From contig CP158635.1 in NCBI GenBank assembly GCA_050273025.1, forward strand, positions 9,362,001 to 9,426,000: 64,000 nt of DNA, written 5' to 3'. Numbering within the stretch: the first letter of the stretch is position 1; the number at the start of each line of letters is the position of its first letter. This document shows, in pieces, positions 1-64,000 of this stretch. This stretch comes from Cenococcum geophilum. Taxonomy: Eukaryota. The position numbers and the translations under genes are program-made. Under the pieces are notes generated by a model. The model ran no database searches and had not been told where the DNA came from. It was given only the letters and a program-made list of their open reading frames with translations.

Positions 1-3000
1 GGCACCTTCTAAAGCTATATTAATAACGCCTTACGGGACTACCTTAACGACTTTTACTCTACGTACCTAGATAATATACTTATTTATAGCAATAACCCCT
101 TTAAGTATACTAAACACGTTTAAAAGGTCCTATAGCGCCTTAGGGACGCAGGACTTTATATTAATTTAAAGAAATGCGAATTCTTAGTTATAGAAGTAAA
201 ATACCTTAAACTAATTATTACTACTAAGGGTGTCCGTATAGACCCTAAGAAGGTATATATAATTACTAAATAGTAAGCCCCTAATTGCATTCAGGACGTA
301 TAAGCCTTCCTTAGTTTCGCTAACTTCTATTAAAAATTTATATACAACTTCTTAGGCGTAGTAGTACTATTTATAGCAATAATATAAATAAAGGGCCTTT
401 CTATAAAAGGAAGAAAAACGTACCTATGCTTTACCTAGACGCTTAAATACGAGAAGGCGTTCTAAGACCTTAAAAATACCTTTACTAAAGTACCTATTCT
501 GGCTTACTTTATACTAAAATAATAACTCTACCTTAAAACTAACTCCTTAGACCATATTAACGCAGACATTCTTTCCTAGATAGGCGATAACGGTCTTCTT
601 TACTTATTTATATTCTACTTATCTAAGCTTATATTATAAGAGTATAACTATAAGATCTATAATAAAGAACTCCTTATAATTATATAAGCGTTTAAAGAAT
701 TCTAACTAGAACTCTCCTTAGTAGAGCCTAACTAGTTAACTAAAGTCCTTACAAACCATCGCAACTTTAAGTACTTTATAACTATAAAGTAGCTAAACTA
801 ACGCTAAGCACGTTAGAATGAGTTCCTCTTTAGTTTTAACTTTAAAATTACGTATAGACTAGGAGTATAAGGTAATAAACCTAATAGCCTAATACGCCGC
901 TCGCAAGACCTTCCTTAGTTTAAAGATAACCCCTATAATTAGTTCTAACAATAGATAATCCTAAAAGTACGAAATTTAGCCTTAGGTATACTACCTATAA
1001 TAGAGCTAACTATAACTAAGCTTTATACTATAAAACTAGAGTTACCTCCTAAAATTAATAAGCTTATTACTACGGTATATAACGCCTCTATTAACCTATT
1101 ACTATATTAACTTATTACTGTAAAGACCGCTAGCGCCTATATACTACCTACTAACCTCTAAAGCTTAGGCTAGATTAATATAGCAGCCTTAAAAGTAAAA
1201 GAGAATAGGCTCTATTATAGAGGCCGCCTATTTATCCCTAACTTAGAAAATTTATAACGGTAACTAATCTAAATGGCCTATAACCTCCGATTAAGCGGCT
1301 ACCTAGGTAAAAAAGGAACCTACGAGCTTCTTAGCTAATACTACTTCTGGCTAAAAATAATAGACTTAGTTAAATACTTTATAGGCGCCTACTATAGTTA
1401 TAAGCGCGCTAAGGCCTTTAATATAAAGTACTAAGGATTACTATACCCTTTACTAGTACCTATATAATAATAGGCAGATATTGCTATAGATTTTATTATT
1501 AACCTACTACTTTATAAACGACATGGCCGTACCTATAAGAACATCCTTAAAATAATATGCCGACTTATAAAAGAGTGCTACTACGTCCCAACTAAAGGCG
1601 TAGCCGTTAGCGACGTTACTAACGCCTTTCTTTACGAAGTTTATTAACTATATAGGTTACCTAACTTAATTACATCTAACTAAGGTATATAATTTAACTC
1701 TTATATATAAAGACGAATCTGCTAACGCCTTAGTATCTCTATTAAAATATTTATATTCTTTTATTATAAAAATACTAGGCAACCAGAAAACGCTAATGCT
1801 AGTATAAAAGCGTACCTATAATAGGTAGTCGCCTATAGTTAAGATAACTAGGTAGATTACCTCCTACTAGGTAAATTTACAACGAATAACTATATCTTAA
1901 CCACTATAGGACTTACCCCGTTCTTCGCAAATAAGGGTTATTACCCCTAATCTAGTATAAAGCCACCAAAACCTATTAATAAAAAACTACTATATAGAAA
2001 ATGCCTTAAGATACTACTTACTAACTAGTATACAGACCGTATAAAAAATCTACTTAACTACTATAAGGGAGAAATGGCCTAGGCTTAAGCAAAGTAGGCC
2101 TACTTCGCTAATTATTATAGAACGCCACCACCGGAGATGCGTGTTGGCAACTAGGTATGGCTAAATATACGCAATATCTCTATATAAAGGCCTATAAAGT
2201 TACTTAATTATAAGAACATTGGCCCCTATCTAATTAAATAAGTTATTAATAGAGGAGCTGTATATAAGCTAGAACTCCTACCTACCCTAGCTACCTATAG
2301 GATATAGCCCGTATTTTACCTATAGCTACTACACCTCTATTAGCCTAACCCCTTATTAAGGCAGATACAGACTAAACCCCTATTAGTATTAATTTAAGAT
2401 AAGAACAAAGACAAGAACTATAAAGAGTAGACCATTAAATAAATTATTAACTCTAAATACTTTAGCAAAGGTAGAGGATAATAGCTTTACTACAGAGCTA
2501 TATATACAGGATTTAATATAGATTAGCCAGAATAACAACTATAGGAAGACTTTAAAAATGTAAAGGATTTAATTAATAACTTTTACTACGCGAACTTATA
2601 GAAACTAGGCCTAAGCAAAGACTTTATACCTAATTCTCTATAGGAGCCCTTATAGAGTTAAACCGTTATACATTACTATATAAGGGTAAATTACCGTTAA
2701 ATTACTATTAGATTGCGGTAAAGTATAATTACGTAACCGGAATATTATTAAGATATCTAGGAACTTTAACCGGCGGTTAAAGTTATCTAATTGGTTAGAT
2801 TCTTAGATGCTAAGCCCTATTATATAACGTTGTTTTAAGCCTTTAGTAATACCCCCCTTTTCTTCTTTTCTATACCTTAAGTGTCCCCTCTATATATATA
2901 TAGTAACCACAGCGTCGCCAGAGCTCCACCTTTATAAGAGGGGGGGTAGTGTTATAGAACCCCATCGCAGGGGCCTCTATAGGAGAGCCCCGTGCTCTTA

Positions 3001-3142
3001 CATATACCTTACGTATAGCTTATATCAGCTACGCGTAGGTATATTACCTCCTTACACCCTCGACCCTTACGATTAATTGTATAATATCTTATAGACTCTT
3101 TAAATACATACGCTTTATAGCCACTACCCCCGTCCTATAATA
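1..3142 (+). mobile_element. Ty3/Gypsy LTR retrotransposon family A, copy 1 (5' part outside window): RIP-degenerate RT end, RNase H, integrase, chromodomain, PPT, 3' LTR
   Basis: TAC CTA GAT AAT (RIPped YLDD) at 64-75; RNase H NY.IY.KELL motif near 645-675; integrase motifs; PPT AGAGGGGGGGTAG then a 193-bp LTR at 2950-3142; colinear with 24180-27296 and 37020-40321. Confidence 0.95.
2950..3142 (+). repeat. 3' LTR of family A copy 1 (193 bp)
   Basis: TG...TA (RIPped CA) ends; matches the LTRs at 20996, 27104, 37667 and 40129. Confidence 0.93.
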
Positions 3143-4789
3143 ATCTCTATAATAAGAACGGGTGAATACTATATTATAAAGCGGGAAGACCTTTATTAAA
3201 AAGGTATCTAATAAAATATAAAGCCTATTAAACGCGTTTAGTATCTATAGTTATAGGGGAGTAACTGTTAGCTATAACGAACTAATATAGCTAGTAGAAT
3301 GGCTCCGCTAGTTTAGCAAACCTTAGGCGCCCCTCTAGTAAACCCTTAATTAAATCCTCTAACGGCTAAGTAAAATTAAAAATAAATAAAACCTCTTCTT
3401 ACCGGTGAACCGTACCTGGGCCGCCGTAGCTACGCTTTTATAGTATAGGGAACCTACCCCCCTAAAGATAATAACTGGGTATATAATTATAATATAACTA
3501 AATACGGAAAAGGTAGAGGGGCTAAGGGGATAATTAGAAATAGAAGTCCTTATAGAGATTTATAAAGAGGTTTATAACGCTATTATAGTCTAATACCTTA
3601 AGAGCGAAGATATTAGAGTTACCCTAAGGGACTAATAGGCAAAGGAATAAGCCGTAAAGGTAGGGGATAGGCTAGGAGAATGTATTAGCATAAGAGTGCT
3701 CTATGAAGATTACCTAGTTAAAGTCCTAGCGGTCCCCCTAAGCCTTAGGGTAAAAAAGGGACGCTAGGCGGATAATATAGCAACTATATATAAGATAGTA
3801 AAATAAACGGAACGCCTTATACTAGGACTTAAGATTACCCGAATTTAATAACTTTAATAGGAAAATATAAATTAAGAATATAATAAGAATAATAAGAGGA
3901 TATAAGGGTCGCTAAAGACTTGATAGGGAAACGCTGGTCAAACGTATAGCTCCCTTATTGTTAGTATATATATATTAGAAATATAAAAACTCCTTATCTA
4001 AAAAGGCATTATTATAAATAGCCTTATATATAATATAAGGCTCTATAACCATAAACTCCGCCTAAAATAATGCTATTACTATATATAATGGGGACATACC
4101 CAATCTATATGCGTAGTATAGGTGTGCTGCAGCCACTATATAGGCCCCTACGATATAATATACTGCTTAAATTAAGACTAAATAAAATGCGTAAATTGCT
4201 ACTAAAGCATATATAAGGCGTGGGGGAGAGAAGACTGTATTAAATATAGAAGATAAAAGGTAAGGGCTTAATAGCTGTAAGAATAACTACACGCTAGGTT
4301 ATATAAATGGAAATAATAGGTAATAAGCTAGGGGGGTGTAGGCGCCTTTTTAGCGTTTCCTACCTTTAATACTAGGGGGCTAGGCTAGCCATCCTAAGCC
4401 TTAACGGGCTAAAAGTGACGCTACGTAATATTACTAGACTATATAGGGATATAAGGGAGAGGACGCCCTATAGGAAGACCCTTATAGACAGCTATAGTAA
4501 GCTTAAGACTAGGATAATTAAGAATTAGACTTAACGTAGCAAATATAATATTTATAGCCGACTCTTAAAGGGTATATAGCTAACTAGTAAGAATAGGGGA
4601 AGAACTAGAGATAATAACAGATTTAAATATAAAAGTGCTAGTAGGAATATAAGATATGGGAATAGAAAGCTCTATATAAAATAAGTAGTAACTAGGGTGT
4701 AGATATAAGAGATAGAAGTTTTAAATATCCTAAAGAAAGTAAAAATAGAAGAAGTAAGAAATAAAGGAAAAGTAAAGGACTCTTACTAG
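3143..4789 (+). pseudogene. Tad1-like LINE, piece 1: degenerate ORF1 (gag-like) with zinc knuckles
   Basis: TWAAVA motif near 3415; CX2CX4HX4C-like knuckles at about 4071-4210 (C..C.QWGHTQ..C when de-RIPped); continues after element B across the ACTAG TSD. Confidence 0.8.
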
Positions 4790-7700
4790 TGTTACGGAGT
4801 AAGTATAAGCGACGATAATATATAGCAAAGTAGATATTATTAAGCTATATATATAAACTGTGTGATAAGATCAAGACGTTGCGTAAGGAAAGAAGGTAGG
4901 AAAATGGGAAGAAAGGGCATATATTGTTGACTTGGTTACTTAGTTAATATATATATAGGGCAGAATAGGGTTTAAGTCGTGGACCTAGCAGAACTTAGTA
5001 GAATTTGGTGGAACTTGGTAAAATATGGCAGAATGCTATAGATTGCTATTAGATTGCTATTAGATTACCGTTAGATTGCTATTTCGCGGTTAGTCTTTAA
5101 TTGCTAAGTTGGTAAAAATAGGTGGACATGTGCAAGGTATTACGGGGGTGTCCCGTAATAGTACCCCCCTTTTAAACTTAAGCTTCTACGAGATAGGGCT
5201 ATAGTAGTTCTAGGTGGAGTTTATAAAAGTCTTTTATAGCTTATGTAAGTCCTACTAAGTTAACAGGTTCCTATAAGGGCTTAATAAAGCCTCTCTATTT
5301 TATAAGGTATATATACTAGTGTTTCCGTTTATTATACTTAATAATATAAATTCTTTTAATAAAGTACTTATTCTTACTATCCACTTTAATTAGTAGGGGA
5401 AGGTCTTATATCTATCTAGGCAGGGCGTCTAATATAGGGGTAGTAGGGTAGAGGACTGACGTATAGAATATAGGGTGGATTTTAACCGTATTAGGGAGCT
5501 TTAGTTAGTAGGCGTAAGAGAAAATAACCTTCTTAATCTTGTAAGGGCCAGCGTTCTTCTAATTAAGTTTCTTAGTAGGTCGTTTTATGTTTAGGTTTCT
5601 TATATCTAGCTAGATAAAGTTACTAATTTAATAGGCTAGTACTAGGGTTTATTTTTTATTCGCTGCGGCTTTATAGACAGATTAGGTCTATATTATTTTA
5701 TTAGTAAAGAACCGTTATAGTTCCTTTATCTTTTTTATAAATTTATTTACTTTTATAACTTATAAGGTGTAATAAGCGGGGCGAGGAACATTACTAAAAG
5801 GGTTAAAGCCTATTTATAGGTGCTAGCTATAATTGGCTAGGAATGGGGAGACCTTTATAGTTTCTAAGATGGAATTATTTACGGTAAACTTAGTAAATAC
5901 AAGCCAGTTAATCCAGTTATCTTATAAGTACGACGTGTATATCTAGATGTACTATTCTATTATAGCGTTTACACATTTTATTTAACTATCCGTTTTTAGG
6001 TGGTATGCTATAGATAATAGTGCTTTAATACGGAGTCGGGTAGTTAGTTCTTTTTAGAATATAGAGATAAACTAGTTGCCTCTATTGGAGATAATTGTTT
6101 TAGGGAGTCCGTAGAGTTTCTATACGTGATCTAAGAATAGTTAGGTAATAGTAGGCGTTAATATATTAAAGCAGGCAATTAAGTACCTTATCTTAGATAG
6201 TTGGTCTATAACTACTATAATGTTTATATAGCCTTTACTTATAGGGAGGTTAATAATAAAGTTAATTAAGATATCCTTCTATCTTCGGTCTAGAACAGGC
6301 AGTAGCTTTAAGAGGCCGTTGTACGTCTTATGCGAAGCTTTAGCTTATTAGTAGATATAGCAGCTAGAGATATACCTTCGTGTTATATTATATATATTTG
6401 GCTAATAGTATTCTTATTAGAGCAGTTCTAGGGTTTTTTCTTAGCTTAGGTGGCTGGCTACTGGTAGATCGTATATATGTTTAAGGAGCTTAAGCTTAAG
6501 TTTGTTATAGTTAGGTATAACTAGGCGGTTTTGGTAATATAAGCGGTTTCCGCGGGCTTTATATTTACTTAAAGAAATCTTTTTAGAGTATCTAATGCTA
6601 TTATGCATTAGTTTAAGCGTTTTCTGGATAAACTTATTAATTGGGTATTTATTAGCTATAATCTGTTTAATTAATTAATTAGTTATTTTAAGGACGTATA
6701 CTATAAGGTCTTTAGTGGGAGGGTTAAATAGTTTAGGGTAAAGTAGGGTCTAATTTTGGTAGGAGCGCGCTTCTTTTAGGGCTGGCGCGTCTTGCAAGCA
6801 TTAGGTTAGGGCGTTAGGCTTCTAACCTTAGACGCCTAGGCGGTATATAATTGAGAATTGGAAATGAGACAGATATTCTAACTAGCGGGCCTAATAATAA
6901 CTTAGCTGTTTCGTGGTTGTGAAGTACTATAGGTTTTTATAGTTGCTAAGGACTTTAATTAAAAATCTAGCGCCTTTTAGTTTAGGTTGCTATTGTTTAA
7001 AACATCTAATAATAGCTAATAATTTCTTATTGTAGATCTTGTAGTTGCATTTAGCTAAGTTTAGTTATTTTAAGAAGTATGCTATAGGGTGTAATACTCT
7101 ATCCTTATTATATTGAGATAGAATGCCTTTAGTAACGTAGTTAGATAAGTTGGCTTCTATAATACTTATTTGGTTTAGGTTAAAGTGTTAGAGTATAGGC
7201 GCAGTAGTAAATATAACCTTTAGATAGGTAAAGGCCTTCTTACATTCTTTATTAAAGATAAAGACTTTATCCTTTTAGGTTAAAGCTATAAGGGGTAAAA
7301 CTAGGGTAAAGAAGTTATTAATAAACCCTTAGTAGAAATTAGCAAATCCTATAAAGGCTTTTACGTCCTTAACGTTCTTAGGTTCTTGCTAGTTTATAAT
7401 TGCTTTAACTTTCTTTAGGTCCATTTATATACTATTTATAGAAATAAGGAGTCTAAGGTATAGAACTTCCGTTTTATAGAACTCGCATTTATTTATATCT
7501 AATTATAGACTAGCTCCGTGTAGGGCTTATAGGATAAGGTTAATATACTTTCGATGTTTGGTTAGGTTATTACTATATATTAGGATGTCGTTAATATAAG
7601 TAGTATAGAAGATGTTTAGGTAGGGGCGTAGGGTATTGTTTATATAATGTTAAAACGAGCTTAGAGTGTTTGTGAGGCTAAAGGGTGTTACTAAGTACTT

Positions 7701-10696
7701 AAATAGTCTATATTGGGTACGAAATGTAGTAAGCTATTTGTCTCCTTTTATAATATAAAGATGGTTAAATATAGAGATAATATTAAGCTTTATGTAGTAA
7801 TGAGCCTTACTTAGTTAGTTTAGCGTTTCTTATATTAATGGGATTGGATATTAGTTCTTAACGGTAACGGCGTTAAGAGCTTAGTAGTCTATATAGAAGT
7901 ATAGACCGCCGCTAGGTTTTTTAATAAAGATTACTAGTGCTGCTATAGGCGACGAGCTTGCTCTAATAAATCCTTTACTTAGGTTTTTATCTAAATACTT
8001 TTATAATACTTGGAGCTTATTTTGGGATATTTTATATAAGGGTTTAAATCTAGGCTGCTTTCCTTCTTTAAGTATAATCTTATAGTTGTATGGTTAGTGT
8101 TCCAGTAGCTTATTAGCTTTCTTTTATAAGAATGCATCTAGGCGATAATAATACTCTACTAGTACCTTTATGGTAGGGTTAGTGTGCTTCCTTAGTGCTA
8201 AGGCCTTCTTAATATCGGCTATTGTAATAGTGAAGATTATATGCTTGGGTTTCTTAGTAAGTTGCGCTAGTAGGGTAACTCTAATTATGTGGATATTTAG
8301 GGCGCCGAGGTTACTTAAATTGCCTATAGTTTCTTATATAGCTTCCTGTTTAGCTTTGGGGTTAGTATTAGGTATAGAGTTAGTATTAGATTTAGGTTTG
8401 GGTTCTTTAAATATGTTCTTTATAGTAGAGTACTAGTCCTTTTAGTACTTTTATGTGGTAAGCTTAAGCTTTTGCTTAGCGTGGGGTGGTGTAGTATTTG
8501 GGGTCTGCTTGTGGGGTTTAGTGAAATTTTCGGATCCTTAGTAGATATTGGTGGAAGTCTTATATTGGTGGAATTTGGTGGAATTCTCAGGCTAGTAGAT
8601 CTTGGTGGATTTTTTAGATTTTAGTTTTAGGTCTAAGTAGTAAGTTATAAGGTACTTCTACTTGTAATAGGAGGTAGTAAATAGAAGCTTAAGGTTGTCC
8701 TAATTAATGGTTACCTTATATAGCTTTATCTAGGGTTGTCTAAGAATTACTAAGTGATTTAGGGTGGTGATAAAGAGCCTAATTAGTTCTTTGTGGTTTA
8801 GGAATACTATATAGGTAATATAGCCTAAGACGGTGCGTTTATTATTAAATCTAAATACGTTAATGTGCCGGTTAAGGGGGGTTAGGGTAAAATTATTATC
8901 TTATATAAAGATCTTATTAATAAATCCTATGCCGCTGGCTCCTGTATTAATTAAGACTTAAGCACTAACCTATTAATTATTCTGCTATAGGCGGTAGTTA
9001 ACGGTTATACTATAATCCTAAGAGTTAGAGTTTGTGATATCTAAAGTATTTAATAAAATCTTAAGGTAGAGCCGTTCTGGAGAGCGACTTAGCTCTAGGA
9101 CCTTCCTTTTAGAGGTGATTAGGACGGAGTTCTTATAGCGTGTTAGTTGTAGTCTCGTCCTTATAAGTAATGCTTACTATATAACGTGTTAGAGCCGGAT
9201 AATAATTGGGGTTGGTGGATAGAGCTTAGTTAAGGTAATTGGTTACTTATACTAGTTATCCTTTTATATAATTAGGATAGTAGTATACCGCCTATACTAG
9301 GTGTTTAAATATTTATTTTAGGCAGGGGGATAGAGTAGTAACTTAAGATATAAGTATTGCTTCCGCACTTAAAATAAAGGCCATATTTAATATATTATTT
9401 ATATTTAGCAGATCCTTTTAGGGCGTAAGAGAGGGTTCTAGCGTTAATATCTATAGCGTCTAGGTCCTTACGGGTCTTAGACGGCTAGGGGGCAGAGTAT
9501 TAAGGTGTATATTTTAGGGTAAGGCGTAGTATATTATTATATAGGCCGTTAATAATATTGGCGTAGGTAGTAAGGGTATCTAGCAGTTTAACTCCTTTAG
9601 TTTAGAGTTTAAGGATTCTATTAGGCGATTAATTAAGGCGGGTTTATTTTATTTAGTCTCTTTAGTATAGTGGTGGAACTTAGTAAAGTATAATAGGAAG
9701 TTCTTAGAGCTATATATTTTCTTATTTAGTTTCCTTTATACTATTATAATTTGGTTAGGGTTGCTATAAGATACTTCTAGTATAGTAACTAGTTTTTTTA
9801 TAGTATTTGGCTGGAACGGGTATATAGTTTCCGCGGCGTCTTCTGTTAAATGGCTTATAATATAATATAGTTAACTATTAGGGGTGGGGTAGCGATTAAT
9901 ATTACCGTTTAGCTTGTTCTTAAGTTAGTTAAGAAAGGAGCGTAGTTTGCTCCTTTTACCTAAATAGGCGGGAGGATTAGGGAGACGTTTAGTGAGCTTT
10001 TTTATGGGGGCACTAATTGGCGAATTTAGGGTTAAGGAGCTAGTCTTAGACACGTCTTCTCTATTTAGTACTTATAGATTAACACTAGTAGGGATAGGTA
10101 GGGGCGACGGTGGGTTACAGTAGATCTCTTTAATTTCTTTTCTTAGGGATCCAATTATTTTTTTCGTGTTAAGCCTCTTATTAAGTAAGGGCATTTATAA
10201 AGGCCTATTGCAGGCCCTTTATTTATTTAGTAAATATGTTATATAAGTTAGTTATAAATATAGGGGCTTTTAGGTTGTTCTACATATTAGGCGGGGCGAG
10301 GTGGTATAGGTTTAATGTAATGTAGTGTTACGGAGTAAGTATAAGCGACGATAATATATAGCAAAGTAGATATTATTAAGCTATGTATATAAATTATATG
10401 ATGAGATTAAGACGTTACATAAGGAAAGAAGGTAGGAAAATGGGAAGAAAGGGCATATATTGTTAACTTGGTTGCTTAGTTAATATATATATAAGGTAGA
10501 ATAGGGTTTAGGTTATAGACCTAGCAGAACTTAGCAGAATTTAGTAGAACTTAGTAGAATATAATAGAATGCCGTAGATTGCCGTTAGATTGCTATTAGA
10601 TTGCCGTTAGATTGCTATTTCGCGGTTAGTCTTTAATTGCTAAGTTGGTAAAAACAGGTGGACGTATATAAGGTGTTATAGGGGTATCCTATAACA
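4790..10696 (-). mobile_element. Full-length Ty3/Gypsy family B element (5.9 kb), RIP-degenerate
   Basis: 371-bp LTRs at 4790-5160 and 10326-10696; TSD ACTAG (4785-4789, 10697-10701); reverse PPT at 5161-5172; minus-strand gag, PR, RT, RH, IN, chromodomain remnants. Confidence 0.96.
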
Positions 10697-10701
10697 ACTA
10701 G

Positions 10702-11222
10702 GGGTCCGCTACCTATCTATTATATAGTATAACTGCGGCAATATAAACTACTATTTTATAAGGCCTTTACTAGACAGCCTAGGCCTAGAGAAATACTATA
10801 TCCTTACTATATAAGAGCTGTATTATAATGCCTATATATAATTAATATACTGCCTCTAAGGATATTAGCTTCTATATAAACTAAAAGCAGCTATATATAT
10901 ATGCTTTATAATTAGCAAGGCTATTAGCCTATCCTTATAGTTATAGCAGGCAGTTAACCTAGATATTATAATTATAATAATTTAGATATATAGGGGACTG
11001 GTATAGATTATTAATATATATAACCCTAGGGTTAAAGGGGTCCTATAAATAGAGAATATTATATTAGTAATAAGCTTACTAAAAACTAAAGGTATAGAGT
11101 TTATTTTATTAGGAGATATAAACCTCTACTACCTATAGTAGGGGGGTATCTATATTGCTGCTAAATAATAGGTAAAGTGCCTATTAAGAGCTATAAACAC
11201 CTAGGGCCTTAAGCTAGCTACC
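10702..11222 (+). pseudogene. LINE piece 2: start of ORF2, APE-type endonuclease
   Basis: I.QYNCGN motif near 10720, IINIYNP near 11005, LGD.NLHHP.WGG near 11110 (de-RIPped). Confidence 0.85.
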
Positions 11223-14200
11223 TATAAGGGGATCTTGTAGACAGGGGGCTATAAGGACACGATTGGAATAGGATAGATTAGTGAGAGAGACGAATCCTTA
11301 AGGAGGTAAGACCTCTGGGATCGTAGAGACTATATACTACGGGCACGTGCCTCCGGCACGTGACCGGCGACCATCCGAGGGGCGTCCGGGGGTTGTCCTA
11401 AGGGCAACCCGAGGTGTCCGCAATAATATCCCTTACATTGCCCCCCCCCTTCTTGCGGTCGGCCCCCGATCGCCATTACCTTGCGGTAGGGAGATTATAA
11501 GGGCTCGTCCTGGAAGAGGTTCGGAGAGATGTCGGAGAGGTGTCGGCATGCCGCTATATATTATCTATCTATCTAACCCCTGCTTTAAACTCCTGAAAAA
11601 CCTCAATAAGGAAAAAACATAACTGGAGAAAAAACGTGAGGATTGCTAGGAGACCCATCGGAAGCCTACTAGAAGCATGCTGGTGACTACCTAGGCTAAT
11701 ATAGGGATTTTCATGCAACTCTACTTCTAAGCCTTTATGCCGGTCTGCAATTAATCACGAGTATTATAGGCAATTTGGTGTTCCAGTATAGTTCCGTAGA
11801 ACCTTTGGTATGGGATTTAATATATAGAGCCTTGGCTTGCCGTTATCTTTAACTGCTGAGATATAGTTTATAATCTTTTCTTATAATCCCCTGCGTTACT
11901 AACGCATTGCTCCCGCATTTGCCCTCAGGTTATTAGACGCGGTTAAGATATTAATTAGTTAGTTAAAGAGACTTGTCTCTTAAGATTTAGTGTATATAGT
12001 TTTAAATCTGGTAGTCCTGTGCCGTATATTTAGTATAGCTCTACTGCTTAGTAAATAGGGACATTTTGTGATAGCAATTGTAGCTATTGTGCGATTGTTA
12101 AGAACGTTTATAACGTTGTTCTTTAATACTATAGTATTATTTTAGGCCTAATTTAACCTATATGCGTCTTTGATTTGATGTCTTAATTACCTTCCCCCGG
12201 CCGCGTAGTTAGTTTTTATAAGGAGGTAATAGTTAAATAACTTATACACGTGTTTCCTTCCTTTTAAATAGCGCTATTATAACGGAGTTATATTAGTAAG
12301 GTTGCGGCTATTTACCGGAAGGGTATTGGAAGGTAAAGTATAAAGATACCTTGCTTATCGAGCTGCTCCTTTTCTTAAATACCTTACTTCTTGCTATTAA
12401 CCGTTGTCTAATTTTAGACATATCTTCGATATATTATTAAGATTTTCTTCTTTTTTATTAATAATTCAATATGCCTCTTCGTTCTTCTACTGACTGCTCT
12501 TCTAAGTAAATTTTATAGCGTATCCTGGCCCTGCCTTTACATATAGAACCCCAACCCCTGCTGACCCATAACTAGTGCTAGTCCTACTTAAATGATTTTG
12601 CCTATACGTTTTTGAAAGACCAGAAATCTGATAATAGGATTCTGGAGGCTTATAATAAGACGCACTACGTTAGATCTAATACCTTTAGTCCTTATAATCA
12701 ATGTATGCGTACTAAGAGCGGCAGTTGCGTTAAGGTAAGTTTTTCTATCCTTAATAGATTTCTATTGCTAACTTTAAGCTTTAATAATAGCCTAGGCCTA
12801 AATGGCGACGTTCCTTTAATATCCTTGACTACTATATTACCTAGGCTCTCTCTTATTCTAGCGTAAATGCTAAATAACTTAGCCGAATTCGAGACTATAC
12901 CACAGCTATCTATACTGTCTATAATTCCCAGCAAGCTAGCCAGCAACGCCTAATATAAGAGTAAGGTTGGTATACTGAGGATAGGGTAAAAAATAGGGGT
13001 AATAAGAAGAAGGTTGCCGTCTACTATAGGAAGGAGTTCGCGTATGCGCGTTAAGTTTCAAAAGAGTATAACATGATGCGGTATTAGGTAGGTTACCCTT
13101 TAGGTACCTAGTGGATAGGTAACTAATAGTTACCGTAGTAAGGTCTTAGTGGTTCTGGACTATACCAGCTAGCTAATGTCTCTGTTTATTCTAGGCTTAA
13201 GCGTATCTTTATTAACTATAAGCTTACGCCGTAAGAGCTTTGTTAGTATTGGTTTAAACCTAATATTAGTGTTGAGCGTTTAAGAGTCTCTACTCTAGCT
13301 ATACCTTATTATCCTGCCCCTGTTTTTATACCTACTCGTACGCCTACTAAGGCATCTGGATCCTATTCTTATTAGCTATTACTTAGTGGCCTAATAGATA
13401 CTGATCCTACTTTTGATGATAATAGGGCGTAGTGGCTTTTCAGATTGGGCATTTGTGGTTTAGACTTTTGGGATTTGTTTTTGTATATAGTAATAATTAA
13501 GGACCTTAATTAGGTGCTTGGGAAGGCCTTAGAAGGCTTTTAGGAAGGGCTTAGGAGCCCTAGGAATAATGTTCCTAGTATAGATTAATGAATGGGAATG
13601 CAATTCTAGCAAAATGCCCTATTAACTCTATGCTATGTATATGAAAAGGCTGAGGACCTGTTCTACCTTAGGCTATATAGCCCTAATCCTTATGGTTTCT
13701 GGAGCTTATCTATTCTATATCTAATTTAACCTATTTACTCTTTTCGCGAGCTTTCTTTATAGGTTGCGATAATACCATAGTATTAGAGCGCTTTTTGTAA
13801 TTTATAAATTATAGACCTTAGTCCTAATATTTTTTTAGAATATCTTTATAATAATTAAGGTAATCCTCTAGTTTCTATATAGAGTCCTTAGCGGGCCAGC
13901 TTAGCTATTTGACTTTAAATTAAAGCTTGTTTTTAATAGACTTATAGCATAATATAGCTTTAACCTTATACCGCTTGCCTACTACCTTAGGGTATTTAAT
14001 TAGGCCTAGACGGAAGTTCTTTTTTGGTGGTGGTCTATACTATAGCTCTAGTAGGTTTATATAAAACACTAGATATATACAGGCTATAGATAGGGGTAGC
14101 TAGAGATAATAGGCTAGCTTACTAATTTGTTTCTTAACTTAGAAGGGACCTAGGTATCTTATATTAAGCTTCTTTAATAGTTAACGGGTCTTAATATTTG

Positions 14201-17200
14201 TTAAACGTAATAAAACCTTATCGCCTACTCTAAAATGCTTGTCTTAGTGCTTATAGTTATACTAAAGTCTCTACTACTCTTAGGTATTTTGTAGGCTCTA
14301 CTTTACATACTTCTATTACTCCTCCTATTTCTAGAGATATCCTTATACTCTCTAGTAGATGTTCTTAGACTTCCCGGTAGAATCCTATAACTAATTATAC
14401 GGCCTTAGCTAGTAATTGTTGGGTATACTATTAAACCTAAATAGTTGGACGCTATAGGTAATCTGGATTGGTATATACTTATATAATATATATTGCTTTA
14501 AATTATAAGCGTACTCCGCGTACGGAAGTAGCTTATATTAATTATCTTACTAGTAGTTTAAATATATCCGTAGGTAAGACTCTAGTTCCTAGTTTTGGCG
14601 TTCTATTTACCTATCCGTCTATAGGTGGAAAGCTATACTATAATAGTGGTCTATCTTTAAATAGAAGTATAAATCCGACTAGTACTGGCTTATAAAGACG
14701 CTGCCCCTATTAGTAATAATAGAGTGCGGCTAATTTACTTTAAGAAAGTATTTCTCCTTAATTAGGTTGGCGAGCTCTTATATATTAATCGTCTTATTAA
14801 TAGGAAGGTATTAGACGTACTTTAAAAACCTATTAATAAGTATGAGGACTAAATTATATATTTGTCCTTAGCTATCTTTAGATGGCGGGAGATCTGTAAT
14901 GAAGTCTATGGCGTAATATTACTATGGCTTATTAGCGGGGGGAACTAATTTAAGTAGACCCTATGGCTTGTGCCTATAGATCTTATATACTTAACACTTC
15001 TTATAATAGCTAATATACTCCTTTGCTTCCTAATTAAGCCTTAGCCAATAGTATTTACGCTAAAGTAATTCTACTGTCTTTACTTAACTATAGTGGCCGC
15101 CTAGAGGATTATTATAATTCTTTATAAGAATCTTCTGTTATAGATTTACTTCTTATAACACCCAAACCTTACTACCTCTACGTAGTAGGCCTATCGGGTC
15201 TAGTTCCTAATAGTGGCGCCTAGTAGCTTCCTTTCTGTTACGTTTCTGGTCTACTTCCGTATTAAAAATAGTATAGAAAGCGTCCCTCTGTTACACCTTA
15301 TAGATGAGATCCGTTAACCCTTTGGATGGTTTCTGGGTAAAAGCTATTTTGTCCTATACTGCTCTAAGTACGAGACTAGATAGTACTATAGATCTTGTAA
15401 CTCTTTAATGCGCGTATATTAGGAAGGCCGCTATAAGGTTAAAGTCCTTTAGTTATTATAGGGCTCCGAGTTCTAATTACTCTATAGCTTTGCTATTGGT
15501 TTAAGGGGATAGCTTAGCAATTAGGGATGGTATATTACTAGGTTCTGAGAATGTATTAGGGACGTCCTGTCTAGGTATATTTAGACCCTTATTGGCAACG
15601 GACCGGGTACTAGCTAGAACGTCAGTAGAAACTAATGGGGCTTGTACTGCCTAAGACTCGGTATATAGAGCTATAGGTACTTGAGCATCCTATACCTAAA
15701 GCTTGTTCTATAATGTAGGGAGTAAGATATCTATTATCTGTTTTCCTTCTCCCGTTTTAAAGCCTTTGGCATAGTCTAGCTGTTGTGACGGTCTATTAGT
15801 AGGGTTGTTTTCCCCTAGCTTGTATTTAATCTTAAAATTAAATCGCGTGAGCTCCTTTGCCTATCTGGCTTGTTGAGGTATAAGCTCCTTTATAGTTATA
15901 AAGTAGCGTAGATTATGGTAATCTAAGAGTATATAAGTAGTATAGCTCGCGTGCTTAAGGTAATGTCGCCACTATTTAAAGTAGTTAACTATAGCTAGTA
16001 GTTCCTTATTGTGGGTATAATACCTAACTTTAGGTCCCTGGAATTTTCTGCTATAAAATGCTACTGGTCTCTAATGGAGCTAGGTAGCGTCTGGATGCCT
16101 GTTAGGTTATAGTAGGATACCAATAAGGGTAAAATTTAATGCATTAGTGATTATTATTAATGGCTAATCTGGGTTGAAATGCCGCAGTAATAGAGCTTCT
16201 ATAAACTTTGTGCGAAGTTCCTGGAAGGCCTTCTAAACCTTTCCGGGCTATAACTATAGCTTATACTATTTGGTTGGTCCCTTCTTGGTTTTCTTCCTTG
16301 CTGCCTTTAAGCTTTTTGCTTCTTGGGTTAGGTTTTGGGAAGCTTTTGTAATATAGTTAGATAGGTATTAGGTGACGTCCAAGTAGTTATAAATAAAGTG
16401 CCTATAGAAATTGGCAAAGCCTAGGAACACTTAAATATCCTAGTAGCTCTCTAGCTCTGGCTACTTCTAGATTGTCTATACCCGTACTAGGTCTATAACT
16501 ATACCTGTAGGCGTTATAATATAACCTAGGAACTTGACCTGCTTAGTATTAAAGATATACTTTAACGCTTTGGTGTAGAGGCCCTAATTATCCAAACGTT
16601 CTAGTACTTCGCGGATGTATTACTTGTATTAATCCTTGTCTTCTAAGTAGATTAAGATGTTATCTAAATAGAAAACGCATGTGTAGTTAACTAGTCCCCC
16701 TAAGGCTCTATAAATGTATGATTAAAATGTTATAGGCGTATTGGCTAGCCTAAAAGGCATTACTAAATACTTAAAGTGGCTATATTGGGTCTTAAAAGCG
16801 GTCTTTTACTTATCCCCTTCTTTAATACGGAGCCTATAATAGGCGTCTTATAGATCTAACTTTATAAAGATCTTCGCCCTAGATAGTTAATCCAGTATTT
16901 TACTAACTAGTAGTAGTGGGTAACGGTTCTTAATTATAATCTTATTAAGACTGTGATAGTTTATATATAGCCTTATAGTTCTATTTGGTTTTAGGATAAA
17001 GAAGATCGGCGCGCCTAATAGCGACTTACTAGGCCGGATCCATCCCTTTTTTAGTAAGCTATTAAAGTACTCCTATAGGATCTTAAGCTCTTTATATAAG
17101 AGGTTATAGATAGGAAGGTTTAGTGGTTGTTTACCTTCTTTTAGATTAATTACGTGATTGTACTCTAAGTTCTACGGTAGGACTTTAGCTCTCCTACCTA

Positions 17201-20129
17201 AAAATACCCTTAGTAAGTCCCTTAGGCCTACTAGAATATTTAATAAATTAGGGTCGCGTTTATCCTTCGCGTTATTATTAGGTAGGTCCTAGAGCTCCCT
17301 TAGGATACTTATGGGCAGCGTTATGCGCTATAATAGTTACTTGTATATAGTTGCCACTATATATTAAACCGTTTTATACGGTAGCCAATAGAGGGTAGGG
17401 AACTCCTTAACGCAGCGTTTAAGGTACTGTAGTATACTCTCCGTATATTGCTTAAGCCAGAGTAACCCGTGGCGGTTAAAGTATCTCGTAAGATCCTTAA
17501 GATCGCCGCCTCCCTGTAATATCTCTGCGACCTATCCGGTAGTTCCCTATAGGGTCTCTGTTATAGAGGGGTTATTACCTATACTAAGCTTTATACCCAT
17601 CTTGCTATTAAATAGGGGTTAGATCTAATACTTCTTTAGGTGTAGAGCGTACACTATTTTACTTAGGGCTACATTCTCTAGAATGTCCTTTAGGCTTGTT
17701 AGTAATATACGCCCTTCCAAATCTTTATCGTTCTACTATTTAAAGGCTTCTGTCTTAAAGCGTATCTTAAAATCTGCTTTCGCAAGCTAAGGGTATCTAA
17801 GGATAAGGTTATAACCTACAAAGTTAGCCGCCTAGAAGGGTTATAGGTTGACCGCCTTAGTGCGGTTATATATATTAGCTACTAACACTATGAGCTTATA
17901 GGCACTATATAGCTTAATCCAATACTTATTTAGGAAGCCTATAATAGGTTTCCGCCACCTTTATAATGGGATAAGTTTATACTCTTTTACTAAATTATAT
18001 TATATAAGATTGATTTTGGTGCCGCTGTTATATAGTGCTTAGAACTGTTATACCTTACCTATAGGGAGTGTTATTTTTAGCTTAATAGCAATATAGAGAG
18101 TCTTTTCTTTTATATCTTACCCTAGTTGCAGCTAGGAAAGGTCCGCAACTAGGGCTTTTCTTTTTTTGGATTATTAGTGCGGTTATTGCCCTACTTGTTT
18201 TTCTAATAAGATTTACCTCTAGAGTTTTCTTTTGACTTCTTAGAGTGTTTCCGTAAAGGTGCTAGACGCGTGTTAGGTTGGCCCTGGGAGTCTTTTCCGT
18301 TATTTAAGGTTCCTAACTTTAACCCTTCTAAAGTTCTTTTTAAGAACGGCTTTTTTAAAGGTTAGGTCTGCCCTATATTACTACTAAAGTGCCTATACTT
18401 TTAGTGACCCCCCGGCTTTCTACCGGAAGAGGTCTGGTTTTTTACCGCGTCTTTAGTATTTAAAACTGCTTGTTTGAAATCCGTATATATAGTAATCCGC
18501 AATAGGGCTCCTACGCGCTTTATTTTGTCATAAATTGCTAGCTTAATTTTAGCCTAGATAAACCCGATCTTCTCCTTCTTATAAATACTACTGTCCTTGT
18601 TTTTAAAGGGCTCTAAATCTATTTATTAAGTATAAGTTTTTATAAAGTTTATAAACTGGCGGAAGTTATAGCGGTCTAGCTGTATCCTATTCTAGAATAG
18701 CTCTATATTATTATATTATACAATATGTAAATCTTAAGTCTATTTCTTTAGGAAGGTTTATAGCTATAGCTATATAGTAATTTGCTCTTTATTAAGCTAA
18801 TTAAGTGCGATCTAGTTTAGTGATCGGTCTTTAATCTTACTAATAATCTAGCGTATACGCTCTTTAGTATTATCTTGTATTATTAGCATCTTAAAGAAGT
18901 TATCTACCTTATGAACCCAATCGTCTAACTGTTGGGCGTTGGGTTTATGGCGGAGTTTTAGACTATTAAAGGCCTTAGCGAGTCGGTCTATGTCCTTTTT
19001 CTATTTATAGTGTAGATAACTCTTTAAGTCTTCTATACCTCCTTAGGTAGGTACTAAGTAGCTCCTAGAAAGCCCTTAGCCTTAACTAGGTTATAAAAGA
19101 ATTTGCCTAGCTTAGATTAAACCCTACTAGATCTAGATTTGCCCTTAGAGGGTTCTAATATATTTATTAGTAGCTTCCTCCCATATGGCTTCCGAGAGCC
19201 TTATAACAGCTTTTTAATATCTATCTTAAAGGAGATCAGTATAGGGCTCTTAACCTTCTAAACTTAGGCCTGGGGAGGCTCCTGCTATAGAGGTAGTATT
19301 AGTACTAGTAGCTAGTATAGGCTTCCTAACAAGGCTTGGGTCCTAAGTCAGTAATTAGCTTAGATTACCTAAAGGGGTAGGCCCGCTTAGCTCGTAAGCA
19401 GTCTATACACCGCTACTATACTAATTGTAGGCCGGTGGTCTTCTGGGAGGGTTCTGGTTGGTTCCCTGGTTAGATATATTAGTATATTCCTCTGGCATTT
19501 TTAGCTTAGGGGAAGATCTTAGAGTTACCTCTGGCGCTTAATCTTCTGATTGGCCTAGGTGGGGCCGGAGGGGTTCCGGTTGCTTTCCGGCAGCGTTGCG
19601 ACCGTTATAGAGGGTATCTGCGTTTTCCTTAGCGGTGACTGTAGGTGTACAAGAGTCTTCGAGCTCCTGGAGCATCTAGGTATTGGGGCTTATTTGGCCG
19701 TCTTACCTAGAGGGTTATATTGTCGTAATCTCTCGCTATTAGAGGGACCTTCCTACCTTTGCGCGACGGCTTTCTATAAGGTATCCGTGGGGTTTCCGTT
19801 TAGGTCGTCGCGAGATTTTTAAGGGAGGATAGTGGTTGTAAACAAAAGATATAGATAAATAATTTGGTCCTTAAAGCTGACTGCCCTTCTAAAAAAGAGT
19901 AGGAAGGATTTAAATATAAGGGGATCTTGTAAACAGGGGGCTATAAGGATACGATTGGAATAGGATAGATTGGTAAGAGAGATAAATCCTTAAGGAGGTA
20001 AGACCTCTGGGATCGTGGAGACTATATACTACGGGTATATACCTCTAGCACGTGACCGGCGACCATCCGAGGGGCGTCCGGGGGTTGTCCTGAGGGCAAC
20101 CCGAGGTGTCCGCAATAATATCCCTTATA
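11223..20129 (-). mobile_element. Full-length Ty3/Gypsy family C element (8.9 kb) with a long 3' region
   Basis: 215-bp LTRs at 11223-11437 and 19915-20129; TSD CTACC (11218-11222, 20130-20134); reverse PPT at 11438-11453; pol remnants at about 13750-18200 and gag at about 18200-19800 on the minus strand. Confidence 0.96.
12471..13432 (+). pseudogene. Antisense accessory gene of family C: RIPped, two introns, six-Cys Zn-cluster-like N-terminus, about 285 codons
   Basis: ATG at 12471; CX2CX26CX8CX2CX7C (three Cys intact, three as TAY); intron GTAAGT..GCTAAC..TAG at 12735-12790 (alternative in-frame AAG acceptor at 12778); intron GTAGGT..ACTAAT..TAG at 13088-13138; single frame after splicing with an acidic tail; the 3' end is uncertain. 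Confidence 0.72.
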
Positions 20130-20134
20130 CTACC

Positions 20135-20324
20135 CCCCTAGGAGTAACTATATAGCAATAAGGCACCGCTAGAAGTATAATTAACCTTATATTTATAGAT
20201 AAAGGCCTATACTAGAGACTTAAAAGGTATAATTCTAAAGAAGAATAAGTACTTACTTTAGACTATATCCCTATCTAGATATAGCTAGATCTAGATATTA
20301 AGGCGTAATTAAATAGTAAAAGAT
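20135..20324 (+). pseudogene. LINE piece 3: end of the endonuclease domain
   Basis: T..RG..RS.IDL.F and SDH.PI motifs (de-RIPped); bounded by the TSDs of elements C and D. Confidence 0.82.
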
Positions 20325-20995
20325 TGTAATGGGACTAGCCTAGTTATAGTAGGAATGTCTTAGTAAAATACTTAATAGATAAATTCTAACGCTTTAACCA
20401 AAATCTGCTAAATTAATTAAATTACTAAAGTCTATTAAAGACCGCGTGCGTATATACGTACGCATTAACCACTAAACCCCTAACTATTTAATTATATAAT
20501 TCTCTTATTATTCCTTTCTCTTCTTTATATAACGTCTTATTCTTAATAAGAGCTATATACCCTTAGATTTAGATAGAATTTATATTATTCCTTTAAATCT
20601 TCCCTAAAGTCTCTTCGCGCCTTTATATTACGTTGCGTTAATACTAATACCCTTAAAATAGTAAATAAACTTAAATCCGCTATATTAACTATTATAGCCC
20701 TAGTTAGGGAATAAATAACTATAATATAATAGTCCTTTATAGATGCCTTGGCCTAGTAACAAACTATACTAAAAGCTTAGTATTAGTAATTAATTAAAGC
20801 AATATATAAAGAACTCTATAACGCTAAAGTACTCGTATTAAAAACCCTAATAATAATACCTATAAACGAAATTAAAATAACTATATATAAACCTAACCTA
20901 TTAAATATAAACCCTAAACTAATAATAGTAGTTTAACCCATACCTATAATAAACCTAGTACCTACTATAAAATTTAAAAAGCTCCCTAACCCTCT

Positions 20996-23900
20996 TGTTA
21001 CGGAACCCTACCGCAGGGGCCTTTATAGGAGAGCTCTGTGCTCTCGCGTATACCTTATGTATAGCTTATATTAGCTACGCGTAGGTATATTACCTCCTTA
21101 CGCCCTTAACCCTTACGATTGATTATATAACGTCTTATAAACTCCTTGAATATATACGCTCTATAGCCACTACCTACGTTCTATAACATTACGTTATGCC
21201 TTTTTACCACTAACGTTTAGCCTATAACCAATTCTACGTCTCTATAATACTGTAGGCGCTGCTAAAAGCAGCGTATCTATAAATTACCTTACTTTATACT
21301 TCTAAGGAACCCATAATAGTAAGACAATATTCCTTATTAGCTACTATATTAAACCTAAAGAACAATCTAATACCTATACTTAACCTATGACGCCAATTAA
21401 TCCCAGGAGAATTTAATTTATTAGCCCTAACCCCTAAGGAAATAGACACCAATAATATCTTATCTTTTATTAACTATATAACTACGGATAAGCAAATAGA
21501 AGGGCTACTACCTATTAAAATCGAAATACGAGACGCCGAGACGTTCGCAAAAATGGTAGTATAAAACCCTAATAAATACTACTGCCTTTTATAGAACTAC
21601 TACCTAAAGCTTATATAAGCTGAGATGCGTACTACCTAAGATCGCGATATTATCTAAGACCTATAAGCTCGTAAGGCGCTTACTAATAACACACGTTAAG
21701 AAACTAAAGATAACCTCCGCGTGTCTAAACGTAACGTTTAATAGTTAAAGAAGAATAAGATTATACTAATTGCTACAGTTACTAAAAAAGAAGGCGCAGT
21801 TAAATACCTATAATCTTAGCTTAATAAGCATATTTATAATAACGCTAGATATCTCTCTACTATATATAACGCCACCTAAGTCTCTACGCCCCTAGCAACT
21901 TTACCTAATAGGAACCCCTACTAAAGTAGTAATAATAAAAGCTATAATAATTGGACCTAAACTGCCACTATAGGATTTAATGTACGCTACCTTAATCCCC
22001 TAGTCTTTTAAGGAAACCGCAAGGAATATAGCTACTAGAAGATATAAATCCGCGAGAAACTAACTTAGAGCGCCTGCCTTTTTCTATAGAAGATATTAAG
22101 ATTAGCTATATTATTGGGCGAATAAAGGGTATACTATTTAATAGACTCTTTACCTAATAGGAGACTAGTAGCCCCTAGAAGTAGTAGTCTTACTAAGAAG
22201 TCCTTAATAATCTTAACCTAATATACCGCAACTATAACCTACTGGCCACTAGCCGAGCTAAACTACGTGCCCTAAAGATAAGCCCTACTAAATTATTTAA
22301 TGAGTTTTATATTAAATTCTAGGAATATACTAAAGCCCTCGCCTAAGACAATACTAAAGACTAGGAGGATCTCCTTAAAAAAGTTACTTATCGCCTTAGT
22401 TACGCAGCCGCTAGCTATAACTATAACAATGTTTATAAGATAGTAGCAGCCCTATAGAAGATTAAACGACAACTAAATTAGATTACTACTACTAACTTTT
22501 ACTTAAAGACTTCTTTATAAAAGCCCTTTAGGCCTACTAAACCTATATATACTAAGCCACCAACGCCTACTACCTTAAGTACTACTAGAGCCAATATTAA
22601 CCTCTCTATACTAACCTTTCCGCAAATACTCCTAAATAGAGAGCGCGAGCTACTTTAGAAATTAGGACGCTGCTATAGATGCTATTAAGAAGGCTATTAT
22701 TGCGATAACCTAAACTACTTAATGGCTAGGTTTAGTACCCGCCGCCTAATACCTAACCTAATGCCCTAAACACTAAATATGTTGCTATGCGCTACTACTA
22801 TACAAGACGAAGATATAGTAATAGTAGTAGAATCGGATATAGAAGTAGAAAATGCTAAGTCCTAGCCCTAAGTTGTGGGTTAGGACACCCTAATAATAAA
22901 GGGATCTATATATCGGCCTACTTAATAGATAACTTAGTAAAGATAAACGGATAGAAATAGATAGTTTTACCTATAATAGGAACTACTGCTATAAAACAAT
23001 ATAAAAGCCGTTTTATAATTAACTGTAAAGCTACTAATTAATTTATAGATACCTAACTTATACGCACTTATAACCTACCTATTTTACCCTTTACCAAAGC
23101 CCGTGCCCTATAACTCGCTAATAGTAGTTATACCATATAGAAGATTACCCACGTAGTATAACTTTACTTAGATATAAACGGGCACCAGGAAGAGCTTTAG
23201 GCCTATATTATACCACTTGCTAATTACCCTATTATCCTTAGAATAAGCTAGCTTAAATAATATAACCCCGCTATTAACTAGGAAAAGAAAAAAGTAACCT
23301 TTAACTCTAAATACTGTAGAGAGACTTGCCTAGGACATAGCCTAGCCGCCTCTATTTACTCGCCAGGATATTAACCTAAGAAACCCCTTATTACCCCACC
23401 TATAACTAACTACTACTATATAAGTACTGCGGCCTTTTACCGTATAGTATATAGGAAAGGCTAGACCGTTACTACAGCTTTCTAATTATAACTATATAAG
23501 CTTAATAAAGAATAGGACTACGTCCTCTATAGTAATAGGATAAACATAGTTAACCTTTTAGAAGATAACGCCCCTGCGGAACTTTATAGACTTTTACCTT
23601 TAGACTTTAAGAAGTTTATAAAACTTAAAAAAGGACTTACTAACGAAGAACTCTGTAAGCTCCTCCCTAAGAGGTACTATAACTTTATTAATATATACTT
23701 ACAAAAGGGCGTAAATATACTCCCCCTATATCGACCTAATAACTATACTATTAATATTAAATAAGTAAAAACGCTATCTTATAAGAGACCCTACCTAATA
23801 TTAAAAGATAAACTTTTAGTTATAAGAAAGTATATTAACGAGCACCTTAATAAAGGGTTTATTTGTCCTAGTATATTACTAGCAGCTGCCCCTATCCTTC

Positions 23901-26900
23901 TTACTAAGAAGCTAGGAGGAAGTATCTAATTCTACGTTAACTATAGAGGACTTAACGCTATTATAATTAAAAACTAATACCTAGTACCGCTTATATAGGA
24001 GACCCTTAAGCGGCTTAGCTAAACTAAAATCTATACTAAGCTTAATATTATTACCGCCTTTAACTACTCTTAAATACAGGAAGGTAACAAATGGAAAACC
24101 GTATTTATATTGCGCTTTAGCCAATTTAAATATACCGTTATACCCTTTAGCGTATATAACGGCCTAGGCACCTTCTAAAGCTATATTAATAACGCCTTAC
24201 GGGACTACCTTAATGACTTCTGCTCTGCGTACCTAGATAATATACTTATTTATAGTAATAACCCTTTTAAGTATACCGAACATATTTAAAAGGTCCTATA
24301 GCGCCTTAGGGACGTAGGACTTTATATTAATTTAAAAAAAATGCGAATTCTTAGTTACAGAAGTAAAATACCTTAGACTAATTATTACTACTAAGGGTGT
24401 CCGTATAGACTCTAAGAAGGTACGTATAATTACTAAATAGTAAGCTTTTAACTACATTAAAGATATATAAGCCTTTCTTGGTTTCGCTAACTTCTATTAA
24501 AAATTTATATATAATTTCTTAGGCGTAGTAGCACTACTTATAGCAATAATGCGAACAAAGGGCCTTTTTATAAAAGGAAGAAAAACGTACCTACGTTTTG
24601 CCTAGACGCCTAAATATAAGAAGGCGTTCTAAGACCTTAAAAATGCCTTTACTAAAGCACCTATCCTAGCCTACTTTACACTAGGATAACAACTTTATTT
24701 TAAAACCAACTCCTTAAACCACGTTAACGTAGGCGTCCTCTCCTAGATAGGCGATAATAGTTTCCTTTACCTAGTTATATTCTACTTGTCTAAGCTTATA
24801 CTATAAGAGTATAACTATAAGATCTATAATAAAGAACTCCTTACAATTGTATAAGCGTTTAAAGAATTTTAACTAGAACTTTCCTTAGTAGAGCCCGACT
24901 AGCTAACTAAAGTCCTTACGGACTATTATAACCTTAAGTACTTTATAACTATGAAGTAGCTAAACTAACGCTAAGTATATTAAAATGAGTTCCTCTTTAG
25001 TTTTAACTTTAAAATTATATATAGACTAGGAGTATAAGGTACTAAACCTAATAGCCTAATACGCCGCTCGCAAGACCTTCCTTAGTCTAAAGATAACCCC
25101 TATAATTAGTTCTAATAATAAACGATTCTAAAAGCATAAAATTTGGCCCTAGGTATACTACCTATAATAGAGCTAACTATACCTTAGCTTTATACTATAG
25201 AACTAAAGTTACCTTCTAAAATTAATAAGCTTATTACTACGGCATATAATACTTTTATTAACCTATTACTGTATTAACTTATAGCCGCAAAGACCGCTAG
25301 CGCCTATACGCTACTTATTAACCTCTAAAGCTTAGGCTAGATTAATATAGCAGCCTTAGAAGTAAAAGAGAACAGGCTCTATTATAGAGGTCGCCTATTT
25401 ATCCCTAATTTAAAAATCTATAACGGCAACTAATCTAAATAGCCCACAACCTCTAATTAAGCGGCTACTTAGGTAGAGAAGGAACCTATAAGCTTCTTAG
25501 CTAATACTACTTCTAGCCAAAAATAATAGACTTAGTTAAACGCTTTATAGGCTCCTACTACGGTTATAAGCGCGCTAAGGCCTTTAATATAAAGTACTAA
25601 GGACTACTATACCCTCTACTAGTACCTATATGACGATAGGCAGATATTGCTATAGATTTCGTTGTTAACCTACTACCCTATAAATAACACGGCCGTACCT
25701 ATAAGAACATCCTTATAATAATATACCGACTTATAAAATAGCGCCACTACGTCCTAACTAAAGGTGTAGCTGTTAGCGACGTTACTAACGCCCTCCTTTA
25801 TAAAGTTTACTAACTATATAGGTTACCTAACTCTATTACGTCCGACTAAGGTATATAATTTAACTTTAATATATAGAGACAAATCTGGCAACGCCTTAGT
25901 ATCTCCGTTAAGATATCTATATCCTTTTACTATAAAACTGCTAGGTAACCGGAAAACGCTAATGCCAGTATAAAAGCGTACCTACGATAGGTAGTTACCT
26001 ATAGTTAAGATAATTAGGTGGATTACCTTCTACTAGGTAAATTTATAGCGAATAATCATGTCTTAACCACTATAGGATTTACCCCGTTCTTTGCGAATAA
26101 GGGTTATTACCCCTAATCTAGCATAGAGCCACTAGAACCTATTAATAAGAAACTGCTATATAGAAAACGCCTTAAGATACTATTTACTAACTAGCATGCA
26201 GACCGTATAAAAAATCTACTTAACTACTATAAGGGAGAAATGGCCTAGGCTTAAGTAAAGTAGGCCTACTTTGCTGACCGCTATAGAACGCCACCACCAG
26301 AGATGCGTATTGGCGACTGGGTATAGCTAAATACACATAATATCTCTATATAGAGGCCTATAAAGTCACTCGATTATAAGAACCTTAGCCCCTATTTAAT
26401 TAAATAAGTTATTAATAGGGGAGCCGCATATAAGCTAGAACTCCCGCCTACTCTAGCCACCCGTAGAATATAGCCTATATTTTACCTATAGCTACTATAC
26501 CTCTATTAGCCTAACCCTTTACTAGGGCAGATATAGCCTAAACCTCTATTAGTACTAATCTAAGATAAGAACAAAGACAAGAACCACAAGGAGTGGACTA
26601 TTAAATAAATTATTAACTTTAAGTACTTTAGTAAAGGCAGAGGATAACAGCTCTACTACAGAGCTATATACACAGGATTTAACATAGATTAGCTAGAATA
26701 GTAACTATAGGAAGACTTTAAAAATACAAAGGATCTAATTAGCGACTTTTACTACGCAAACCTATAGAAACCGGGCTTAAGCAGAGATTTTATACCTAAT
26801 CCTCTATAGGAGCCCTTATAGAGTTAAACCGTTATACATTACTACGTAAAGGCAAATTACCGTTAGATTGCGGTAAAGTGCGATTACGTAACTAGAATAT

Positions 26901-27296
26901 CGTCGAGATATCCAGGAACTTTAACCAGCGGTTAAAGTTGTCTAATTAGTTAGATTTTTAGATGCCAAGCCTTATTATATAACGTTGTTTTAAACCTTTA
27001 GCAATACCCCCCTTTCTTCTTTTTTATATCCTAAGTGCCCCTTTTATATATATATAGTAACCACAGCGTTGCCAGAGCTCCGCCTCTATAGAAGGGGGGG
27101 TAGTGTTATAGAACCCTACCGTAGGGGCCTCTATAGGAGAGCCCTGTGCTTTTACGTATACCTTATATATAGCTTATATTAGCTACGCGTAGGTATATTA
27201 CCTCCTTACGCCCTTGACCCTTATAATCGATCGCGTAACGTTTTATAGACTCCTTAAATACATACGCTCTATAGCTACTGCTTACGTTCCGTAACA
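20996..27296 (+). mobile_element. Full-length Ty3/Gypsy family A copy 2 (6.3 kb), inserted in the gag region of element D
   Basis: 193-bp LTRs at 20996-21188 and 27104-27296; TSD CCTCT (20991-20995, 27297-27301); gag with CCHC near 22670, then PR, RT, RH, IN, chromodomain remnants. Confidence 0.97.
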
Positions 27297-29756
27297 CCTC
27301 TAATATTTAATAGAAATGAGAATAACCTACATCTCTTTATAACTAAGCTCTATCTTAAACTTTTAATAAACTATAACTAATACCCTACTAAAGCTAGTAA
27401 GATTAGCTATGGAATGTCTTATTTAAGTAAAGACGCTATGTAAACTATAGACCTATTCTTCCATAATAGCACCTTTATTAATTTTAAAATCTTTATCTCT
27501 TTATAAGAATAAACGTATAATAACGCCAGCTGTAAATATATAGCTATTACTAAACTTAAAAACCTATAATAACGGAACCGAGACTTTACTAGCTTCTTTT
27601 TGGAATTTTTAGGCCTTATTAATAAACTAGATTAGAATAAAGCCGCTAGAGTTACTACTCTCTATTAAGCTATTTTAGATAAAATTAGAGTATAGTTAGT
27701 AAGTAGAGAACTGCTAAAAGACTTACCTAAATTTGCTATAATATGTTAATAAATTAATAAAAACCTCTAATATAATAAATAGACTTATTCTCTAAAGCTA
27801 ACTATATCTTACGTCTAAAACTCTATAAAATTAATATATACTTTAAAGCGCAATCTATCTCTAAGACCTAAAAGCCCTATATATAACTCTATAGACCTTA
27901 ACGCCGCTTAATCCTATATACCCTTAAAAACTAATAAATAAAGAATATAAGCTGTAAATAGAGAAGATTTTAGATATAGAAAAAGGGGATCTATTTAAAG
28001 GGATTGCTAAACTTACCCTTTTAAAAAGGTCTACCGTAGCTCCTCTTAGTCCTTAAGTTACACTTATTCCATAAATTATACTTAGTTGCTATAAAGTATC
28101 TTACCTATAATTAACTTAGAAAATAAATTATCCTAGGGCTAAGTTACGCCTTAAAATAAGAAGTAAAAGAGTATAAGTGTTTAGGCTCTTTTAGCGCTAA
28201 TATATAATACAACTCCTTTAATATACTTCGCAAAATTTAAATATTTAGAAAATAGAAGAAAGTATAAATCCTTATAGATAGCGGAGCTACTAGTATAGGC
28301 TTTATTAATATAAACTACGCGAAAACTTAACGCTTAAATTTAAAGAAACTTAATAAGCCCTAAGGCCTATAAGGCTTTAATAGTAAGGCTTTAATATATA
28401 GCGAACTAACGTACTATACTCTTATAAAAATGCAAATAGGCGAATATCTTAAATACGTTTCCCTATTTATAATACCTTTAAAGTATTATAAGGTAATACT
28501 TAAATATAGATAGCTAAAATAACACAACTCTTTAATTAGCTAGGTTAAAAAAAATACTAAAATTCCGTACAACCTACTGCCGAAATTATTATTTAAAATA
28601 CTACTTACCCTATAAACATACACACGACTATTTAAATTTAATATAATATAAATTACCCTTACTATAAACCTTAAACTAATATAATAAAGTTATAACTGCT
28701 AATTACGGTAAAGAATGCGAAGATAATATATTAAAACCCCTTAAATTTTATATAGTATAAGCTGTACCCTTTTATTTATTAGTAAGAAAATAAGACTATA
28801 AAATCTTTGCTATAACATTAAAAGATATTAAGAAGGCGTTAGAACTAAAGCAATATATTAACCCCTAACCTTTTATACCTAAAGAATATTATAATCTAAT
28901 TAATATGTTTAAGAAACGATTCGCAAACTAATTACCCCTATATTAAGATAAGTACGATTTTAAAATAGAACTTAAACCTAGTATAATGCCAAAGTTTAGC
29001 CCGTTATACGGTATATTATAAAAAGAGCTACTTATAATATAGTAATACCTTAAAAAGCACCTAGAAAAAGGATTTATTCGCCCTAGTTAATTACTATTTA
29101 CCTTATTTATACTATTTGTTAAGAAACCTAAAGGAGGCTTAAGGTTCTATATTAATTATTAAGCCCTAAATATAATTACGATTTAAAACTAATATTTAAT
29201 TCCTTTATTTTAAGAAATGCTTAACTACTTAGTAAAAGTATAATACTTTATAAAGCTTAATATAGTCACTACCTTTAATCAAATCCGTATTTATAAAGGA
29301 GATAAAAAGTATATAGCTTTTTGTATATAATAGGGACTTTTTAAATACCTAGTAATGCTATTTAGTATAAAAAACGGTCCTAGTATGTTTTAGTAATACG
29401 TTATTAATATATTTTATAAATTCCTTAATATATTTATTACCGCGTATATTAATAATATCTTAATTTATTTATCTTTACTTTCTAAGTATTAGAAGTATAT
29501 TTAAATAGTCCTTAAACGTCTATAAGACGCAGGCTTATAATACGATATTAAGAAATATAAGTTTTATATATTTAAAGTTACGTACTTAGGCCTAATTATA
29601 TCCCGTAATAAAATTAAAATAGATACTAAAAATATCGCTATAATTATAAACTAGGAAAGTCCTAGTAGTATATAAGATATCTAAGGATTTCTAAAATTTG
29701 CAAATTTTTACCGTTAATTTATTAATTACTTTTTAAAAATTATTTAGCTATTAGTA

Positions 29757-29875
29757 ACGTAAGTGATGGGGTTATAAAGGTGTCCCTAGTTATGAAGGTT
29801 TGCGGGTTTTGCAAACAAATTTTGTCTATGCGCTTGTTTTGATGTGCGAAACCTTCATAACCCCATCACTTACGT
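29757..29875. mobile_element. 119-bp MITE of Tc1/mariner (pogo/Fot1-like) type
   Basis: 25-bp TIRs ACGTAAGTGATGGGGTTAT(A/G)AAGGT with one mismatch; TA duplicated at 29755-29756 and 29876-29877; interrupts pol of element D. Confidence 0.92.
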
Positions 29876-32753
29876 TAAACTTAATAAGAAAGAATATAAG
29901 ATTTAAATAAACTACTAAATATAAATAAGCTTTTAATAACCTAAAATATTATTTTATAACTACTCTAATTCTTACCTACTTTAATTTAGACCTTAAATAT
30001 ATTATTAAAACAGACTCGTCTAACTATATACTAAAAGGAGTATTATTATAATATAATAAGAACGGCGAGTTGCGCCTAGTAGCCTTCCTCTTCTAGAAAC
30101 CTATCCCTATTAAATTAAACTATAAGATATATAATAAGGAACTACTTATAATTATTAGATGCTTTAAATAATAGCGCCTAAAACTTAAAGGATTGTTATT
30201 CCTAATACGCGTATTAACGGACTATAAAAACCTGTAGTACCTTATAACTATAAAGTAATTAATATAACGCTAAATTTATTAAGCCGAATACCTTTTATAA
30301 TTTAACTTTAAGATTATATACCGATATAGTAAACTTAATTAGAAGCTTAATTTATTAATATAATAATTATAGGACTTACCTATAAACGCCTCTAATAAAT
30401 AGATTATAAATTAATTATAAATTCTACTGCCCCCTAAACGCTTTAAGAAACTACGCCCTATATTTTTAAACGTGGAGCTTAATAGGGATAAATTAGAAAT
30501 TAATAAATGGGATATAGAAATTAATAAATTAATAGAGTACAAATATAAGAATAACCCCTAGATAGTAAATATAATAAAAGCGATTTAAATAGGGAAACGG
30601 TAATATAAGGATATTACACTCGCTAAATATAAAATCTATAATAATTGGTTATACTATTAATAGAAGATAGTAGTCCTAAATTCTAAACCCTTATAATTTA
30701 AGATGCTCGAATTTATATACAATTCCCTTATAGTAGGGTATCCTAGCTATATAAAGACCTATAAGATTATCTAATAAGTATATTACTAGCCTATAATATA
30801 CAACTATATATAAAAATATGTTTAAGTATATAGGAAGACCTCTTATATAAAGAAGTAAGGAGTACTTTAACCGTTGCCAATTCCAATATAAAGATGGCGA
30901 GATATCTTAATTAACTTTATAGTTAATCTACCTAATAGTAATAGGTTTACGAATATTATAGTAGTTATTAACTATTTTATAAAAATATAATATAAAATTC
31001 CTATAGACTTAATTAATATAATATTAGTAGCCAAATGTTTTATTAAGTACGTCTTTAAGCTATATAGACTTTTTAATTTAATAATATCTAACCGCGGAAG
31101 CTAGTTTATTTTAGACTTTTAGTAAACCCTATATAAACGATTAAGTATATAAAAAAAATTCTATTTAATATTATCCCTCTTTAAATAAAGAATGATCTAA
31201 TAGTATATACAACTCTTAACTGCATTTTATCTAGAAATAGATAGTTAAACTAAAATTGCGAACGCAATTATAAAATAATACTTATTAATATACTACTCCT
31301 ACCTATAAGATGACTAGGAAAAATAGCTACTATTAGCTAAGTTTACTGCGAATAATATAAGAAACAAATTAATAGGCGTAATGCCGTTCTACGCGACCTA
31401 TAGATAAGACCCTTAACTTAGATTTAAACTATAACCCAAAATTAATATAATAGGACCTATGATTAAGAGGATTTAACTAATTAACGTATATAACTTTGCT
31501 AATTAAATAAAGCAGTTAACGGAACTATTATAAAGTAAATTAGCGTACGCTTAAACGGTATAGGAATAGCATATAAATAAAGAATAAGCTCCCGCGTAGG
31601 ACTTTAAGAAAGGTAATATAGTTTACCTAAATATATAAAACCTAAAGACTTAACAACCTTTAAAGAAACTAGACTAGAAGTTTACGGGCCTATACTAAGT
31701 TAAGAAGAAACTAAGCCCATATACTTATAAATTTAAACTATTAACTAAAATAAAAATATATCTAATGTTTTATATAAACTTGCTGCAACCCTTAAAGGGT
31801 AAACCTATAACTCGCGAAGTACTACCGCTACCTCCCATAATTATTAACAATGGTAATAGTTCTTACTTTATTAACTTAATTAATAATATACAATAGAAGA
31901 TATAATCTAAATAATTTAAACTTCTTGTTAAATAGGAAGGATATAAAATATAAACTTAGGAAACCTATAACTAGATTAAAACCGATACGCCTTCCTTAAT
32001 AAAAGAATTCTATAAGGACTATCCTTTATAGCCTATTTTAGCTAGATAGACACGATATAAAAGTAAATAATTACTACCTAACATAAATACACAAAACACG
32101 ATAGTGGGAAGCTTAAAATTAAAAAAGACTTAAAATATATTATAATGTTTATGATATAATTACGTAATATATAAGATATTAAGGAACTTCAACCGCTAGT
32201 TAAAGTTATTTAATTAGTTAGATCCGCCTTGCCAAGACCTATTATAAAGATATTAGTTTTACTCACCGCCTTAACCAAGTTAATAGCGATTTTCTATCCT
32301 GGGGATAGAAAATCCTAATTAGCCCATTTAACGATAGAATTAGTAAAACCCTATACTGCCACCTAACGCAAAAATATAATACGCAATAAGTTATAAGTCT
32401 TAACTAAAATTAAATTATTTAGACCTTTAGCTAAAAGGGGGGTACTATAACGGGACTAGCCTAGTTATAGTAAGTATGTCTTAGTGAAACACTTAACAGA
32501 TAAATTCTAACGCTTTAACCAAAATCTGCTAGATTAATTAAATTACTAAAGTCCGTTAAAGACCGCGTATATATATACGCACGCATTAACCACAAAGCCC
32601 CTAACTATTTAATTATATAATTCTCTTATTATTTCTTTCTCTTCTTTACGCAACGTCTTGTTCTTAGCGAGAGCTATATACCCTTAGATTTAGATAGAAT
32701 TTATATCATTCCTTTAAATCTTCCCTAAAGTCTCTTTACGTCCTTACAAAGAT

Positions 32754-35700
32754 ACGTAATAAGAAAGCTTAAGATAAATAGCTTCCTTAATACAGTTAAA
32801 TAACAACTTTAAGACCTAGAAGAAATCCACCCAATACTAAACAAGCGAGGCTTATTAGCTACCCCTAAGGAAATTAACCAAAGACTAAAAAGGATTTAGG
32901 TAGCAATTAAAAACGGGCTAAAAGAGTACTGCCCGGTCTTAAAACCGGGCCCCTATATACGATATATATATTCCGTATAATGCGCAGTTCTTATTACCAG
33001 TTAATAATAAGTAAAAAGAAAATATATAAGTAGCTATAATTCTAAAGATAAGAGATAATATAAAGATACAAGAAACTAGCTAAAGAATACCCTAAAAAAA
33101 GAAGTAAGGAATAGCTAGAGACGGTTTATAAATAAGCATACTATTAACCCGAGACTCCCCTATAATAAAGGTCTTTAGAGAATAGCAAAATAAGTAAAGA
33201 GAAAGGTGGGACGTCTAGTAGAAAACCTATACCTTCCGCCCCTGTAAAGACTAGGTAAATTACTAACTATAAGCAATAATAATAAAAAGGCAAAGATCCT
33301 TATAGAAAGATTTTTCCCTTAACCAGCTTTAGTAGACCTTAGCGATATTATAGGCGAAGCACTAGTGACTCGCCTAAAGGTTAACAGCGATATAATAACT
33401 AAAGAAATGGCCAGAACTATTAGCCGCCTTTTAAATAATATAGCACTAGGACTAGATAGGACCTAAATAAAGCCTAAAGACCTACGGACTACTAGTAGCA
33501 CCTTAGCTTACGGATATAGCTAGAGTATACTTTATAATAGGCTACTACCTAAGACTTAGAAGAGCTATAATAACGTTTATTCTATGTAAAGAAGGTAAAG
33601 CAGACTACTTATTTCTAGGGAGCTACCGTCCTATTGCCTTAGAGAATACCCTTAGTAAGATCTTAGAAAGGGTAATAGCGGACTATATAGCAGATACGGC
33701 TAAGAAATACGCCCTACTACTATAAAGCTAAATAGGGGCAAGAAAGAACCGCTTAATACTATTAGCACTTATACTACTCGCTGCCACTATTAAATCTATA
33801 TAGGCGATGCGAAGGGACTTTATAGTATTAATACTTAGCCTAGATATTAGTGGCGCCTATAATAACGTCCCCTATAAGCGTCTCCTATATATCCTTAGGG
33901 TAAAAGGCTTCCTAGAATAGATTATATAATTTATTTAAGAGTTTATAGGTTAAAAAGAAATATTACTAGTCTTTAGCGGATACTAAAGCCCCCCTATTAT
34001 AGTTGTAATAGGAATACCATAAGGATTACCCCTCTTACCTATACTTTTCCTTTTCTTTATAAGCAACCTACTTAACTTTTTTAAGGAAGGGGCAACCTAG
34101 GGGATAGGCTTTATTAATAATATAAACCTAATTATATATAGGCTAATAGCTGTAAAGAATTACAGAACACTAGAGAAAGCTTATAATACCTATATAGAAT
34201 AGGCAAGATAATATAGAGTCTAATTCTTACTAGAGAAATACCAGCTAATCTATTTTATAAGAAAACGTAACTAATCTGTAGATCTTTAGTATATAATCCG
34301 TATTTAAGGCTTTAAGGGTTAACTAGTTTAAGGCCTAAAAGTATTAGGAGTATAGGTAGTTAGTAAGCTCTAGTAAAGCGTATATGCGGTATAAGCGGCC
34401 TATAAGGGCTAAGTATAGTATATTATATTATCTAGGATTATTAATTTTATATAAGGCCTATACTTTTAAAGGTTACCCCTACTATATATAGTAATAGTCC
34501 GGCCAACTATAACATATAGGTCCAGTATTTGGGCTATTAGAGAATCTAAAAAAGGCCCCCCTAAATCGCTCCTTTAACTACTCTAAAAGGTCTAAATAGC
34601 CTACCTTTAGAGTATAATAGGCGGATATAAGCGAACGGCTATAGTACTGCTTAAGAAGGAAGCTAATATTCCCCCCCTATAACTATATATTAAAGCCGCT
34701 GTAATATAAAGGGCATAAAAGAAACGTAACTTTAATATTATAAAGTATATTAAAATACGCCTAAATAAACTATAGAGGGACTCTAAGGCGCCTTATAGGA
34801 GAACAAACTAATAACCCTAAAGTAGGGAAGATATATTAGAGAAATAGGTAAAGAAAGTAGAAGAAGAATAGTGCTGCTTTAGGGCCTAGGCCTATATAGA
34901 GGAGAAAGGGAGACGCGTAAGAGGCCAGTAAGAATAATAGTAAGAGAGAGAAAGGAGCTAAAGTAGAGTATAAAAGAACGCTAGGAAACTATCTACTATA
35001 ATATAATACTGGCTAAACTAATACTAGAGAGGTGTATAGGAGTTAAAGGTATAGAGGCTAATTAAGGCAAGAGGAACCTAAGCCGTAGTATAGTTAACGC
35101 TATAGGGGGTAAATACTCTAGGGCTCTAAGAAGGCCTAATAAAGGCAGAAAATATAATGGCAATACTCTTAAGAATAAGAATAATAGAACTAAAAGCCTA
35201 ACTTTACTAGGTAGGTGTCCTAGTAGGTAGCCTAAGATGTAAATATAGCTGGTTAAGATAGACACTAAAATACGTAATACTATTATACCCCTTACGCACT
35301 AACTAAGAAGTAATACTCTTAGTAGCTGGTATAGAGAACTATAAGACACTACTCTTGATATAAAAAGGCCTTAAGGTAGTTACCTAGTAGCTTATTATCT
35401 AAAATATACTAAACCAGTTCTAGGTTATAAAGGAAATAGTAATAAAAGGTAGGGGGGCGAGTAACGGGCGCCCCCTAATAACTCTATAGTAGTAGAGTAA
35501 AGTTTATAATACTAGCGCGTCTATAGGCTTATTACAGCAGTAGTAGTTCCTAAGGAGGTTAAAAAGTAAGGTAGTAGGAGTACTATAGGCGACTTGCAGG
35601 CGCCTTATAGGCGCCCTATAGGCGAGTCCTAAAAGGCAGGAAGATATATTACAGGGTTTTCTTAAATAGAGTTTTCTCCCTATATGTATATAAGGAGTAG

Positions 35701-35757
35701 TTTACATAGGCCTAATAGGGATCTAAATCGGACGTTAAGCAATGTATTATTATTATA
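32754..35757 (+). pseudogene. LINE piece 4: ORF2 reverse transcriptase, C-terminal CCHC finger, 3' UTR and short (TAT)n tail
   Basis: APGPDG near 33442, YRPIALENTL.K near 33624, GIPQGSPLSPILF near 34011, GF.DD near 34107, C.CGWSRQTPKH...CP at about 35235-35290 (de-RIPped); no RNase H seen. Confidence 0.9.
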
Positions 35758-38700
35758 TATTAGCCTACTTAATAAATAACTTAATAAAGATAAATAGACG
35801 GAAATAGATAGTTTTATCTATAATAGGAACTACTACTAAAAAATAATATAAAAGCCGTTTTATAATTAACTATAGAGCTACTAACTAATTTATAAATACT
35901 TAATTTATACGCACTTATAACCTACCTATCTTACCCCTTATTAAAGCCCGCGCCTTATAATTTGCTAATAGTAGTTATATCGTATAAAAGATTACCTATA
36001 TAGTATAACTCTACTTAGATATAAATAGGCACTAGGAAGAACTCTAGGCCTATATTATACTACTTACTAACTACCCTATTATTCTTAGAATAAGCTAGCT
36101 TAAATAATATAACCCTACTATTAACTAACAAAAGAAAGAAATAACCTTTAACTCTAAATACTATAGAGAGACTTACCTAGGACATAGCCTAGCCGCCTCT
36201 ATTTACTTACTAGGATATTAACCTAAAAAAACCCTTATTACCCTACCTATGATTAATTGCTACTATATAAGTGCTATGGCCTTTTACTATTTAGTATATA
36301 GGAAAGGCTAAACCGTTACTATAGCTTCCTATTTATAACTATATAAGCTTAATAAAGAATAGAACTACGTCCTCTATAGTAATAAGGTAAATATAGTTAA
36401 CCTTTTAAAAGACGACGCCCCTATAAAACTCTATAGACTTTTACCTTTAGACTTTAAGAAGTTTATAAAGCTTAAAAAAGGACTTACTAATAAAGAACTC
36501 TATAAGCTCCTCCCTAAGAGGTACTATAACTTTATTAATATATACTTATAAAAGGGCGTAGATATACTTTCCCCATATTAACCTAATAACTATGCTATTA
36601 ATATTAAATAAGGAAAAACGCTACCTTATAAGAGACCCTACCTAATATTAAAAGATAAACTTTTAGTTATAAGAAAGTATATTAACAAGTACCTTAATAA
36701 AGGGTTTATTTGTCCTAGCATATTACTAGTAGCCGCCCCTATTCTTCTCGCTAAGAAGTTAAAAGGAGGTATTTAATTTTATATTAACTATAGAGGACTT
36801 AACGCTATTATAATTAAAAACTAATACCTAGTACCGCTTATACGGGAGACCTTTAAGCGGCTTAGCTAAGCTAAAATCTATACTAAGCTTAATATTATTA
36901 CCGCCTTTAACTATCTCTAAATATAGAAAGGTAATAAATAGAAAACCGCATTTATATTACGCTTCGGCTAATTTAAATATACTATTATACCCTTTAGCGT
37001 ATATAACGGCCTAAGCACCTTCTAAAGCTATATTAATAACGCCTTATAAGACTATCTTAATAACTTCTACTCTGCGTACCTAGACGATATACTTATTTAT
37101 AATAATAACCCTTTTAAGCATACTAAGTACGTTTAAAAGGTCTTATAGCGCCTTAGGGATATAGGACTCTATATTAATTTAAAGAAGTGTAAATTCTTAG
37201 TTATAGAAGTAAAATACCTTAAACTAATTGTTACTACTAAGGGTATTTATATAGACCCTAAAAAGGTATATACAGTTACTAAATGGTAAGCCCCTAACTA
37301 TATTAAGGACGTATAAGCCTTTCTTAGTTTTACTAACTTCTATTAAAAATTTATATACAACTTCTTAGGCGTGGTAGTACTACTTATAGTAATAATGCAA
37401 ATAAAGGGCCTTTTTATAAAAGAAAGAAAAATATATTTATGCTTTACCTAAACGCCTAAATATAAGAAGGCGTTTTAAAACCTTAAAAATACTTTTACTA
37501 AAGCACTTATCCTAGCTTACTTTATACTAGAATAATAACTTTATCTTAAAACTAACTCCTTAGACTATATTAACATAGGCGTCCTTTTTTAAATAGGTAA
37601 TAACAGTCTTCTTTACCTAGTTGCATTCTACTTATCTAAGCTTATACTATAAGAGTATAACTATAATGTCACGGAACCCCACCGCAGGGGCCTCTATAGG
37701 AGAGCCCCGTGCTCTCGCGTACACCTCGCGTATAGCTTATGTCAGCTACGCGTAGGTATATCACCTCCTTACACCCTCGACCCTTACGATCGATCGCGCA
37801 ACGCCTTGTAGACTCCTCAAATACATACGCTTTGTAGCCACTGCTCTTGTCCCGTGATATATAAGATCTATAATAAGGAACTTCTTATAATTATATAAGC
37901 GTTTAAGGAATTTTAACTAGAACTCTTTTTAGTAGAACCTAATTAGCCAACCAAAGTCCTTACGGCTTATTATAACTTTAAGTACTTTATAACTATAAAG
38001 TAGCTAAACTAATACTACGTACGCTAGAACGAGTTTCTCTTTAGTTTTAACTTTAAAATTATATATAGACTAGGAGTATAAGGTATTAAGCCTAATAGCC
38101 TAATATACCGCTTATAAGACCTTTATAATTAGTTCTAATAACAACTAATCCTAAAAGCATAAAATTTGGCCCTAGGTATACTACCTATAATAGAGCTAAC
38201 TAAACCTTAGCTTTATACTATAGAACTAGAGTTATCTCCTAAAATTAATAAGCTTATTATTACAGTATATAATACCTTTATTAACCTATTACTATATTAA
38301 CTTATTACCGTAAAGACCACTAGCGCCTATACGCTACCTACTAATCTCTAAAGCTTAGGCTAAATTAATATAGTAGCCTTAAAAGTAAAAGAGAATAGGC
38401 TCTATTATAGAGGCCACCTATTTATTCCCAACTTAGAAAATTTATAACGGTAACTAATCTAAATGGCCTATAACCTTTAATTAAGCGGCTACCTAAATAG
38501 AGGAAGAACCTATAAGCTTTTTAGCCGATATTACTTCTAGCTAAAAATAATAGACTTAGTTAAACGCTTTTATAGGCGCCTGCTACGGTTATAAGTATAC
38601 TAAGGCCTTTAATATAAAGCACTAAGGACTACTATACCCTTTACTAGTATCTATACGATAATAGGTAGATATTGCTATAAATTTCGTTATTAACCTACTA

Positions 38701-40321
38701 CCCCACAAACAACACGGCCGTACCTATAAGAACATCCTTATAATAATATACCGACTTATAAAAGAGCGCCACTACGTCCTAACTAAAGGCGTAGCCGTTA
38801 GCGACGTTACTAACGCCTTTTTCTGCAAAGTTTACTGACTATATAGGTTACCTAACTCTATTACGTCTAACTAAGGCATATAATTTAACTCTAATATATA
38901 AAGACGAATCTACTAACGCCTTAGCATCTCTGTTAAGATATTTATATCCTTTTATTATAAAACTGCTAGGTAACTAGAAAACGCTAATACTAGTATAAAA
39001 GCGTACCTATAATAAGTAGTTGCCTATAGTTAAAATAACTAGGTAGATTACCTCCTACTAAATAAATTTATAGTGAATAATTATGTCTTAACTACTATAG
39101 GACTTACCCCGTTCTTTGTGAATAAGGGTTATTACCCCTAATCCGGTATAGAGCCACTAAAACCTATTAATAAGAAACTACTATATAAAAAACGCCTTAA
39201 GATACTACTTATTAACTAGTATATAGACTATATAAAAAATCTACTTAACTACTATAAGGGAGAAATGGCTTAGGCTTAAGTAAAGTAGGCCTACTTTACT
39301 AACCGTTATAGAACGCCACTACTAAAGATACGTGTTAGTAACTAGGTATAGCTAAATATATATAATATCTTTACGTAGAGGCCTATAAAGTTACTTAATT
39401 ATAAAAACCTTAGCCCCTATTTAATTAAATAAGTTATTAATAGAGGAGCTATATATAAGCTAGAACTTCTACTTACCCTAGCTACCCGCGGAATATAGCC
39501 CGTATTTTACCTATAACTACTATACCTTTATTAGCCTAACCCCTTACTAGGGTAGATATAGCCTAAACCCCTACTAGTATTAATTTAAAATAAGAATAAA
39601 GATAAAAACTATAAGGAGTAGACCGTTAAACAAATTATTAACTTTAAATACTTTAGTAAAGGTAAAGGACGACGGCTTTACTACAGAGCTATATATATAG
39701 GATTTAATATAGATTAGCCAGAATAGCAACTATAAAAAGACTTTTAAAATGCAAAGGATTTAATTAGCAACTTTTACTACGTAAACCTATAGAAACCGGG
39801 CCTAAGTAGAGATTTTATACCTAATCCTCTATAAGAGCCCTTATAGAGTTAAACCGTTATATATTACCACGTAAGGGCAAATTACCGTTAGATTATAATA
39901 AAGTGCGATTACGTAACCGGAATATTGTTAGGATATTTAGGAACTTTAACCAGCGGTTAAAGTTATCTAATTAGTTAGATTTTTAGATACTAAGCCTTAT
40001 TATATAACATTGTTTTAAACCTTTAGTAATACCCCCCTTTCTTCTTTTCTATACCTTAAGTGTCCCTTTTATATATATATAGTAACCACAGTGTTACTAA
40101 AGCTCCGCCTCTATAGGAGGGGGGGTAGTATTATAAAACCCCACCGCAGGGGCCTCTATAGGAGAGCCCTATACTCTTATATACACCTTACATACAGCTT
40201 ATATTAGCTATGCGTAGGTATATCACCTCCTTACGCCCTTAACCCTTACGATCAATCGCGTAACGTCTTATAGACTCCTCAAATACATACGCTTTGTAGC
40301 CACTGCCCCCGTCCTATAACA
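35754..40321 (+). mobile_element. Ty3/Gypsy family A copy 3: pol through 3' LTR (5' part lies upstream of the LINE, outside the window)
   Basis: Sequence resumes at the position equivalent to about 22907 of copy 2 directly after the LINE tail; 3' LTR at 40129-40321. Confidence 0.93.
37667..37859 (+). mobile_element. Solo LTR of family A, lightly RIPped, inside the RNase H of copy 3
   Basis: 193 bp, TGTCACGG...CCGTGATA; TSD TATAA (37662-37666, 37860-37864). Confidence 0.94.
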
Positions 40322-40622
40322 GTCCTATAGATATATTTAAGTTCCTTCTTAGAAAGAAGAGTAGATAAGCTTTAGATAATATTAGTAACTTAGTTAATTA
40401 AGGTATAAGTACGGTAAGAGGGACGCGTAAGCCTATATAATTAGTAGTCTATAAATAAGGATTTAAAGCTAAGAAAAGGAAAGGAGATAGAGGGTGGCGC
40501 TACTTAACGTTATATATAATCCTCTAGTTACGTAATAGCAATTATCTAAAACTGTCTAAAACTATCTACGATTGTCCGCCACAATCCACTAATATTTACT
40601 AGTTTTTACTAGCGCCGTAATA
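40322..40622. repeat. Probable partial LTR of an unidentified element (E), interrupted by family A copy 3
   Basis: Non-coding with short internal repeats; ends in an LTR-like terminus CCGTAATA (compare GTAACA) exactly where Copia coding sequence resumes; partner LTR not in window. Confidence 0.55.
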
Positions 40623-41270
40623 TAATCTAAATTAAAAATACCTTAATGTAGTAAACTAAACTATTGCCTATTGTCTTAGAACAAAATTAATAGCTATTAA
40701 ATACTCTAGCGAAGCTTTTAGAGTATACGTTTACTTTAAAAACCCTAAAGAAGAAAATATAACCTTTTATAGAGTATTTAATATAGTAATTACAGACTAT
40801 AAAGAGACTAGATAAAGCTTTCAAGGATATCTCTTTATACTATTTAGAGGACTAATTAATTAAAAAGTAATCCTATAGTGATATATTACTTAATTAACTA
40901 CTAAAGCCGAACTTTACTCCCTGTCTACTACCACTATTAAAATTATCTAGTAGTAACGATTCCTTAAAGTAATCGGCTTTAATTTAGAACGCAAATTTAC
41001 CCTACTATACAACAATATATAAACTATACGCCTACTAAGACAGGATATACTAAAACTTAATACTAAGATTTAATATATTAATATTTATTAGTGCTAGCTT
41101 AAATAGGAAGTCTAAGATAAAAAGATTAACGTTTAATAGGTTTTTATGGCTAAAATGCCTACTAACAGCCTTACTAAAATCTTACTCCATTAAAAGCATA
41201 AAGCATAAATAAAGCAGTTAAATTTAGTAGATATTTAATATTATATTACTATTCTATCTAGTAACTAACA
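40623..41270 (+). pseudogene. Ty1/Copia RT C-terminus and RNase H remnant
   Basis: De-RIPped motifs D..ETR.S.QGYLF.LFGG.I.WK..LQ....STTEAE, CDN.Q, K.RH.DI...WL.QEV, MPADGLTK.L. Confidence 0.9.
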
Positions 41271-41274
41271 CCTT

Positions 41275-41345
41275 TATAATATTTGCAATATCTGCAAAAT
41301 CTGTAATATTCGCAATATCTACAGTATTTATAATATTTATAGTAT
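41275..41345 (+). repeat. Degenerate 9-bp tandem repeat (TGCAATATC-like) in the Copia 3' UTR
   Basis: Consecutive units TTGCAATAT/CTGCAAAAT/CTGTAATAT/TCGCAATAT/CTACAGTAT. Confidence 0.6.
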
Positions 41346-41465
41346 GCTGTTATAATTACCCTATCCTTTTACTACTCCAAAATTATATCTAAATTTTCTA
41401 TCTTTGGTACAGTTTCTACCTTTATTTATTTTCTACAGCTTTAACTATATCGTTAAATCTAGGGG

Positions 41466-41664
41466 TATATATAACTGACTATCAGTACTATACCAAGATA
41501 TAAAACTATAGCCTAAAAGGCTCTAAGACTACCCTTATATATCTTAGATATAGTTAAAGAATAAGTTATAGACCTTAAAGTTAGGGGTCCACTTTTATAT
41601 ATTTATATTACTTAATTTCCATAGATTTTAAATTAAGTCGCTTATTTAATTTCTATATACTATA
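41466..41664 (+). repeat. Possible 3' LTR of the Copia element (boundaries approximate)
   Basis: Follows a PPT-like AGGGG at 41461; no partner LTR in window. Confidence 0.4.
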
Positions 41665-41685
41665 AAGCTTATAGAATAGAGATAG

Positions 41686-41814
41686 TGTTACAGACCTTAT
41701 ATTAGTAGTAATACAGCTATTAAGAGAGGATATAAATAGACTAGAAGTGGAAGCGCGGGAGGTATTAGAACTAGTTAAACTATAAAATAAAGGGTAGCTA
41801 AGTTATATAGTAAG
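41686..41814. repeat. Possible start of another LTR, interrupted by element F copy 1
   Basis: Begins TGTTACAGACC like other LTR termini here; no partner visible. Confidence 0.35.
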
Positions 41815-42347
41815 TGTAACGGAACCTTGTAGCAGGAACTACAATAGGCTCATTATTAGGCTAGGTGTGTAGGTAATGTGAATTAAAGTTAACAATATAA
41901 TAATAACTAGTGGAGTAGTTGCCTAATAAATTAACTCTAATTATATTCTAAGAATTACTATAAGGAAGGAACTATCTAGGTAGGGACTAAGGGTCCTTAA
42001 ATACATAACCGTACTCCTATAAAATCCTCCTTATATATAATATATATATACTCTATTTACTCTATTATAGATTTTATAGATTTTATAGATTATATAGATT
42101 ACCTTATATAACCTTAGTTACCATTCCTTATTACATAGCTCTATCGGCTCTATCCTAGACCGTGCTCTAATTAACTAACTAGCTTTTTTTTAACTCTTCT
42201 CTAAGTAGTCGTAATATTGTACTTAAAGCGTCCGTAACATCATCTCCCTCCTCTCTATTTTTGTCCTTAAAGATTTCTAATATCTTTAAGTTATCTACTG
42301 GAGGTATAATATCCGTCTAATTAATTTGGTTAATATTATTACTTATT

Positions 42348-43010
42348 ATACCTAAAGCAATTTCTTCTTCTTTAACTGCTCGTTGTATTCGCACTATCGC
42401 TGCAATACTATCTCTTAGTGAGATTATACCGTCTCTATATTCTCGTTACTTAAAAAAGGGGTTAGTTTATATTACGTTGGCAAATCTATCTTCGTAATAA
42501 CTATTTTCTTACTTAGAGTATACTAAAGTAAATATTTATTTATCCTATAACGTTCGCTCTATCTCTAATACTAAATATACGCGACCTATTACTCTTAATA
42601 GTCGTCTAGTTCTTTAATTAATTTATCTTAGAGTCTTATATTTAATCTACTACTATATAACTAGATAGTAAACTATCTTAGGCTCTTACTAAGTTAAAAT
42701 GTTCTTATAATATAGAGCAGAAGGCTCTAAAGGCCTATATTATGGCGTCTGCTTAATTACTCCGTCTTAAGAAGGTTCGTAAAAAGGTGCGTTTTAAAGA
42801 ATAAAAACTTATAGAATAGGGTTTATAGGAACTTAGTAATAAAAGAATAGATTCTCTTTTAGCTAAAAAGGAAATAGATCTAAGTAGTTCGGCAACTACT
42901 CTTCTTAGGTCCCCCTTAGGTGGCTTATTCTTTAGCAATCCTTCTTTATTAATATTACCTAACCTAATCTCTTCTAATACTCCTATACCTTTCTTATAGC
43001 ATTCTTTAAA
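42348..43010 (+). pseudogene. Antisense accessory gene of family F copy 1, Zn2Cys6-like, RIPped
   Basis: TAY codons spaced CX2CX6CX13CX2CX8C at 42438-42548; later RLRKVRKKVR..EQ.L.E.GLQEL coiled-coil-like segment; start codon (ATA for ATG) and end are inferred. Confidence 0.65.
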
Positions 43011-44609
43011 TTCTCTAGTAATTCCTAAGTAGTCTTACTATAGCCTATCTACTTTACCTCGTACTATATTTTATCGTTAATATCTTTATAGCTAGCGATC
43101 TTTAAAACTTACTATTTATCTTCTTCCTATCTCTGCCTTATAAACTAGTGGCTTAATATTCCTATATACTAGCTCTAGAATTATAATATACTATATAGAG
43201 TAGATCTTTATTTTAGCTAATAGGTTTAACTTAAATATAACTAGTAAAATCCTCTAAATAATTTTAAAAGGTCCTAGTCTAACATAATTTAACTTTTTAC
43301 TTAGTTATCGACTTTTAAAATTTTTGTATAGTAGCTATACTTTATCTCCCTCCTTAAAATCTAGTCCCTTAGATCTCTTAGTGTTATAGTACTTTTTTAT
43401 TCTCTCTTATACTTTCTTTACTAATTCTATAAGGTCTATATAAAGATTTATTAATATCTTTATCCTTTCTTTAGCTATACTACTTATTTTCTTTACTTAT
43501 TATAGTAATAACAATATTCTTAGCTTATATCCATAATTTGCCTTAAATGGTAATATACCTATCCCTTCTTAAGGTGTTATATTATATGTAAACTATATAA
43601 TTAGTAGTAATAATACCTAATTATTCTGCGCGTAATTAATATAGTACCTTAAATACTGTTTTAGTATCTAATTTAATCTTTCTATTTAACCGTCTATCTA
43701 TAGATAATATATAGTAAAAGTTACTACTCTAACTCCTTATTCCGCTAAGAATACTTTCTAAAATACTACTATAAATCTTAAATCTCTATCTAATATAATC
43801 TTACTTAGTGCTCCGTGTCTTATAAACACTTCTTTAATATAGATTTTAGCGATATCTTCTACTAATATTTCTTCTATATACGCTATAAAGTACCCCCACT
43901 TTATAAGCTTGTCTACTATTACTAAGATTATATTATAATCTTATCCGGTAATAGGATCTCTTAATTTTAGCAACTTAATAATAAAGTCCTATAATATAAC
44001 CTCCTATAGTCTCTCTAATATCTTAATAGGTTATAGCCCTCTATATAGCTTATACCTTATTAGTTTATTCCTCTAGCAATCTAGATATTCTTTAGTAACT
44101 TTTCGCGCTAAGCCCTAGATTCTATTAATAATATACTCCTCCTAAAGTCTTAATACTAGGCTTATAGCTTTATTATATCCCTAAATTAGTCCCCTATAAA
44201 ACTCTTTTATAAATTACTCTGCTATACTTCTTAGGATATACTTTACTTCTTAATATTTGTATATATCCATTTATAGATCTTCTAATTATACTTCTAGAAT
44301 TCTTTATACCTAAAAGCTTTTTAGTAATTTGTAAACTTTTTCTAGTTCTTCCTAAGTTACTATAATCTTTAGATAATTAAACCTACATCAGGAAATTTTT
44401 TTTTGGGGTCGTTGTTGCGGTTTGCGGCAAATTGCCGCAAACCGTACGGTTGCGGCAGATGTATATGGTCGATAGCAATTTGCGCAAAACGCACGTTTTG
44501 TAACAAGTTTGCAGCACCCTAATAGCAATTTGCGCGTTTTGTAACAAATTTGCAGCATCTAATAGCAAATTGCGGCAAAACGCTACCCCATAAATAAATA
44601 GTGCGCAAA

Positions 44610-44696
44610 CTGTACGAATTGTACAAATTGTAAAAACTGTACGAATTGTACGAATTGTACGAATTGTACGAATTGTAAAAACTGTACAAATTGTAA
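44610..44696 (+). repeat. 9-bp tandem repeat (TGTACGAAT)n
   Basis: Directly visible, about 9 units. Confidence 0.9.
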
Positions 44697-44858
44697 CTAT
44701 ATAAATTATAATTATATTACATAATAACCAAATTATCACATATTTCCATAGATTTCTGTAGTATACTTTTAAATATATTTATATTATAACTATATAAAAT
44801 GTAGAGCTATCTACTTTAGGCGTTAAGGGGGAAGCCTCTCGCGGAGGCTCTAAATCAT

Positions 44859-44980
44859 CTGCCTACCTACCTGCCTGCCTGCCTGCCTGCTTGCCTACCT
44901 GTCTGTCTATACCTACCCGTCTATGCCTACCTATCTGTGCCTACCTGTCCGTGCCTACCTGTCTGTGCCTACCTGTCTAT
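44859..44980 (+). repeat. (CTGC/CTAC/CTGT)n microsatellite-like tract
   Basis: Directly visible. Confidence 0.88.
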
Positions 44981-45049
44981 GTCACCTTGATTCGATCGAT
45001 CGATCGAATCGTTTATCGTGTTCGCTGGCTGGTCGTTCGAACGGTTGTC

Positions 45050-45740
45050 GTGTGGCTCTGGCGACGGTCATGTGGCGATGACGATGGTCGTCTGGCTCTG
45101 ACGGTCGTCTAGCTCTGGCGACGGTCATCTGGCTCCGGCGACGGCCGTCTAGCTCTGACGACGGTCGTCCAGCTCTGACGACGGTCGTCTAGCTCTGGCG
45201 ACGGTCATCTGGCTCCGGCGACGGTCGTCTAGCTCTGACAACGGTCGTCTAGCTCTGACAACGGTCGTCTAGCTCTGGCGACGGTCATCTGGCTCCGGCG
45301 ACGGCCGTCTAGCTCTGACGACGGTCGTCCAGCTCTGGCGACGGTCATCTGGCTCCGGCGACGGTCGTCTAGCTCTGACGACGGTCGTCTGGCTCTGACG
45401 ACGGTCGTCTGGCTCTGACGGTTGTCCAGCTCTGGCGACGGTCATCTGGCTCCGGCGACGGTCGTCTAGCTCTGACGACGGTCGTCTGGCTCTGACGACG
45501 GTCGTCTGGCTCTGACGGTTGTCCAGCTCTGGCGACGGTCATCTGGCTCCGGCGACGGTCGTCTAGCTCTGACGACCGTCGTCTGGCTCTGACGACCGTC
45601 GTCCAGCTCTGGCGACGGTCATCTGGCTCCGGCGACAGTCGTCTGGCTCTAACGACGGTCGTCTAGCTAACGGTCGTCTAGCTCTGGCGACGGTCGTCTG
45701 GCTCCGGCGACGGTCGTCTGGCTCCGGCGACGGTCGTCTG
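45050..45740 (+). repeat. 20-bp minisatellite, consensus GACGGTCGTCTAGCTCTGAC, with higher-order repeats
   Basis: About 34 units; 97-bp higher-order period at 45421 and 45518. Confidence 0.95.
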
Positions 45741-45906
45741 CTGGCTGTCGTTCTGGTGTCTTCCTAGGTAGGGAGGATGTAAGGAAGGGTAAAAAATGAG
45801 GTGGCTACCTAGGTGTATATAGGGGGTATACTTGGCAGAGGCACGTGTAGAGGCTATCGGGAATATAGCGGGGACCCGATAGTAATGTGTCGCGCGCACA
45901 CACAAA

Positions 45907-46731
45907 GGCTTTGTGTAGAGCTTCGTGTAGGGCCTCCGTACGCAGAGCTTCGCGCAGAGCCTCGTGTAGAGCTTCGCGCAGAGCCTCGTGCAGAGCCTCC
46001 ATATGTAGAGCTTCGTGTAGAGCTTCGTAGAGCTTTGTGCAGAGCTTCGTGTAGAGCTTCGTGCAGAGCCTTGTGTAGAGCTTCGTGTAGAGCTTCGTGC
46101 AGAGCCTCGTGCAGAGCCTCTATATGCGGAGCTTTGTGTAGAGCCTCGTGTAGAGCCTCGTGCAAAGCTTTGTGTAGAGCTTCGTGTAGAGCTTCGTGCA
46201 GAGCTTCGTGCAGAGTTTCGTGCAGAGCTTCGTGCAGAGCTTCGTGTAGAGCCTTGTGCAGAGCCTCTGTACGCAGAGCTTTATGTAGAGCCTCGTGTAG
46301 AGCCTCGTGCAAAGCTTTGTGTAGAGCTTCGTGTAGAGCTTCATGCAGAGCTTTATGTAGAGCTTCGTGCAGAGCTTCGTACAGAGCTTCGTGCAGAGCT
46401 TTGTACAGAGCTTCGTGTAGAGCCTTGTGCAGAGCCTCTGTACGCAGAGCTTTATGTAGAGCCTCGTGTAGAGCCTCGTGCAAAGCTTCGTGTAGAGCTT
46501 CGTGCAGAGCTTCGTGCAGAGCTTCGTGCAGAGCTTCGTGCAGAGCTTCGTGCAGAGCTTCGTGCAGAGCTTCGTGCAGAGCTTCGTGCAGAGCTTCGTG
46601 CAGAGCTTCGTGCAGAGCTTCGTGCAGAGCTTCGTGCAGAGCTTCGTGCAGAGCTTCGTGCAGAGCTTCGTGCAGAGCTTTGTGCAGAGCTTCGTGCAGA
46701 GCTTTGTGTAGAGCCTCGTGCAGAGCCTCTG
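45907..46731 (+). repeat. 12-bp minisatellite, consensus CGTGCAGAGCTT
   Basis: 15 perfect units at 46501-46680; degenerate units to the left; 171-bp higher-order duplication at 46241 and 46412. Confidence 0.96.
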
Positions 46732-46999
46732 CATCAGGAATTTTTTTTTGGGCACGTTGTTGCAAGCGAAAATCGGGGTCTGCAAAACCTGCAGGCGTAA
46801 GTCGCAATTTTAGCATTTGCGGCAATTTGCAGCAATTTGCTACAAACACATAGATAGGGTAGACGCGTGCATAGGTAGCCTATGTGTTTGTAGCAAATTG
46901 CTGCAAATCGCCGCAAATTGCCAAAATTGCGACTTACGCAGGTTTTGCAGACCCCGATTTTCGTTTGCAACAACGAGCCCAAAAAAAAATTTCCTGATG
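46732..46999. mobile_element. 268-bp foldback MITE forming the right end of the TIR element
   Basis: Inverted arms of about 120 bp beginning CATCAGGAA, separated by a loop of about 25-30 bp. Confidence 0.88.
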
Positions 47000-49568
47000 T
47001 AATTAATCCATCTATGTCTTTTTATAGTAAAGCCCCTAATAGCTTTTATTATTTTATAGTTTAGCTTTTTAACTTAGAGTGTCTGCTCGCATATTATCTA
47101 TACCCTTAGTATACTAAATTTTGAAATAGTATTCTATAAGTATCTTTACCCATCTAACCTATCTTTAGTTAAGTTCCTTTATTATTAAAAATCCTATTAG
47201 GTTCTTATAATCTATCTTAACTATAAATAGTTTCTCTATGCCTTATAAGAATGCTCTTTATTTCTTTAATACTATAACTATACCTAATAACTCTTTATTA
47301 TAGATATTATAGTTTAACTCTAGTAGTATTATCTTTTAACTATAATATGCTATTAGGTGCTATCTATCTAGATGCTTTTATATAAAGTATACCCCTAGTA
47401 TATAATTTAATACATCTATTTTTACAACCGTCTTTAGTCCTAGTTAATAGATCTTAAAAACTAGCTCCTAGGTAAACAACTCCTTAACTTATTTAAATAG
47501 CTTCTACTATTTCTTTCCCTATACCCATAGTTCTTCCTTCTTTATTAATTGCGTAAATAGCTTAATATCCTTTAACTACTGCGCTATAAACCTTATATAG
47601 TAATTATAAAACCCTAAAAACAATTTTAACTGCGTAACGTTTTCCGGTTCTTACTAATTCACTATAGCCTTAATCTTCTTTAGATCTATACTAAGTTTGC
47701 CTAGTTTAATAATAAATCCAATAAAATTGGTCTTCCTAGTAAAGAACTTGTATTTCTTAATTATTACTAGTATTTGTTTTTCTTATAGTCTCTTTAAGAC
47801 CTATTTAACGTATTCTCTATATTCTTCCTTATTTATTAAATAGATAATAATATTGTTAAAATATACTATAACAAATTCATCTAAGTATTCTCCTAATATA
47901 TTATTAATACACTTCTAGAACGTTACTAGTGCGTTTATAAGCCTAAATTGTATAACTAATAGTTTATATAGTCTCTCTTTTAACCTAAAGGCTGCTTTTT
48001 ATTTATTGCCTTCCTTAATTCTAATCTAATAGTACGCCCATCTTAAATCTATCTTTATAAAGATTTAAGCGTTGCCTATCCTGTCTTAGATTTCGCTAAT
48101 TAAGGGTAAAGGATACCTATCCTTCTTAGTAATGCTATTTAACTACCTATAGTTAATATATAGCCTTAGTTTGCCATTTTTCTTTAATATAAATAGTACT
48201 AGATAACCCGCTAATGACTATAATAGTCTAATATATCCCTTTTATAGATTTTCCTAGATAAACTCTTTTAATGCTCTACCTTCCTCTTTAATAAGCTTAT
48301 AGATTAAAAAGAACCTTAGACTTATTCCTAGTTCTAATTCTATTTTATAGTCCTATACTATATACTCTAATAGCTTTTTACTTTCCGGTAACTATAGTTT
48401 CTTACTATACTTATAGTATCTCTTTAGTATATAACTTAAGCCTCGCTTAGTTTCCTTATATATTACTCTAACTTAGTACTATACTAACTTAGCTTATTAT
48501 TACATCTTACGGCGTTAAATATCCTTAATATTAACCTAACCTATAACCTAATTAATCTTTAGATTATATTCCTGTAACTAAGGCATTCCTAGTACTGCCT
48601 TATTATTCCCTAATAGTAATATATTAAAAGACATCTTAATTTATCTCCCTTTAATAGTTAACTAAATAGGTCCTATTTTAAGATTAATAATACCTCCTCT
48701 ATAGGCTATTAGGTCTCCTAAAATCGTTACTAATAAGTAAGAATACTCCTTTTTCCTATATAGTAACCCCATTTTTTTAACTACTACTAGCAAAATATAG
48801 TTCCTTATTACTCCACTATCTATTAATACCTTAAACTGTTAATCTTACCACTTAACTTATAAATTTAGGTATTGTCCTTAAATTCCTTTAAGGGTCTAAG
48901 GCTCTACTATTAGTTCCCTCTAGTCCTATAGGCCTCTACTTTTCCCAACTATTAGCTACTTAATCCTATATATACTTAGTCTAACTTTAGCCAATACTTA
49001 GTTCGCTTTTTATCTTTAATATACTATAGACACATATTCTTTAGGTATTCCCACTACTATTATTTATCTAGTGTAACGGAACCTTATAGCAGGAACTACA
49101 ATAGGCTCGTTATTAGGCTAGGTGTATAGGTAATATAAATTAAAGTTAACAACGTAATAATAACTAGTAGAGTGGTTGCCTAATAGATTAACTTTAATTA
49201 TATTCTAAAAATCACTACAAGGAAGGAACTATCTAGGTAGGGACTATAGTCCTTTAAATACACAACCGTACTCCTATAAAATCCTCCTTATATATAATAT
49301 ACGTATACTCTATCTACTCTATTATAGATCCTATAGATTATATAGATTATATAAATTATATTATATAACCTTAGTTACCATTCCTCGTTATATAGCTCTA
49401 TCGGCTCTATCCTAAACCGTACTTATATTAACTAACTAGCTTCTTTTAACTCTTCCCTAAGTAGTTATAACATTATACTTAAAGCGTTTGTAACACCATC
49501 TCCCTCCTTTTTATCTTTGTTCTTAAAGATTCCTAATATCTCTAAGTTGTTTACTAGAGGTGTAATAT

Positions 49569-52500
49569 TGTAACGGAATTCCCTAGAAGGTACATATCAG
49601 ATAAAACAGGAGGAGGTCTCATCTATGTTTTAGAAGGAGGTCTTATCTATATTCTATCTACGTCCTAGAAGACACGGTCAGACAGATAAGGGGTAAAGGG
49701 TTTTGCTAGCGTCTTAGAAGGATTATATAGGGAGCTGGTTCTCCTCTAGAGAAGAACTAGCAATTAGTCTCTAAATAGAAGTAGTTAAAAGCATTTATCC
49801 TTTAATACATAAAACTCATTCTACCTTTAACTTACCTTCTATTTACCTTTAACTTACCTTTTACTTACCGGTGACACTGTTAATTAGATAGTTATACGTT
49901 TCGGTTAAGCTGGTCTCTTACAATTTTAATCGCTTACAATCCGTTAGGAACGTACGGCTATTAATTAACGATAATAAACTATACTCCTATACCCCACGAA
50001 GCAACGCCCTCACCGTAAGAGGCTCAAAGAGTCTCCCTAGAGGAGCGCATTCCCTCTTCCTATAAAGAAGCCACGGCTAGTCTGTCTAACCTTGCGAGAC
50101 CCTTAGGAATAATTACCGCTAGGGAGTTATTAAAGCGGTCGCTATACGAGACCCTATAAAAAATAAAGGAGTTAAAGATATAATTAAGATAAGCATATTA
50201 AGACTACTAAGAATAATTATAAGGACAATTAGGGGAAGTATAGACACCCCAGATACGAAGCGGACTTAAAGGGGTAACACCACACTATGCTATAACGTTA
50301 GAAAAACCTAAATTCCGTATAAAGGAACCTAATAAGTACTATAGTAATAGTCTTTAGAACTGCAATCGTTTTATCCAATAATGCGAAACCAAGTTTTAGC
50401 TAGATCCAAAACGATACTCTAACGAGTATAATTAGACACTAATTACTTTTACCTTCCTACGTGGCACCGTTAAAAGTTTATAGATATGCTATAAGAAGAA
50501 ACTTACTATACTTTTTAAATTTAGCAAACTTAGGACCTAGTTAGTTAATTAGGTCCAAGACCCTACTAATTAAAGGATAGACTATAACCAGCAATACCAC
50601 AACGCTAAATAGCGGGATAGTTAGACTATAGTCTAGTTTATAAACTACTTAAAAGAACTAGAAGATAATATACCCTACTTAAATCTATAGGATAACGCTA
50701 TATAACTTCACCAGCTACTCGCTAAGCTATAACCTAAGATTTAACAGGCCATATAAGAGAAGGGCGAAATTCCTACCTCTTAAAAAAAGCTTATCTCTAA
50801 AGCTACTCGGATTAAAAGTACTAAAAGAGACTATTTAGGCAAGCGAAAGAAATAAGACGCCAATAATAAAGAGCGTAGGACTAGACCTAGCTTTAATAAT
50901 AGGGGCAGATTCCAACCTAACCGCTCTACGGAAGGATAACGTAAGTAGGCCTCGCAGCCCTAGAGCAACGCTAGTTAACCCTAAAATAATAATAGGCAGA
51001 GACCTAATCCGTAGAAGGGGAACTGGGAGATACGCACCTATTATAACTACGGCAAGAAAGGCTACATAAGCCGCTTCTACTAGCAGAAGAAGTAAGAGTC
51101 GGCCTAATTAGGAAAAGAGACAGCCTAGTAAATCTTTACTCCCTTATACTAGGCTAGCAAGAGAAAAAGAAAGTAAACTACCGCATAGTTATTCCTGTCT
51201 CTATTTAAGTTAATAATAAATAGGTAACGTAAGACTGCCTTATAGACAGCGGCGCGAGTATAGGGTTTATTTCTTAATTACTAGTAAAAGAATTAGATTT
51301 AGATCTTAGCGGCTTATAGGTGCGCACTATTTAAAATATTAGAGGCCACTAGATTCCATACTATAGGGAATAGGCTTTTTCCATGGCCAGCTAGGACCGC
51401 GATAGTCTATAAAATACATAGGAGATACGCTTCTATACCGCAGAAATTAAGGGGTATAACCTTATTTTGGAATACCTATAGCTTCGCCAAGTCAATCTAG
51501 ACATTAATTGGCCTTTAGCCTTATATTGACATCGGAAGTCTTAACCGCGCATTATAGTTAAAAATTAAAAGACTTTCTTAAACTATATATAAGAAGAAGG
51601 GTGGGTATATACTATATATGCCACTCTTAATACTAAGAACGGGGACATAGGATATTTATTTTTAGATGTCCGGCTATACGCAGTTAAGGAACTAGAGATT
51701 CTACAGGAATATATAGACTTAGAAGATATTTCTAGTAAAGAGGCTACATAAACCTTACCTAACCCTATATTAGTTAAGCATAAAATAGACACAGGGGATA
51801 AATAACCTCTTTTTAGACCACTGTATAACCTATCAGAAAATAAGCTAGCGGTACTGCGTTAATATATAATAGACAATCTTTAGAGAGGATAGATTTAGCC
51901 CTCTATAAGCCTAGCAGGGGTACCAATTATATTTATACCCAAGAAATACAGGACCCTTTACCTTTATATTAACTATTAGGCGCTAAATAAGATTACTATA
52001 AAGAATTGCTACCCGTTACCCTTAATAGGGGAGCTTATTAATAGGCTGTTAGGCGTAAAAATATTTACAAAATTAGATTTAAAAGATGTATACTATTAAA
52101 TCCAGATTAAAGCTAGCGATAAGTAGAAAACGGCGTTCTAAATATAGTACGGCCACTTTAAGTACCTAGTAATGCCATTTAGGCTTACTAACGCACCAGC
52201 GATATTTTAGGCCTATATTAATAAGGCATTATTAGGCCTATTAGACACGATATATGTGGTCTACCTTAATAATATTATAGTTTACTCTAATAACTACGAA
52301 GTATATACGTACTACGTATAAATAGTACTAGAAAGACTACGGGAATATAAGCTCTATATAAACCTAAAAAAAGTACATATTCTATGCTACTAGCATTAAT
52401 TTTTTAGGCTTTATTATTAGCGTTAACGGAGTATTAATAGAGAAAAGTTAGGTGGACGCTATTAGGGAATAGCCCTACCCCATAATATTTAGAGAAGTAT

Positions 52501-55500
52501 AGTTTTTTTTAGGCACGGCGAACTTCTACCGAACGTTTATTGTTTACTACTTATAAGTAATACTCCTAATTACTAATCTACTAAAAGGATCTAAGAATAG
52601 TAGGAAGTTAGAACCCTTTATATTTAGGAAAGCTATTAAGTAGGCTATAGACCGGTTAAAGAATTTGTTTATGTTGGCGCCTATCTTAATATACTTCTGC
52701 TAGGAGCTATATATATACCTTAAAACGGATATATCCGGCTTTGCCCTAGGGGCAATTATATCTTAATTAAAAGACGGAAAATAGTATCCTGTGGCGTTTT
52801 AGTTAAGGAAAATAACCCCTATAGAGTAGCGTTATATAACGCACGACTAAAAGCTACTTACGATAATTACAGTAATAAAGCACTGGCGACATTATTATAT
52901 AGGAAGCAATTATCCTATTAAAGTCCTTACAGACCATAATAACCTAGAATACTTTATAACTATAAAGGTGTTAAGCAGTTAATAAGCAAGATAGGTAGAG
53001 GCACTATTGTAGTACGACTTTAAAATTACGTACTGCCCAGGAAAGATAAATCCTACTAATAGGTTATTAAGATGTTTAGATTATAAGACAGGGAGAATCT
53101 AGGACAGCATAGGGGAAATAATCCCTATATTGCAAAATTTGCTTAAAAAAAAAGAAGACTCTTTCCCTAAAACTATAGAATTTTATAGTAGGGCAAAGGT
53201 CCTAGTAATGCAGCTATAAAGCGACACAATTATAGAGCCGTAGGATATAGTTATAAACTAGGTTATAGACTAAGCAGATATTATAAAGTTAGCATACCCT
53301 AGAATTAGCAAGAATTCTACGGGATATACTAGAAATATTACGGTACCTTTAACTTAACGGCATATTAGCTACAAGTTTTCAGATCTAAGGGGGATAGGCA
53401 AGATACCTATCTGTAGCGTAGCATACTATACAATAGTAGGAGAATCTGCTGGTACTAATAGTTTAAAACGTCTTATACTACGCCTTAAGTCTATAATAGC
53501 GGCAGGTAAAATAAAAGCAAGTAATCTATATAAAACCTTTCTGGATCTTCTTCTTTAAGCTTAATAAAGGGACACCTTCGCCTCTAAGGAGAGATGGAAA
53601 AATATAGTAGAGACTAACTTAGCCAGAGTTACTAAGAAGCTATAGTAGTAAGACTAAAAGGGTCTGTTGCGCTTTAAGGGTGCTATATATATCCCAAAGG
53701 ATTAAGCAATTTAAGACGAAATTTTAAAGGTCTTCCACAACAACCCTTTTAGGGGTCACTACGGTACCAATAGAACCCTTAAGGCCGTTTAAAGGAAATA
53801 CTTTTAGAATGGAATATTTAAAGAAGTTAAGGACTATATATTAAGGTATAATACGTACTAAAGAATATAGATATCCAGGTATTACCTATATAGCGAGTTA
53901 TTAGTGCTTCCTATTCCGTAGGGACCCATATTAGAATTAATAATAGATTTTATTATAGGCTTACCCCCTACTAAGATAAAAACTAGAGAGGTTACTAACG
54001 CTATCCTAGTAATTATTAACAGGTATATAAAGTTTTTAGGATACTTTACTATTATAATAACGATTACGGTAGCAGAACTAGCAGACCTGTTTTTAGAATA
54101 GTAGCTTTTATTTAGCACGCCAAGGGGAATTATATCTAATAGAGGTACCGTATTTAACAGTACATTTTAGTCTGTATTCTGTCTCTTATTAAAAATATAG
54201 TAAAGGATAAGCACTACTTTCTACCTATAAATAAATGGGCAAACAAAGCGTCTAAATGCGTTGTTAGAACACTACCTCCACTACTATATTAATTATTAAC
54301 AGGATAATTAGATATTATAGTTAGCTTTAACGTAGCACGTGTATAATATAAGCATCTATAGTAGTATTAAAATGACCCCTTATAAAGCATTGTTTGGGGT
54401 AAAAGCAAATAACCCCTAGAACGTTAAGGACATTATTTCTAAAAGAGAGGCACTAGCGGCGTCCAAAAGAATTAAGCAAATGAGAATTTGTAGAGAGGAA
54501 CTTAAAAAGCACTTACTAGACGCCCAGGCTATATAAAAAAGGTACTATAACAAAAAACATATACTAAAAGAATTTAAGATAGGAGACGAAGTCTTACTAT
54601 TTATAAAAAATATCTAAATAAAACGCATTAAGAAGAAGCTGGATTATCGGTAGCTTAGACCCTTTAAAATAGTTAAGAAAACTAAAAAAAACCAAGCCTA
54701 TAAATTAGAATTACTAAAATCTTATCTAATATATCCTATATTTTATATTTCCTTACTAAAGCTATACTAAAGAAGAGATAGTACGGAACTACCCCTACCT
54801 AGTAAAATTAATAGGGAACTGGAATGGAATATAGAAGACATTCTAAACTAAAGATAGCGCTAGAAAAAGCGCGAATTTTTAGTTTATTAGGAAGAATACT
54901 CCTAGGTACATAACAGTTAGAAACCTAAGGAGTACCTTTAGCCGGAATATAATACCGCAATTAAAACCTTCCTAAGAACTAAAGGTAAAGACTTAAAAAT
55001 GGTTCCGGATATGCCATAGATAAAGCAACAGGAAAGACCCTATAAATTAAAACCATAGAATTAAGTATAGGCATTAAGAACGGAAACGTTTCGCTATTAT
55101 AATAGGGATCCTAAAATCCTATAAGAGAAAGCCTATAGGGATCTATAGGAGAACCACTAGGGATACTATTTAAAGAAGACGCTAGTTAAGAAGGAGCAGT
55201 AGTACTATAAGAAGTAGCCTTAGGGATTCAGAAAGATCCCCTAGGGATAAAAGGAGAGTATCTGGCCCGGCACCGGAGATATATAGTAGAGTTAATAGTA
55301 CAAAGAGGAGCAAAAGAACAGCCTATAAAGAATTAGAAATTTTAAGAAATTATAAGGCACCTATAGGAATACCACCCATTTATCATATATAGGGATTATA
55401 GTAGTGCACTATATTTATATAGATTATCACTAAAGCTTAGAATAAAGGCATCCCTAAAGTATAAAGTTAATTCCCAATAATAGGGCATCCTAGAGGCACC

Positions 55501-57298
55501 CAAGAGGCACTATATAAAGCTATTCTATAAGAAGAAGGAAAGAGCTAGGTAATAACTTAAACACTAGCAGTAGTAATAGGAGCCTCCTCTTCCATCTTAA
55601 TATTATTATTAACGGTATTATTAGCTCCTCTATCCCCAGAAGCATTAGCACTTCTACTAATATTCTTCTTAAAATAACGGGTACTAAAAGGACTAGTACG
55701 GGCGGGAAACTAGCGAGAAGAACGTTTATCTTAACCTTTATCGCTATCCTTAGTATCCCTAGGTTCCAAATCGGCGTCTAAGTAGGGATTAGAGAGATGT
55801 TAGCTAAAGGAGTTAGTATAGTTCCTAAGCGAGTTACTAGAGAAACTTACCTAGCTAAAATAGCCCGCGTAAGAGTACGAATATTATTATTAATAAGGAC
55901 GAGCTGTTCGCATATACACTCCTAGATACTATATATCTAAGAACGTTGCGTCTCTATAGTAGTGGAAACCCTTATAGAACTAAAGAGTTTATAAGTAAGG
56001 GAAGACACCTTCTATCCCTACCTATTACTATTAAAATATTAGCGGAAATCTTAGATGGCGCGTTAGAGCCTATAAGTCTTATATATATAGATAGTGGGGA
56101 TCTAGTATAATTAGCAAAATCTAAAATAGGACGGAATGGGAAATACCAAAATGTAGGTCTTTCTCCTACTATAACAATAGGAGTACTTAGATTTATTTTC
56201 GCTAGAGTAAGGCATCTTATAAACGTGGGAAGGATCCTATATAAGAGTATAAATGCAGTAATAATAGCATTTTAGGGAAACTGCCATAGGAGTAATAAAT
56301 GCTGTCTAGGGCGTTACCGGGAGATTAATAACACTGCCGCTGGTCTAGGGACGCGTAGAAGGACTATAAGCCATTATAAGAGAATACTCTAAGAAGTTAG
56401 CATTGTTATAAGAGATAAGGTGGGGATCCTATTACTTATAAACGTGTTATAAAAAGAGAATAAAGTAGCTATAAAAGAATAGCTAGAGACACGGAAGCTA
56501 AAAGTAGGGATATAAAGGAAATAGTTTGCTAAAAGATAAGACAAATAGTGTTGTTAATAAAAAGACGCGTAAAAGGCAACAGCTTATAAACTGGAAGAAA
56601 ATTAAAATAAAGACATTATTATTAGAATCTATTTTAGGTAAATAGGGATAGTAGCTTATAAACGCGTTACATAGAACAACCTCTAGATTAACTTATAACA
56701 AACTCTTATAATAAGAAAGGTAAATCCTATCCAATTTTTATTATTATTATTTTAGTTCTATTATAAAGGTATTATAAGAAACTATAGTAGGAGAAGAGTA
56801 AAGGAACTAAGGATAAAGTAAGGTTCCACGCTAGTAAAGAACTAGCTATAAGCCGCATTATAAAGTACCTTTCTACTAAGAATTTCCCTAGTAGTTTTAG
56901 CCGGAACTCTATAAAAGCTTAGTAAAGGCAAAGTCTTAGAGAACTAAAACCCTTAAAGGGGAGGCAATTGTAACGGAATTCCCTAAAAGGTACATATTAG
57001 ATAAAACAGGAGAAGGTCTTATCTATATTCCATCTACGTCCCAAAAGACATAGTCAGATAGATAAGGGGTAAAGGGTTTTACTAGCGTCTTAGAAGGATT
57101 ATATAGGGAGCTAGTTCTCCTTTAGAGAAGAACTAGCAATTAGTCTTTAAATAAAAGTAGTTAAAAGCATTTGTCCTTTAATACATAAAACTCATTCTAC
57201 CTTTAACTTACCTTTTATTTACCTTTAACTTACCTTCTACTTACTAGTAACACTGTTAATTAGATAGTTATACGTTCTAGTTAGGCTGGCCTCTTACA
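49569..57298 (+). mobile_element. Full-length Ty3/Gypsy family G element (7.7 kb) with a long 3' region
   Basis: LTRs at 49569-49922 and 56969-57298; TSD AATAT (49564-49568, 57299-57303); gag CCHC near 51040, DSGA protease near 51245, RT, RH, IN, chromodomain to about 55000; PPT AAAGGGGAGG. Confidence 0.96.
55557..56374 (-). pseudogene. Antisense accessory gene of family G: RIPped, two introns, six-Cys Zn-cluster-like N-terminus, about 242 codons
   Basis: ATG at 56374; CX2CX11CX11CX2CX6C (de-RIPped); intron GTATTT..GCTAAT..TAG at 56146-56102; intron GTAAGT..ACTAAC..TTTAG at 55850-55804; single frame after splicing ending in an acidic MEEEAP tail. Confidence 0.75.
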
Positions 57299-57338
57299 AA
57301 TATCCATTTAATTAATTTGGTTAATATTATTACTTATT

Positions 57339-58030
57339 ATACCTAAAGCAATTTCTTCTTCCTTAACCCTTTATTATACTTGCACTATCGCTATAATATT
57401 ATCTCTTAGTGAGATTATACTATCTCCGTATTCTTACTGTTTGAAAAAAGGGTTAGTCTATATTACGTTAGTAAACCCATTTTCGCAACAACCGTCCTCT
57501 TATTTAAAGTGCACTAAAGCGAATATTTATTCGTCCTATAATGTTTGCTCTATCTCTAATGCTAAATATACGCGGCCTATTACTTTTAATAGTTATCTAA
57601 TTCCCTAATTAATTTGTCTTAAGGTTTTATATTTAATTTACTGCTACGCGGCTAGATAATAAACTGTCTATTACTTTAGCGGAACTATACTGTTCTTATA
57701 ACGTAGAATAGAAGGCAGCTAATACTTAGCAAAGGGCTCTTAAGTCTTATCTTATAGCGTCCGCTTAGTTAATCTGTCTTAAGAAGGTTTATAAAAAGGT
57801 CCGCTTTAAGGAGTAGAAACCTATAAAATAGGGTTTATAGGAACTTAGTAATAAAAGAACGGACTTTCTTCTAAGAAAGAAGGAAATAAATCTAAGTAGT
57901 TCGGCAACTACTCTTCTTAGGTTCCCCTTAGGTAACTTATTCTTTAGTAATCCTTTTTTATTAATACTACCTAACCTAATCTCTTCTAATACTCCTATAC
58001 CTTTTCTATAGCGTTTTTTTAAATTTTCTA
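57339..58030 (+). pseudogene. Antisense accessory gene of family F copy 2, Zn2Cys6-like, RIPped
   Basis: Paralogue of 42348-43010; Cys2 (TGT) and Cys5 (TGC) are intact in this copy. Confidence 0.68.
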
Positions 58031-61000
58031 GTAGTTTTTAGGTAGTCTTACTATAGCCTATCCACTTAACCTTATACTATATTTCATCGTTAGTATCCTT
58101 ATAATTAACGATCTTTAAAACTTGCTATTTATCTTCTTCTTATCCTCTATACATGTCTGCTTTATAGACTAGTAGCTTAATATTCCTATATACTAGCTCT
58201 AGTATTGCGATATACTATATAGGGTAAATCTTTATCTTTACTAGTAGGTTTAATTTAAACGTAACTAATAAAATCCTTTATATAATTTTAAAAGGTCCTA
58301 GTCTAATATAGTCTAACTTCTTACTTAGTTATCGACTCTTAAAATTTTTGTGTAGTAGCTATACTTTATTTCCCTCCTTAAGATCTGGTCCCTTAGATCT
58401 TTTAGTGTTATAGTACCTTTTTATTCTCTCTTATACTATTTTTACTACTTCCATAAGGTCTATATAAAGATTTATTAACGGCTTTATTCTTTCTTTAACT
58501 ATACTACTCGTTTTCTTTACTTATTATAGTAACAACGATATTCTTAGCTTATATCTATAATTCGCCTTAAATAGTAATATACCTATTCCTTCTTAAGGTA
58601 TTGCATTGTATATAAACTATATAACTAGTAATAACAATACCTAATTATCCTATACGTGATTAATATAGTGCCTTAAATACTGCTCTAGTGTCTAATTTAA
58701 TCTTTCTATTTAACCGTCTGTCTGCGGACAATATGCGATAGAATTTACTACTCTAACTCCTTATTCTGCTAAGAATACCTTCTAAAATGTTGCTATAAAT
58801 CTTAGATCTCTATCCGATATAATCTTACTTAGTGCTCTATATCTTATAAACACTTCCTTAATACAAATTCTAGCGATATCTTCTGCTAATATTTCTTCTA
58901 TATATGCTATAGAGTATCCCTACTTTATAAGCTTATCCACTATTACTAAGATTACGTTATAATCTTATCCGGTAATAGGGTCTCTTAATTTTAGCAACTT
59001 AATAATAAAGTCCTATAATATAACCTCCTATAGTCTTTCTAGTATTTTAATAGGTTATAGCCCTCTATATAGCTTATGCCTTATTAGTTTATTTCTTTAG
59101 CAATCTAGGTATTCCTTAGTTACCTTTTGCGCTAAGCCCTAGATTCTATTAATAATATATTCCTCCTAAAGTTTTAATACTAAGCCCATTGCTCTATTAT
59201 GTCCTTAAGTTATTCCCTTATAAAAATCTTTTATAAATTGTTCTGCTATACTTCTTAGAATATACTTAGCTTCTTAATATTCGTATATATCCGTCTATAG
59301 ATCTTCTAGCTATACTTTTAGAATTCTTTATACCTAAAGGCTTTCTAGTAACTTGTAAACTCTCTCTAATTCTTCCTAAGTTATTATAATCTTTAGATAA
59401 TTATATCTAATTAATCCGTCTATATCTTTTTATAGTAAGGCCCCTAATAGCTTCTCGTTATTTTATAGTTTAGCTTTTTAACTTAGAGCGTCTGCTTGTG
59501 TATTATCTATACCCTTAGTATACTAAATCTTAAAATAGTATTCTATAAGTATCTTTACCCATCTAACCTACCTTTAATTAAGTTTCTTTATTATTAGGAA
59601 TCTTGTTAGGTTCTTATAGTCTATCTTAACTATAAATAGTTTTTTTATACCCTGTAAGAATGCTCTTTATTTCTTTAATGCTGCGACTATACCTAGCAAC
59701 TCTTTATTATAGATATTGTAGTTTAGCTCTAGTAGTATTATCTTCCGACTATAGTATGCCACTAAATACTATCTATCTAGATATTTCTGTATAAAGTATA
59801 CTCCTAGTATAAAGTCTAATATATCCGTTTCTATAACCGTCTCTAGTTTTAGTTAATAGATTTTAAGAACTAGCTCCTAGATAAACAACTCCTTAACTTA
59901 TTTAAATAATTTCTTCTATTTCTCTCCCTATGCCCACGGTTCTTCTTTCTTTGTTAATCGCGTAAATAGCTTAATATCTTTTAACTATTATGCTATAAAC
60001 CTTCTGCAGTAATTGCAAAACCCTAGAAATAATCTTAACTGCGTAACGTTCTCTAGTTCTTACTAATTTACTATAGCCTTAATCTTCTTTAGATCTATAC
60101 TAAGTTGGCCTAGTTTAATAATAAATTTAATAAAATCGGTCTTTTTTATAAAGAACTCGTATTTCTTAATTGTTACTAGTATCTATTTTTCCTATAGTCT
60201 CTTTAAGACCCATTTAATATATTCTTCGTATTCTTCCTCGTTTATTAAGTAGATAATAATATTATTAAGATATACCATAACAAATTCATCCAAGTATTCT
60301 CCTAATATATTATTAATACACTTTTAGAATATTACTAGTGCGTTTATAAGCCTAAATTGTATAACTAATAGCTTATATAGTCCTTCCTTTAACCTAAAGG
60401 CTACTTTTTATTTATCGCCTTCCTTAATTCTAATCTAATAATACGCCTATCTTAGATCTATCTTCGTAAAGATTTGCGCGTTACCTATTCTATTTTAAAT
60501 TTTGCTAATTAAGGGTAAAGGATACCTATCCTTCCTAGTAATGCTATTTAACTGTCTATAATTAATATACAGCCTTAGTTTACCATTCTTCTTTAGTATA
60601 AATAGTACTAGATAACCCGCTAATAACTATAATAGTCTAATATATCCCTTTTGTAGGTTTTCCTAGACAAACTCTTTTAACGCTTTACCCTCTTCTTTAG
60701 TAAGCTTATAGATTAGAAAGAACCTTAAACTTATTTCTAGTTCTAATTCTATCTTATAGTCCTATACTATATACTCTAACAGCTTCTTACTCTCTGGTGA
60801 CTATAGTTTCTTACTATACTTATAGTATCTTTTTAGTACGTGACTTAAGCCTTACTTAATCTCTTTATATATCGCTCTAACTTAGTACTATACTATTTTA
60901 GCTTATTATCGCATCTTATAGCGTTAAGTATCCTAGATATTGACCTAACCTATAACCTAATTAATCCTTAGATTATATTCCTATAACTAAGGCATTCCTA

Positions 61001-62549
61001 GTACTACCTTATTATTCCCTAATAGTAATATATTAAAAGATATCTTAATTTATCTTCCTTTAATGGTTAATTAAATAGGTCCTGTTTTAAGATTAATAAT
61101 ACCTCTTCTATAGGCTATTGGATTTCCTAAAATTGTTACTAATAGGTAAGGGTGCTCCTTTCTTCTATATAGTAACCCTATTCTTTTAACTACTACTAGT
61201 AAGATATAGTTCCTTATTACTCCACTATCTATTAATACCTTAAACTATTAATCTTACCACTTAACTTATAAATTTAGGTATTATCCTTAAATTCCTTTAA
61301 GGGTCTAAAGCTCTACTACTAGTTCTCTCTAGTCCTATAGGCCTCTACTTTTCCTAATTATTAGCTACTTAATCTTATTTATACTTAGTCCACTTTTAAC
61401 CAATACTTAGTTTGCTTTTTATCTTTAATATACTATAGATATATATTCTCTAGGCATTCTCACCACTATTATCCGTCTAGGCATTCTTCCGTAAGGAATC
61501 TTTTTAGTTAAAGTATTAAGTCCCCTAACTCTTAAACTTCTACTAAATGCTAGTTATGTATATGCTTAGCGTTTTTATACCTTTATTCTTCTGCTATCTA
61601 ATATATTCTTATAGGGTATTTCTGGTGCTTATCTTTAGGTGCTCTATATATATTATATATATTATCTATATATGCAATCTATACTAATGTATAGTATACT
61701 TAGTGTCTTAGGTTAACTCTTAGCTTATCTTTATTCTTAAGTTTAAACCTTTCTTATACTAATCTAAACGTTATAACTTTATTTGCAGGTACTAAAATAC
61801 ATCTCTTACTTCTCTAGTCCTCTAATTATTCCTCTAGATCCTTTAATATTATAATTAAGGCTCCTTTAATATAAGTTATAGCCTTTTCTATAATTGGGTG
61901 GTCTTAGATAACTTTCTTATTTAACTATATATAGAAATCTTCCCGCTCGTCATTATGCCTCTACTTATACTACTTTTAGTATAGCTATTAGAGTGTATAC
62001 AATTCGTCCATAAGGAAGTATCTTCTTATTACTATATTGTAACAGCCCTTTATATATCGTTCCTTAAACCTAGTTAAAATCCCTAGATCCTCTTTTTATT
62101 CCAGTTTAGTAAGCCACTTAGCTCTTAGTATGCCTACTCTAGGCCTATTAGTGATTATTCGTACTAGTACTCTATCTCGTGTACGTCCTAATATACTAAA
62201 TCTCTTATTTAGTTTCTATTCTTACTATAAGGTAATTCTCGCTCTAAATTCCTCTATAGTTTTCTTTCTTTCGCGTCTCGCGAGTGGATCCTTAAAGTTA
62301 TCTTACTTCCTAATCTTAGTGTTAATCTTTTAATCCTTAGGCTAAACACTATATTCCCCTAGTAAATCTTCTAGGTCCATATTCCTATTTCCTAGTCTTA
62401 TTGCGGTTTACGCTATAGATTCTTTAATCTTATTAATAGTCCTTATTTATATCTCAAAGTCTTAGTTCTATAGGATTTTTAATCCTAAGCTTGCTTCTAA
62501 CTTAAGCTTAGCTCCTACCTTAGTCTAACTAAGCTTAGGTGTTTTTATT

Positions 62550-62750
62550 TCATCTTAAGAATCTTAAATTTTACTTATCTTATCTTAAGAATCTTATACC
62601 TGTAGGAAACTCTATTCTAAGCTTATTTATATATTTTTAAACTAAGCTACTACTCTGCTCCATTGGTTTCTATCTATTATAGGTCCTTAAGCTTACCTCA
62701 TCTTGTCTTAAGAATCTTAGTTGTCTCTTATCTCGTCTTAAGAATCTTAA
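62550..62750. repeat. Imperfect short repeats (TCTTAAGAATCTTA core) within the gag-like region of family F
   Basis: Four copies at about 62553, 62583, 62706 and 62736. Confidence 0.6.
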
Positions 62751-64000
62751 GCCTTTAGCTTCTTGCCCTTATTAAGTGCCAAAGTGGTTTATTGTCCTAC
62801 TTCTCTTACGTCTCGCGAAGCAATAGACATTATATCTAGTAGGGTCTTAATCCCTACTAATATTCCCTGTTCTATAGTGGAATTATCCTCTACTTCTTAT
62901 ATAACATCTCTAAAGTCTATATACTCCCAGTAAGCTGCTTTCATTACCTTATTATTATAAAATGTTTCGCCTATATTAAATTCATCGTCTTTAATATCCA
63001 ATCTATAAACTAGTTTATTGGTTCCTCTACAAACTATAGGGTTTAGCTCCTATAGCCAATAGCTTACACTATATTTAGCGTCTTTATAAATTCGGTATAC
63101 GTTGTTATAACAAAACGCAAAACTTCTAATTAAACATTCTTTTGTTCCTTGTAGTACACTATTACCCTTCTATATATATGTGTCTTCTGCTAATCTAGTT
63201 CCCTTTATTACATAGTAACTCTAACTATCTTTATAATCCCTTATAAAGTAACCTTATTTTCCGCAATTTATATAAGCTCTATCTTTAAACTATTAACTTT
63301 ATTATAGAGTCCGCCTAAACGTCTTCTACTATTAAGATCCCTAGTTTAGCCTCCGCTCCTTAGTCCTATAATTACTAGATTCTTAACCTCTAGGTTTTTA
63401 TAGTTTCTTACTCCATCTCTTATAGGTTTCTTTAGTACCGCTTAGGTCCATTAGCTCTACGCTATACTATAGTTTCTAACTTAGCTTTAGTTATTGCGTA
63501 CTCTATGCCTTATATAACTATAGAACTCTATCCTAACCCTTCTTAGCCTATTCCCTTTAGTAGATCCAATTATTAATCTTAATTACTTAATCTATTAAAT
63601 CTTATAGGGTGTTCGTATCTTCTATTAAAATAATTACGTCCTAGACTTTAGCCTTAAGTCCTTACTTATACTATGCTATAAGCGCTCTATTATTCTACTT
63701 AACTTATATAGCTAGCGTCTAGAACTGTATTATATACTTAATTACTAAGGTCCGTTACGTAATGCCCTAAAGTTTCCTTTTTACTATAGTTATTCTTTCT
63801 AGATCTCTAAATATTTATATAAGTCGCTTTATAAACCCTTTCTAACTTAAGAACATAAATTATATATCTTAATTAGTGGTCGTTATTCTATTTATCTGTA
63901 TTTCTATAAGGTAAGATTTAAACTATTTAAGTGCTCTTTCTAATAGGAATAGTCCTATATAGGCTATTCAATCCATAAGTGTTAGTAGCTTTACTCCTTC

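Follow-up and report, generated by a model that had tools for sequence, protein, structure and literature searches.

Among the retrotransposons of fungi, the closest described system is brtn of Boty, an element of Botrytis (Zhao et al. 2011, Virology 417:248, as cited in PMC8365987, PMC7264820 and PMC4227169). In plants, antisense additional open reading frames (aORFs) between pol and the 3' LTR are reported for maize Grande, rice RIRE2, Silene Retand and PvRetro13; a regulatory role is suspected in that account, and some of the products are nuclear (PMC7264820). An earlier note on the DNA considered here knew of no such gene described in fungi; this is wrong, since brtn of Boty-like elements is already in print (Zhao et al. 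2011, as cited in PMC8365987 and PMC7264820). The layout as such is therefore not new. This single report of 2011 was all that our literature search found on antisense genes of fungal retrotransposons; the same search found no paper on a zinc-cluster-like one, and the additional ORFs of other BcGypsy families in Fig. S1 of PMC8365987 may bear on the point.

The window, meaning the whole 64-kb stretch of DNA that was analysed, consists of nested, RIP-mutated Ty3/Gypsy chromoviruses. Three of its six families, here called C, F and G, concern us, and their landmarks are as follows.

11223..11446, minus strand: 3' LTR of family C, one of a pair 92% identical (strand of pol from Pfam matches)
19915-20138, minus strand: 5' LTR of family C, partner of the 3' LTR at 92% identity
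13734..18599, minus strand: family C pol (RT, RNase H, integrase, SH3 and chromodomain), with RIP stops throughout
41815..42239, minus strand: 3' LTR of family F copy 1, from alignment of both F copies, boundaries read from the sequence
about 42240-42260: polypurine tract of F copy 1, directly inside the 3' LTR
49567..57299, pol on the plus strand: family G element, LTRs at 49567-49923 and 56967-57299

Pfam recognizes RVT_1 (2.7e-20), RT_RNaseH, Integrase_H2C2 and SH3_Tf2-1 in the family C pol, the end of which was mapped from an intact element, L001. Family F is present as two tandem copies with pol on the minus strand, and family G has inserted into the second of them, at the start codon of its antisense gene. 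Measured from the expected end of pol to the 3' LTR, the gene-bearing candidates have 2288 bp (C), 1876 bp (G) and 619-662 bp (F), against 348 in family D, 195 in A and -17 in B, which bears out the earlier observation that A, B and D lack an extra region. A comparison of the C, G and F slots found no similarity among them, again as first observed. Stop-codon density was tried as a means of choosing frames and rejected, since the true pol frame still carries 5-6 stops per 100 codons.

Each extra reading frame had been said to start with a six-Cys pattern. Searched for literally as Cys, the patterns give no match in the window; they appear when Tyr is read as Cys, and generic Cys/Tyr patterns of this sort are frequent by chance (63 in the window, where shuffled sequence has 26 on average). 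Related copies restore Cys at all six positions in C and, each in at least one copy, at all six in F, but at only three of the six in G. The claim of three antisense accessory genes divides: the gene is proven for family C and likely for family F, and for family G there is a candidate slot, with room for a possible gene between pol and the 3' LTR.

The family C gene lies antisense to pol, inside the slot that runs from the LTR edge at 11446 to the pol end at 13734; the 1 kb that separates the LTR from its start codon is conserved. Its parts, mapped on the relic in the window, are these.

12471..12734, plus strand: exon 1, start codon and six-Cys domain, equivalent to L001 1086-1349; the window copy is a RIP-dead relic
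12735..12790, plus strand: intron 1, GT..AG, phase 0, two codons past the last Cys; GT and AG are kept in the window
12791..13087, plus strand: exon 2 (L001 1397-1693), helical region, matched by a profile built without C sequences (E 9.2e-8)
13088..13138, plus strand: intron 2, GT..AG; 51 of 51 bases are the same in L001 and L075
13139..13432, plus strand: exon 3 and stop, with a conserved RWY-type motif and a Pro/Ser-rich tail, mapped onto L001 from 1745 on

The start codon, the phase-0 intron and the second intron stand exactly as first read. The acidic C-terminus fared less uniformly: L001 has it and the window copy retains a relic of it, but it was not seen in L075.

The decisive evidence comes from two intact family C elements, L001 and L075, which are from two metagenomes. 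L001 has open frames of 1479 aa for pol and 596 aa for gag, L075 of 1485 and 557 aa, and the spliced antisense coding sequence is free of stops in both, at 284 and 280 codons. The differences between the two fall 16/16/74 on the codon positions of the plus-strand frame; the dN/dS comparison suggested in the earlier note gives 0.093 overall and 0.036 for exons 1 and 2. The gene is under strong purifying selection in intact elements. Intron 1 is poorly conserved between L001 and L075, with a 10-nt indel, and also holds all 11 indels of the gene span that separate the window copy from L001. Within the coding sequence, 127 of the 135 differences between the window copy and L001 are C>T or G>A.

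A larger set of copies tells the same story. Besides the window it covers 80 loci, which hold 82 copies; the gene is present in 82 of 82 and in the window, a count to be read in the light of the loci having been retrieved with a C-gene protein, P0004, as query, so that copies lacking the gene could not show up. All four splice dinucleotides are kept in 78 of the 82, and in 79 the exon indels against L001 have lengths divisible by three. Transversions fall on codon position 3 in 10 of 12, 11 of 14 and 19 of 21 cases in exons 1, 2 and 3, and show no consistent phase upstream of the exons. At eight Cys positions, the 83 family C copies have TGY or TAY only, bar one gap, and all six Cys of the motif are Cys in the intact copies. 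The hairpin of intron 2 is unexceptional (z -1.29). RNA runs gave shares of 0.05-0.10 only, and contigs from them cross both introns unspliced and may represent genomic RNA or DNA; spliced antisense RNA was not seen in these contigs, and a raw-read search of about 12% of one run gave 0 reads.

The product belongs to a wider protein family (P0012, P0032, P0033, P0034, P0013 and others), with 33 library matches at E<=1e-3. The full-length members come from five Pleosporales and are annotated as 'hypothetical proteins'; KAF2691376.1 is one of the Pleosporales proteins. The Cys domain takes up residues of about 30-90, and the Cys signature of the family is CX2C, then 16-28 residues, then CX8CX2CX6-7C; C36, C75, C78 and C86 are invariant, C66 is found in at least 90% of the sequences and C39 has few exceptions. 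The six-Cys spacing first read in C is thus the conserved signature of an unannotated Pleosporales protein family, and at every one of the conserved Cys positions the codon of the window copy is TGY or TAY. A family HMM built without C sequences finds the window at 12471-12740 (E 2.2e-13) and again, over exon 2, at 12794-13093. Pfam has no family matching any exon of the C gene or any member of the family, a profile search of PDB sequences had a best E of 0.89, and in the ESM Atlas P0012 is nearest to unnamed Ascomycota clusters. DUF3716 (PF12511) matches 0 of 27 members at E<=10. Separately, one ESM Atlas row, at rank 21 with a score of 0.79, has DUF3716 in 28% of its members, which we record as a lead only.

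Family F has a shorter and more damaged candidate in the same place.

42309..42999, plus strand: gene relic of F copy 1, with the Cys/Tyr motif at 42438-42548
57300..58011, plus strand: gene relic of F copy 2, with the motif at 57429-57539 and an open frame at 57312-57608; relatives P0001 and P0002

The gene of copy 1 reaches 38 nt beyond the end of pol and into its coding tail, the pol stop codon being at 42959-42961 on the minus strand. The open minus-strand frames at 42753-43034 and 57789-58037 were considered as pol tail and rejected, the pol of copy 1 stopping right after the chromodomain; copy 2 has a 1-nt insertion at the end of the chromodomain and pol. The antisense region is found in all 10 aligned copies. 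The six Cys positions are TGY in 1, 5, 2, 4, 7 and 5 of the 10, respectively, and otherwise TAY, and the start codon reads ATG in three of the 10, with Met at the start of P0001 as well. Transversions in the plus-strand frames are periodic, at 11/5/24 (p 8e-4) and then with 39 at position 3 against 24 and 18 (p 0.013). Copy 2 likely has an intron between about 57600 and 57700, where the reading frame changes; the splice candidates examined did not fix its position. No intact F copy was found, and for the least RIPped one the ESM Atlas was uninformative, with low recognition.

Family G offers a larger space and a weaker candidate.

55020..56966, minus strand: post-pol slot of family G, candidate only; motif at 56266-56153, chromodomain read from the frame

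The motif, as read, has the spacing CX2CX11CX11CX2CX6C, with the Cys evidence coming from three copies. The slot, 1.9 kb long, is kept in all four copies found, one of them partial, and these copies are RIPped. A de-RIPped consensus of the four, the check proposed for the reading frame, retains many stops. A word-indexed protein search for relatives among proteins of 123-392 residues scored 0 of 17 candidates, and transversions are too few for periodicity. When 1.27 Mb of loci were searched by tblastn with the de-RIPped frames of G and F, no further relatives of either came up.

We consider it probable that C and F, and possibly G, are antisense accessory genes of Ty3/Gypsy chromoviruses, of the aORF-3R/brtn kind and RIP-dead in this window. 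The family C gene comprises three exons and encodes about 284 residues, with a six-Cys N-terminal domain, a helical region and a predicted disordered tail. That gag, pol and the antisense gene are open together in intact elements indicates that the gene serves the element. Lying opposite to the genomic RNA strand, its introns survive retrotransposition and can be removed only from an antisense transcript. Family F would have a shorter gene, with Cys spaced much as in Gal4 and an end that overlaps the tail of pol, and family G would have space for a gene.

The earlier note called the Cys-rich start of these proteins Zn-cluster-like. Zn2Cys6 domains have the canonical spacing CX2CX6CX5-12CX2CX6-8C. 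All three patterns depart from it, C by its 16-28 residues between the second and third Cys, G by its CX11CX11 and F by its CX13 segment; the spacing of F, CX2CX6CX13CX2CX8C, is nevertheless near-canonical, one residue above the usual range. The Pfam Zn_clus model (PF00172), proposed as the test, matches none of 27 members of the C family, none of the window's 12 antisense frames and none of seven F copies with partial RIP damage, the test being weak for F because these copies keep only two to four of the six Cys. Pfam finds only pol domains in the slot frames, sense and antisense together. The description has some support, through the spacing of F and through a structural match of the family C model. 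When the predicted structure of L001 exon 1 (pLDDT 76) was compared with 48161 chains, GAL4 (1aw6) and Leu3 (2er8) alone reached Z>=2, GAL4 superposing at Z 2.0 and 3.2 A over 39 residues and Leu3 at Z 2.0 and 1.7 A over 36. Foldseek found neither with the same model, and a model of the whole protein had no match in the PDB above Z 4.7. The modelled resemblance to Zn2Cys6 DNA-binding domains is weak but specific. The six Cys, the arrangement CX2C ... CX2CX6-8C and the helices downstream, which Gal4 also has after its Cys domain, are features in common, whereas the 16-28 residues between the second and third Cys of family C stand against six in Gal4, and there is no Pfam match.

The products may bind zinc as well as nucleic acid, and may control the transcription or silencing of their own element; a DNA-binding regulator, such as an LTR activator or an anti-silencing factor, is one possible form of this role. 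A possible, if rather unlikely, alternative is that these are real proteins but not DNA-binding transcription regulators, for example zinc-stabilised adaptors for RNA, for Gag or integrase, or for host silencing. The non-canonical spacing of family C, the failure of all 27 members to match Zn_clus and a helical body without a known fold match point that way, as does the account of PMC7264820, in which neither brtn nor the plant aORFs have a known function; yet the Cys domain matches just two structures, both of them DNA-binding domains of the Zn2Cys6 type, and the F spacing is near-canonical.

Whether the genes are related is a separate matter from whether they are regulators. The idea of one shared module has no support in sequence: the family HMM that finds the C copy of the window (E 2e-13) finds nothing in the G or F slots, the family HMMs run on the de-RIPped G and F consensus have best E values of 0.5-5 with negative bit scores, and hhalign between the C, G and F genes returns probabilities of 0.1-0.2%. 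Independent captures, in which separate fragments of host Cys-rich or zinc-cluster genes entered the space between pol and the polypurine tract, a permissive site, are a conceivable source that we would back only tentatively. They would explain this lack of similarity and the unlike sizes (about 0.7, 1.9 and 2.3 kb), and PMC7264820 discusses how plant elements may have captured additional ORFs. Against them, three antisense, N-terminally Cys-rich acquisitions are a notable coincidence, and no homologue from the host, outside elements, was identified.

The converse, that C, G and F carry one module from a common ancestral chromovirus and have since diverged past recognition, is also somewhat doubtful. 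The shared slot and orientation, with a Cys-rich N-terminus in each, speak for it. So does the RT-to-integrase tree (447 columns), in which A, B and D group in a clade of their own (support 0.995) that leaves out C, G and F, so that the presence of the gene needs a single change, with the reservation that the tree is unrooted and contains six families represented by RIP-damaged sequences. In G, moreover, the last putative Cys is followed by C-V-P and then GT, as in family C and in the members P0030 and P0040. The Cys spacings are unlike, however, and the HMM matches a RIPped C copy but not the equally RIPped G and F slots or their de-RIPped consensus, in line with the hhalign result. Wider still, and improbable in our estimate, is the proposal that many fungal chromoviruses across classes carry their own fast-evolving antisense Gal4-like zinc-cluster regulators, with C, G and F stemming from a single ancient capture and each recognising its own LTR or countering host silencing, like the antisense regulators of retroviruses.

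Least likely is that the G motif, and with still less probability the F motif, is no more than a coincidental arrangement of Cys and Tyr codons in degraded, AT-rich DNA without coding function, as the frequency of such patterns and, for G, the three Cys of six, the lack of relatives and the stops left after de-RIPping might suggest, for this is refuted in C, F has codon periodicity and TGY at every position, and the 1.9 kb of G is retained in all four copies found.

The reading that we prefer, of element-borne antisense accessory genes, can now be set beside the known systems. HBZ of HTLV-1 is a spliced gene on the strand opposite to gag-pol, and its product is a small, nuclear and regulator-like protein with a bZIP domain; the likeness is an analogy only, with a vertebrate retrovirus and a bZIP rather than a Cys-rich protein. 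We know of no function for the additional antisense genes of LTR retrotransposons in any kingdom, and of no sequence relation between the plant aORFs and the fungal genes. The plant aORFs are alike in slot, in orientation and in occurring in most copies of a family, but they belong to Tat/Retand lineages and no zinc-cluster-like domain is reported for them in the account of PMC7264820. Closest is brtn, which like the family C gene belongs to a fungal chromovirus, follows pol ahead of the 3' LTR, runs antisense to gag-pol and has no assigned function; it is from another fungal class, the Leotiomycetes, whereas the relatives of family C are from Pleosporales, and the likeness is one of slot and orientation as described in the citing papers. 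Beyond these systems, the present locus adds a fungal chromovirus lineage with an intact antisense gene, spliced to judge from its sequence and subject to strong purifying selection; a protein family that can be defined and is so far annotated in Pleosporales just as 'hypothetical protein'; a weak but specific link, at the level of predicted structure, to Zn2Cys6 DNA-binding domains; and at least one further, unlike gene, probably that of family F, in the same slot in the same genome, with a possible third in G. It thereby supplies concrete proteins and intact elements with which to test what the antisense genes of retrotransposons do.

The window holds a nest of Ty3/Gypsy elements, recognised by self-comparison and a pol query. 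Its G+C content is 25-39% outside one tandem-repeat island, and outside that island it contains no stop-free frame of 120 codons. Families A, B and D are likewise present; the features discussed here are as follows.

11223-11446 and 19915-20138: LTRs of the family C element, pol on the - strand (Pfam RVT_1, RNase H, Integrase_H2C2 and SH3_Tf2-1)
12471-12734, 12791-13087 and 13139-13432, + strand: exons of the family C antisense gene, window copy, mapped against L001, an intact metagenomic element
41813-49071 and 49070-61480: family F element, two tandem copies, pol on the - strand
49567-49923 and 56967-57299: LTRs of the family G element, which interrupts F copy 2, pol on the + strand

Between the expected end of pol and the 3' LTR, family C has 2288 bp, family G 1876 and family F 619-662, as against 348 in D, 195 in A and -17 in B. 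The extra slot in C, G and F is real. An earlier note had placed in each slot an antisense gene starting with a zinc-cluster-like, six-cysteine motif. An exact six-Cys regular expression has no match in the window, and the proposed patterns emerge only with Tyr counted as Cys, a reasonable reading because RIP converts TGY to TAY. By itself this is weak evidence: the window has 63 instances of a generic six-site Cys/Tyr pattern, where shuffles average 26. Stop density is useless for choosing frames, as even the true pol frame carries 5-6 stops per 100 codons. The case therefore depends on relatives.

For family C, a word-indexed protein search found two less mutated copies, P0003 and P0004, which show Cys where the window copy has Tyr, and a metagenome scan with P0004 as query gave 80 loci. 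Among these are L001 and L075, from different metagenomes, with G+C contents of 52% and 51% and with gag and pol frames still open. Their alignment reveals a three-exon gene antisense to pol, with GT..AG introns and a branch-like CTGAC, which once spliced has 284 (L001) and 280 (L075) codons and zero stops. The 106 differences between them fall 16/16/74 at codon positions 1/2/3, and dN/dS is 0.093 overall, 0.036 in exons 1 and 2 and 0.345 in exon 3. Frames on the - strand are also open over the gene; the variable site is their first position, and they were therefore rejected as frames under selection. Upstream of the ATG, L001 and L075 are separated by indels whose lengths are not divisible by three, which upholds the proposed start at 12471.

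The other copies agree. L001 and L075 are the only stop-free copies among 82 in the loci; all four splice dinucleotides are retained in 78 of the 82, and the eight Cys codons are exclusively TGY or TAY over 83 copies, bar one gap. In the window copy the four splice dinucleotides are intact, all 11 indels relative to L001 lie inside intron 1, and 127 of 135 CDS differences are C>T or G>A. When transversions, which RIP does not make, were counted alone, variable sites fell at codon position 3 in 10/12, 11/14 and 19/21 cases for exons 1, 2 and 3; upstream of the gene they show no consistent phase. The anatomy proposed for family C is correct in almost all respects, including the start codon, the spacing of the cysteines and the two introns; the one exception is the acidic C-terminus, which L075 does not share.

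Over L001 1694-1850 (window 13088-13250), L001 and L075 are identical at 51/51 bases in intron 2 and almost identical in the adjoining first part of exon 3 (dS 0.29 versus 0.6-0.9 in exons 1-2). This suggests that the nucleotide sequence itself is under additional constraint; a small hairpin in this stretch is unexceptional (z -1.29). The stretch of about 1 kb from the 3' LTR to the gene start (L001 57-830, window 11447-12250) is well conserved between the two, has no open frame, and may hold an antisense promoter or a retrotransposon cis element. The best RNA runs contain 5-10% of sampled words, and their contigs, possibly sense element RNA or DNA, span introns 1 and 2 unspliced. One raw-read run gave 0 reads; both results are uninformative for or against expression. 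At L001 900-2130, contigs of runs X1 and X3 (labelled or guessed RNA) reach word depths in the thousands, as expected of a high-copy repeat or of plentiful RNA from the element.

With exon 1 of L001 as query, an exhaustive HMMER search found 33 proteins at E<=1e-3. Full-length members are 'hypothetical proteins' of Lentithecium, Phaeosphaeriaceae sp., Lophiostoma, Decorospora and Ophiobolus, several in more than one copy. C36, C75, C78 and C86 are invariant in the family alignment and C66 is present in at least 90% of sequences, with more conserved blocks downstream of the Cys domain. The signature is CX2C, 16-28 residues, CX8CX2CX6-7C, of which family C has exactly the predicted instance, CX2CX26CX8CX2CX7C. 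Two Lophiostoma gene models, P0033 and P0040, carry an 18-19 residue insert exactly at the family C intron 1 site, probably an unrecognised in-frame intron read through.

Family F is known from the two window copies, eight loci copies and two database 'proteins' (P0001, P0002), all RIPped; no intact copy was found. At the six proposed Cys positions TGY occurs in 1, 5, 2, 4, 7 and 5 of 10 copies, the others having TAY and never CAY or CGY, and the RIP-aware consensus is CX2CX6CX13CX2CX8C. The start codon is ATG in 3/10 copies, and P0001 has Met. Transversion-variable sites in the motif region (11/5/24) have the coding phase of the + frame (p 8e-4); farther along a second + frame fits, position 3 having 39 against 24 and 18 (p 0.013). 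This switch places a frame change near 57600-57700, likely an intron whose exact site was not located. The frame ends at 42999 (copy 1) and 58011 (copy 2), 38 nt within the pol tail. The antisense gene in F is probably right, given TGY at each position and the transversion phase.

The F copies stand head to tail (41813-61480) with LTR 49070-49568 in common, as LTR-internal-LTR-internal; no third LTR was detected beyond 61480. The insertion point of the G element (49560-49570, 57296-57304) coincides exactly with the start codon of the F copy 2 antisense gene, and the junction shows a short ATAT duplication. F copy 1 is split by the tandem-repeat island (44385-46997, G+C 48%, 12-nt and 20-nt periods), to which the window's long open frames are confined, all repeat artefacts.

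In family G the slot stands and the gene is unproven. Besides the window copy only three loci copies exist, one partial, and all are RIPped. Cys is observed at 3/6 proposed positions, the consensus retains many stops, a protein search scored 0/17 candidates, and transversions are too few for a periodicity test. After the last putative Cys comes V-P and then GT, as in family C and some members of its protein family; the likeness is limited to this.

Sequence comparison lends no support to the notion of one shared module. Matches by tblastn between the C, G and F slots are absent, and hhalign among the three families gives probabilities <1%. An HMM of the protein family from which C sequences were excluded matches the window's RIPped copy of C (E 2.2e-13 and 9.2e-8) and nothing in G or F, de-RIPped consensuses included. 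In an unrooted, small, 447-column pol tree from damaged sequences, A, B and D form one clade (support 0.995) separate from C, G and F, so a single change on the tree explains slot presence. A common origin of the three genes is possible, as is their separate capture.

The products are plausible as putative zinc-cluster-like regulators. No Pfam model matches the family C proteins (Zn_clus or DUF3716, 0/27 members) or seven partly RIPped F copies, and the matches to a structure model of one member, P0012 (pLDDT 66), do not exceed Z 4.7. With the isolated Cys domain (model pLDDT 76), only two of 48161 chains reach Z>=2, namely GAL4 (Z 2.0, 3.2 A, 39 residues) and Leu3 (Z 2.0, 1.7 A, 36 residues); Foldseek with the same model found neither. 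This resemblance, though specific, is weak, and the motif may have been learned by the predictor. In the literature searched, fungal retrotransposons with a zinc-cluster-like antisense gene are not described. Genes of this general kind, however, have been reported from fungi before: passages in PMC8365987, PMC7264820 and PMC4227169 cite brtn, an additional antisense gene in Boty-like elements of Botrytis and Sclerotinia, and PMC7264820 also mentions antisense aORFs of unknown function in the same slot of plant elements.

Follow-up and report, generated by a model that had tools for sequence, protein, structure and literature searches.

Probable remnant of an intron-bearing antisense gene in a RIP-mutated, very high-copy Ty3/Gypsy chromovirus of Cenococcum geophilum

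A fungal Ty3/Gypsy chromovirus with a very high copy number very probably carries, in the interval from the end of pol to its 3' LTR, the remains of a real accessory gene that RIP has inactivated. The element lies in a stretch of DNA of 64,000 nucleotides, analysed as a whole and called the window below. The gene would run antisense to the genomic RNA of the element, converging on pol, and would comprise three exons (12471-12734, 12791-13087 and 13139-13432, the last possibly reaching 13513) separated by two short canonical fungal introns. In the window copy the gene is dead, being interrupted by 13-14 internal stops.

The carrier is a single Ty3/Gypsy chromovirus of 8,907 bp, located on the minus strand at positions 11223-20129. 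Self-BLAST revealed a pair of 215 bp LTRs with 92% identity (11223-11437 and 19915-20138); together with the ends as read, it places the 3' LTR at 11223..11437, where it is colinear in the copies fetched for comparison, and the 5' LTR at 19915..20129, both on the minus strand. Inspection of the sequence gave TATAAGGG...CCTTACA for the LTR ends, interpreted as a RIP-altered TG...CA, and the element is flanked by identical five-base target-site duplications, CTACC, at 11218..11222 (left) and 20130..20134 (right, likewise read from the sequence). Pfam matches on the read-through translation place the gag-pol of a chromovirus within about 13731..19800 of the minus strand. One minus-strand frame contains RVT_1 (E = 5.6e-23), RT_RNaseH (4.7e-20), Integrase_H2C2 (1.4e-09) and SH3_Tf2-1 (7.3e-12); the window coordinates, converted from residue ranges, are 16997-16515 for RT, 16235-15840 for RNase H, 15146-14982 for the integrase zinc finger and 14225-14046 for the SH3 domain, so that the Ty3/Gypsy order RT - RNase H - integrase is present, all on one strand. 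The Pfam search gave no Chromo match on the mutated window copy; a chromodomain-like motif, recognised by eye only, follows the SH3 domain in the RIP-corrected columns, and the first stop in these columns, 3' of this motif at about 13731, is taken as the pol stop. The antisense gene lies, on the strand opposite to gag-pol, within the interval from this stop to the 3' LTR. It qualifies as an aORF-3R as PMC7264820 uses the term, that is, a frame in the pol-3' LTR position, antisense to gag-pol, present in most copies (here in all of the 70-80 aligned) and conserved as coding.

When the window copy is taken alone, stop counts and intron motifs do not beat chance. The original prediction, made from this copy, had placed an ATG at 12471, an exon ending in ...GSCVK at 12734, and the motifs GTAAGT and GCTAAC of a first intron, followed by a second set, GTAGGT..CTAAT..TAG, at 13088-13138; all are found at these positions, the second intron itself being probable. 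The prediction also described the in-frame stops as exclusively TAA or TAG, which is true of all 15 in the window copy, including the final one, and it treated this pattern as weak evidence by itself, RIP also removing TGA. Stop density is no better than chance: the spliced-gene frames have 4-8 stops per 100 codons and the true pol frame 3-13, while frame +0 continues at 5-7 without any intron. The listed open reading frame 12612-12866 is, as proposed, exon 1 continuing through intron 1 in frame +0. Across the window, strict intron-like motifs number 10 on the plus and 8 on the minus strand, and dinucleotide shuffles give 10.5 +/- 3.2; finding two of them within 962 nt, where about 0.15 are expected by our own estimate, is mildly above expectation. 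R/Y codon periodicity in the single copy is too weak to use, pol included. All this would suit a region with no gene, in which chance produced the start codon, the splice motifs and the moderately open frames within an AT-rich, RIP-mutated spacer; the stop density of one copy does not separate the spliced frames from others, the motif density equals that of shuffles, there is no Pfam match and fold confidence is low.

The comparison of copies makes such a chance origin extremely improbable. The alignment of "family C" copies suggested in the original prediction was carried out with copies from elsewhere, the window holding one copy only: no second copy of the element family occurs within the 64 kb. 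The comparison set comprised about 70-80 related copies from metagenome contigs; the 80 fetched loci are colinear copies with 84-89% identity, and all carry the antisense-gene region. As many as 10,658 contigs of one sequencing run map to the region, with differences that are nearly all transitions, and in X1 transitions account for 381 of 389 places of change. The element is heavily RIP-mutated, and its GC content rises from 0.38 to 0.54 after RIP correction. None of the YpA columns retains at least 95% C, and 79 of the 412 polymorphic ones retain less than 5%; many CpA sites are nearly saturated by RIP. An intact antisense gene was found in none of the 72-77 copies examined, and 12 of 13 internal stops show C or G (Q, W or R) in other copies. 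RIP leaves transversions and indels untouched, and the phase tests were built on shared ones; a shared indel is one common to at least two copies, with events counted by manual merging of rows.

Indels whose length is not a multiple of three (non-3n) are distributed very unevenly. About 20 shared events were counted in the 970 nt upstream versus none in the 852 nt of exons, where 17.6 would be expected at the upstream rate (P about 2e-8); between 12417 and 13410, shared indels, some of them non-3n, occur in intron 1 only. Of 34 shared transversions, 26 are at wobble positions of the spliced frames (p = 3e-7) and 24 are synonymous; in pol, used as a control, 133 of 223 transversions are on wobble. 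Exons 2 and 3 together have 24 of 30 shared transversions on wobble. For exon 2 separately, the figure is 12/14 (0, 12 and 2 by coordinate modulo 3; p = 8e-5), with 13/14 synonymous, and for exon 3 it is 11/15 (3, 11 and 1; p = 0.0018), whereas the count in exon 1 (3/5, p = 0.21) is too small for a test. Chance cannot yield transversions that are three-periodic and mostly synonymous, and it leaves unexplained why frameshift indels are missing from the exons and present beside them and in intron 1; the phase and synonymous bias, together with the keeping of frame, thus rule out a chance origin. The data support the view that the three exon frames bear the signature of past purifying selection. 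Neither outcome that the original prediction named as refuting it was seen: the RIP-corrected consensus is open through all three exons except at codon 13085, and the copies have no frameshift in common. The proposal of an intron-bearing antisense gene inside an LTR retrotransposon is sustained by the minus-strand position of the element, the codon-phase and synonymous signature, and the indels of intron 1.

Upstream of the gene, positions 11438..12470 (plus strand) form a non-coding spacer, which has weak codon periodicity along with the shared indels just described, contains the polypurine tract in complement (11438-11454) and, by inference, would include the antisense promoter and 5' UTR. 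Further upstream exons were considered and rejected, since a hint of periodicity over 11668-12119 weakened once the copies were properly aligned (7/11) and many 1-nt indels occur there. Exon 1 (12471..12734, plus strand, 88 codons, frame +0) encodes the Cys/His-rich N-terminal part; it contains four RIP stops in the window copy and none in the RIP-corrected columns. The columns of the ATG at 12471 hold A in 75 copies, T in 75, and G in 33 or A in 42, and the length of the exon is identical in 72 of 73 copies. Its frame is open in the less mutated database open reading frames P0008, P0005 and P0010, and by manual count 81 of 88 residues of P0008 match the RIP-corrected exon.

Intron 1 (12735..12790, plus strand, 56 nt, GT..CTRAC..AG) consists in the window copy of GTAAGT at 12735-12740, GCTAAC at 12767-12772 and TAG at 12788-12790. 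All 71 copies compared have the GT, and nearly all have CTAAC or CTGAC. Most copies have an intron of 53 nt and one subfamily has 46-47 nt; relative to the window copy, the offsets in 74 copies are -10 (12 copies), -9 (6), -3 (52), -2 (2) and -1 (2), so that 16 of 74 lengths differ by other than a multiple of three. The coding frame passes from +0 to +2 here, and intron 1 is therefore needed. Exon 2 (12791..13087, plus strand, 99 codons, frame +2), which bears the wobble and synonymous signal and encodes a basic, predicted helical part, is a multiple of three in length in 73 of 75 copies. Its first own start codon is codon 54, and the synonymous signal begins already from 12811, which implies that translation enters the exon by splicing.

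The longest open stretch of the region after RIP correction is found on the minus strand, an intron-free frame of 272 codons from 13279 to 12464, which would suggest that the constrained coding has the sense of pol (an env-like or another open reading frame) and that the plus frames are its shadow. This is very unlikely, and the minus-strand frame as a real gene is largely refuted by the wobble phase: of the 19 shared transversions in 12791-13279, 2 are on the wobble position of the minus frame and 17 on that of the plus frame. The minus frame also crosses 12735-12790, with its non-3n length differences, it has no Pfam match, and its codons lie exactly opposite those of plus frame +2, the usual origin of a shadow frame.

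The structure of the antisense gene itself could differ from the three-exon model at the end of exon 2. Codon 13085, the last of this exon, is TAG in the window copy and in every one of 79 mutated copies; wobble transversions in exon 2 end at 13081, a GT stands at 13082, and all exon phases are 0, so a junction of exon 1 with exon 3, or a donor at 13082, would stay in frame. A protein of exons 1 and 2 ending at TAG 13085, with exon 3 reached through the weak 13082 donor or by skipping of exon 2, is accordingly conceivable, and we consider it unlikely. At near-saturated CpA sites, a stop common to almost all copies may be a RIP product, and codon 12438 offers a precedent: 74 of 75 copies have TAA there, and P0005 and P0010 read Q. 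Codon 13085 itself is Q in P0019 and P0020, two database fragments chosen for being open; given this Q, the exon end CAG/GTAGGT is probably right, the TAG at 13085 having probably been CAG. CAG/GTAGGT is also a better fungal donor context than GTATTA, which counts against the 13082 donor. A donor at 13042, giving a longer intron 2, was rejected, as synonymous wobble changes run on to 13081.

In the three-exon model, intron 2 (13088..13138, plus strand, 51 nt, in frame, GTAGGT..CTAAC..YAG) has GTAGGT at 13088-13093, CTAAT at 13123-13127 and TAG at 13136-13138 in the window copy. The donor columns hold in at least 75 of 79 copies, the branch site reads CTAA followed by C (34) or T (45), three in-frame stops persist after RIP correction, and no database fragment reads through 13124. 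The length is the same in 77 of 77 copies and hence lends no comparative support of its own, and the intron is judged probable from its motifs and in-frame stops. Exon 3 (13139..13432, plus strand, 97 codons plus TAG, frame +2) encodes a Pro-rich tail; it is open after RIP correction and its length is a multiple of three in 77 of 77 copies. The stop of the model is TAG 13430-13432. This codon is Q in five database fragments (P0001, P0018, P0021, P0026 and P0029), so the stop may be a RIP product, and it is a stop in P0024, P0025 and P0027; with CAG at 13430, a 27-codon C-terminal extension (13433..13513, plus strand) would lead to TAG 13511 as the possible original stop. The sole indel in the extension is -15 nt (27 of 80 copies), and it contains no transversions for a phase test.

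The predicted product has about 284 residues and a pI of about 9.7; its N-terminal part would be rich in Cys and His (9 Cys), its middle basic and helical, and its tail Pro-rich. Pfam searches with the window exons, the ten best natural copies and the database open reading frames gave nothing beyond chance-level rows (MOSC, E = 0.27; R1_ABCA1, E = 0.1), and PDB profile searches gave only chance-level rows as well (E >= 0.36). A profile search of 1.84 billion representative proteins returned only fragments of the element's own family plus one 830-residue match in seven stretches (E = 3.9e-4). No protein with a source-given name was among the protein-database matches, and a scan of viral contigs with P0008 found no relative. 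Best Atlas scores were at most 0.84 and serve as leads only; one cluster (score 0.79; DUF3716 in 28% of its members) is the sole lead to that family (PF12511), which gave no match up to E 10 for P0008, P0005 and P0010 and none for the translated copies. Zn2Cys6 (PF00172) likewise had no Pfam match, and its spacing, C-X2-C-X6-C...C-X2-C-X6-8-C, differs from that of P0008 (C-X2-C-X5-C-X15-C-X4-C-X8-C-X2-C-X7-C). AlphaFold modelling had low confidence, with a mean pLDDT of 34.7 for the exon 1 alignment (E1) and 40.3 for the exon 2-exon 3 alignment (E2-E3). The RNA run X21, of which about 12% was read, yielded 76 reads, mostly from the LTR end, with a depth of at most 3 over the gene and no joints at the proposed introns, and is too thin either way. 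Judged from composition alone, the product would most likely be a small nuclear zinc- and nucleic-acid-binding protein regulating the transcription or replication of the element. The packaged RNA would be antisense to the introns and so present no usable splice signals there, and the introns would therefore be copied into each new insertion; their orientation and presence in all copies point to this as the reason for their persistence. The convergent antisense transcript could also pair with the 3'-terminal part of the pol mRNA, giving double-stranded RNA.

Such a product would be comparable to those of brtn of Boty, gene23 of Grande or HBZ of HTLV-1. The first of these, as described in the citing papers, appears to be the closest known case; it is reportedly the subject of a study by Zhao et al. 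(Virology 417:248, 2011). In the parts of the citing literature consulted (PMC7264820, PMC8365987, PMC4227169, PMC5987419), brtn is presented as an extra gene of a fungal chromodomain Ty3/Gypsy element, and it resembles the present gene in its pol-3' LTR position, its antisense orientation to gag-pol and its presence in copies of the family; the designation 'brtn-106' (PMC4227169) may mean a product much shorter than the approximately 284 residues found here. Plant elements of the Tat/Retand lineage (Grande with gene23, RIRE2 and Retand; TRP28 domain, PF04195) are described in the parts consulted of PMC7264820 and PMC11963269 as having antisense open reading frames between pol and the 3' LTR. 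These resemble the present gene in position, in orientation and in occurring in the majority of copies, and they have been suggested to act as nuclear or DNA-binding regulators; unlike the present carrier, the plant elements have no chromodomain and their pol-to-LTR regions are longer (2.9-6.6 kb), and the product described here has no TRP28 match in Pfam. Neither of these two papers uses the word 'intron'. A literature search for intron-bearing antisense genes in fungal retrotransposons, or for DUF3716 together with retrotransposons, returned nothing beyond brtn. HBZ of HTLV-1, an animal retrovirus, is a spliced antisense bZIP gene read from the 3' LTR. It shares with the present gene the coding of an antisense protein at the 3' end of a retroelement and an intron that survives as antisense to the genomic RNA, and differs in its bZIP domain, neither this nor any other known domain having been found in the product here; HBZ is also mentioned in the consulted parts of PMC7264820 and PMC11963269.

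Passenger genes of retroelements are already known, and a demonstration as firm as the present one is rare. Extra genes of LTR retrotransposons are usually inferred from one open frame, while here the variation of the family supplies the proof, indicating that a gene on the opposite strand once coded for a selected protein, needs at least one intron and was integral to a very successful element. It would be a clean example of an intron riding reverse transcription in antisense orientation, and together with brtn it makes two fungal cases that look unrelated. The phase of transversions and indels may recover the coding history of fully RIP-mutated repeats more widely. We hold it possible, if rather doubtful, that the gene represents a widespread and almost undescribed class, in which small basic nuclear proteins with Cys clusters are encoded by intron-bearing antisense genes of fungal LTR retrotransposons and selected to control the element's own expression or to shield it from host silencing, a fungal counterpart of HBZ. 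On that reading, the family would have reached thousands of copies before RIP destroyed the gene, and P0008, P0005 and P0010 suggest that unmutated copies are still extant.

The window is AT-rich (GC about 0.33), in the way produced by fungal repeat-induced point mutation (RIP). Its self-comparison revealed a direct repeat (11223–11446 and 19915–20138, 92% identity), and Pfam searches with stops read through placed RVT_1, RNase H, an integrase zinc finger and a Tf2-type SH3 domain in one minus-strand frame between the repeats, with no matches in the plus-strand frames of this interval. Reading of the repeat ends gave two 215 bp LTRs, the 3' LTR of the element at 11223–11437 and the 5' LTR at 19915–20129, with the ends TATAAGGG...CCTTACA; the 3' LTR is adjoined by a polypurine tract, and CTACC forms a 5-bp target duplication on both sides of the element. 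In the RIP-corrected reading (aligned copies read column by column, with C-to-T and G-to-A changes undone), the C-terminal end of pol carries a chromodomain-like motif, and its first stop is located at 13731–13733. The LTRs and the pol strand and stop place the proposed plus-strand gene (12471–13432) in the 2.3 kb separating the pol stop from the 3' LTR, in the orientation opposite to that of the element. Another direct repeat pair, 4787–5153 and 10323–10689 (89.6% identity over 367 nt), which ends about 530 nt short of this element, probably represents the LTRs of a second element. A further repeat family has three copies (1–3145, 24168–27299 and 37015–40324; mutual identity 84–92%), and a GC-rich island with long tandem arrays of 12-nt and 20-nt units (44900–46900, GC up to 0.565) is surrounded by AT-rich RIP-mutated repeats.

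The original prediction consisted of exon 1 (12471–12734, frame +0), intron 1 (12735–12790), exon 2 (12791–13087, frame +2), intron 2 (13088–13138) and exon 3 (13139–13432, frame +2). The ATG, the splice motifs and the stop are all present, and the ORF 12612–12866 is indeed exon 1 continuing through intron 1. Judged from this copy alone, the gene features are not convincing. Stops per 100 codons number 3–13 in the true pol frame and 4–8 in the predicted frames, and frame +0 without any intron continues at 5–7; strict intron-like motifs number 10 on the plus strand and 8 on the minus strand of the window versus 10.5 ± 3.2 in shuffles. The signal of R/Y codon periodicity is too weak in this copy, even within pol, and Pfam returned no matches to the window copy of the gene at E up to 10.

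The frame of exons 2–3, used as a protein query, led to one database ORF, P0001, and a scan of metagenome contigs with P0001 gave 80 loci, at which the element is present at full length, colinear and with 84–89% identity. The fetched copies are all RIP-mutated (GC 0.31–0.42 in the gene region). The region was matched by 10,658 contigs of a public sequencing run, with transitions at 381 of 389 places of change; this number indicates that the element family is very abundant and that the gene region is part of it. A 14-nt insertion at 11874–11890, resembling a tandem duplication within the spacer, is present in about 40 of 70 copies and missing from the window copy.

Indels common to at least two copies were counted among 70 aligned copies, neighbouring rows being merged by hand into events. 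Such indels are frequent at 11450–12416 (about 20 events with lengths not divisible by three), occur only within intron 1 at 12417–13410 (+1, −10, −3) and beyond 13410 comprise −3 events at 13411 and 13423 and −15 at 13452. Exon 1 has the same length in 72 of 73 copies, the lengths of exons 2 and 3 are multiples of three in 73/75 and 77/77 copies, and intron 2 is constant in length (77/77), while intron 1 keeps its length or frame in 58 of 74 copies (−10 in 12, −9 in six, −3 in 52, −2 in two and −1 in two). Frameshifts common to copies would have spoken against the gene; the 852 nt of exons contain none, versus 17.6 expected at the upstream rate (P about 2e-8).

Since RIP produces transitions only, transversions common to copies record earlier divergence. 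In the pol control, 133 of 223 shared transversions fall on the third codon position. Counted by coordinate mod 3, those of exons 2 and 3 are distributed as [0,12,2] and [3,11,1], both peaking at the wobble position in frame +2 of the plus strand (combined 24/30, p = 2e-7); in exon 1, three of five are at wobble, a number too small to test, and beyond 13433 no phase stands out ([5,6,7]). In the predicted frames 24 of 34 exon transversions are synonymous, including 13 of 14 in exon 2. The longest RIP-corrected open stretch of the region lies on the minus strand (13279 to 12464, 272 codons) and might itself be taken for the coding sequence, but only 2 of 19 transversions occupy its wobble phase, it passes through the indel-variable intron 1 and it is codon-antiparallel to plus frame +2; we read it as a shadow ORF of the plus-strand gene. 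Past the gene's stop, 13382–13673 is likewise free of shared frameshifting indels, a minus-strand stretch from 13618 down to 13382 is open for 79 codons after RIP correction and five of seven shared transversions at 13532–13587 are on its wobble phase; a small ORF on the sense strand and a 3' UTR under constraint are both candidates for this segment, with counts too low to choose between them.

The window copy has 14 internal stops, 13 of them in exon columns comparable with other copies, and 12 of these 13 show C or G elsewhere, restoring Q, W or R, in agreement with their proposed origin by RIP. The exception, TAG 13085–13087, is the last codon of exon 2 and reads T-A-G in 79/79 copies. RIP is nearly saturated over the family's copies: no YpA column retains C at 95% or above, C falls below 5% in 79 of the 412 polymorphic YpA columns, and many sites are converted in all sampled copies, so "invariant" TAA/TAG codons are not safely ancestral across the element (11223–20129). 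Codon 12438, for example, is TAA in 74/75 copies and Q in the less mutated database ORFs P0005 and P0010. Codon 13085 is Q in the ORF fragments P0019, which appears little mutated, and P0020, both of which then terminate inside intron 2; together with RIP saturation, this makes CAG|GTAGGT, the predicted end of exon 2, likely the original junction. An open frame was, however, the basis on which these fragments were chosen, so a structure with a weak donor at 13082, or with exon 2 skipped, keeps some weight. The predicted terminal codon, 13430, is T-A-G in 81/81 copies, Q in five fragments and a stop in three, so the original stop may be 13430 or 13511.

Intron 1 is well supported by the comparison of copies: the coding signal is present in both flanking frames, with a shift from +0 to +2, the first start codon of exon 2 is its codon 54, yet synonymous changes begin at 12811, and length differences not divisible by three occur in this intron only, where GT is found in 71/71 copies, along with CTRAC and AG. 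Intron 2 is probable from its GTAGGT donor, its CTAAC branch site 11–12 nt ahead of a YAG acceptor and its in-frame stops, which no database fragment crosses; being in frame and constant in length, it gains nothing from the copy comparison.

P0008, P0005 and P0010 provide a natural, apparently unmutated exon 1, and by hand count 81 of the 88 residues in the RIP-corrected reading agree with P0008. The start ATG of P0005 and P0010 lies about 78 codons ahead of 12471; one of the two is frameshifted relative to the other over a stretch, the mutated copies show 1-nt indels in this part, and the extension (12237–12470) seems spurious rather than coding. The predicted spliced product has about 284 residues (pI 9.7); exon 1 contributes nine Cys, exon 2 is basic and modelled at low confidence as three helices, and exon 3 is Pro-rich. 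The protein searches suggested with the original prediction recovered same-family fragments and no named domain or other relative in Pfam (database ORFs and translated copies) or PDB; among 1.84 billion representative proteins, the matches were short ORF fragments of the family and one 830-residue protein (seven stretches, E = 3.9e-4). Atlas gave weak leads only, e.g., a cluster of which 28% of the members carry DUF3716, a link that Pfam did not confirm. The product has no recognisable domain, and a function could be assigned to it by inference only.

Exon frame-keeping, wobble phase and synonymous transversions bear out the proposal of a spliced antisense gene inside the retrotransposon, and its reading as a once-functional gene of the element is well supported. 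Additional antisense genes located between pol and the 3' LTR are known from published work, namely brtn in Boty-like elements of Botrytis and Sclerotinia and those of the plant Grande, RIRE2 and Retand elements (PMC7264820, PMC8365987, PMC4227169, PMC5987419, PMC11963269); the gene of the Cenococcum geophilum element shares this position and would thus belong to a known kind.

Follow-up and report, generated by a model that had tools for sequence, protein, structure and literature searches.

Does a frame that runs antisense to a RIP-mutated retrotransposon, with six codons spaced like the cysteines of Gal4, mark a gene, and if so, what would its product do? The frame lies in a stretch of 64,000 nucleotides from Cenococcum geophilum (genome of 178 Mb, 7 contigs). 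In this whole stretch, referred to as the window, LTR retroelements are nested in one another, and RIP has left a strong signature everywhere (TpA/ApT 1.4-2.1). A sequence-only reading had proposed, for an element family named F, an antisense gene with Gal4-like spacing of six cysteines. Because intact database relatives, RNA splice joints, codon-position bias and genomic context all bear it out, the gene is real, and 42348-42999 on the plus strand is a RIP-killed copy of it, which runs antisense in the interval separating the chromodomain end of pol from the 3′ LTR. The frame had been drawn to 43010; it stops at 42997-42999 instead.

Family F elements lie on the minus strand of the window, and the features are listed by window position.

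41815..42239, minus strand: 3′ LTR of F copy 1, TG...CA, 425 bp, repeated at 49072-49495
42240..42256, minus strand: polypurine tract of F copy 1, the sequence adjoining the LTR, just inside
42304..42357, plus strand: intron 1 of the antisense gene, 54 nt, GT..AG
42348..42576, plus strand: first coding segment, N-terminal extension and Cys cluster (tblastn to P0120 and P0088)
42438..42548, plus strand: six-cysteine motif C-x2-C-x6-C-x13-C-x2-C-x8-C, six TAY codons in copy 1
42577..42631, plus strand: intron 2, 55 nt, phase 1, donor AT in copy 1
42632..42999, plus strand: second coding exon, long helix at ~42634-42830, then tail, stop codon 42997-42999
42968..43568, minus strand: pol end of F copy 1 with integrase tail, SH3-like domain and chromodomain (tblastn to the window; Pfam on a homologous copy)
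49072..49495, minus strand: 3′ LTR of F copy 2, split from its own antisense gene by element G
49569..57298, plus strand: Gypsy element G, in intron 1 of the copy 2 antisense gene, target duplication AATAT
57339..58011, plus strand: antisense gene of F copy 2, Cys motif from 57429, intron 2 at ~57568-57622, 5 in-frame stops

Family F belongs to the fungal Ty3/Gypsy retrotransposons of the chromovirus type, which bear a chromodomain, and it has a third gene. Its RNase H, integrase and chromodomain follow one another in this order, and it has TG..CA LTRs and a polypurine tract. On the homologous copy, Pfam matches come in Gypsy order, with RT_RNaseH at 2e-28, SH3_Tf2-1 at 4.6e-11 and Chromo at 0.012, below the cut-off; Integrase_H2C2, rve and Chromo are weak. 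In copy 1, at least the 3′-most ~30 nt of pol are shared with the last part of the antisense frame. A first look at the genome gave 3,217 candidate places for the family F stretch, 40 of which were scored.

The two copies are themselves entangled with other insertions. F copy 2 is apparently nested in pol of F copy 1 (at 49071), the remaining copy 1 lying outside the window. Element G entered copy 2 a few bases past the GT donor of intron 1, and copy 2 picks up again at 57299. Another insertion in pol of copy 1, at 44385-46997, has 17-bp inverted repeats at its ends, beginning TA, and contains two GC-rich tandem-repeat blocks (45047-45740 and 45908-46730); it is probably a non-autonomous TIR element.

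Both window copies of the antisense gene are dead, having 5-9 in-frame stops, no ATG and most cysteines altered, and they differ from each other by 104 transitions and 15 transversions. In copy 1, the first coding segment is interrupted at 42495 and 42498 and the second exon by 7 in-frame stops. Decay is general, with 2 to 11 in-frame stops per copy in all 61 copies compared, a locus called L091 among them (two DNA-similarity searches, with the best 30 loci taken from each and the window copies included, supplied a set of 60). The 42348 frame has a stop share of 0.020, the lowest among the six frames, and the terminal stop codon is present in 60 of the 61 copies.

The six tyrosine or cysteine codons of this frame start at 42438, 42447, 42468, 42510, 42519 and 42546, with intervals of x2, x6, x13, x2 and x8. 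The sequence-only reading had noticed that two TAY codons of copy 1 are TGT or TGC in copy 2, and they are found at 42447 (TAC and TGT) and 42519 (TAT and TGC). Among the 60 genomic copies, TGY occurs at the six codons in the order 11, 29, 1, 5, 44 and 9 times, the rest being TAY except for one TTT. Thus the remaining four positions (11, 1, 5 and 9) are each TGY in some copy as well. The two-copy comparison had been called direct evidence of cysteines lost to RIP, which it is not, because 21 of 28 other columns that are at least 90% TAY or TGY also have TGY in some copy. Such polymorphism is ordinary RIP and alone is no evidence of cysteines.

The spacing was also compared with chance. The window has 7 loosely spaced C/Y motifs, and 30 Markov controls have 3.5 on average (0-6). 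The exact spacing occurs twice in the window, namely in the two copies, against 0.07 in controls, with a spacing that was picked after the fact. Searched as a pure pattern, it has 56 matches in the genome, and the one family F copy with six TGY codons is L091, which is also broken, having 2 in-frame stops and ATG at neither candidate start. In element G, a look-alike C/Y motif at 56185 was rejected by the same test. On the same antisense strand as that failed motif, another minus-strand frame at ~56035-56245 is nearly stop-free (stop share 0.011, 30 copies), and element G may carry a different antisense ORF.

Proteins in databases show what the decayed copies have lost. HMMER with the first exon found 75 relatives, 73 of which begin with Met, and a profile search found further ones, including P0120 and P0088. 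Of 171 database proteins, 139 span all six positions, where C or Y fills 831 of 834 cells, and six cysteines occur together in 8 proteins. P0120 and P0088, ~60% identical to each other, keep all six, and in both the first exon is joined directly to the helix at the predicted point. By tblastn they match copy 1 at 42357-42584 and 42715-42993, the exon halves being in different frames. In intact relatives, the product comprises an N-extension of ~30 residues, the six-Cys module, a helix of ~75 residues and an acidic-hydrophobic tail. A distant group (P0074, P0153 and P0154; ~30% identical) has the same x2, x6, x13, x2, x8 spacing and weak matches to DUF3716.

RNA reveals the exon structure. Transcription of the antisense gene uses the strand opposite pol and yields a separate unit of ~0.8-0.9 kb from which two small introns are spliced, as seen in the homologous copy L091, the window copies themselves not being the transcribed ones observed. 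Half or more of the L091 words are present in 20 of the 24 RNA runs listed, and four runs were compared in detail (contig runs X1, X3 and X8; raw-read run X21). Contigs of all three metatranscriptome runs (three studies) align to L091 without any difference and leave out the 55-nt intron. The joint runs from 1228 to 1284 of L091, with GT..AG on the antisense strand, and corresponds to window 42577-42631. An intron had been suspected after the cluster, and these joints together with the relatives establish it. The upstream 54-nt intron (42304-42357) is also spliced in X3 and X8 and is kept in X1. RNA depth is zero just past the L091 antisense unit. Raw-read run X21 has nothing on the Cys-cluster region of L091 and no GT..AG joint.

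The contigs of X3 and X8 begin 21-23 nt inside the L091 LTR end, as derived from record lengths. Contig ends cannot fix a transcription start, and we infer that the antisense transcript probably starts at the U3 (inner) end of the 3′ LTR, near 42216. The transcribed and spliced stretch of L091 (868-1757; G000:C7, ~816170-817060) is a broken copy whose RNA is identical in three metatranscriptome studies. Among the 61 copies, L091 alone has a GT donor at intron 2. Its transcript is an expressed pseudogene or a non-coding RNA. Elsewhere in L091, at ~5000-8400, there is inserted DNA with transposase-like frames, the motif of which we take to be hAT-type.

Splicing of intron 1 bears on where the protein starts. 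Mapped to the 61 copies, its borders read GT in 60 and AG in 56. Candidate starts at 42348 and 42426 are both ATA in copy 1 and are ATG in 2 and 5 of the 61 copies, respectively. Because the upstream candidate lies within intron 1, splicing of this intron would yield a shorter form starting just before the first Cys. Whether intron 1 is kept or removed would then decide if the long form, from 42348, or the short form, from 42426, is made. Judging by sequence, P0120 appears to begin like the long form, and P0088 appears to read like the doubly spliced form. Since the N-extension is under selection, production of the long form is probable.

As RIP makes transitions only, transversions were counted for the selection test, using 135 of the 141 loci for exon 1 and 90 for exon 2. 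In exon 1, transversion-variable columns amount to 27 of 60 at codon position 3 and 14 of 120 at positions 1 and 2 (p = 1e-6, p-values being optimistic because the copies are related and the codons were mapped through a protein alignment). The corresponding numbers are 16/19 and 12/38 for the N-extension, and 19/34 and 15/68 for exon 2. Between single members of nine families, transversions at codon positions 1, 2 and 3 number 126, 66 and 272. The antisense gene was under purifying selection across related families.

Its surroundings are constant, too. In metagenomes, the best 80 of 185 loci, from three assemblies, were inspected for context, 10 of them being too short. An integrase tail lies antisense within 0.5 kb in 69 of the 70 loci with enough DNA and is lacking in 1. 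The intron 2 donor is GT in 26 and AT in 53 of the 80. A one-base shift of frame sets off exon 2 in 55 of 56 loci, and the first in-phase AG comes at 55 nt in 51 of 56.

Does the six-Cys module fold as a zinc cluster? Eight database proteins have the spacing of Zn(II)2Cys6 clusters (CxxC-x6-C...CxxC-x6-8-C), with x2, x6, x13, x2 and x8. The Gal4-like label therefore holds for spacing, but not for the formal family definitions. Pfam PF00172 gives 15.6 and 13.6 bits, under the gathering cut-off of 21, and does not match the window copies; PROSITE PS00463 matches 0 of 75 relatives and 0 of 8 six-Cys proteins. The PS00463 pattern has a middle loop of 5-12 and a basic residue four after Cys2. In relatives, this usual basic (recognition) position is often Gly, and Lys takes the third position after Cys2 in 128 of 160, some of which may be RIP products. 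Weak matches to DUF3716 (PF12511) occur in 4 of 24 aligned distant relatives (best E = 0.01, below the cut-off), and P0120 and P0088 match none.

The P0120 model (pLDDT 82) has a short helix after each CxxC, and its helix at 77-151 reaches pLDDT ~90-99. The matches listed by Foldseek, 20 of 23, are all Zn2Cys6 proteins (Hap1, Put3, Gal4, AlcR, Pho7, Leu3 and Ppr1), though weak (E at least 0.32), and Ppr1 is also the best hit of a PDB sequence search (E = 0.56). On these models, the six cysteines probably hold two zinc ions in a Zn2Cys6-type fold.

A basic coiled-coil-like segment had been expected after the cluster. The long helix is there, frame-shifted, but it is not basic, as its charges are balanced (17 D/E and 18 K/R in P0120 77-152). 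Its predicted homodimer scores 0.51, compared with 0.00 for the best of three controls; the runs agree on at least 91% of contacts with pLDDT of at least 78. Of 30 solved homodimers, 21 come up to the same mark, and of 23 monomers none does; in eukaryotes it is 17 of 29, but only 1 of 7 where an older solved relative is lacking. The predicted homodimer recalls the dimerisation regions of zinc-cluster proteins, but its arrangement would, unlike that of Gal4, be antiparallel over residues 75-150 (for example, 133 with 94 and 136 with 90), in a register that may be biased because P0120 is seemingly truncated at residue 152. Modeling makes it likely that the long helix forms a homodimer. The tail of P0088 (182-239, 58 residues) has 12 D/E, 3 K/R and 12 F/W/Y/L/M, and it might, tentatively, be an effector or activation segment.

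We conceive the product as a small dimeric zinc-cluster regulator acting in trans on its own element, the reading that we prefer and to which we give an even chance. The zinc-cluster dimer would bind sites in the LTR or the interior of its own element, and its tail would recruit transcription or block silencing of the element. The whole chain, from a DNA-binding regulator on its own LTR or internal sites to boosted transcription or a shield from silencing, is put at somewhat short of even chances. No binding site emerged; CGG-type sites are in no excess in the one LTR checked.

A structural adaptor could look similar. The antiparallel interface at 75-150 would set the zinc clusters far apart, as might suit a dimer that bridges two DNA sites (e.g. 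both cDNA ends) or, next to the chromodomain, anchors the integration complex on chromatin. The overlap of the gene with the chromodomain end of pol and a helix far longer than those of Gal4-type dimers point the same way. The antiparallel dimer is a model only, however, with a register that the end of P0120 at 152 may bias, and the acidic-hydrophobic tail suits an activator better; we consider the adaptor unlikely.

The Pfam scores under the cut-off, the lack of PROSITE matches and the frequent Gly at the recognition position also leave some room for an anti-silencing factor that acts on RNA or host silencing proteins rather than on specific DNA, its zinc module merely resembling Zn2Cys6. The DUF3716 matches add to this, since DUF3716 is also reported in REP9 genes of a Zymoseptoria DNA transposon (PMC8232023). 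Against such a factor, which seems doubtful to us, the listed Foldseek neighbors are all DNA-binding Zn2Cys6 proteins, and Lys stands three after Cys2 in most relatives, even if some are RIP products.

That the RNA seen comes from a non-coding copy, yet is transcribed and spliced in three studies, would agree with a passenger fragment of a captured host transcription factor, or with an antisense RNA that matters while the frame is incidental. Third-position bias in nine families, in both exons and the N-extension, largely refutes this, and position and intron length are fixed while intact spliced relatives are ~60% identical, making it very improbable. As for chance spacing of Tyr and Cys in AT-rich RIP debris, ~3.5 loose motifs arise per window and a similar motif in element G failed the same test, but RNA splicing and intact relatives refute it, third-position bias is also against it, and its probability is negligible.

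The element-encoded regulator is best placed beside systems already described. In the Boty-like elements, which are fungal chromodomain-bearing Gypsy elements, an antisense ORF called brtn lies between pol and the 3′ LTR (PMC7264820, PMC4227169 and bioRxiv 10.1101/2021.04.13.439636), its function being given as unknown in the first two. The family F gene resembles brtn in position, orientation and host element type. The passages available from these sources make no mention of cysteines, zinc cluster, coiled coil or introns, which the family F gene has or is predicted to have. There is no named Botrytis protein among the database matches, and 'brtn' is absent from the two supplement files of PMC8365987. 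Antisense ORFs termed aORF-3R are found in the plant elements Grande, RIRE2, Retand and PvRetro13, conserved within families and of unknown function (PMC7264820); they share position and orientation with the family F gene, but their hosts are plant non-chromovirus lineages, so that no sequence link would be expected. Of the marks of this type of ORF, the family F gene shows the antisense position behind pol and ahead of the 3′ LTR in most of its copies, and antisense transcription in L091. DUF3716, found in REP9-1 and REP9-2 of the Zymoseptoria transposon according to PMC8232023, is likewise a small domain borne by a fungal transposon, but of a different transposon class.

The product as modeled shares with Zn(II)2Cys6 factors (Gal4, Ppr1, Put3, Hap1, Leu3, AlcR and Pho7) two CxxC pairs, a 6-residue first loop, a short helix after each pair and a dimerising helix next. 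Unlike them, it has a 13-residue middle loop, frequent Gly at the basic position, sub-cut-off Pfam scores and no PS00463 match; it is ~200-220 aa long, lacks a middle homology region, is encoded by a retrotransposon, and has a long helix predicted to be antiparallel. Gal4- and Ppr1-type proteins form a parallel coiled-coil dimer adjoining the cluster. We found no published description of a zinc-cluster protein in such an antisense ORF, which does not prove that there is none. The gene layout is already in print, whereas the candidate fold and function were not found there.

The usual description of LTR retrotransposons has them carry gag and pol alone and depend on host transcription factors. 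Here an antisense ORF acquires an RNA-backed exon structure, a selection signal, a candidate fold and a candidate dimer, so its function becomes testable with natural intact proteins. It is possible, though we hold it tentatively, that a fungal chromovirus clade encodes its own sequence-specific DNA-binding factor, in which an antiparallel coiled-coil dimer carries a divergent Zn2Cys6 cluster. Alternative splicing of an antisense mRNA that starts in the 3′ LTR would supply it, and it would act on the LTRs as trans-activator, anti-silencer or end-bridging factor. If true, retroviral accessory regulators would have their counterpart in a retrotransposon, made from a typical fungal transcription-factor fold. 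Because the family is abundant (~3,200 first-look candidates), an element-encoded regulator could bear on its expansions despite RIP.

Follow-up and report, generated by a model that had tools for sequence, protein, structure and literature searches.

A probable ancestral antisense accessory gene, now a pseudogene, between pol and the 3' LTR of a RIP-degraded Ty3/gypsy retrotransposon of Cenococcum geophilum

Does the stretch between pol and the 3' LTR of a decayed Cenococcum geophilum retrotransposon hold the remains of a gene read from the strand opposite gag-pol, and if so, what kind of gene was it? A first-pass annotation of the 64,000-nt stretch of DNA analysed here (the window) had proposed such a gene, with two introns and a cluster of Cys codons. 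We consider it probable that the ancestor of this element family carried an antisense accessory gene like those described for Boty (brtn) and for plant elements, present here as a pseudogene.

The host element and the antisense frame

The host element is a Ty3/gypsy retrotransposon degraded by repeat-induced point mutation (RIP), lying on the plus strand at 49569-57298, and it is the only copy of its family in the window. Two LTRs with TG..CA ends (86% identical to each other by blastn) and a target-site duplication identify it as an LTR retrotransposon, and the pol domain order of RT, RNase H and integrase is that of Ty3/gypsy. With stops read as X, Pfam matches RVT_1 (E 3e-20), RT_RNaseH (E 5e-19), Integrase_H2C2 (E 2e-7) and SH3_Tf2-1 (E 8e-9), all in plus frames. 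From left to right the features are:

49564..49568, target-site duplication AATAT, left copy (read directly; the same as 57299-57303)
49569..49922, plus strand, 5' LTR, TG...CA, 354 nt (direct repeat of 56969-57298; ends read)
49923..55060, plus strand, gag-pol of Ty3/gypsy type, RIP-degraded with many stops (Pfam; the pol frame ends near 55060 after de-RIP)
55061..55556, spacer A, from the pol end to the antisense stop codon (no periodicity; stop density at background level)
55557..55803, minus strand, antisense exon 3, 247 nt, phase 2, with TAA at 55559-55557
55804..55850, minus strand, antisense intron 2, 47 nt, AG/GTAAGT ... ACTAAC ... TTTAG
55851..56101, minus strand, antisense exon 2, 251 nt (other copies resolve 6 of its 7 stops)
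56102..56146, minus strand, antisense intron 1, 45 nt, in frame, GTATTT ... GCTAAT ... CTAG
56147..56374, minus strand, antisense exon 1, 228 nt, with ATG at 56374-56372 and the Cys-rich stretch (no stops after de-RIP)
56375..56954, spacer B, 5' of the antisense ATG, candidate antisense promoter or 5' UTR (no periodicity)
56955..56964, plus strand, putative polypurine tract AAAGGGGAGG, just inside the 3' LTR (read directly; role suggested by position)
56969..57298, plus strand, 3' LTR, 330 nt (direct repeat of the 5' LTR)
57299..57303, target-site duplication AATAT, right copy (read directly)

Spliced, the minus-strand frame runs for 726 nt from the ATG at 56374 to the TAA at 55557. The start, the stop, the introns of 45 and 47 nt and the frame length all lie where the first-pass annotation had placed them, and its estimate of about 600 bp between the ATG and the 3' LTR agrees with the 595 nt measured to the inner edge of the LTR (56969). 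The splice signals that it described hold for intron 2 (AG/GTAAGT..ACTAAC..TTTAG), whereas the donor of intron 1, GTATTT, is without the usual G at +5 and is not textbook. Strict introns of the form GTAAGT..CTAAC..YAG, 40-90 nt long, occur four times in 128 kb of strand, i.e. about 0.03 predicted per 818 nt. Relaxed introns of the intron 1 type number 74 in the same 128 kb; at 0.58 per kb they make intron 1 alone unremarkable.

The window copy of the frame has 13 premature stops, all TAA or TAG, and is a pseudogene. Thirteen stops in 242 codons correspond to about the 9th percentile of 242-codon windows in the window (mean 23), and just three real Cys codons stand in the proposed cluster, the remaining Cys of the first-pass annotation being TAY codons that it had reverted. 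The pattern of the single copy is suggestive, not significant, and becomes convincing only with other copies.

Other copies and the de-RIPped frame

Ten further copies, 83-90% identical over 57299-54800, were fetched from the contigs of one metagenome by means of a RIP-proof purine/pyrimidine pattern inside exon 2. All 11 copies are RIPped (GC 0.31-0.36, TpA/ApT 1.5-1.7), and nearly all differences between them are C-to-T or G-to-A transitions, as in a RIP-mutated repeat; likewise, in one DNA read run, 1157 of 1185 places sorted by kind of change are transitions. An intact antisense frame was found in none of the 11 DNA copies, which have 7-37 premature stops each: all copies seen were killed by RIP. 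A read-mapping table of alternative letters covered only 40 of 1313 differing places and was unfit for de-RIP.

Comparison of the copies bears out the reconstruction that the first-pass annotation had proposed: 11 of the 13 premature stops are sense codons, Gln in eight cases and Arg in three, in at least one of the nine other readable copies. The remaining two, the TAA at 56053 in exon 2 (kept in 10 of 10 copies) and the TAA at 55733 in exon 3 (kept in all nine covering copies), are probably saturated CAA sites. After de-RIP the spliced frame thus has two stops in 241 codons (0.8 per 100), against 14 in 711 for pol under the same treatment (2.0 per 100) and 263 in 4984 for the background of all six frames of the aligned 2.5 kb (5.3 per 100).

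The three-exon frame with exactly two introns, as first drawn, stands across the 11 copies. Intron 1 has GT..AG ends and a CTAAT branch, and the two in-frame stops that it contains are resolved in none of the copies; intron 2 is 47 nt long in all ten covering copies, with the donor GTAAGT here and GTGAGT in two of them. The first-pass annotation had staked its reading on two points, that TAY codons would not all remain Tyr in less damaged copies and that the splice sites would be conserved; some of the TAY codons are indeed TGY elsewhere, and the splice sites differ between copies by RIP transitions only. Its observation is confirmed, and its interpretation as a gene is supported in part, the window copy being a pseudogene.

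Length changes also respect the frame. A 12-nt in-frame deletion at 56364-56353, in exon 1, is common to four copies, and P0004, a more distant copy, has a 6-nt deletion that is again in frame. The gene is found in 10 of 10 fetched copies, partly by construction since the fetching pattern lies inside exon 2; both subfamilies have it with the frame kept, as do more distant copies. Summed contig depth in the DNA run is 45,000-54,000 over 55928-56668 versus 54,000-129,000 over pol.

The copies give no test of purifying selection, because the differences within the CDS are nearly all RIP transitions: transversion columns number 11 of 726, one of them shared among copies. Of 36 shared transversion columns in the alignment, 33 separate two subfamilies and 29 lie in spacer B, all of these at or above 56450. 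Between the subfamilies, neither the CDS nor the introns nor spacer A shows a fixed transversion, and selection tests among copies were dropped. This lack points to shared recent ancestry or recombination, not to constraint.

Coding signal, strand and origin

A test of nucleotide by codon position gives chi2 63.3 (p 9e-12) for the spliced CDS and chi2 24.8 for the same stretch left unspliced. The signal is limited to 56450-55520: spacer B (56966-56447) gives chi2 5.6 (p 0.47) and spacer A chi2 10.5 (p 0.10), while pol gives chi2 36.4 over 2070 nt. Between about 55910 and 55790 the third codon position, which is poor in A, passes from phase 2 to phase 1, the change that an intron of 47 nt requires. 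On the minus strand the periodic stretch is bounded by an ATG and a TAA, and the register shift falls on consensus splice signals.

A gene read from this strand could have been acquired rather than native. It would then be a captured piece of a host gene, e.g. the first exons of a zinc-cluster transcription factor, carried passively with no role in the life cycle of the element, an origin that we judge unlikely. Spliceosomal introns would suit it, as would a codon-position pattern unlike that of pol (third-position A of 0.10-0.15 in the antisense frame versus 0.27), a second half of the Cys pattern, C-X2-C-X6-C followed by a basic patch, that recalls fungal Zn2Cys6 factors, and a length of 241 residues, which is on the short side for one. 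Transduction of cellular genes is also discussed as an origin of plant antisense ORFs, in the portion of PMC11963269 that bears on the point. The presence of the gene with its frame kept in both subfamilies and in the more distant copies speaks against a passive passenger. So does a search for a host source: a full HMMER search of 1.84 billion representative proteins gave six matches, five of them fragments of the same family and one a spurious repeat protein, with no informative name among their clusters. Neither a homologue outside the element family nor, in the profile search, a Botrytis or other named protein appeared among the 1.84 billion, a weak blank given that RIP damage lowers sensitivity.

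A word-indexed protein search with a 10-copy profile gave one match, at E 0.23, which is a RIPped copy read through intron 2. Pfam has no match in the minus frames of the whole element or in the ten exon 1 translations of natural copies, and a PDB profile search with the RIP-damaged natural copies gave a meaningless best E of 5.7. ESM Atlas gave no usable match, and viral contigs gave none by pattern or by protein. The five related metagenome ORFs are all fragments.

Which strand codes is not decided by stop counts, because the codon-aligned plus frames keep equally few stops after de-RIP (1, 1 and 0, versus 0, 1 and 1 for minus), and reverse complementing leaves RNY periodicity unchanged. The plus strand might therefore hold a third sense ORF 3' of pol, env-like or other, with the minus frame as its codon-aligned shadow; we regard this as very unlikely. 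Two plus-strand ORFs, of 178 codons (55518-56051) and 83 codons (55859-56107), are open after de-RIP, the first of them in the pol frame. This longer ORF, however, lacks a Met for its first ~130 codons, and between it and pol at least 12 in-frame stops persist after de-RIP. The plus frame is also interrupted opposite exon 1 and opposite intron 1 (the latter by hand reading). The register shifts by 2 at 55850-55804, where GTGAGT..CTAAC..YAG stands on the minus strand and none of the GT..AG pairs on the plus strand includes a consensus donor. No envelope or other Pfam domain is found on any frame of the stretch.

Compositional measures bear on the same question. The RNY index of exon 3 is highest (0.42) in the antisense frame only. 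An amino-acid composition score gives +8.1 bits for minus and -1.4 for plus, whose reading is poor in second-position A; this score favours minus through exon 3 only, exons 1 and 2 leaning slightly toward plus. A codon model with de-RIPped pol as its training set ranks the plus frames above the minus frames, which receive -19, -15 and -4 bits. It was rejected as a strand test, as it mostly measures the A-rich composition of the sense strand.

Least likely of all, and already disfavoured, is that there was never a gene, the frame, splice-like motifs and Cys pattern being chance products of RIP-skewed composition and free intron choice: the single copy reaches only about the 9th percentile with its 13 stops in 242 codons, motifs like intron 1 are common, de-RIP removes TA dinucleotides and therefore lowers stops in every frame, and neither expression evidence nor a homologue was found, but the same de-RIP leaves 5.3 stops per 100 in the background against 0.8 here and 2.0 in pol, the periodicity (p 9e-12) is confined to 56450-55520 and absent from both spacers, one of just four strict introns in 128 kb of strand sits at the register shift, and both indels seen are in frame. 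As to expression, none of 31 mapped reads in one RNA run, all less than 95% alike, spans an exon junction (~9.3 million records searched, about 12 in 100 of the run), and a second run, RNA by guess only, gave nine contigs.

On the reading that we prefer, the family ancestor would have had a genuine accessory gene, antisense to gag-pol and placed between pol and the 3' LTR, with three exons, two short spliceosomal introns and a product of about 241 residues. Its introns would have survived because an antisense gene stays unspliced in the sense genomic RNA, and so could persist through retrotransposition. Antisense transcription may have begun either within the 3' LTR or in the 595 nt that separate it from the ATG.

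The predicted product and known antisense genes

The ancestral protein would run from a Ser/Pro/Thr-rich start through a Cys-rich stretch, a basic patch and a helical-looking middle to an Asp/Lys/Ser-rich tail. In the de-RIPped frame, exon 1 encodes a Ser/Pro/Thr/Ala-rich start, the Cys-rich stretch (codons 36-74) and the basic patch, and exon 3 encodes the tail. TGY is found at codons 36, 37, 40, 52, 64, 67 and 74 in 7, 1, 3, 1, 6, 2 and 2 of ten copies, respectively, where under a rule that accepts any retained C or G a chance A-to-G change can become a Cys. The Cys residues guessed in the first-pass annotation at codons 37, 52, 64 and 74 are thus each met in at least one copy (1, 1, 6 and 2 of 10). 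Of the 19 TAY codons, only five had been Cys; Arg accounts for seven and His for two, and the other five are Tyr throughout the copies. Cys37, present in one of the ten aligned copies, has outside support from three metagenome ORFs, since P0007 and P0008 read KCC and P0004 reads KSKCSYCRSRRKTC, unbroken; Cys52, likewise in one of the ten, has no outside support.

The spacing deduced from these codons is C-X2-C-X11-C-X11-C-X2-C-X6-C, plus one adjacent Cys (with Cys52 in one of ten copies). A zinc knuckle of the gag type (C-X2-C-X4-H-X4-C) was rejected on spacing. Fungal Zn2Cys6 domains (PF00172) follow the consensus C-X2-C-X6-C-X5-12-C-X2-C-X6-8-C. The stretch resembles them in having 6-7 Cys within 39 residues close to the N-terminus and, as its second half, a C-X2-C-X6-C followed by Arg/Lys, with a helix-like stretch after it, but its first loop has 11 residues rather than 6, and membership was not assigned. 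None of the ten natural copies matches PF00172 at E up to 10, a weak test given that RIP has removed several Cys from each. AlphaFold2, given P0004 with 12 other copies as alignment, returned a mean pLDDT of 46 and a pTM of 0.21. The product would most likely be a small regulator of the element that binds zinc and nucleic acid.

An antisense gene between pol and the 3' LTR is a rare but already known kind of accessory gene. The brtn gene of Boty was reportedly first described by Zhao et al. in 2011 (Virology 417:248). In the accounts of Boty given in parts of PMC7264820, PMC8365987, PMC4227169 and PMC5987419, it is an ascomycete Ty3/gypsy element with a chromodomain-type pol and an extra gene on the opposite strand between pol and the 3' LTR. 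The gene here shares that strand and position, a likeness drawn from description and not from a BRTN sequence. Boty has GC-rich copies, according to the relevant part of PMC8365987, whereas every copy seen here is RIP-dead.

The plant aORF-3R (maize Grande, rice RIRE2 and Silene Retand, the last with a TRP28 domain) are likewise antisense, lie between pol and the 3' LTR, occur in most copies of their families and have been proposed to be DNA-binding or regulatory with no proven function, in the sections of PMC7264820 and PMC11963269 devoted to them. Here the position corresponds, with pol ending at ~55060, the gene at 56374-55557 on the minus strand and the LTR beginning at 56969. The open frame corresponds for the inferred ancestor only (two stops in 241 codons versus 14 in 711 for pol), as no natural copy is open. 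The plant elements are from another kingdom and from lineages other than chromoviruses. In Retand the ORFs have TRP28 (PF04195), and the gene here has no Pfam match; the word 'intron' is absent from the main text of the Retand paper (PMC11963269), and the gene here has two.

Antisense accessory genes of LTR retrotransposons are thus represented by a few plant lineages and one fungal case found (Boty brtn), with no demonstrated function. Work on what such genes do would gain from a second fungal example, here one with an explicit division into exons and introns, a putative metal-binding domain and very many copies. The approach is of use in itself: a gene invisible in a single RIP-degraded copy is recoverable by purine/pyrimidine-pattern fetching and comparison of copies. 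For annotation, the value of the locus, a dead pseudogene in a dead element, is ordinary.

HTLV-1 HBZ and its relatives are spliced antisense genes expressed from the 3' LTR side, with a nuclear regulator as product. Retroviral antisense genes have been likened to the antisense ORFs of LTR retrotransposons, in a passage of PMC11963269. HBZ has no sequence relation to the gene here, which is from a fungal host, and the likeness is analogy only. A bolder version of our preferred reading, which we hold to be doubtful, is that the family had a gene for a small regulator of its own, zinc-cluster-like and able to bind DNA or RNA, and that this gene was expressed antisense from the 3' end and bore introns because it was antisense. 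Such a gene would be, in function, the fungal counterpart of the antisense regulators of retroviruses, with no sequence relation to brtn or to any antisense ORF of plants, and may have aided the rise of the family to hundreds of copies before RIP silenced it.

A minor observation concerns pol itself. Pfam gives no chromodomain match at E up to 0.1 in the RIP-degraded frames of the element; the de-RIPped text after the SH3 domain looks chromodomain-like, by eye only.

The host element and its antisense frame

The putative antisense gene lies inside a Ty3/gypsy element. The LTRs of this element, 354 and 330 nt long, carry TG..CA ends and share 86% identity; on their outer sides stands an exact 5-bp target-site duplication (AATAT). 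With stop codons read as X, the plus frames match RVT_1, RT_RNaseH, Integrase_H2C2 and a Tf2-type SH3 domain of Pfam, in that order, and the minus frames match nothing there. The pol frame ends at ~55060, leaving a 1.9-kb gap up to the 3' LTR, in which the antisense gene sits. All features of the structure described in the first-pass annotation were found in place, and removing both introns again left 726 nt, confirming an antisense frame with two introns.

Features of the element and of its putative antisense gene
49569-57298, plus strand: LTR retrotransposon (LTRs, target-site duplication, Pfam domains)
56374, minus strand: antisense start ATG
56146-56102, minus strand: intron 1, 45 nt (GTATTT, GCTAAT, CTAG)
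55850-55804, minus strand: intron 2, 47 nt (AG/GTAAGT, ACTAAC, TTTAG)
55559-55557, minus strand: antisense stop TAA

This locus is a pseudogene killed by repeat-induced point mutation (RIP). Its frame is interrupted by 13 premature stops, all TAA or TAG; for 242 codons this count ranks at about the 9th percentile among all the window's frames; the proposed 'Cys cluster' has three real Cys codons only. Intron-1-type motifs occur in the window at 0.58 per kb of strand, and strict intron-2-type motifs are rare (4 in 128 kb). By itself, this copy makes a weak case for a gene.

Other copies and the probable ancestral gene

Mapping two DNA runs to the element gave 28,017 and 20,553 contig pieces with a likeness of at least 80%, and transitions make up ~98% of the differences, which shows a family of very high abundance, diversified by RIP. 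Of 1313 differing places, 40 were itemised. Since RIP makes transitions only, metagenome contigs were searched with a 44-letter purine/pyrimidine pattern from exon 2. This retrieved 10 copies (L001-L010), from a single metagenome and ascertained via exon 2, that are 83-90% identical to the window over 57299-54800 and have RIP levels as high as the window copy (WIN). No further copies were found within the 64-kb window.

One copy, L010, has two 1-nt deletions and was left out of the stop and codon comparison. Among the nine others, at least one copy has CAG, CAA, CGG or CGA in place of 11 of the 13 premature stops, and the TAAs at 56053 and 55733 are present in every copy. A de-RIP consensus, taking C or G wherever at least one copy keeps it, leaves 2 stops in the 241 codons of the spliced antisense frame, 14 in 711 of the known pol frame, and 263 in 4984 when the six frames of the 2.5-kb alignment are pooled. 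At that background rate, the chance of at most one stop across the 159 codons of exons 1-2 is ~0.002, by a rough Poisson estimate that leaves the selection of place and frame out of account. De-RIP has no way of producing codon periodicity, which makes periodicity the stronger test. For the spliced CDS chi2 is 63.3 (p 9e-12); without splicing, this stretch gives 24.8, and pol gives 36.4 over three times the CDS length; the spacers on either side give p 0.47 (spacer B, upstream of the ATG) and p 0.10 (spacer A, from the pol end to the antisense stop). The A-poor third position holds one phase from ~56450 to 55880, and from there to 55520 the phase that a 47-nt intron predicts.

Both introns keep their lengths, 45 and 47 nt, in all copies covering them, and their splice sites vary by RIP changes only: intron 1 has AT for GT at its donor in two copies and AA for AG at its acceptor in two, and the intron 2 donor GTGAGT is kept in two. 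The suggestion that TAY codons revert to Cys stood in part. In the consensus the 19 TAY codons of the window copy include five TGY (Cys), among them all four guessed Cys, but also seven CGY (Arg) and two CAY (His), and the remaining five are Tyr in all copies. The family's ancestor probably carried this gene structure, and we infer expression, a promoter and a function for it.

The 11 copies form two subfamilies (WIN, L001, L002, L003, L007 and L009 versus L004, L005, L006, L008 and L010), separated by 33 fixed transversions, all within 57216-56450, in the 3' LTR and spacer B. None among the 11 copies separates them below 56450, CDS and both introns included, and of the shared transversion columns just two fall in that part, one each in exon 3 and spacer A. 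This lack is no evidence of constraint; the pattern looks like a mosaic or recombination whose boundary is ~76 nt upstream of the ATG. The sole hints of constraint on the gene are two in-frame indels, of 12 nt in four copies and of 6 nt in the related metagenome ORF P0004.

Coding strand and predicted product

Strand assignment is less clean than the other points. A plus-strand ORF of 178 codons (55518-56051) is open after de-RIP in the frame of pol, stops are as scarce in codon-aligned plus frames as in minus frames, RNY periodicity is symmetric between strands, and a pol-trained codon model prefers plus, though it mainly measures the A-rich strand. Plus coding is nevertheless very unlikely: the ORF lacks a Met for ~130 codons and is separated from pol by about a dozen stops, and no plus-strand GT..AG pair at the register shift has a consensus donor. 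On the minus strand, ATG and TAA mark the edges of the periodic stretch, consensus donor, branch and acceptor fall exactly at the register shift, and the Cys pattern appears in that reading only. Composition scores are -1.4 bits for plus and +8.1 bits for minus, the latter carried by exon 3. We take the plus ORF to be the antisense gene's complementary shadow, and the main source of strand uncertainty.

The inferred antisense product has ~241 residues, with Cys codons seen across copies at positions 36, 37, 40, 52 (supported by one copy), 64, 67 and 74, spaced C-X2-C-X11-C-X11-C-X2-C-X6-C. Independent metagenome ORFs P0007 and P0008 read KCC, and P0004 reads KSKCSYCRSRRKTC. Together with its basic tail, the second half of this pattern resembles the Zn2Cys6 domain of fungi; the first Cys loop falls outside the consensus of that domain. 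No matches outside the family were found by Pfam or PDB profile search, word-indexed search, ESM Atlas or a full HMMER search of 1.84 billion representatives; these blanks are weak because every query was a RIP-damaged natural sequence. The predicted fold of the best natural ORF (pLDDT 46) was of no use.

The gene belongs with those known to lie antisense between pol and the 3' LTR, and its product appears, as far as could be tested, unrelated to their proteins. Published work places brtn there in Boty-like elements of Botrytis and Sclerotinia, and likewise an antisense gene in maize Grande, rice RIRE2 and Retand (PMC7264820, PMC8365987, PMC4227169, PMC5987419, PMC11963269). A full-text literature search found no fungal case other than brtn.

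Surroundings of the element

The 5' LTR exceeds the 3' LTR by 24 nt (49622-49645 against 57022), and a 96-column gap at ~57033 is common to six copies in the 11-copy alignment; the family's LTRs thus differ by a repeated block. The element lies between the two copies of a 300-nt direct repeat (47049-47348 and 59458-59757; 90% identical, at a distance of 12,409 nt), and on the inner side of each there is weak minus-strand RT similarity (47786-48163, 60229-60572). Copies of another gypsy family may flank the element or have received it as a nested insertion. Short stretches at 741-854, 16747-16874, 24908-24956 and 37941-38000 are 72-86% identical to its RT/RNase H region and represent further gypsy families degraded by RIP.

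The window is AT-rich (GC ~0.25-0.38) except for one GC-rich island, 45047-46726 (GC 0.51-0.62). It was rejected as a gene and consists of two minisatellite arrays.

Minisatellite arrays of the GC-rich island
45047-45740: array 1, 20-nt unit, ~35 copies
45908-46726: array 2, 12-nt unit, ~67 copies
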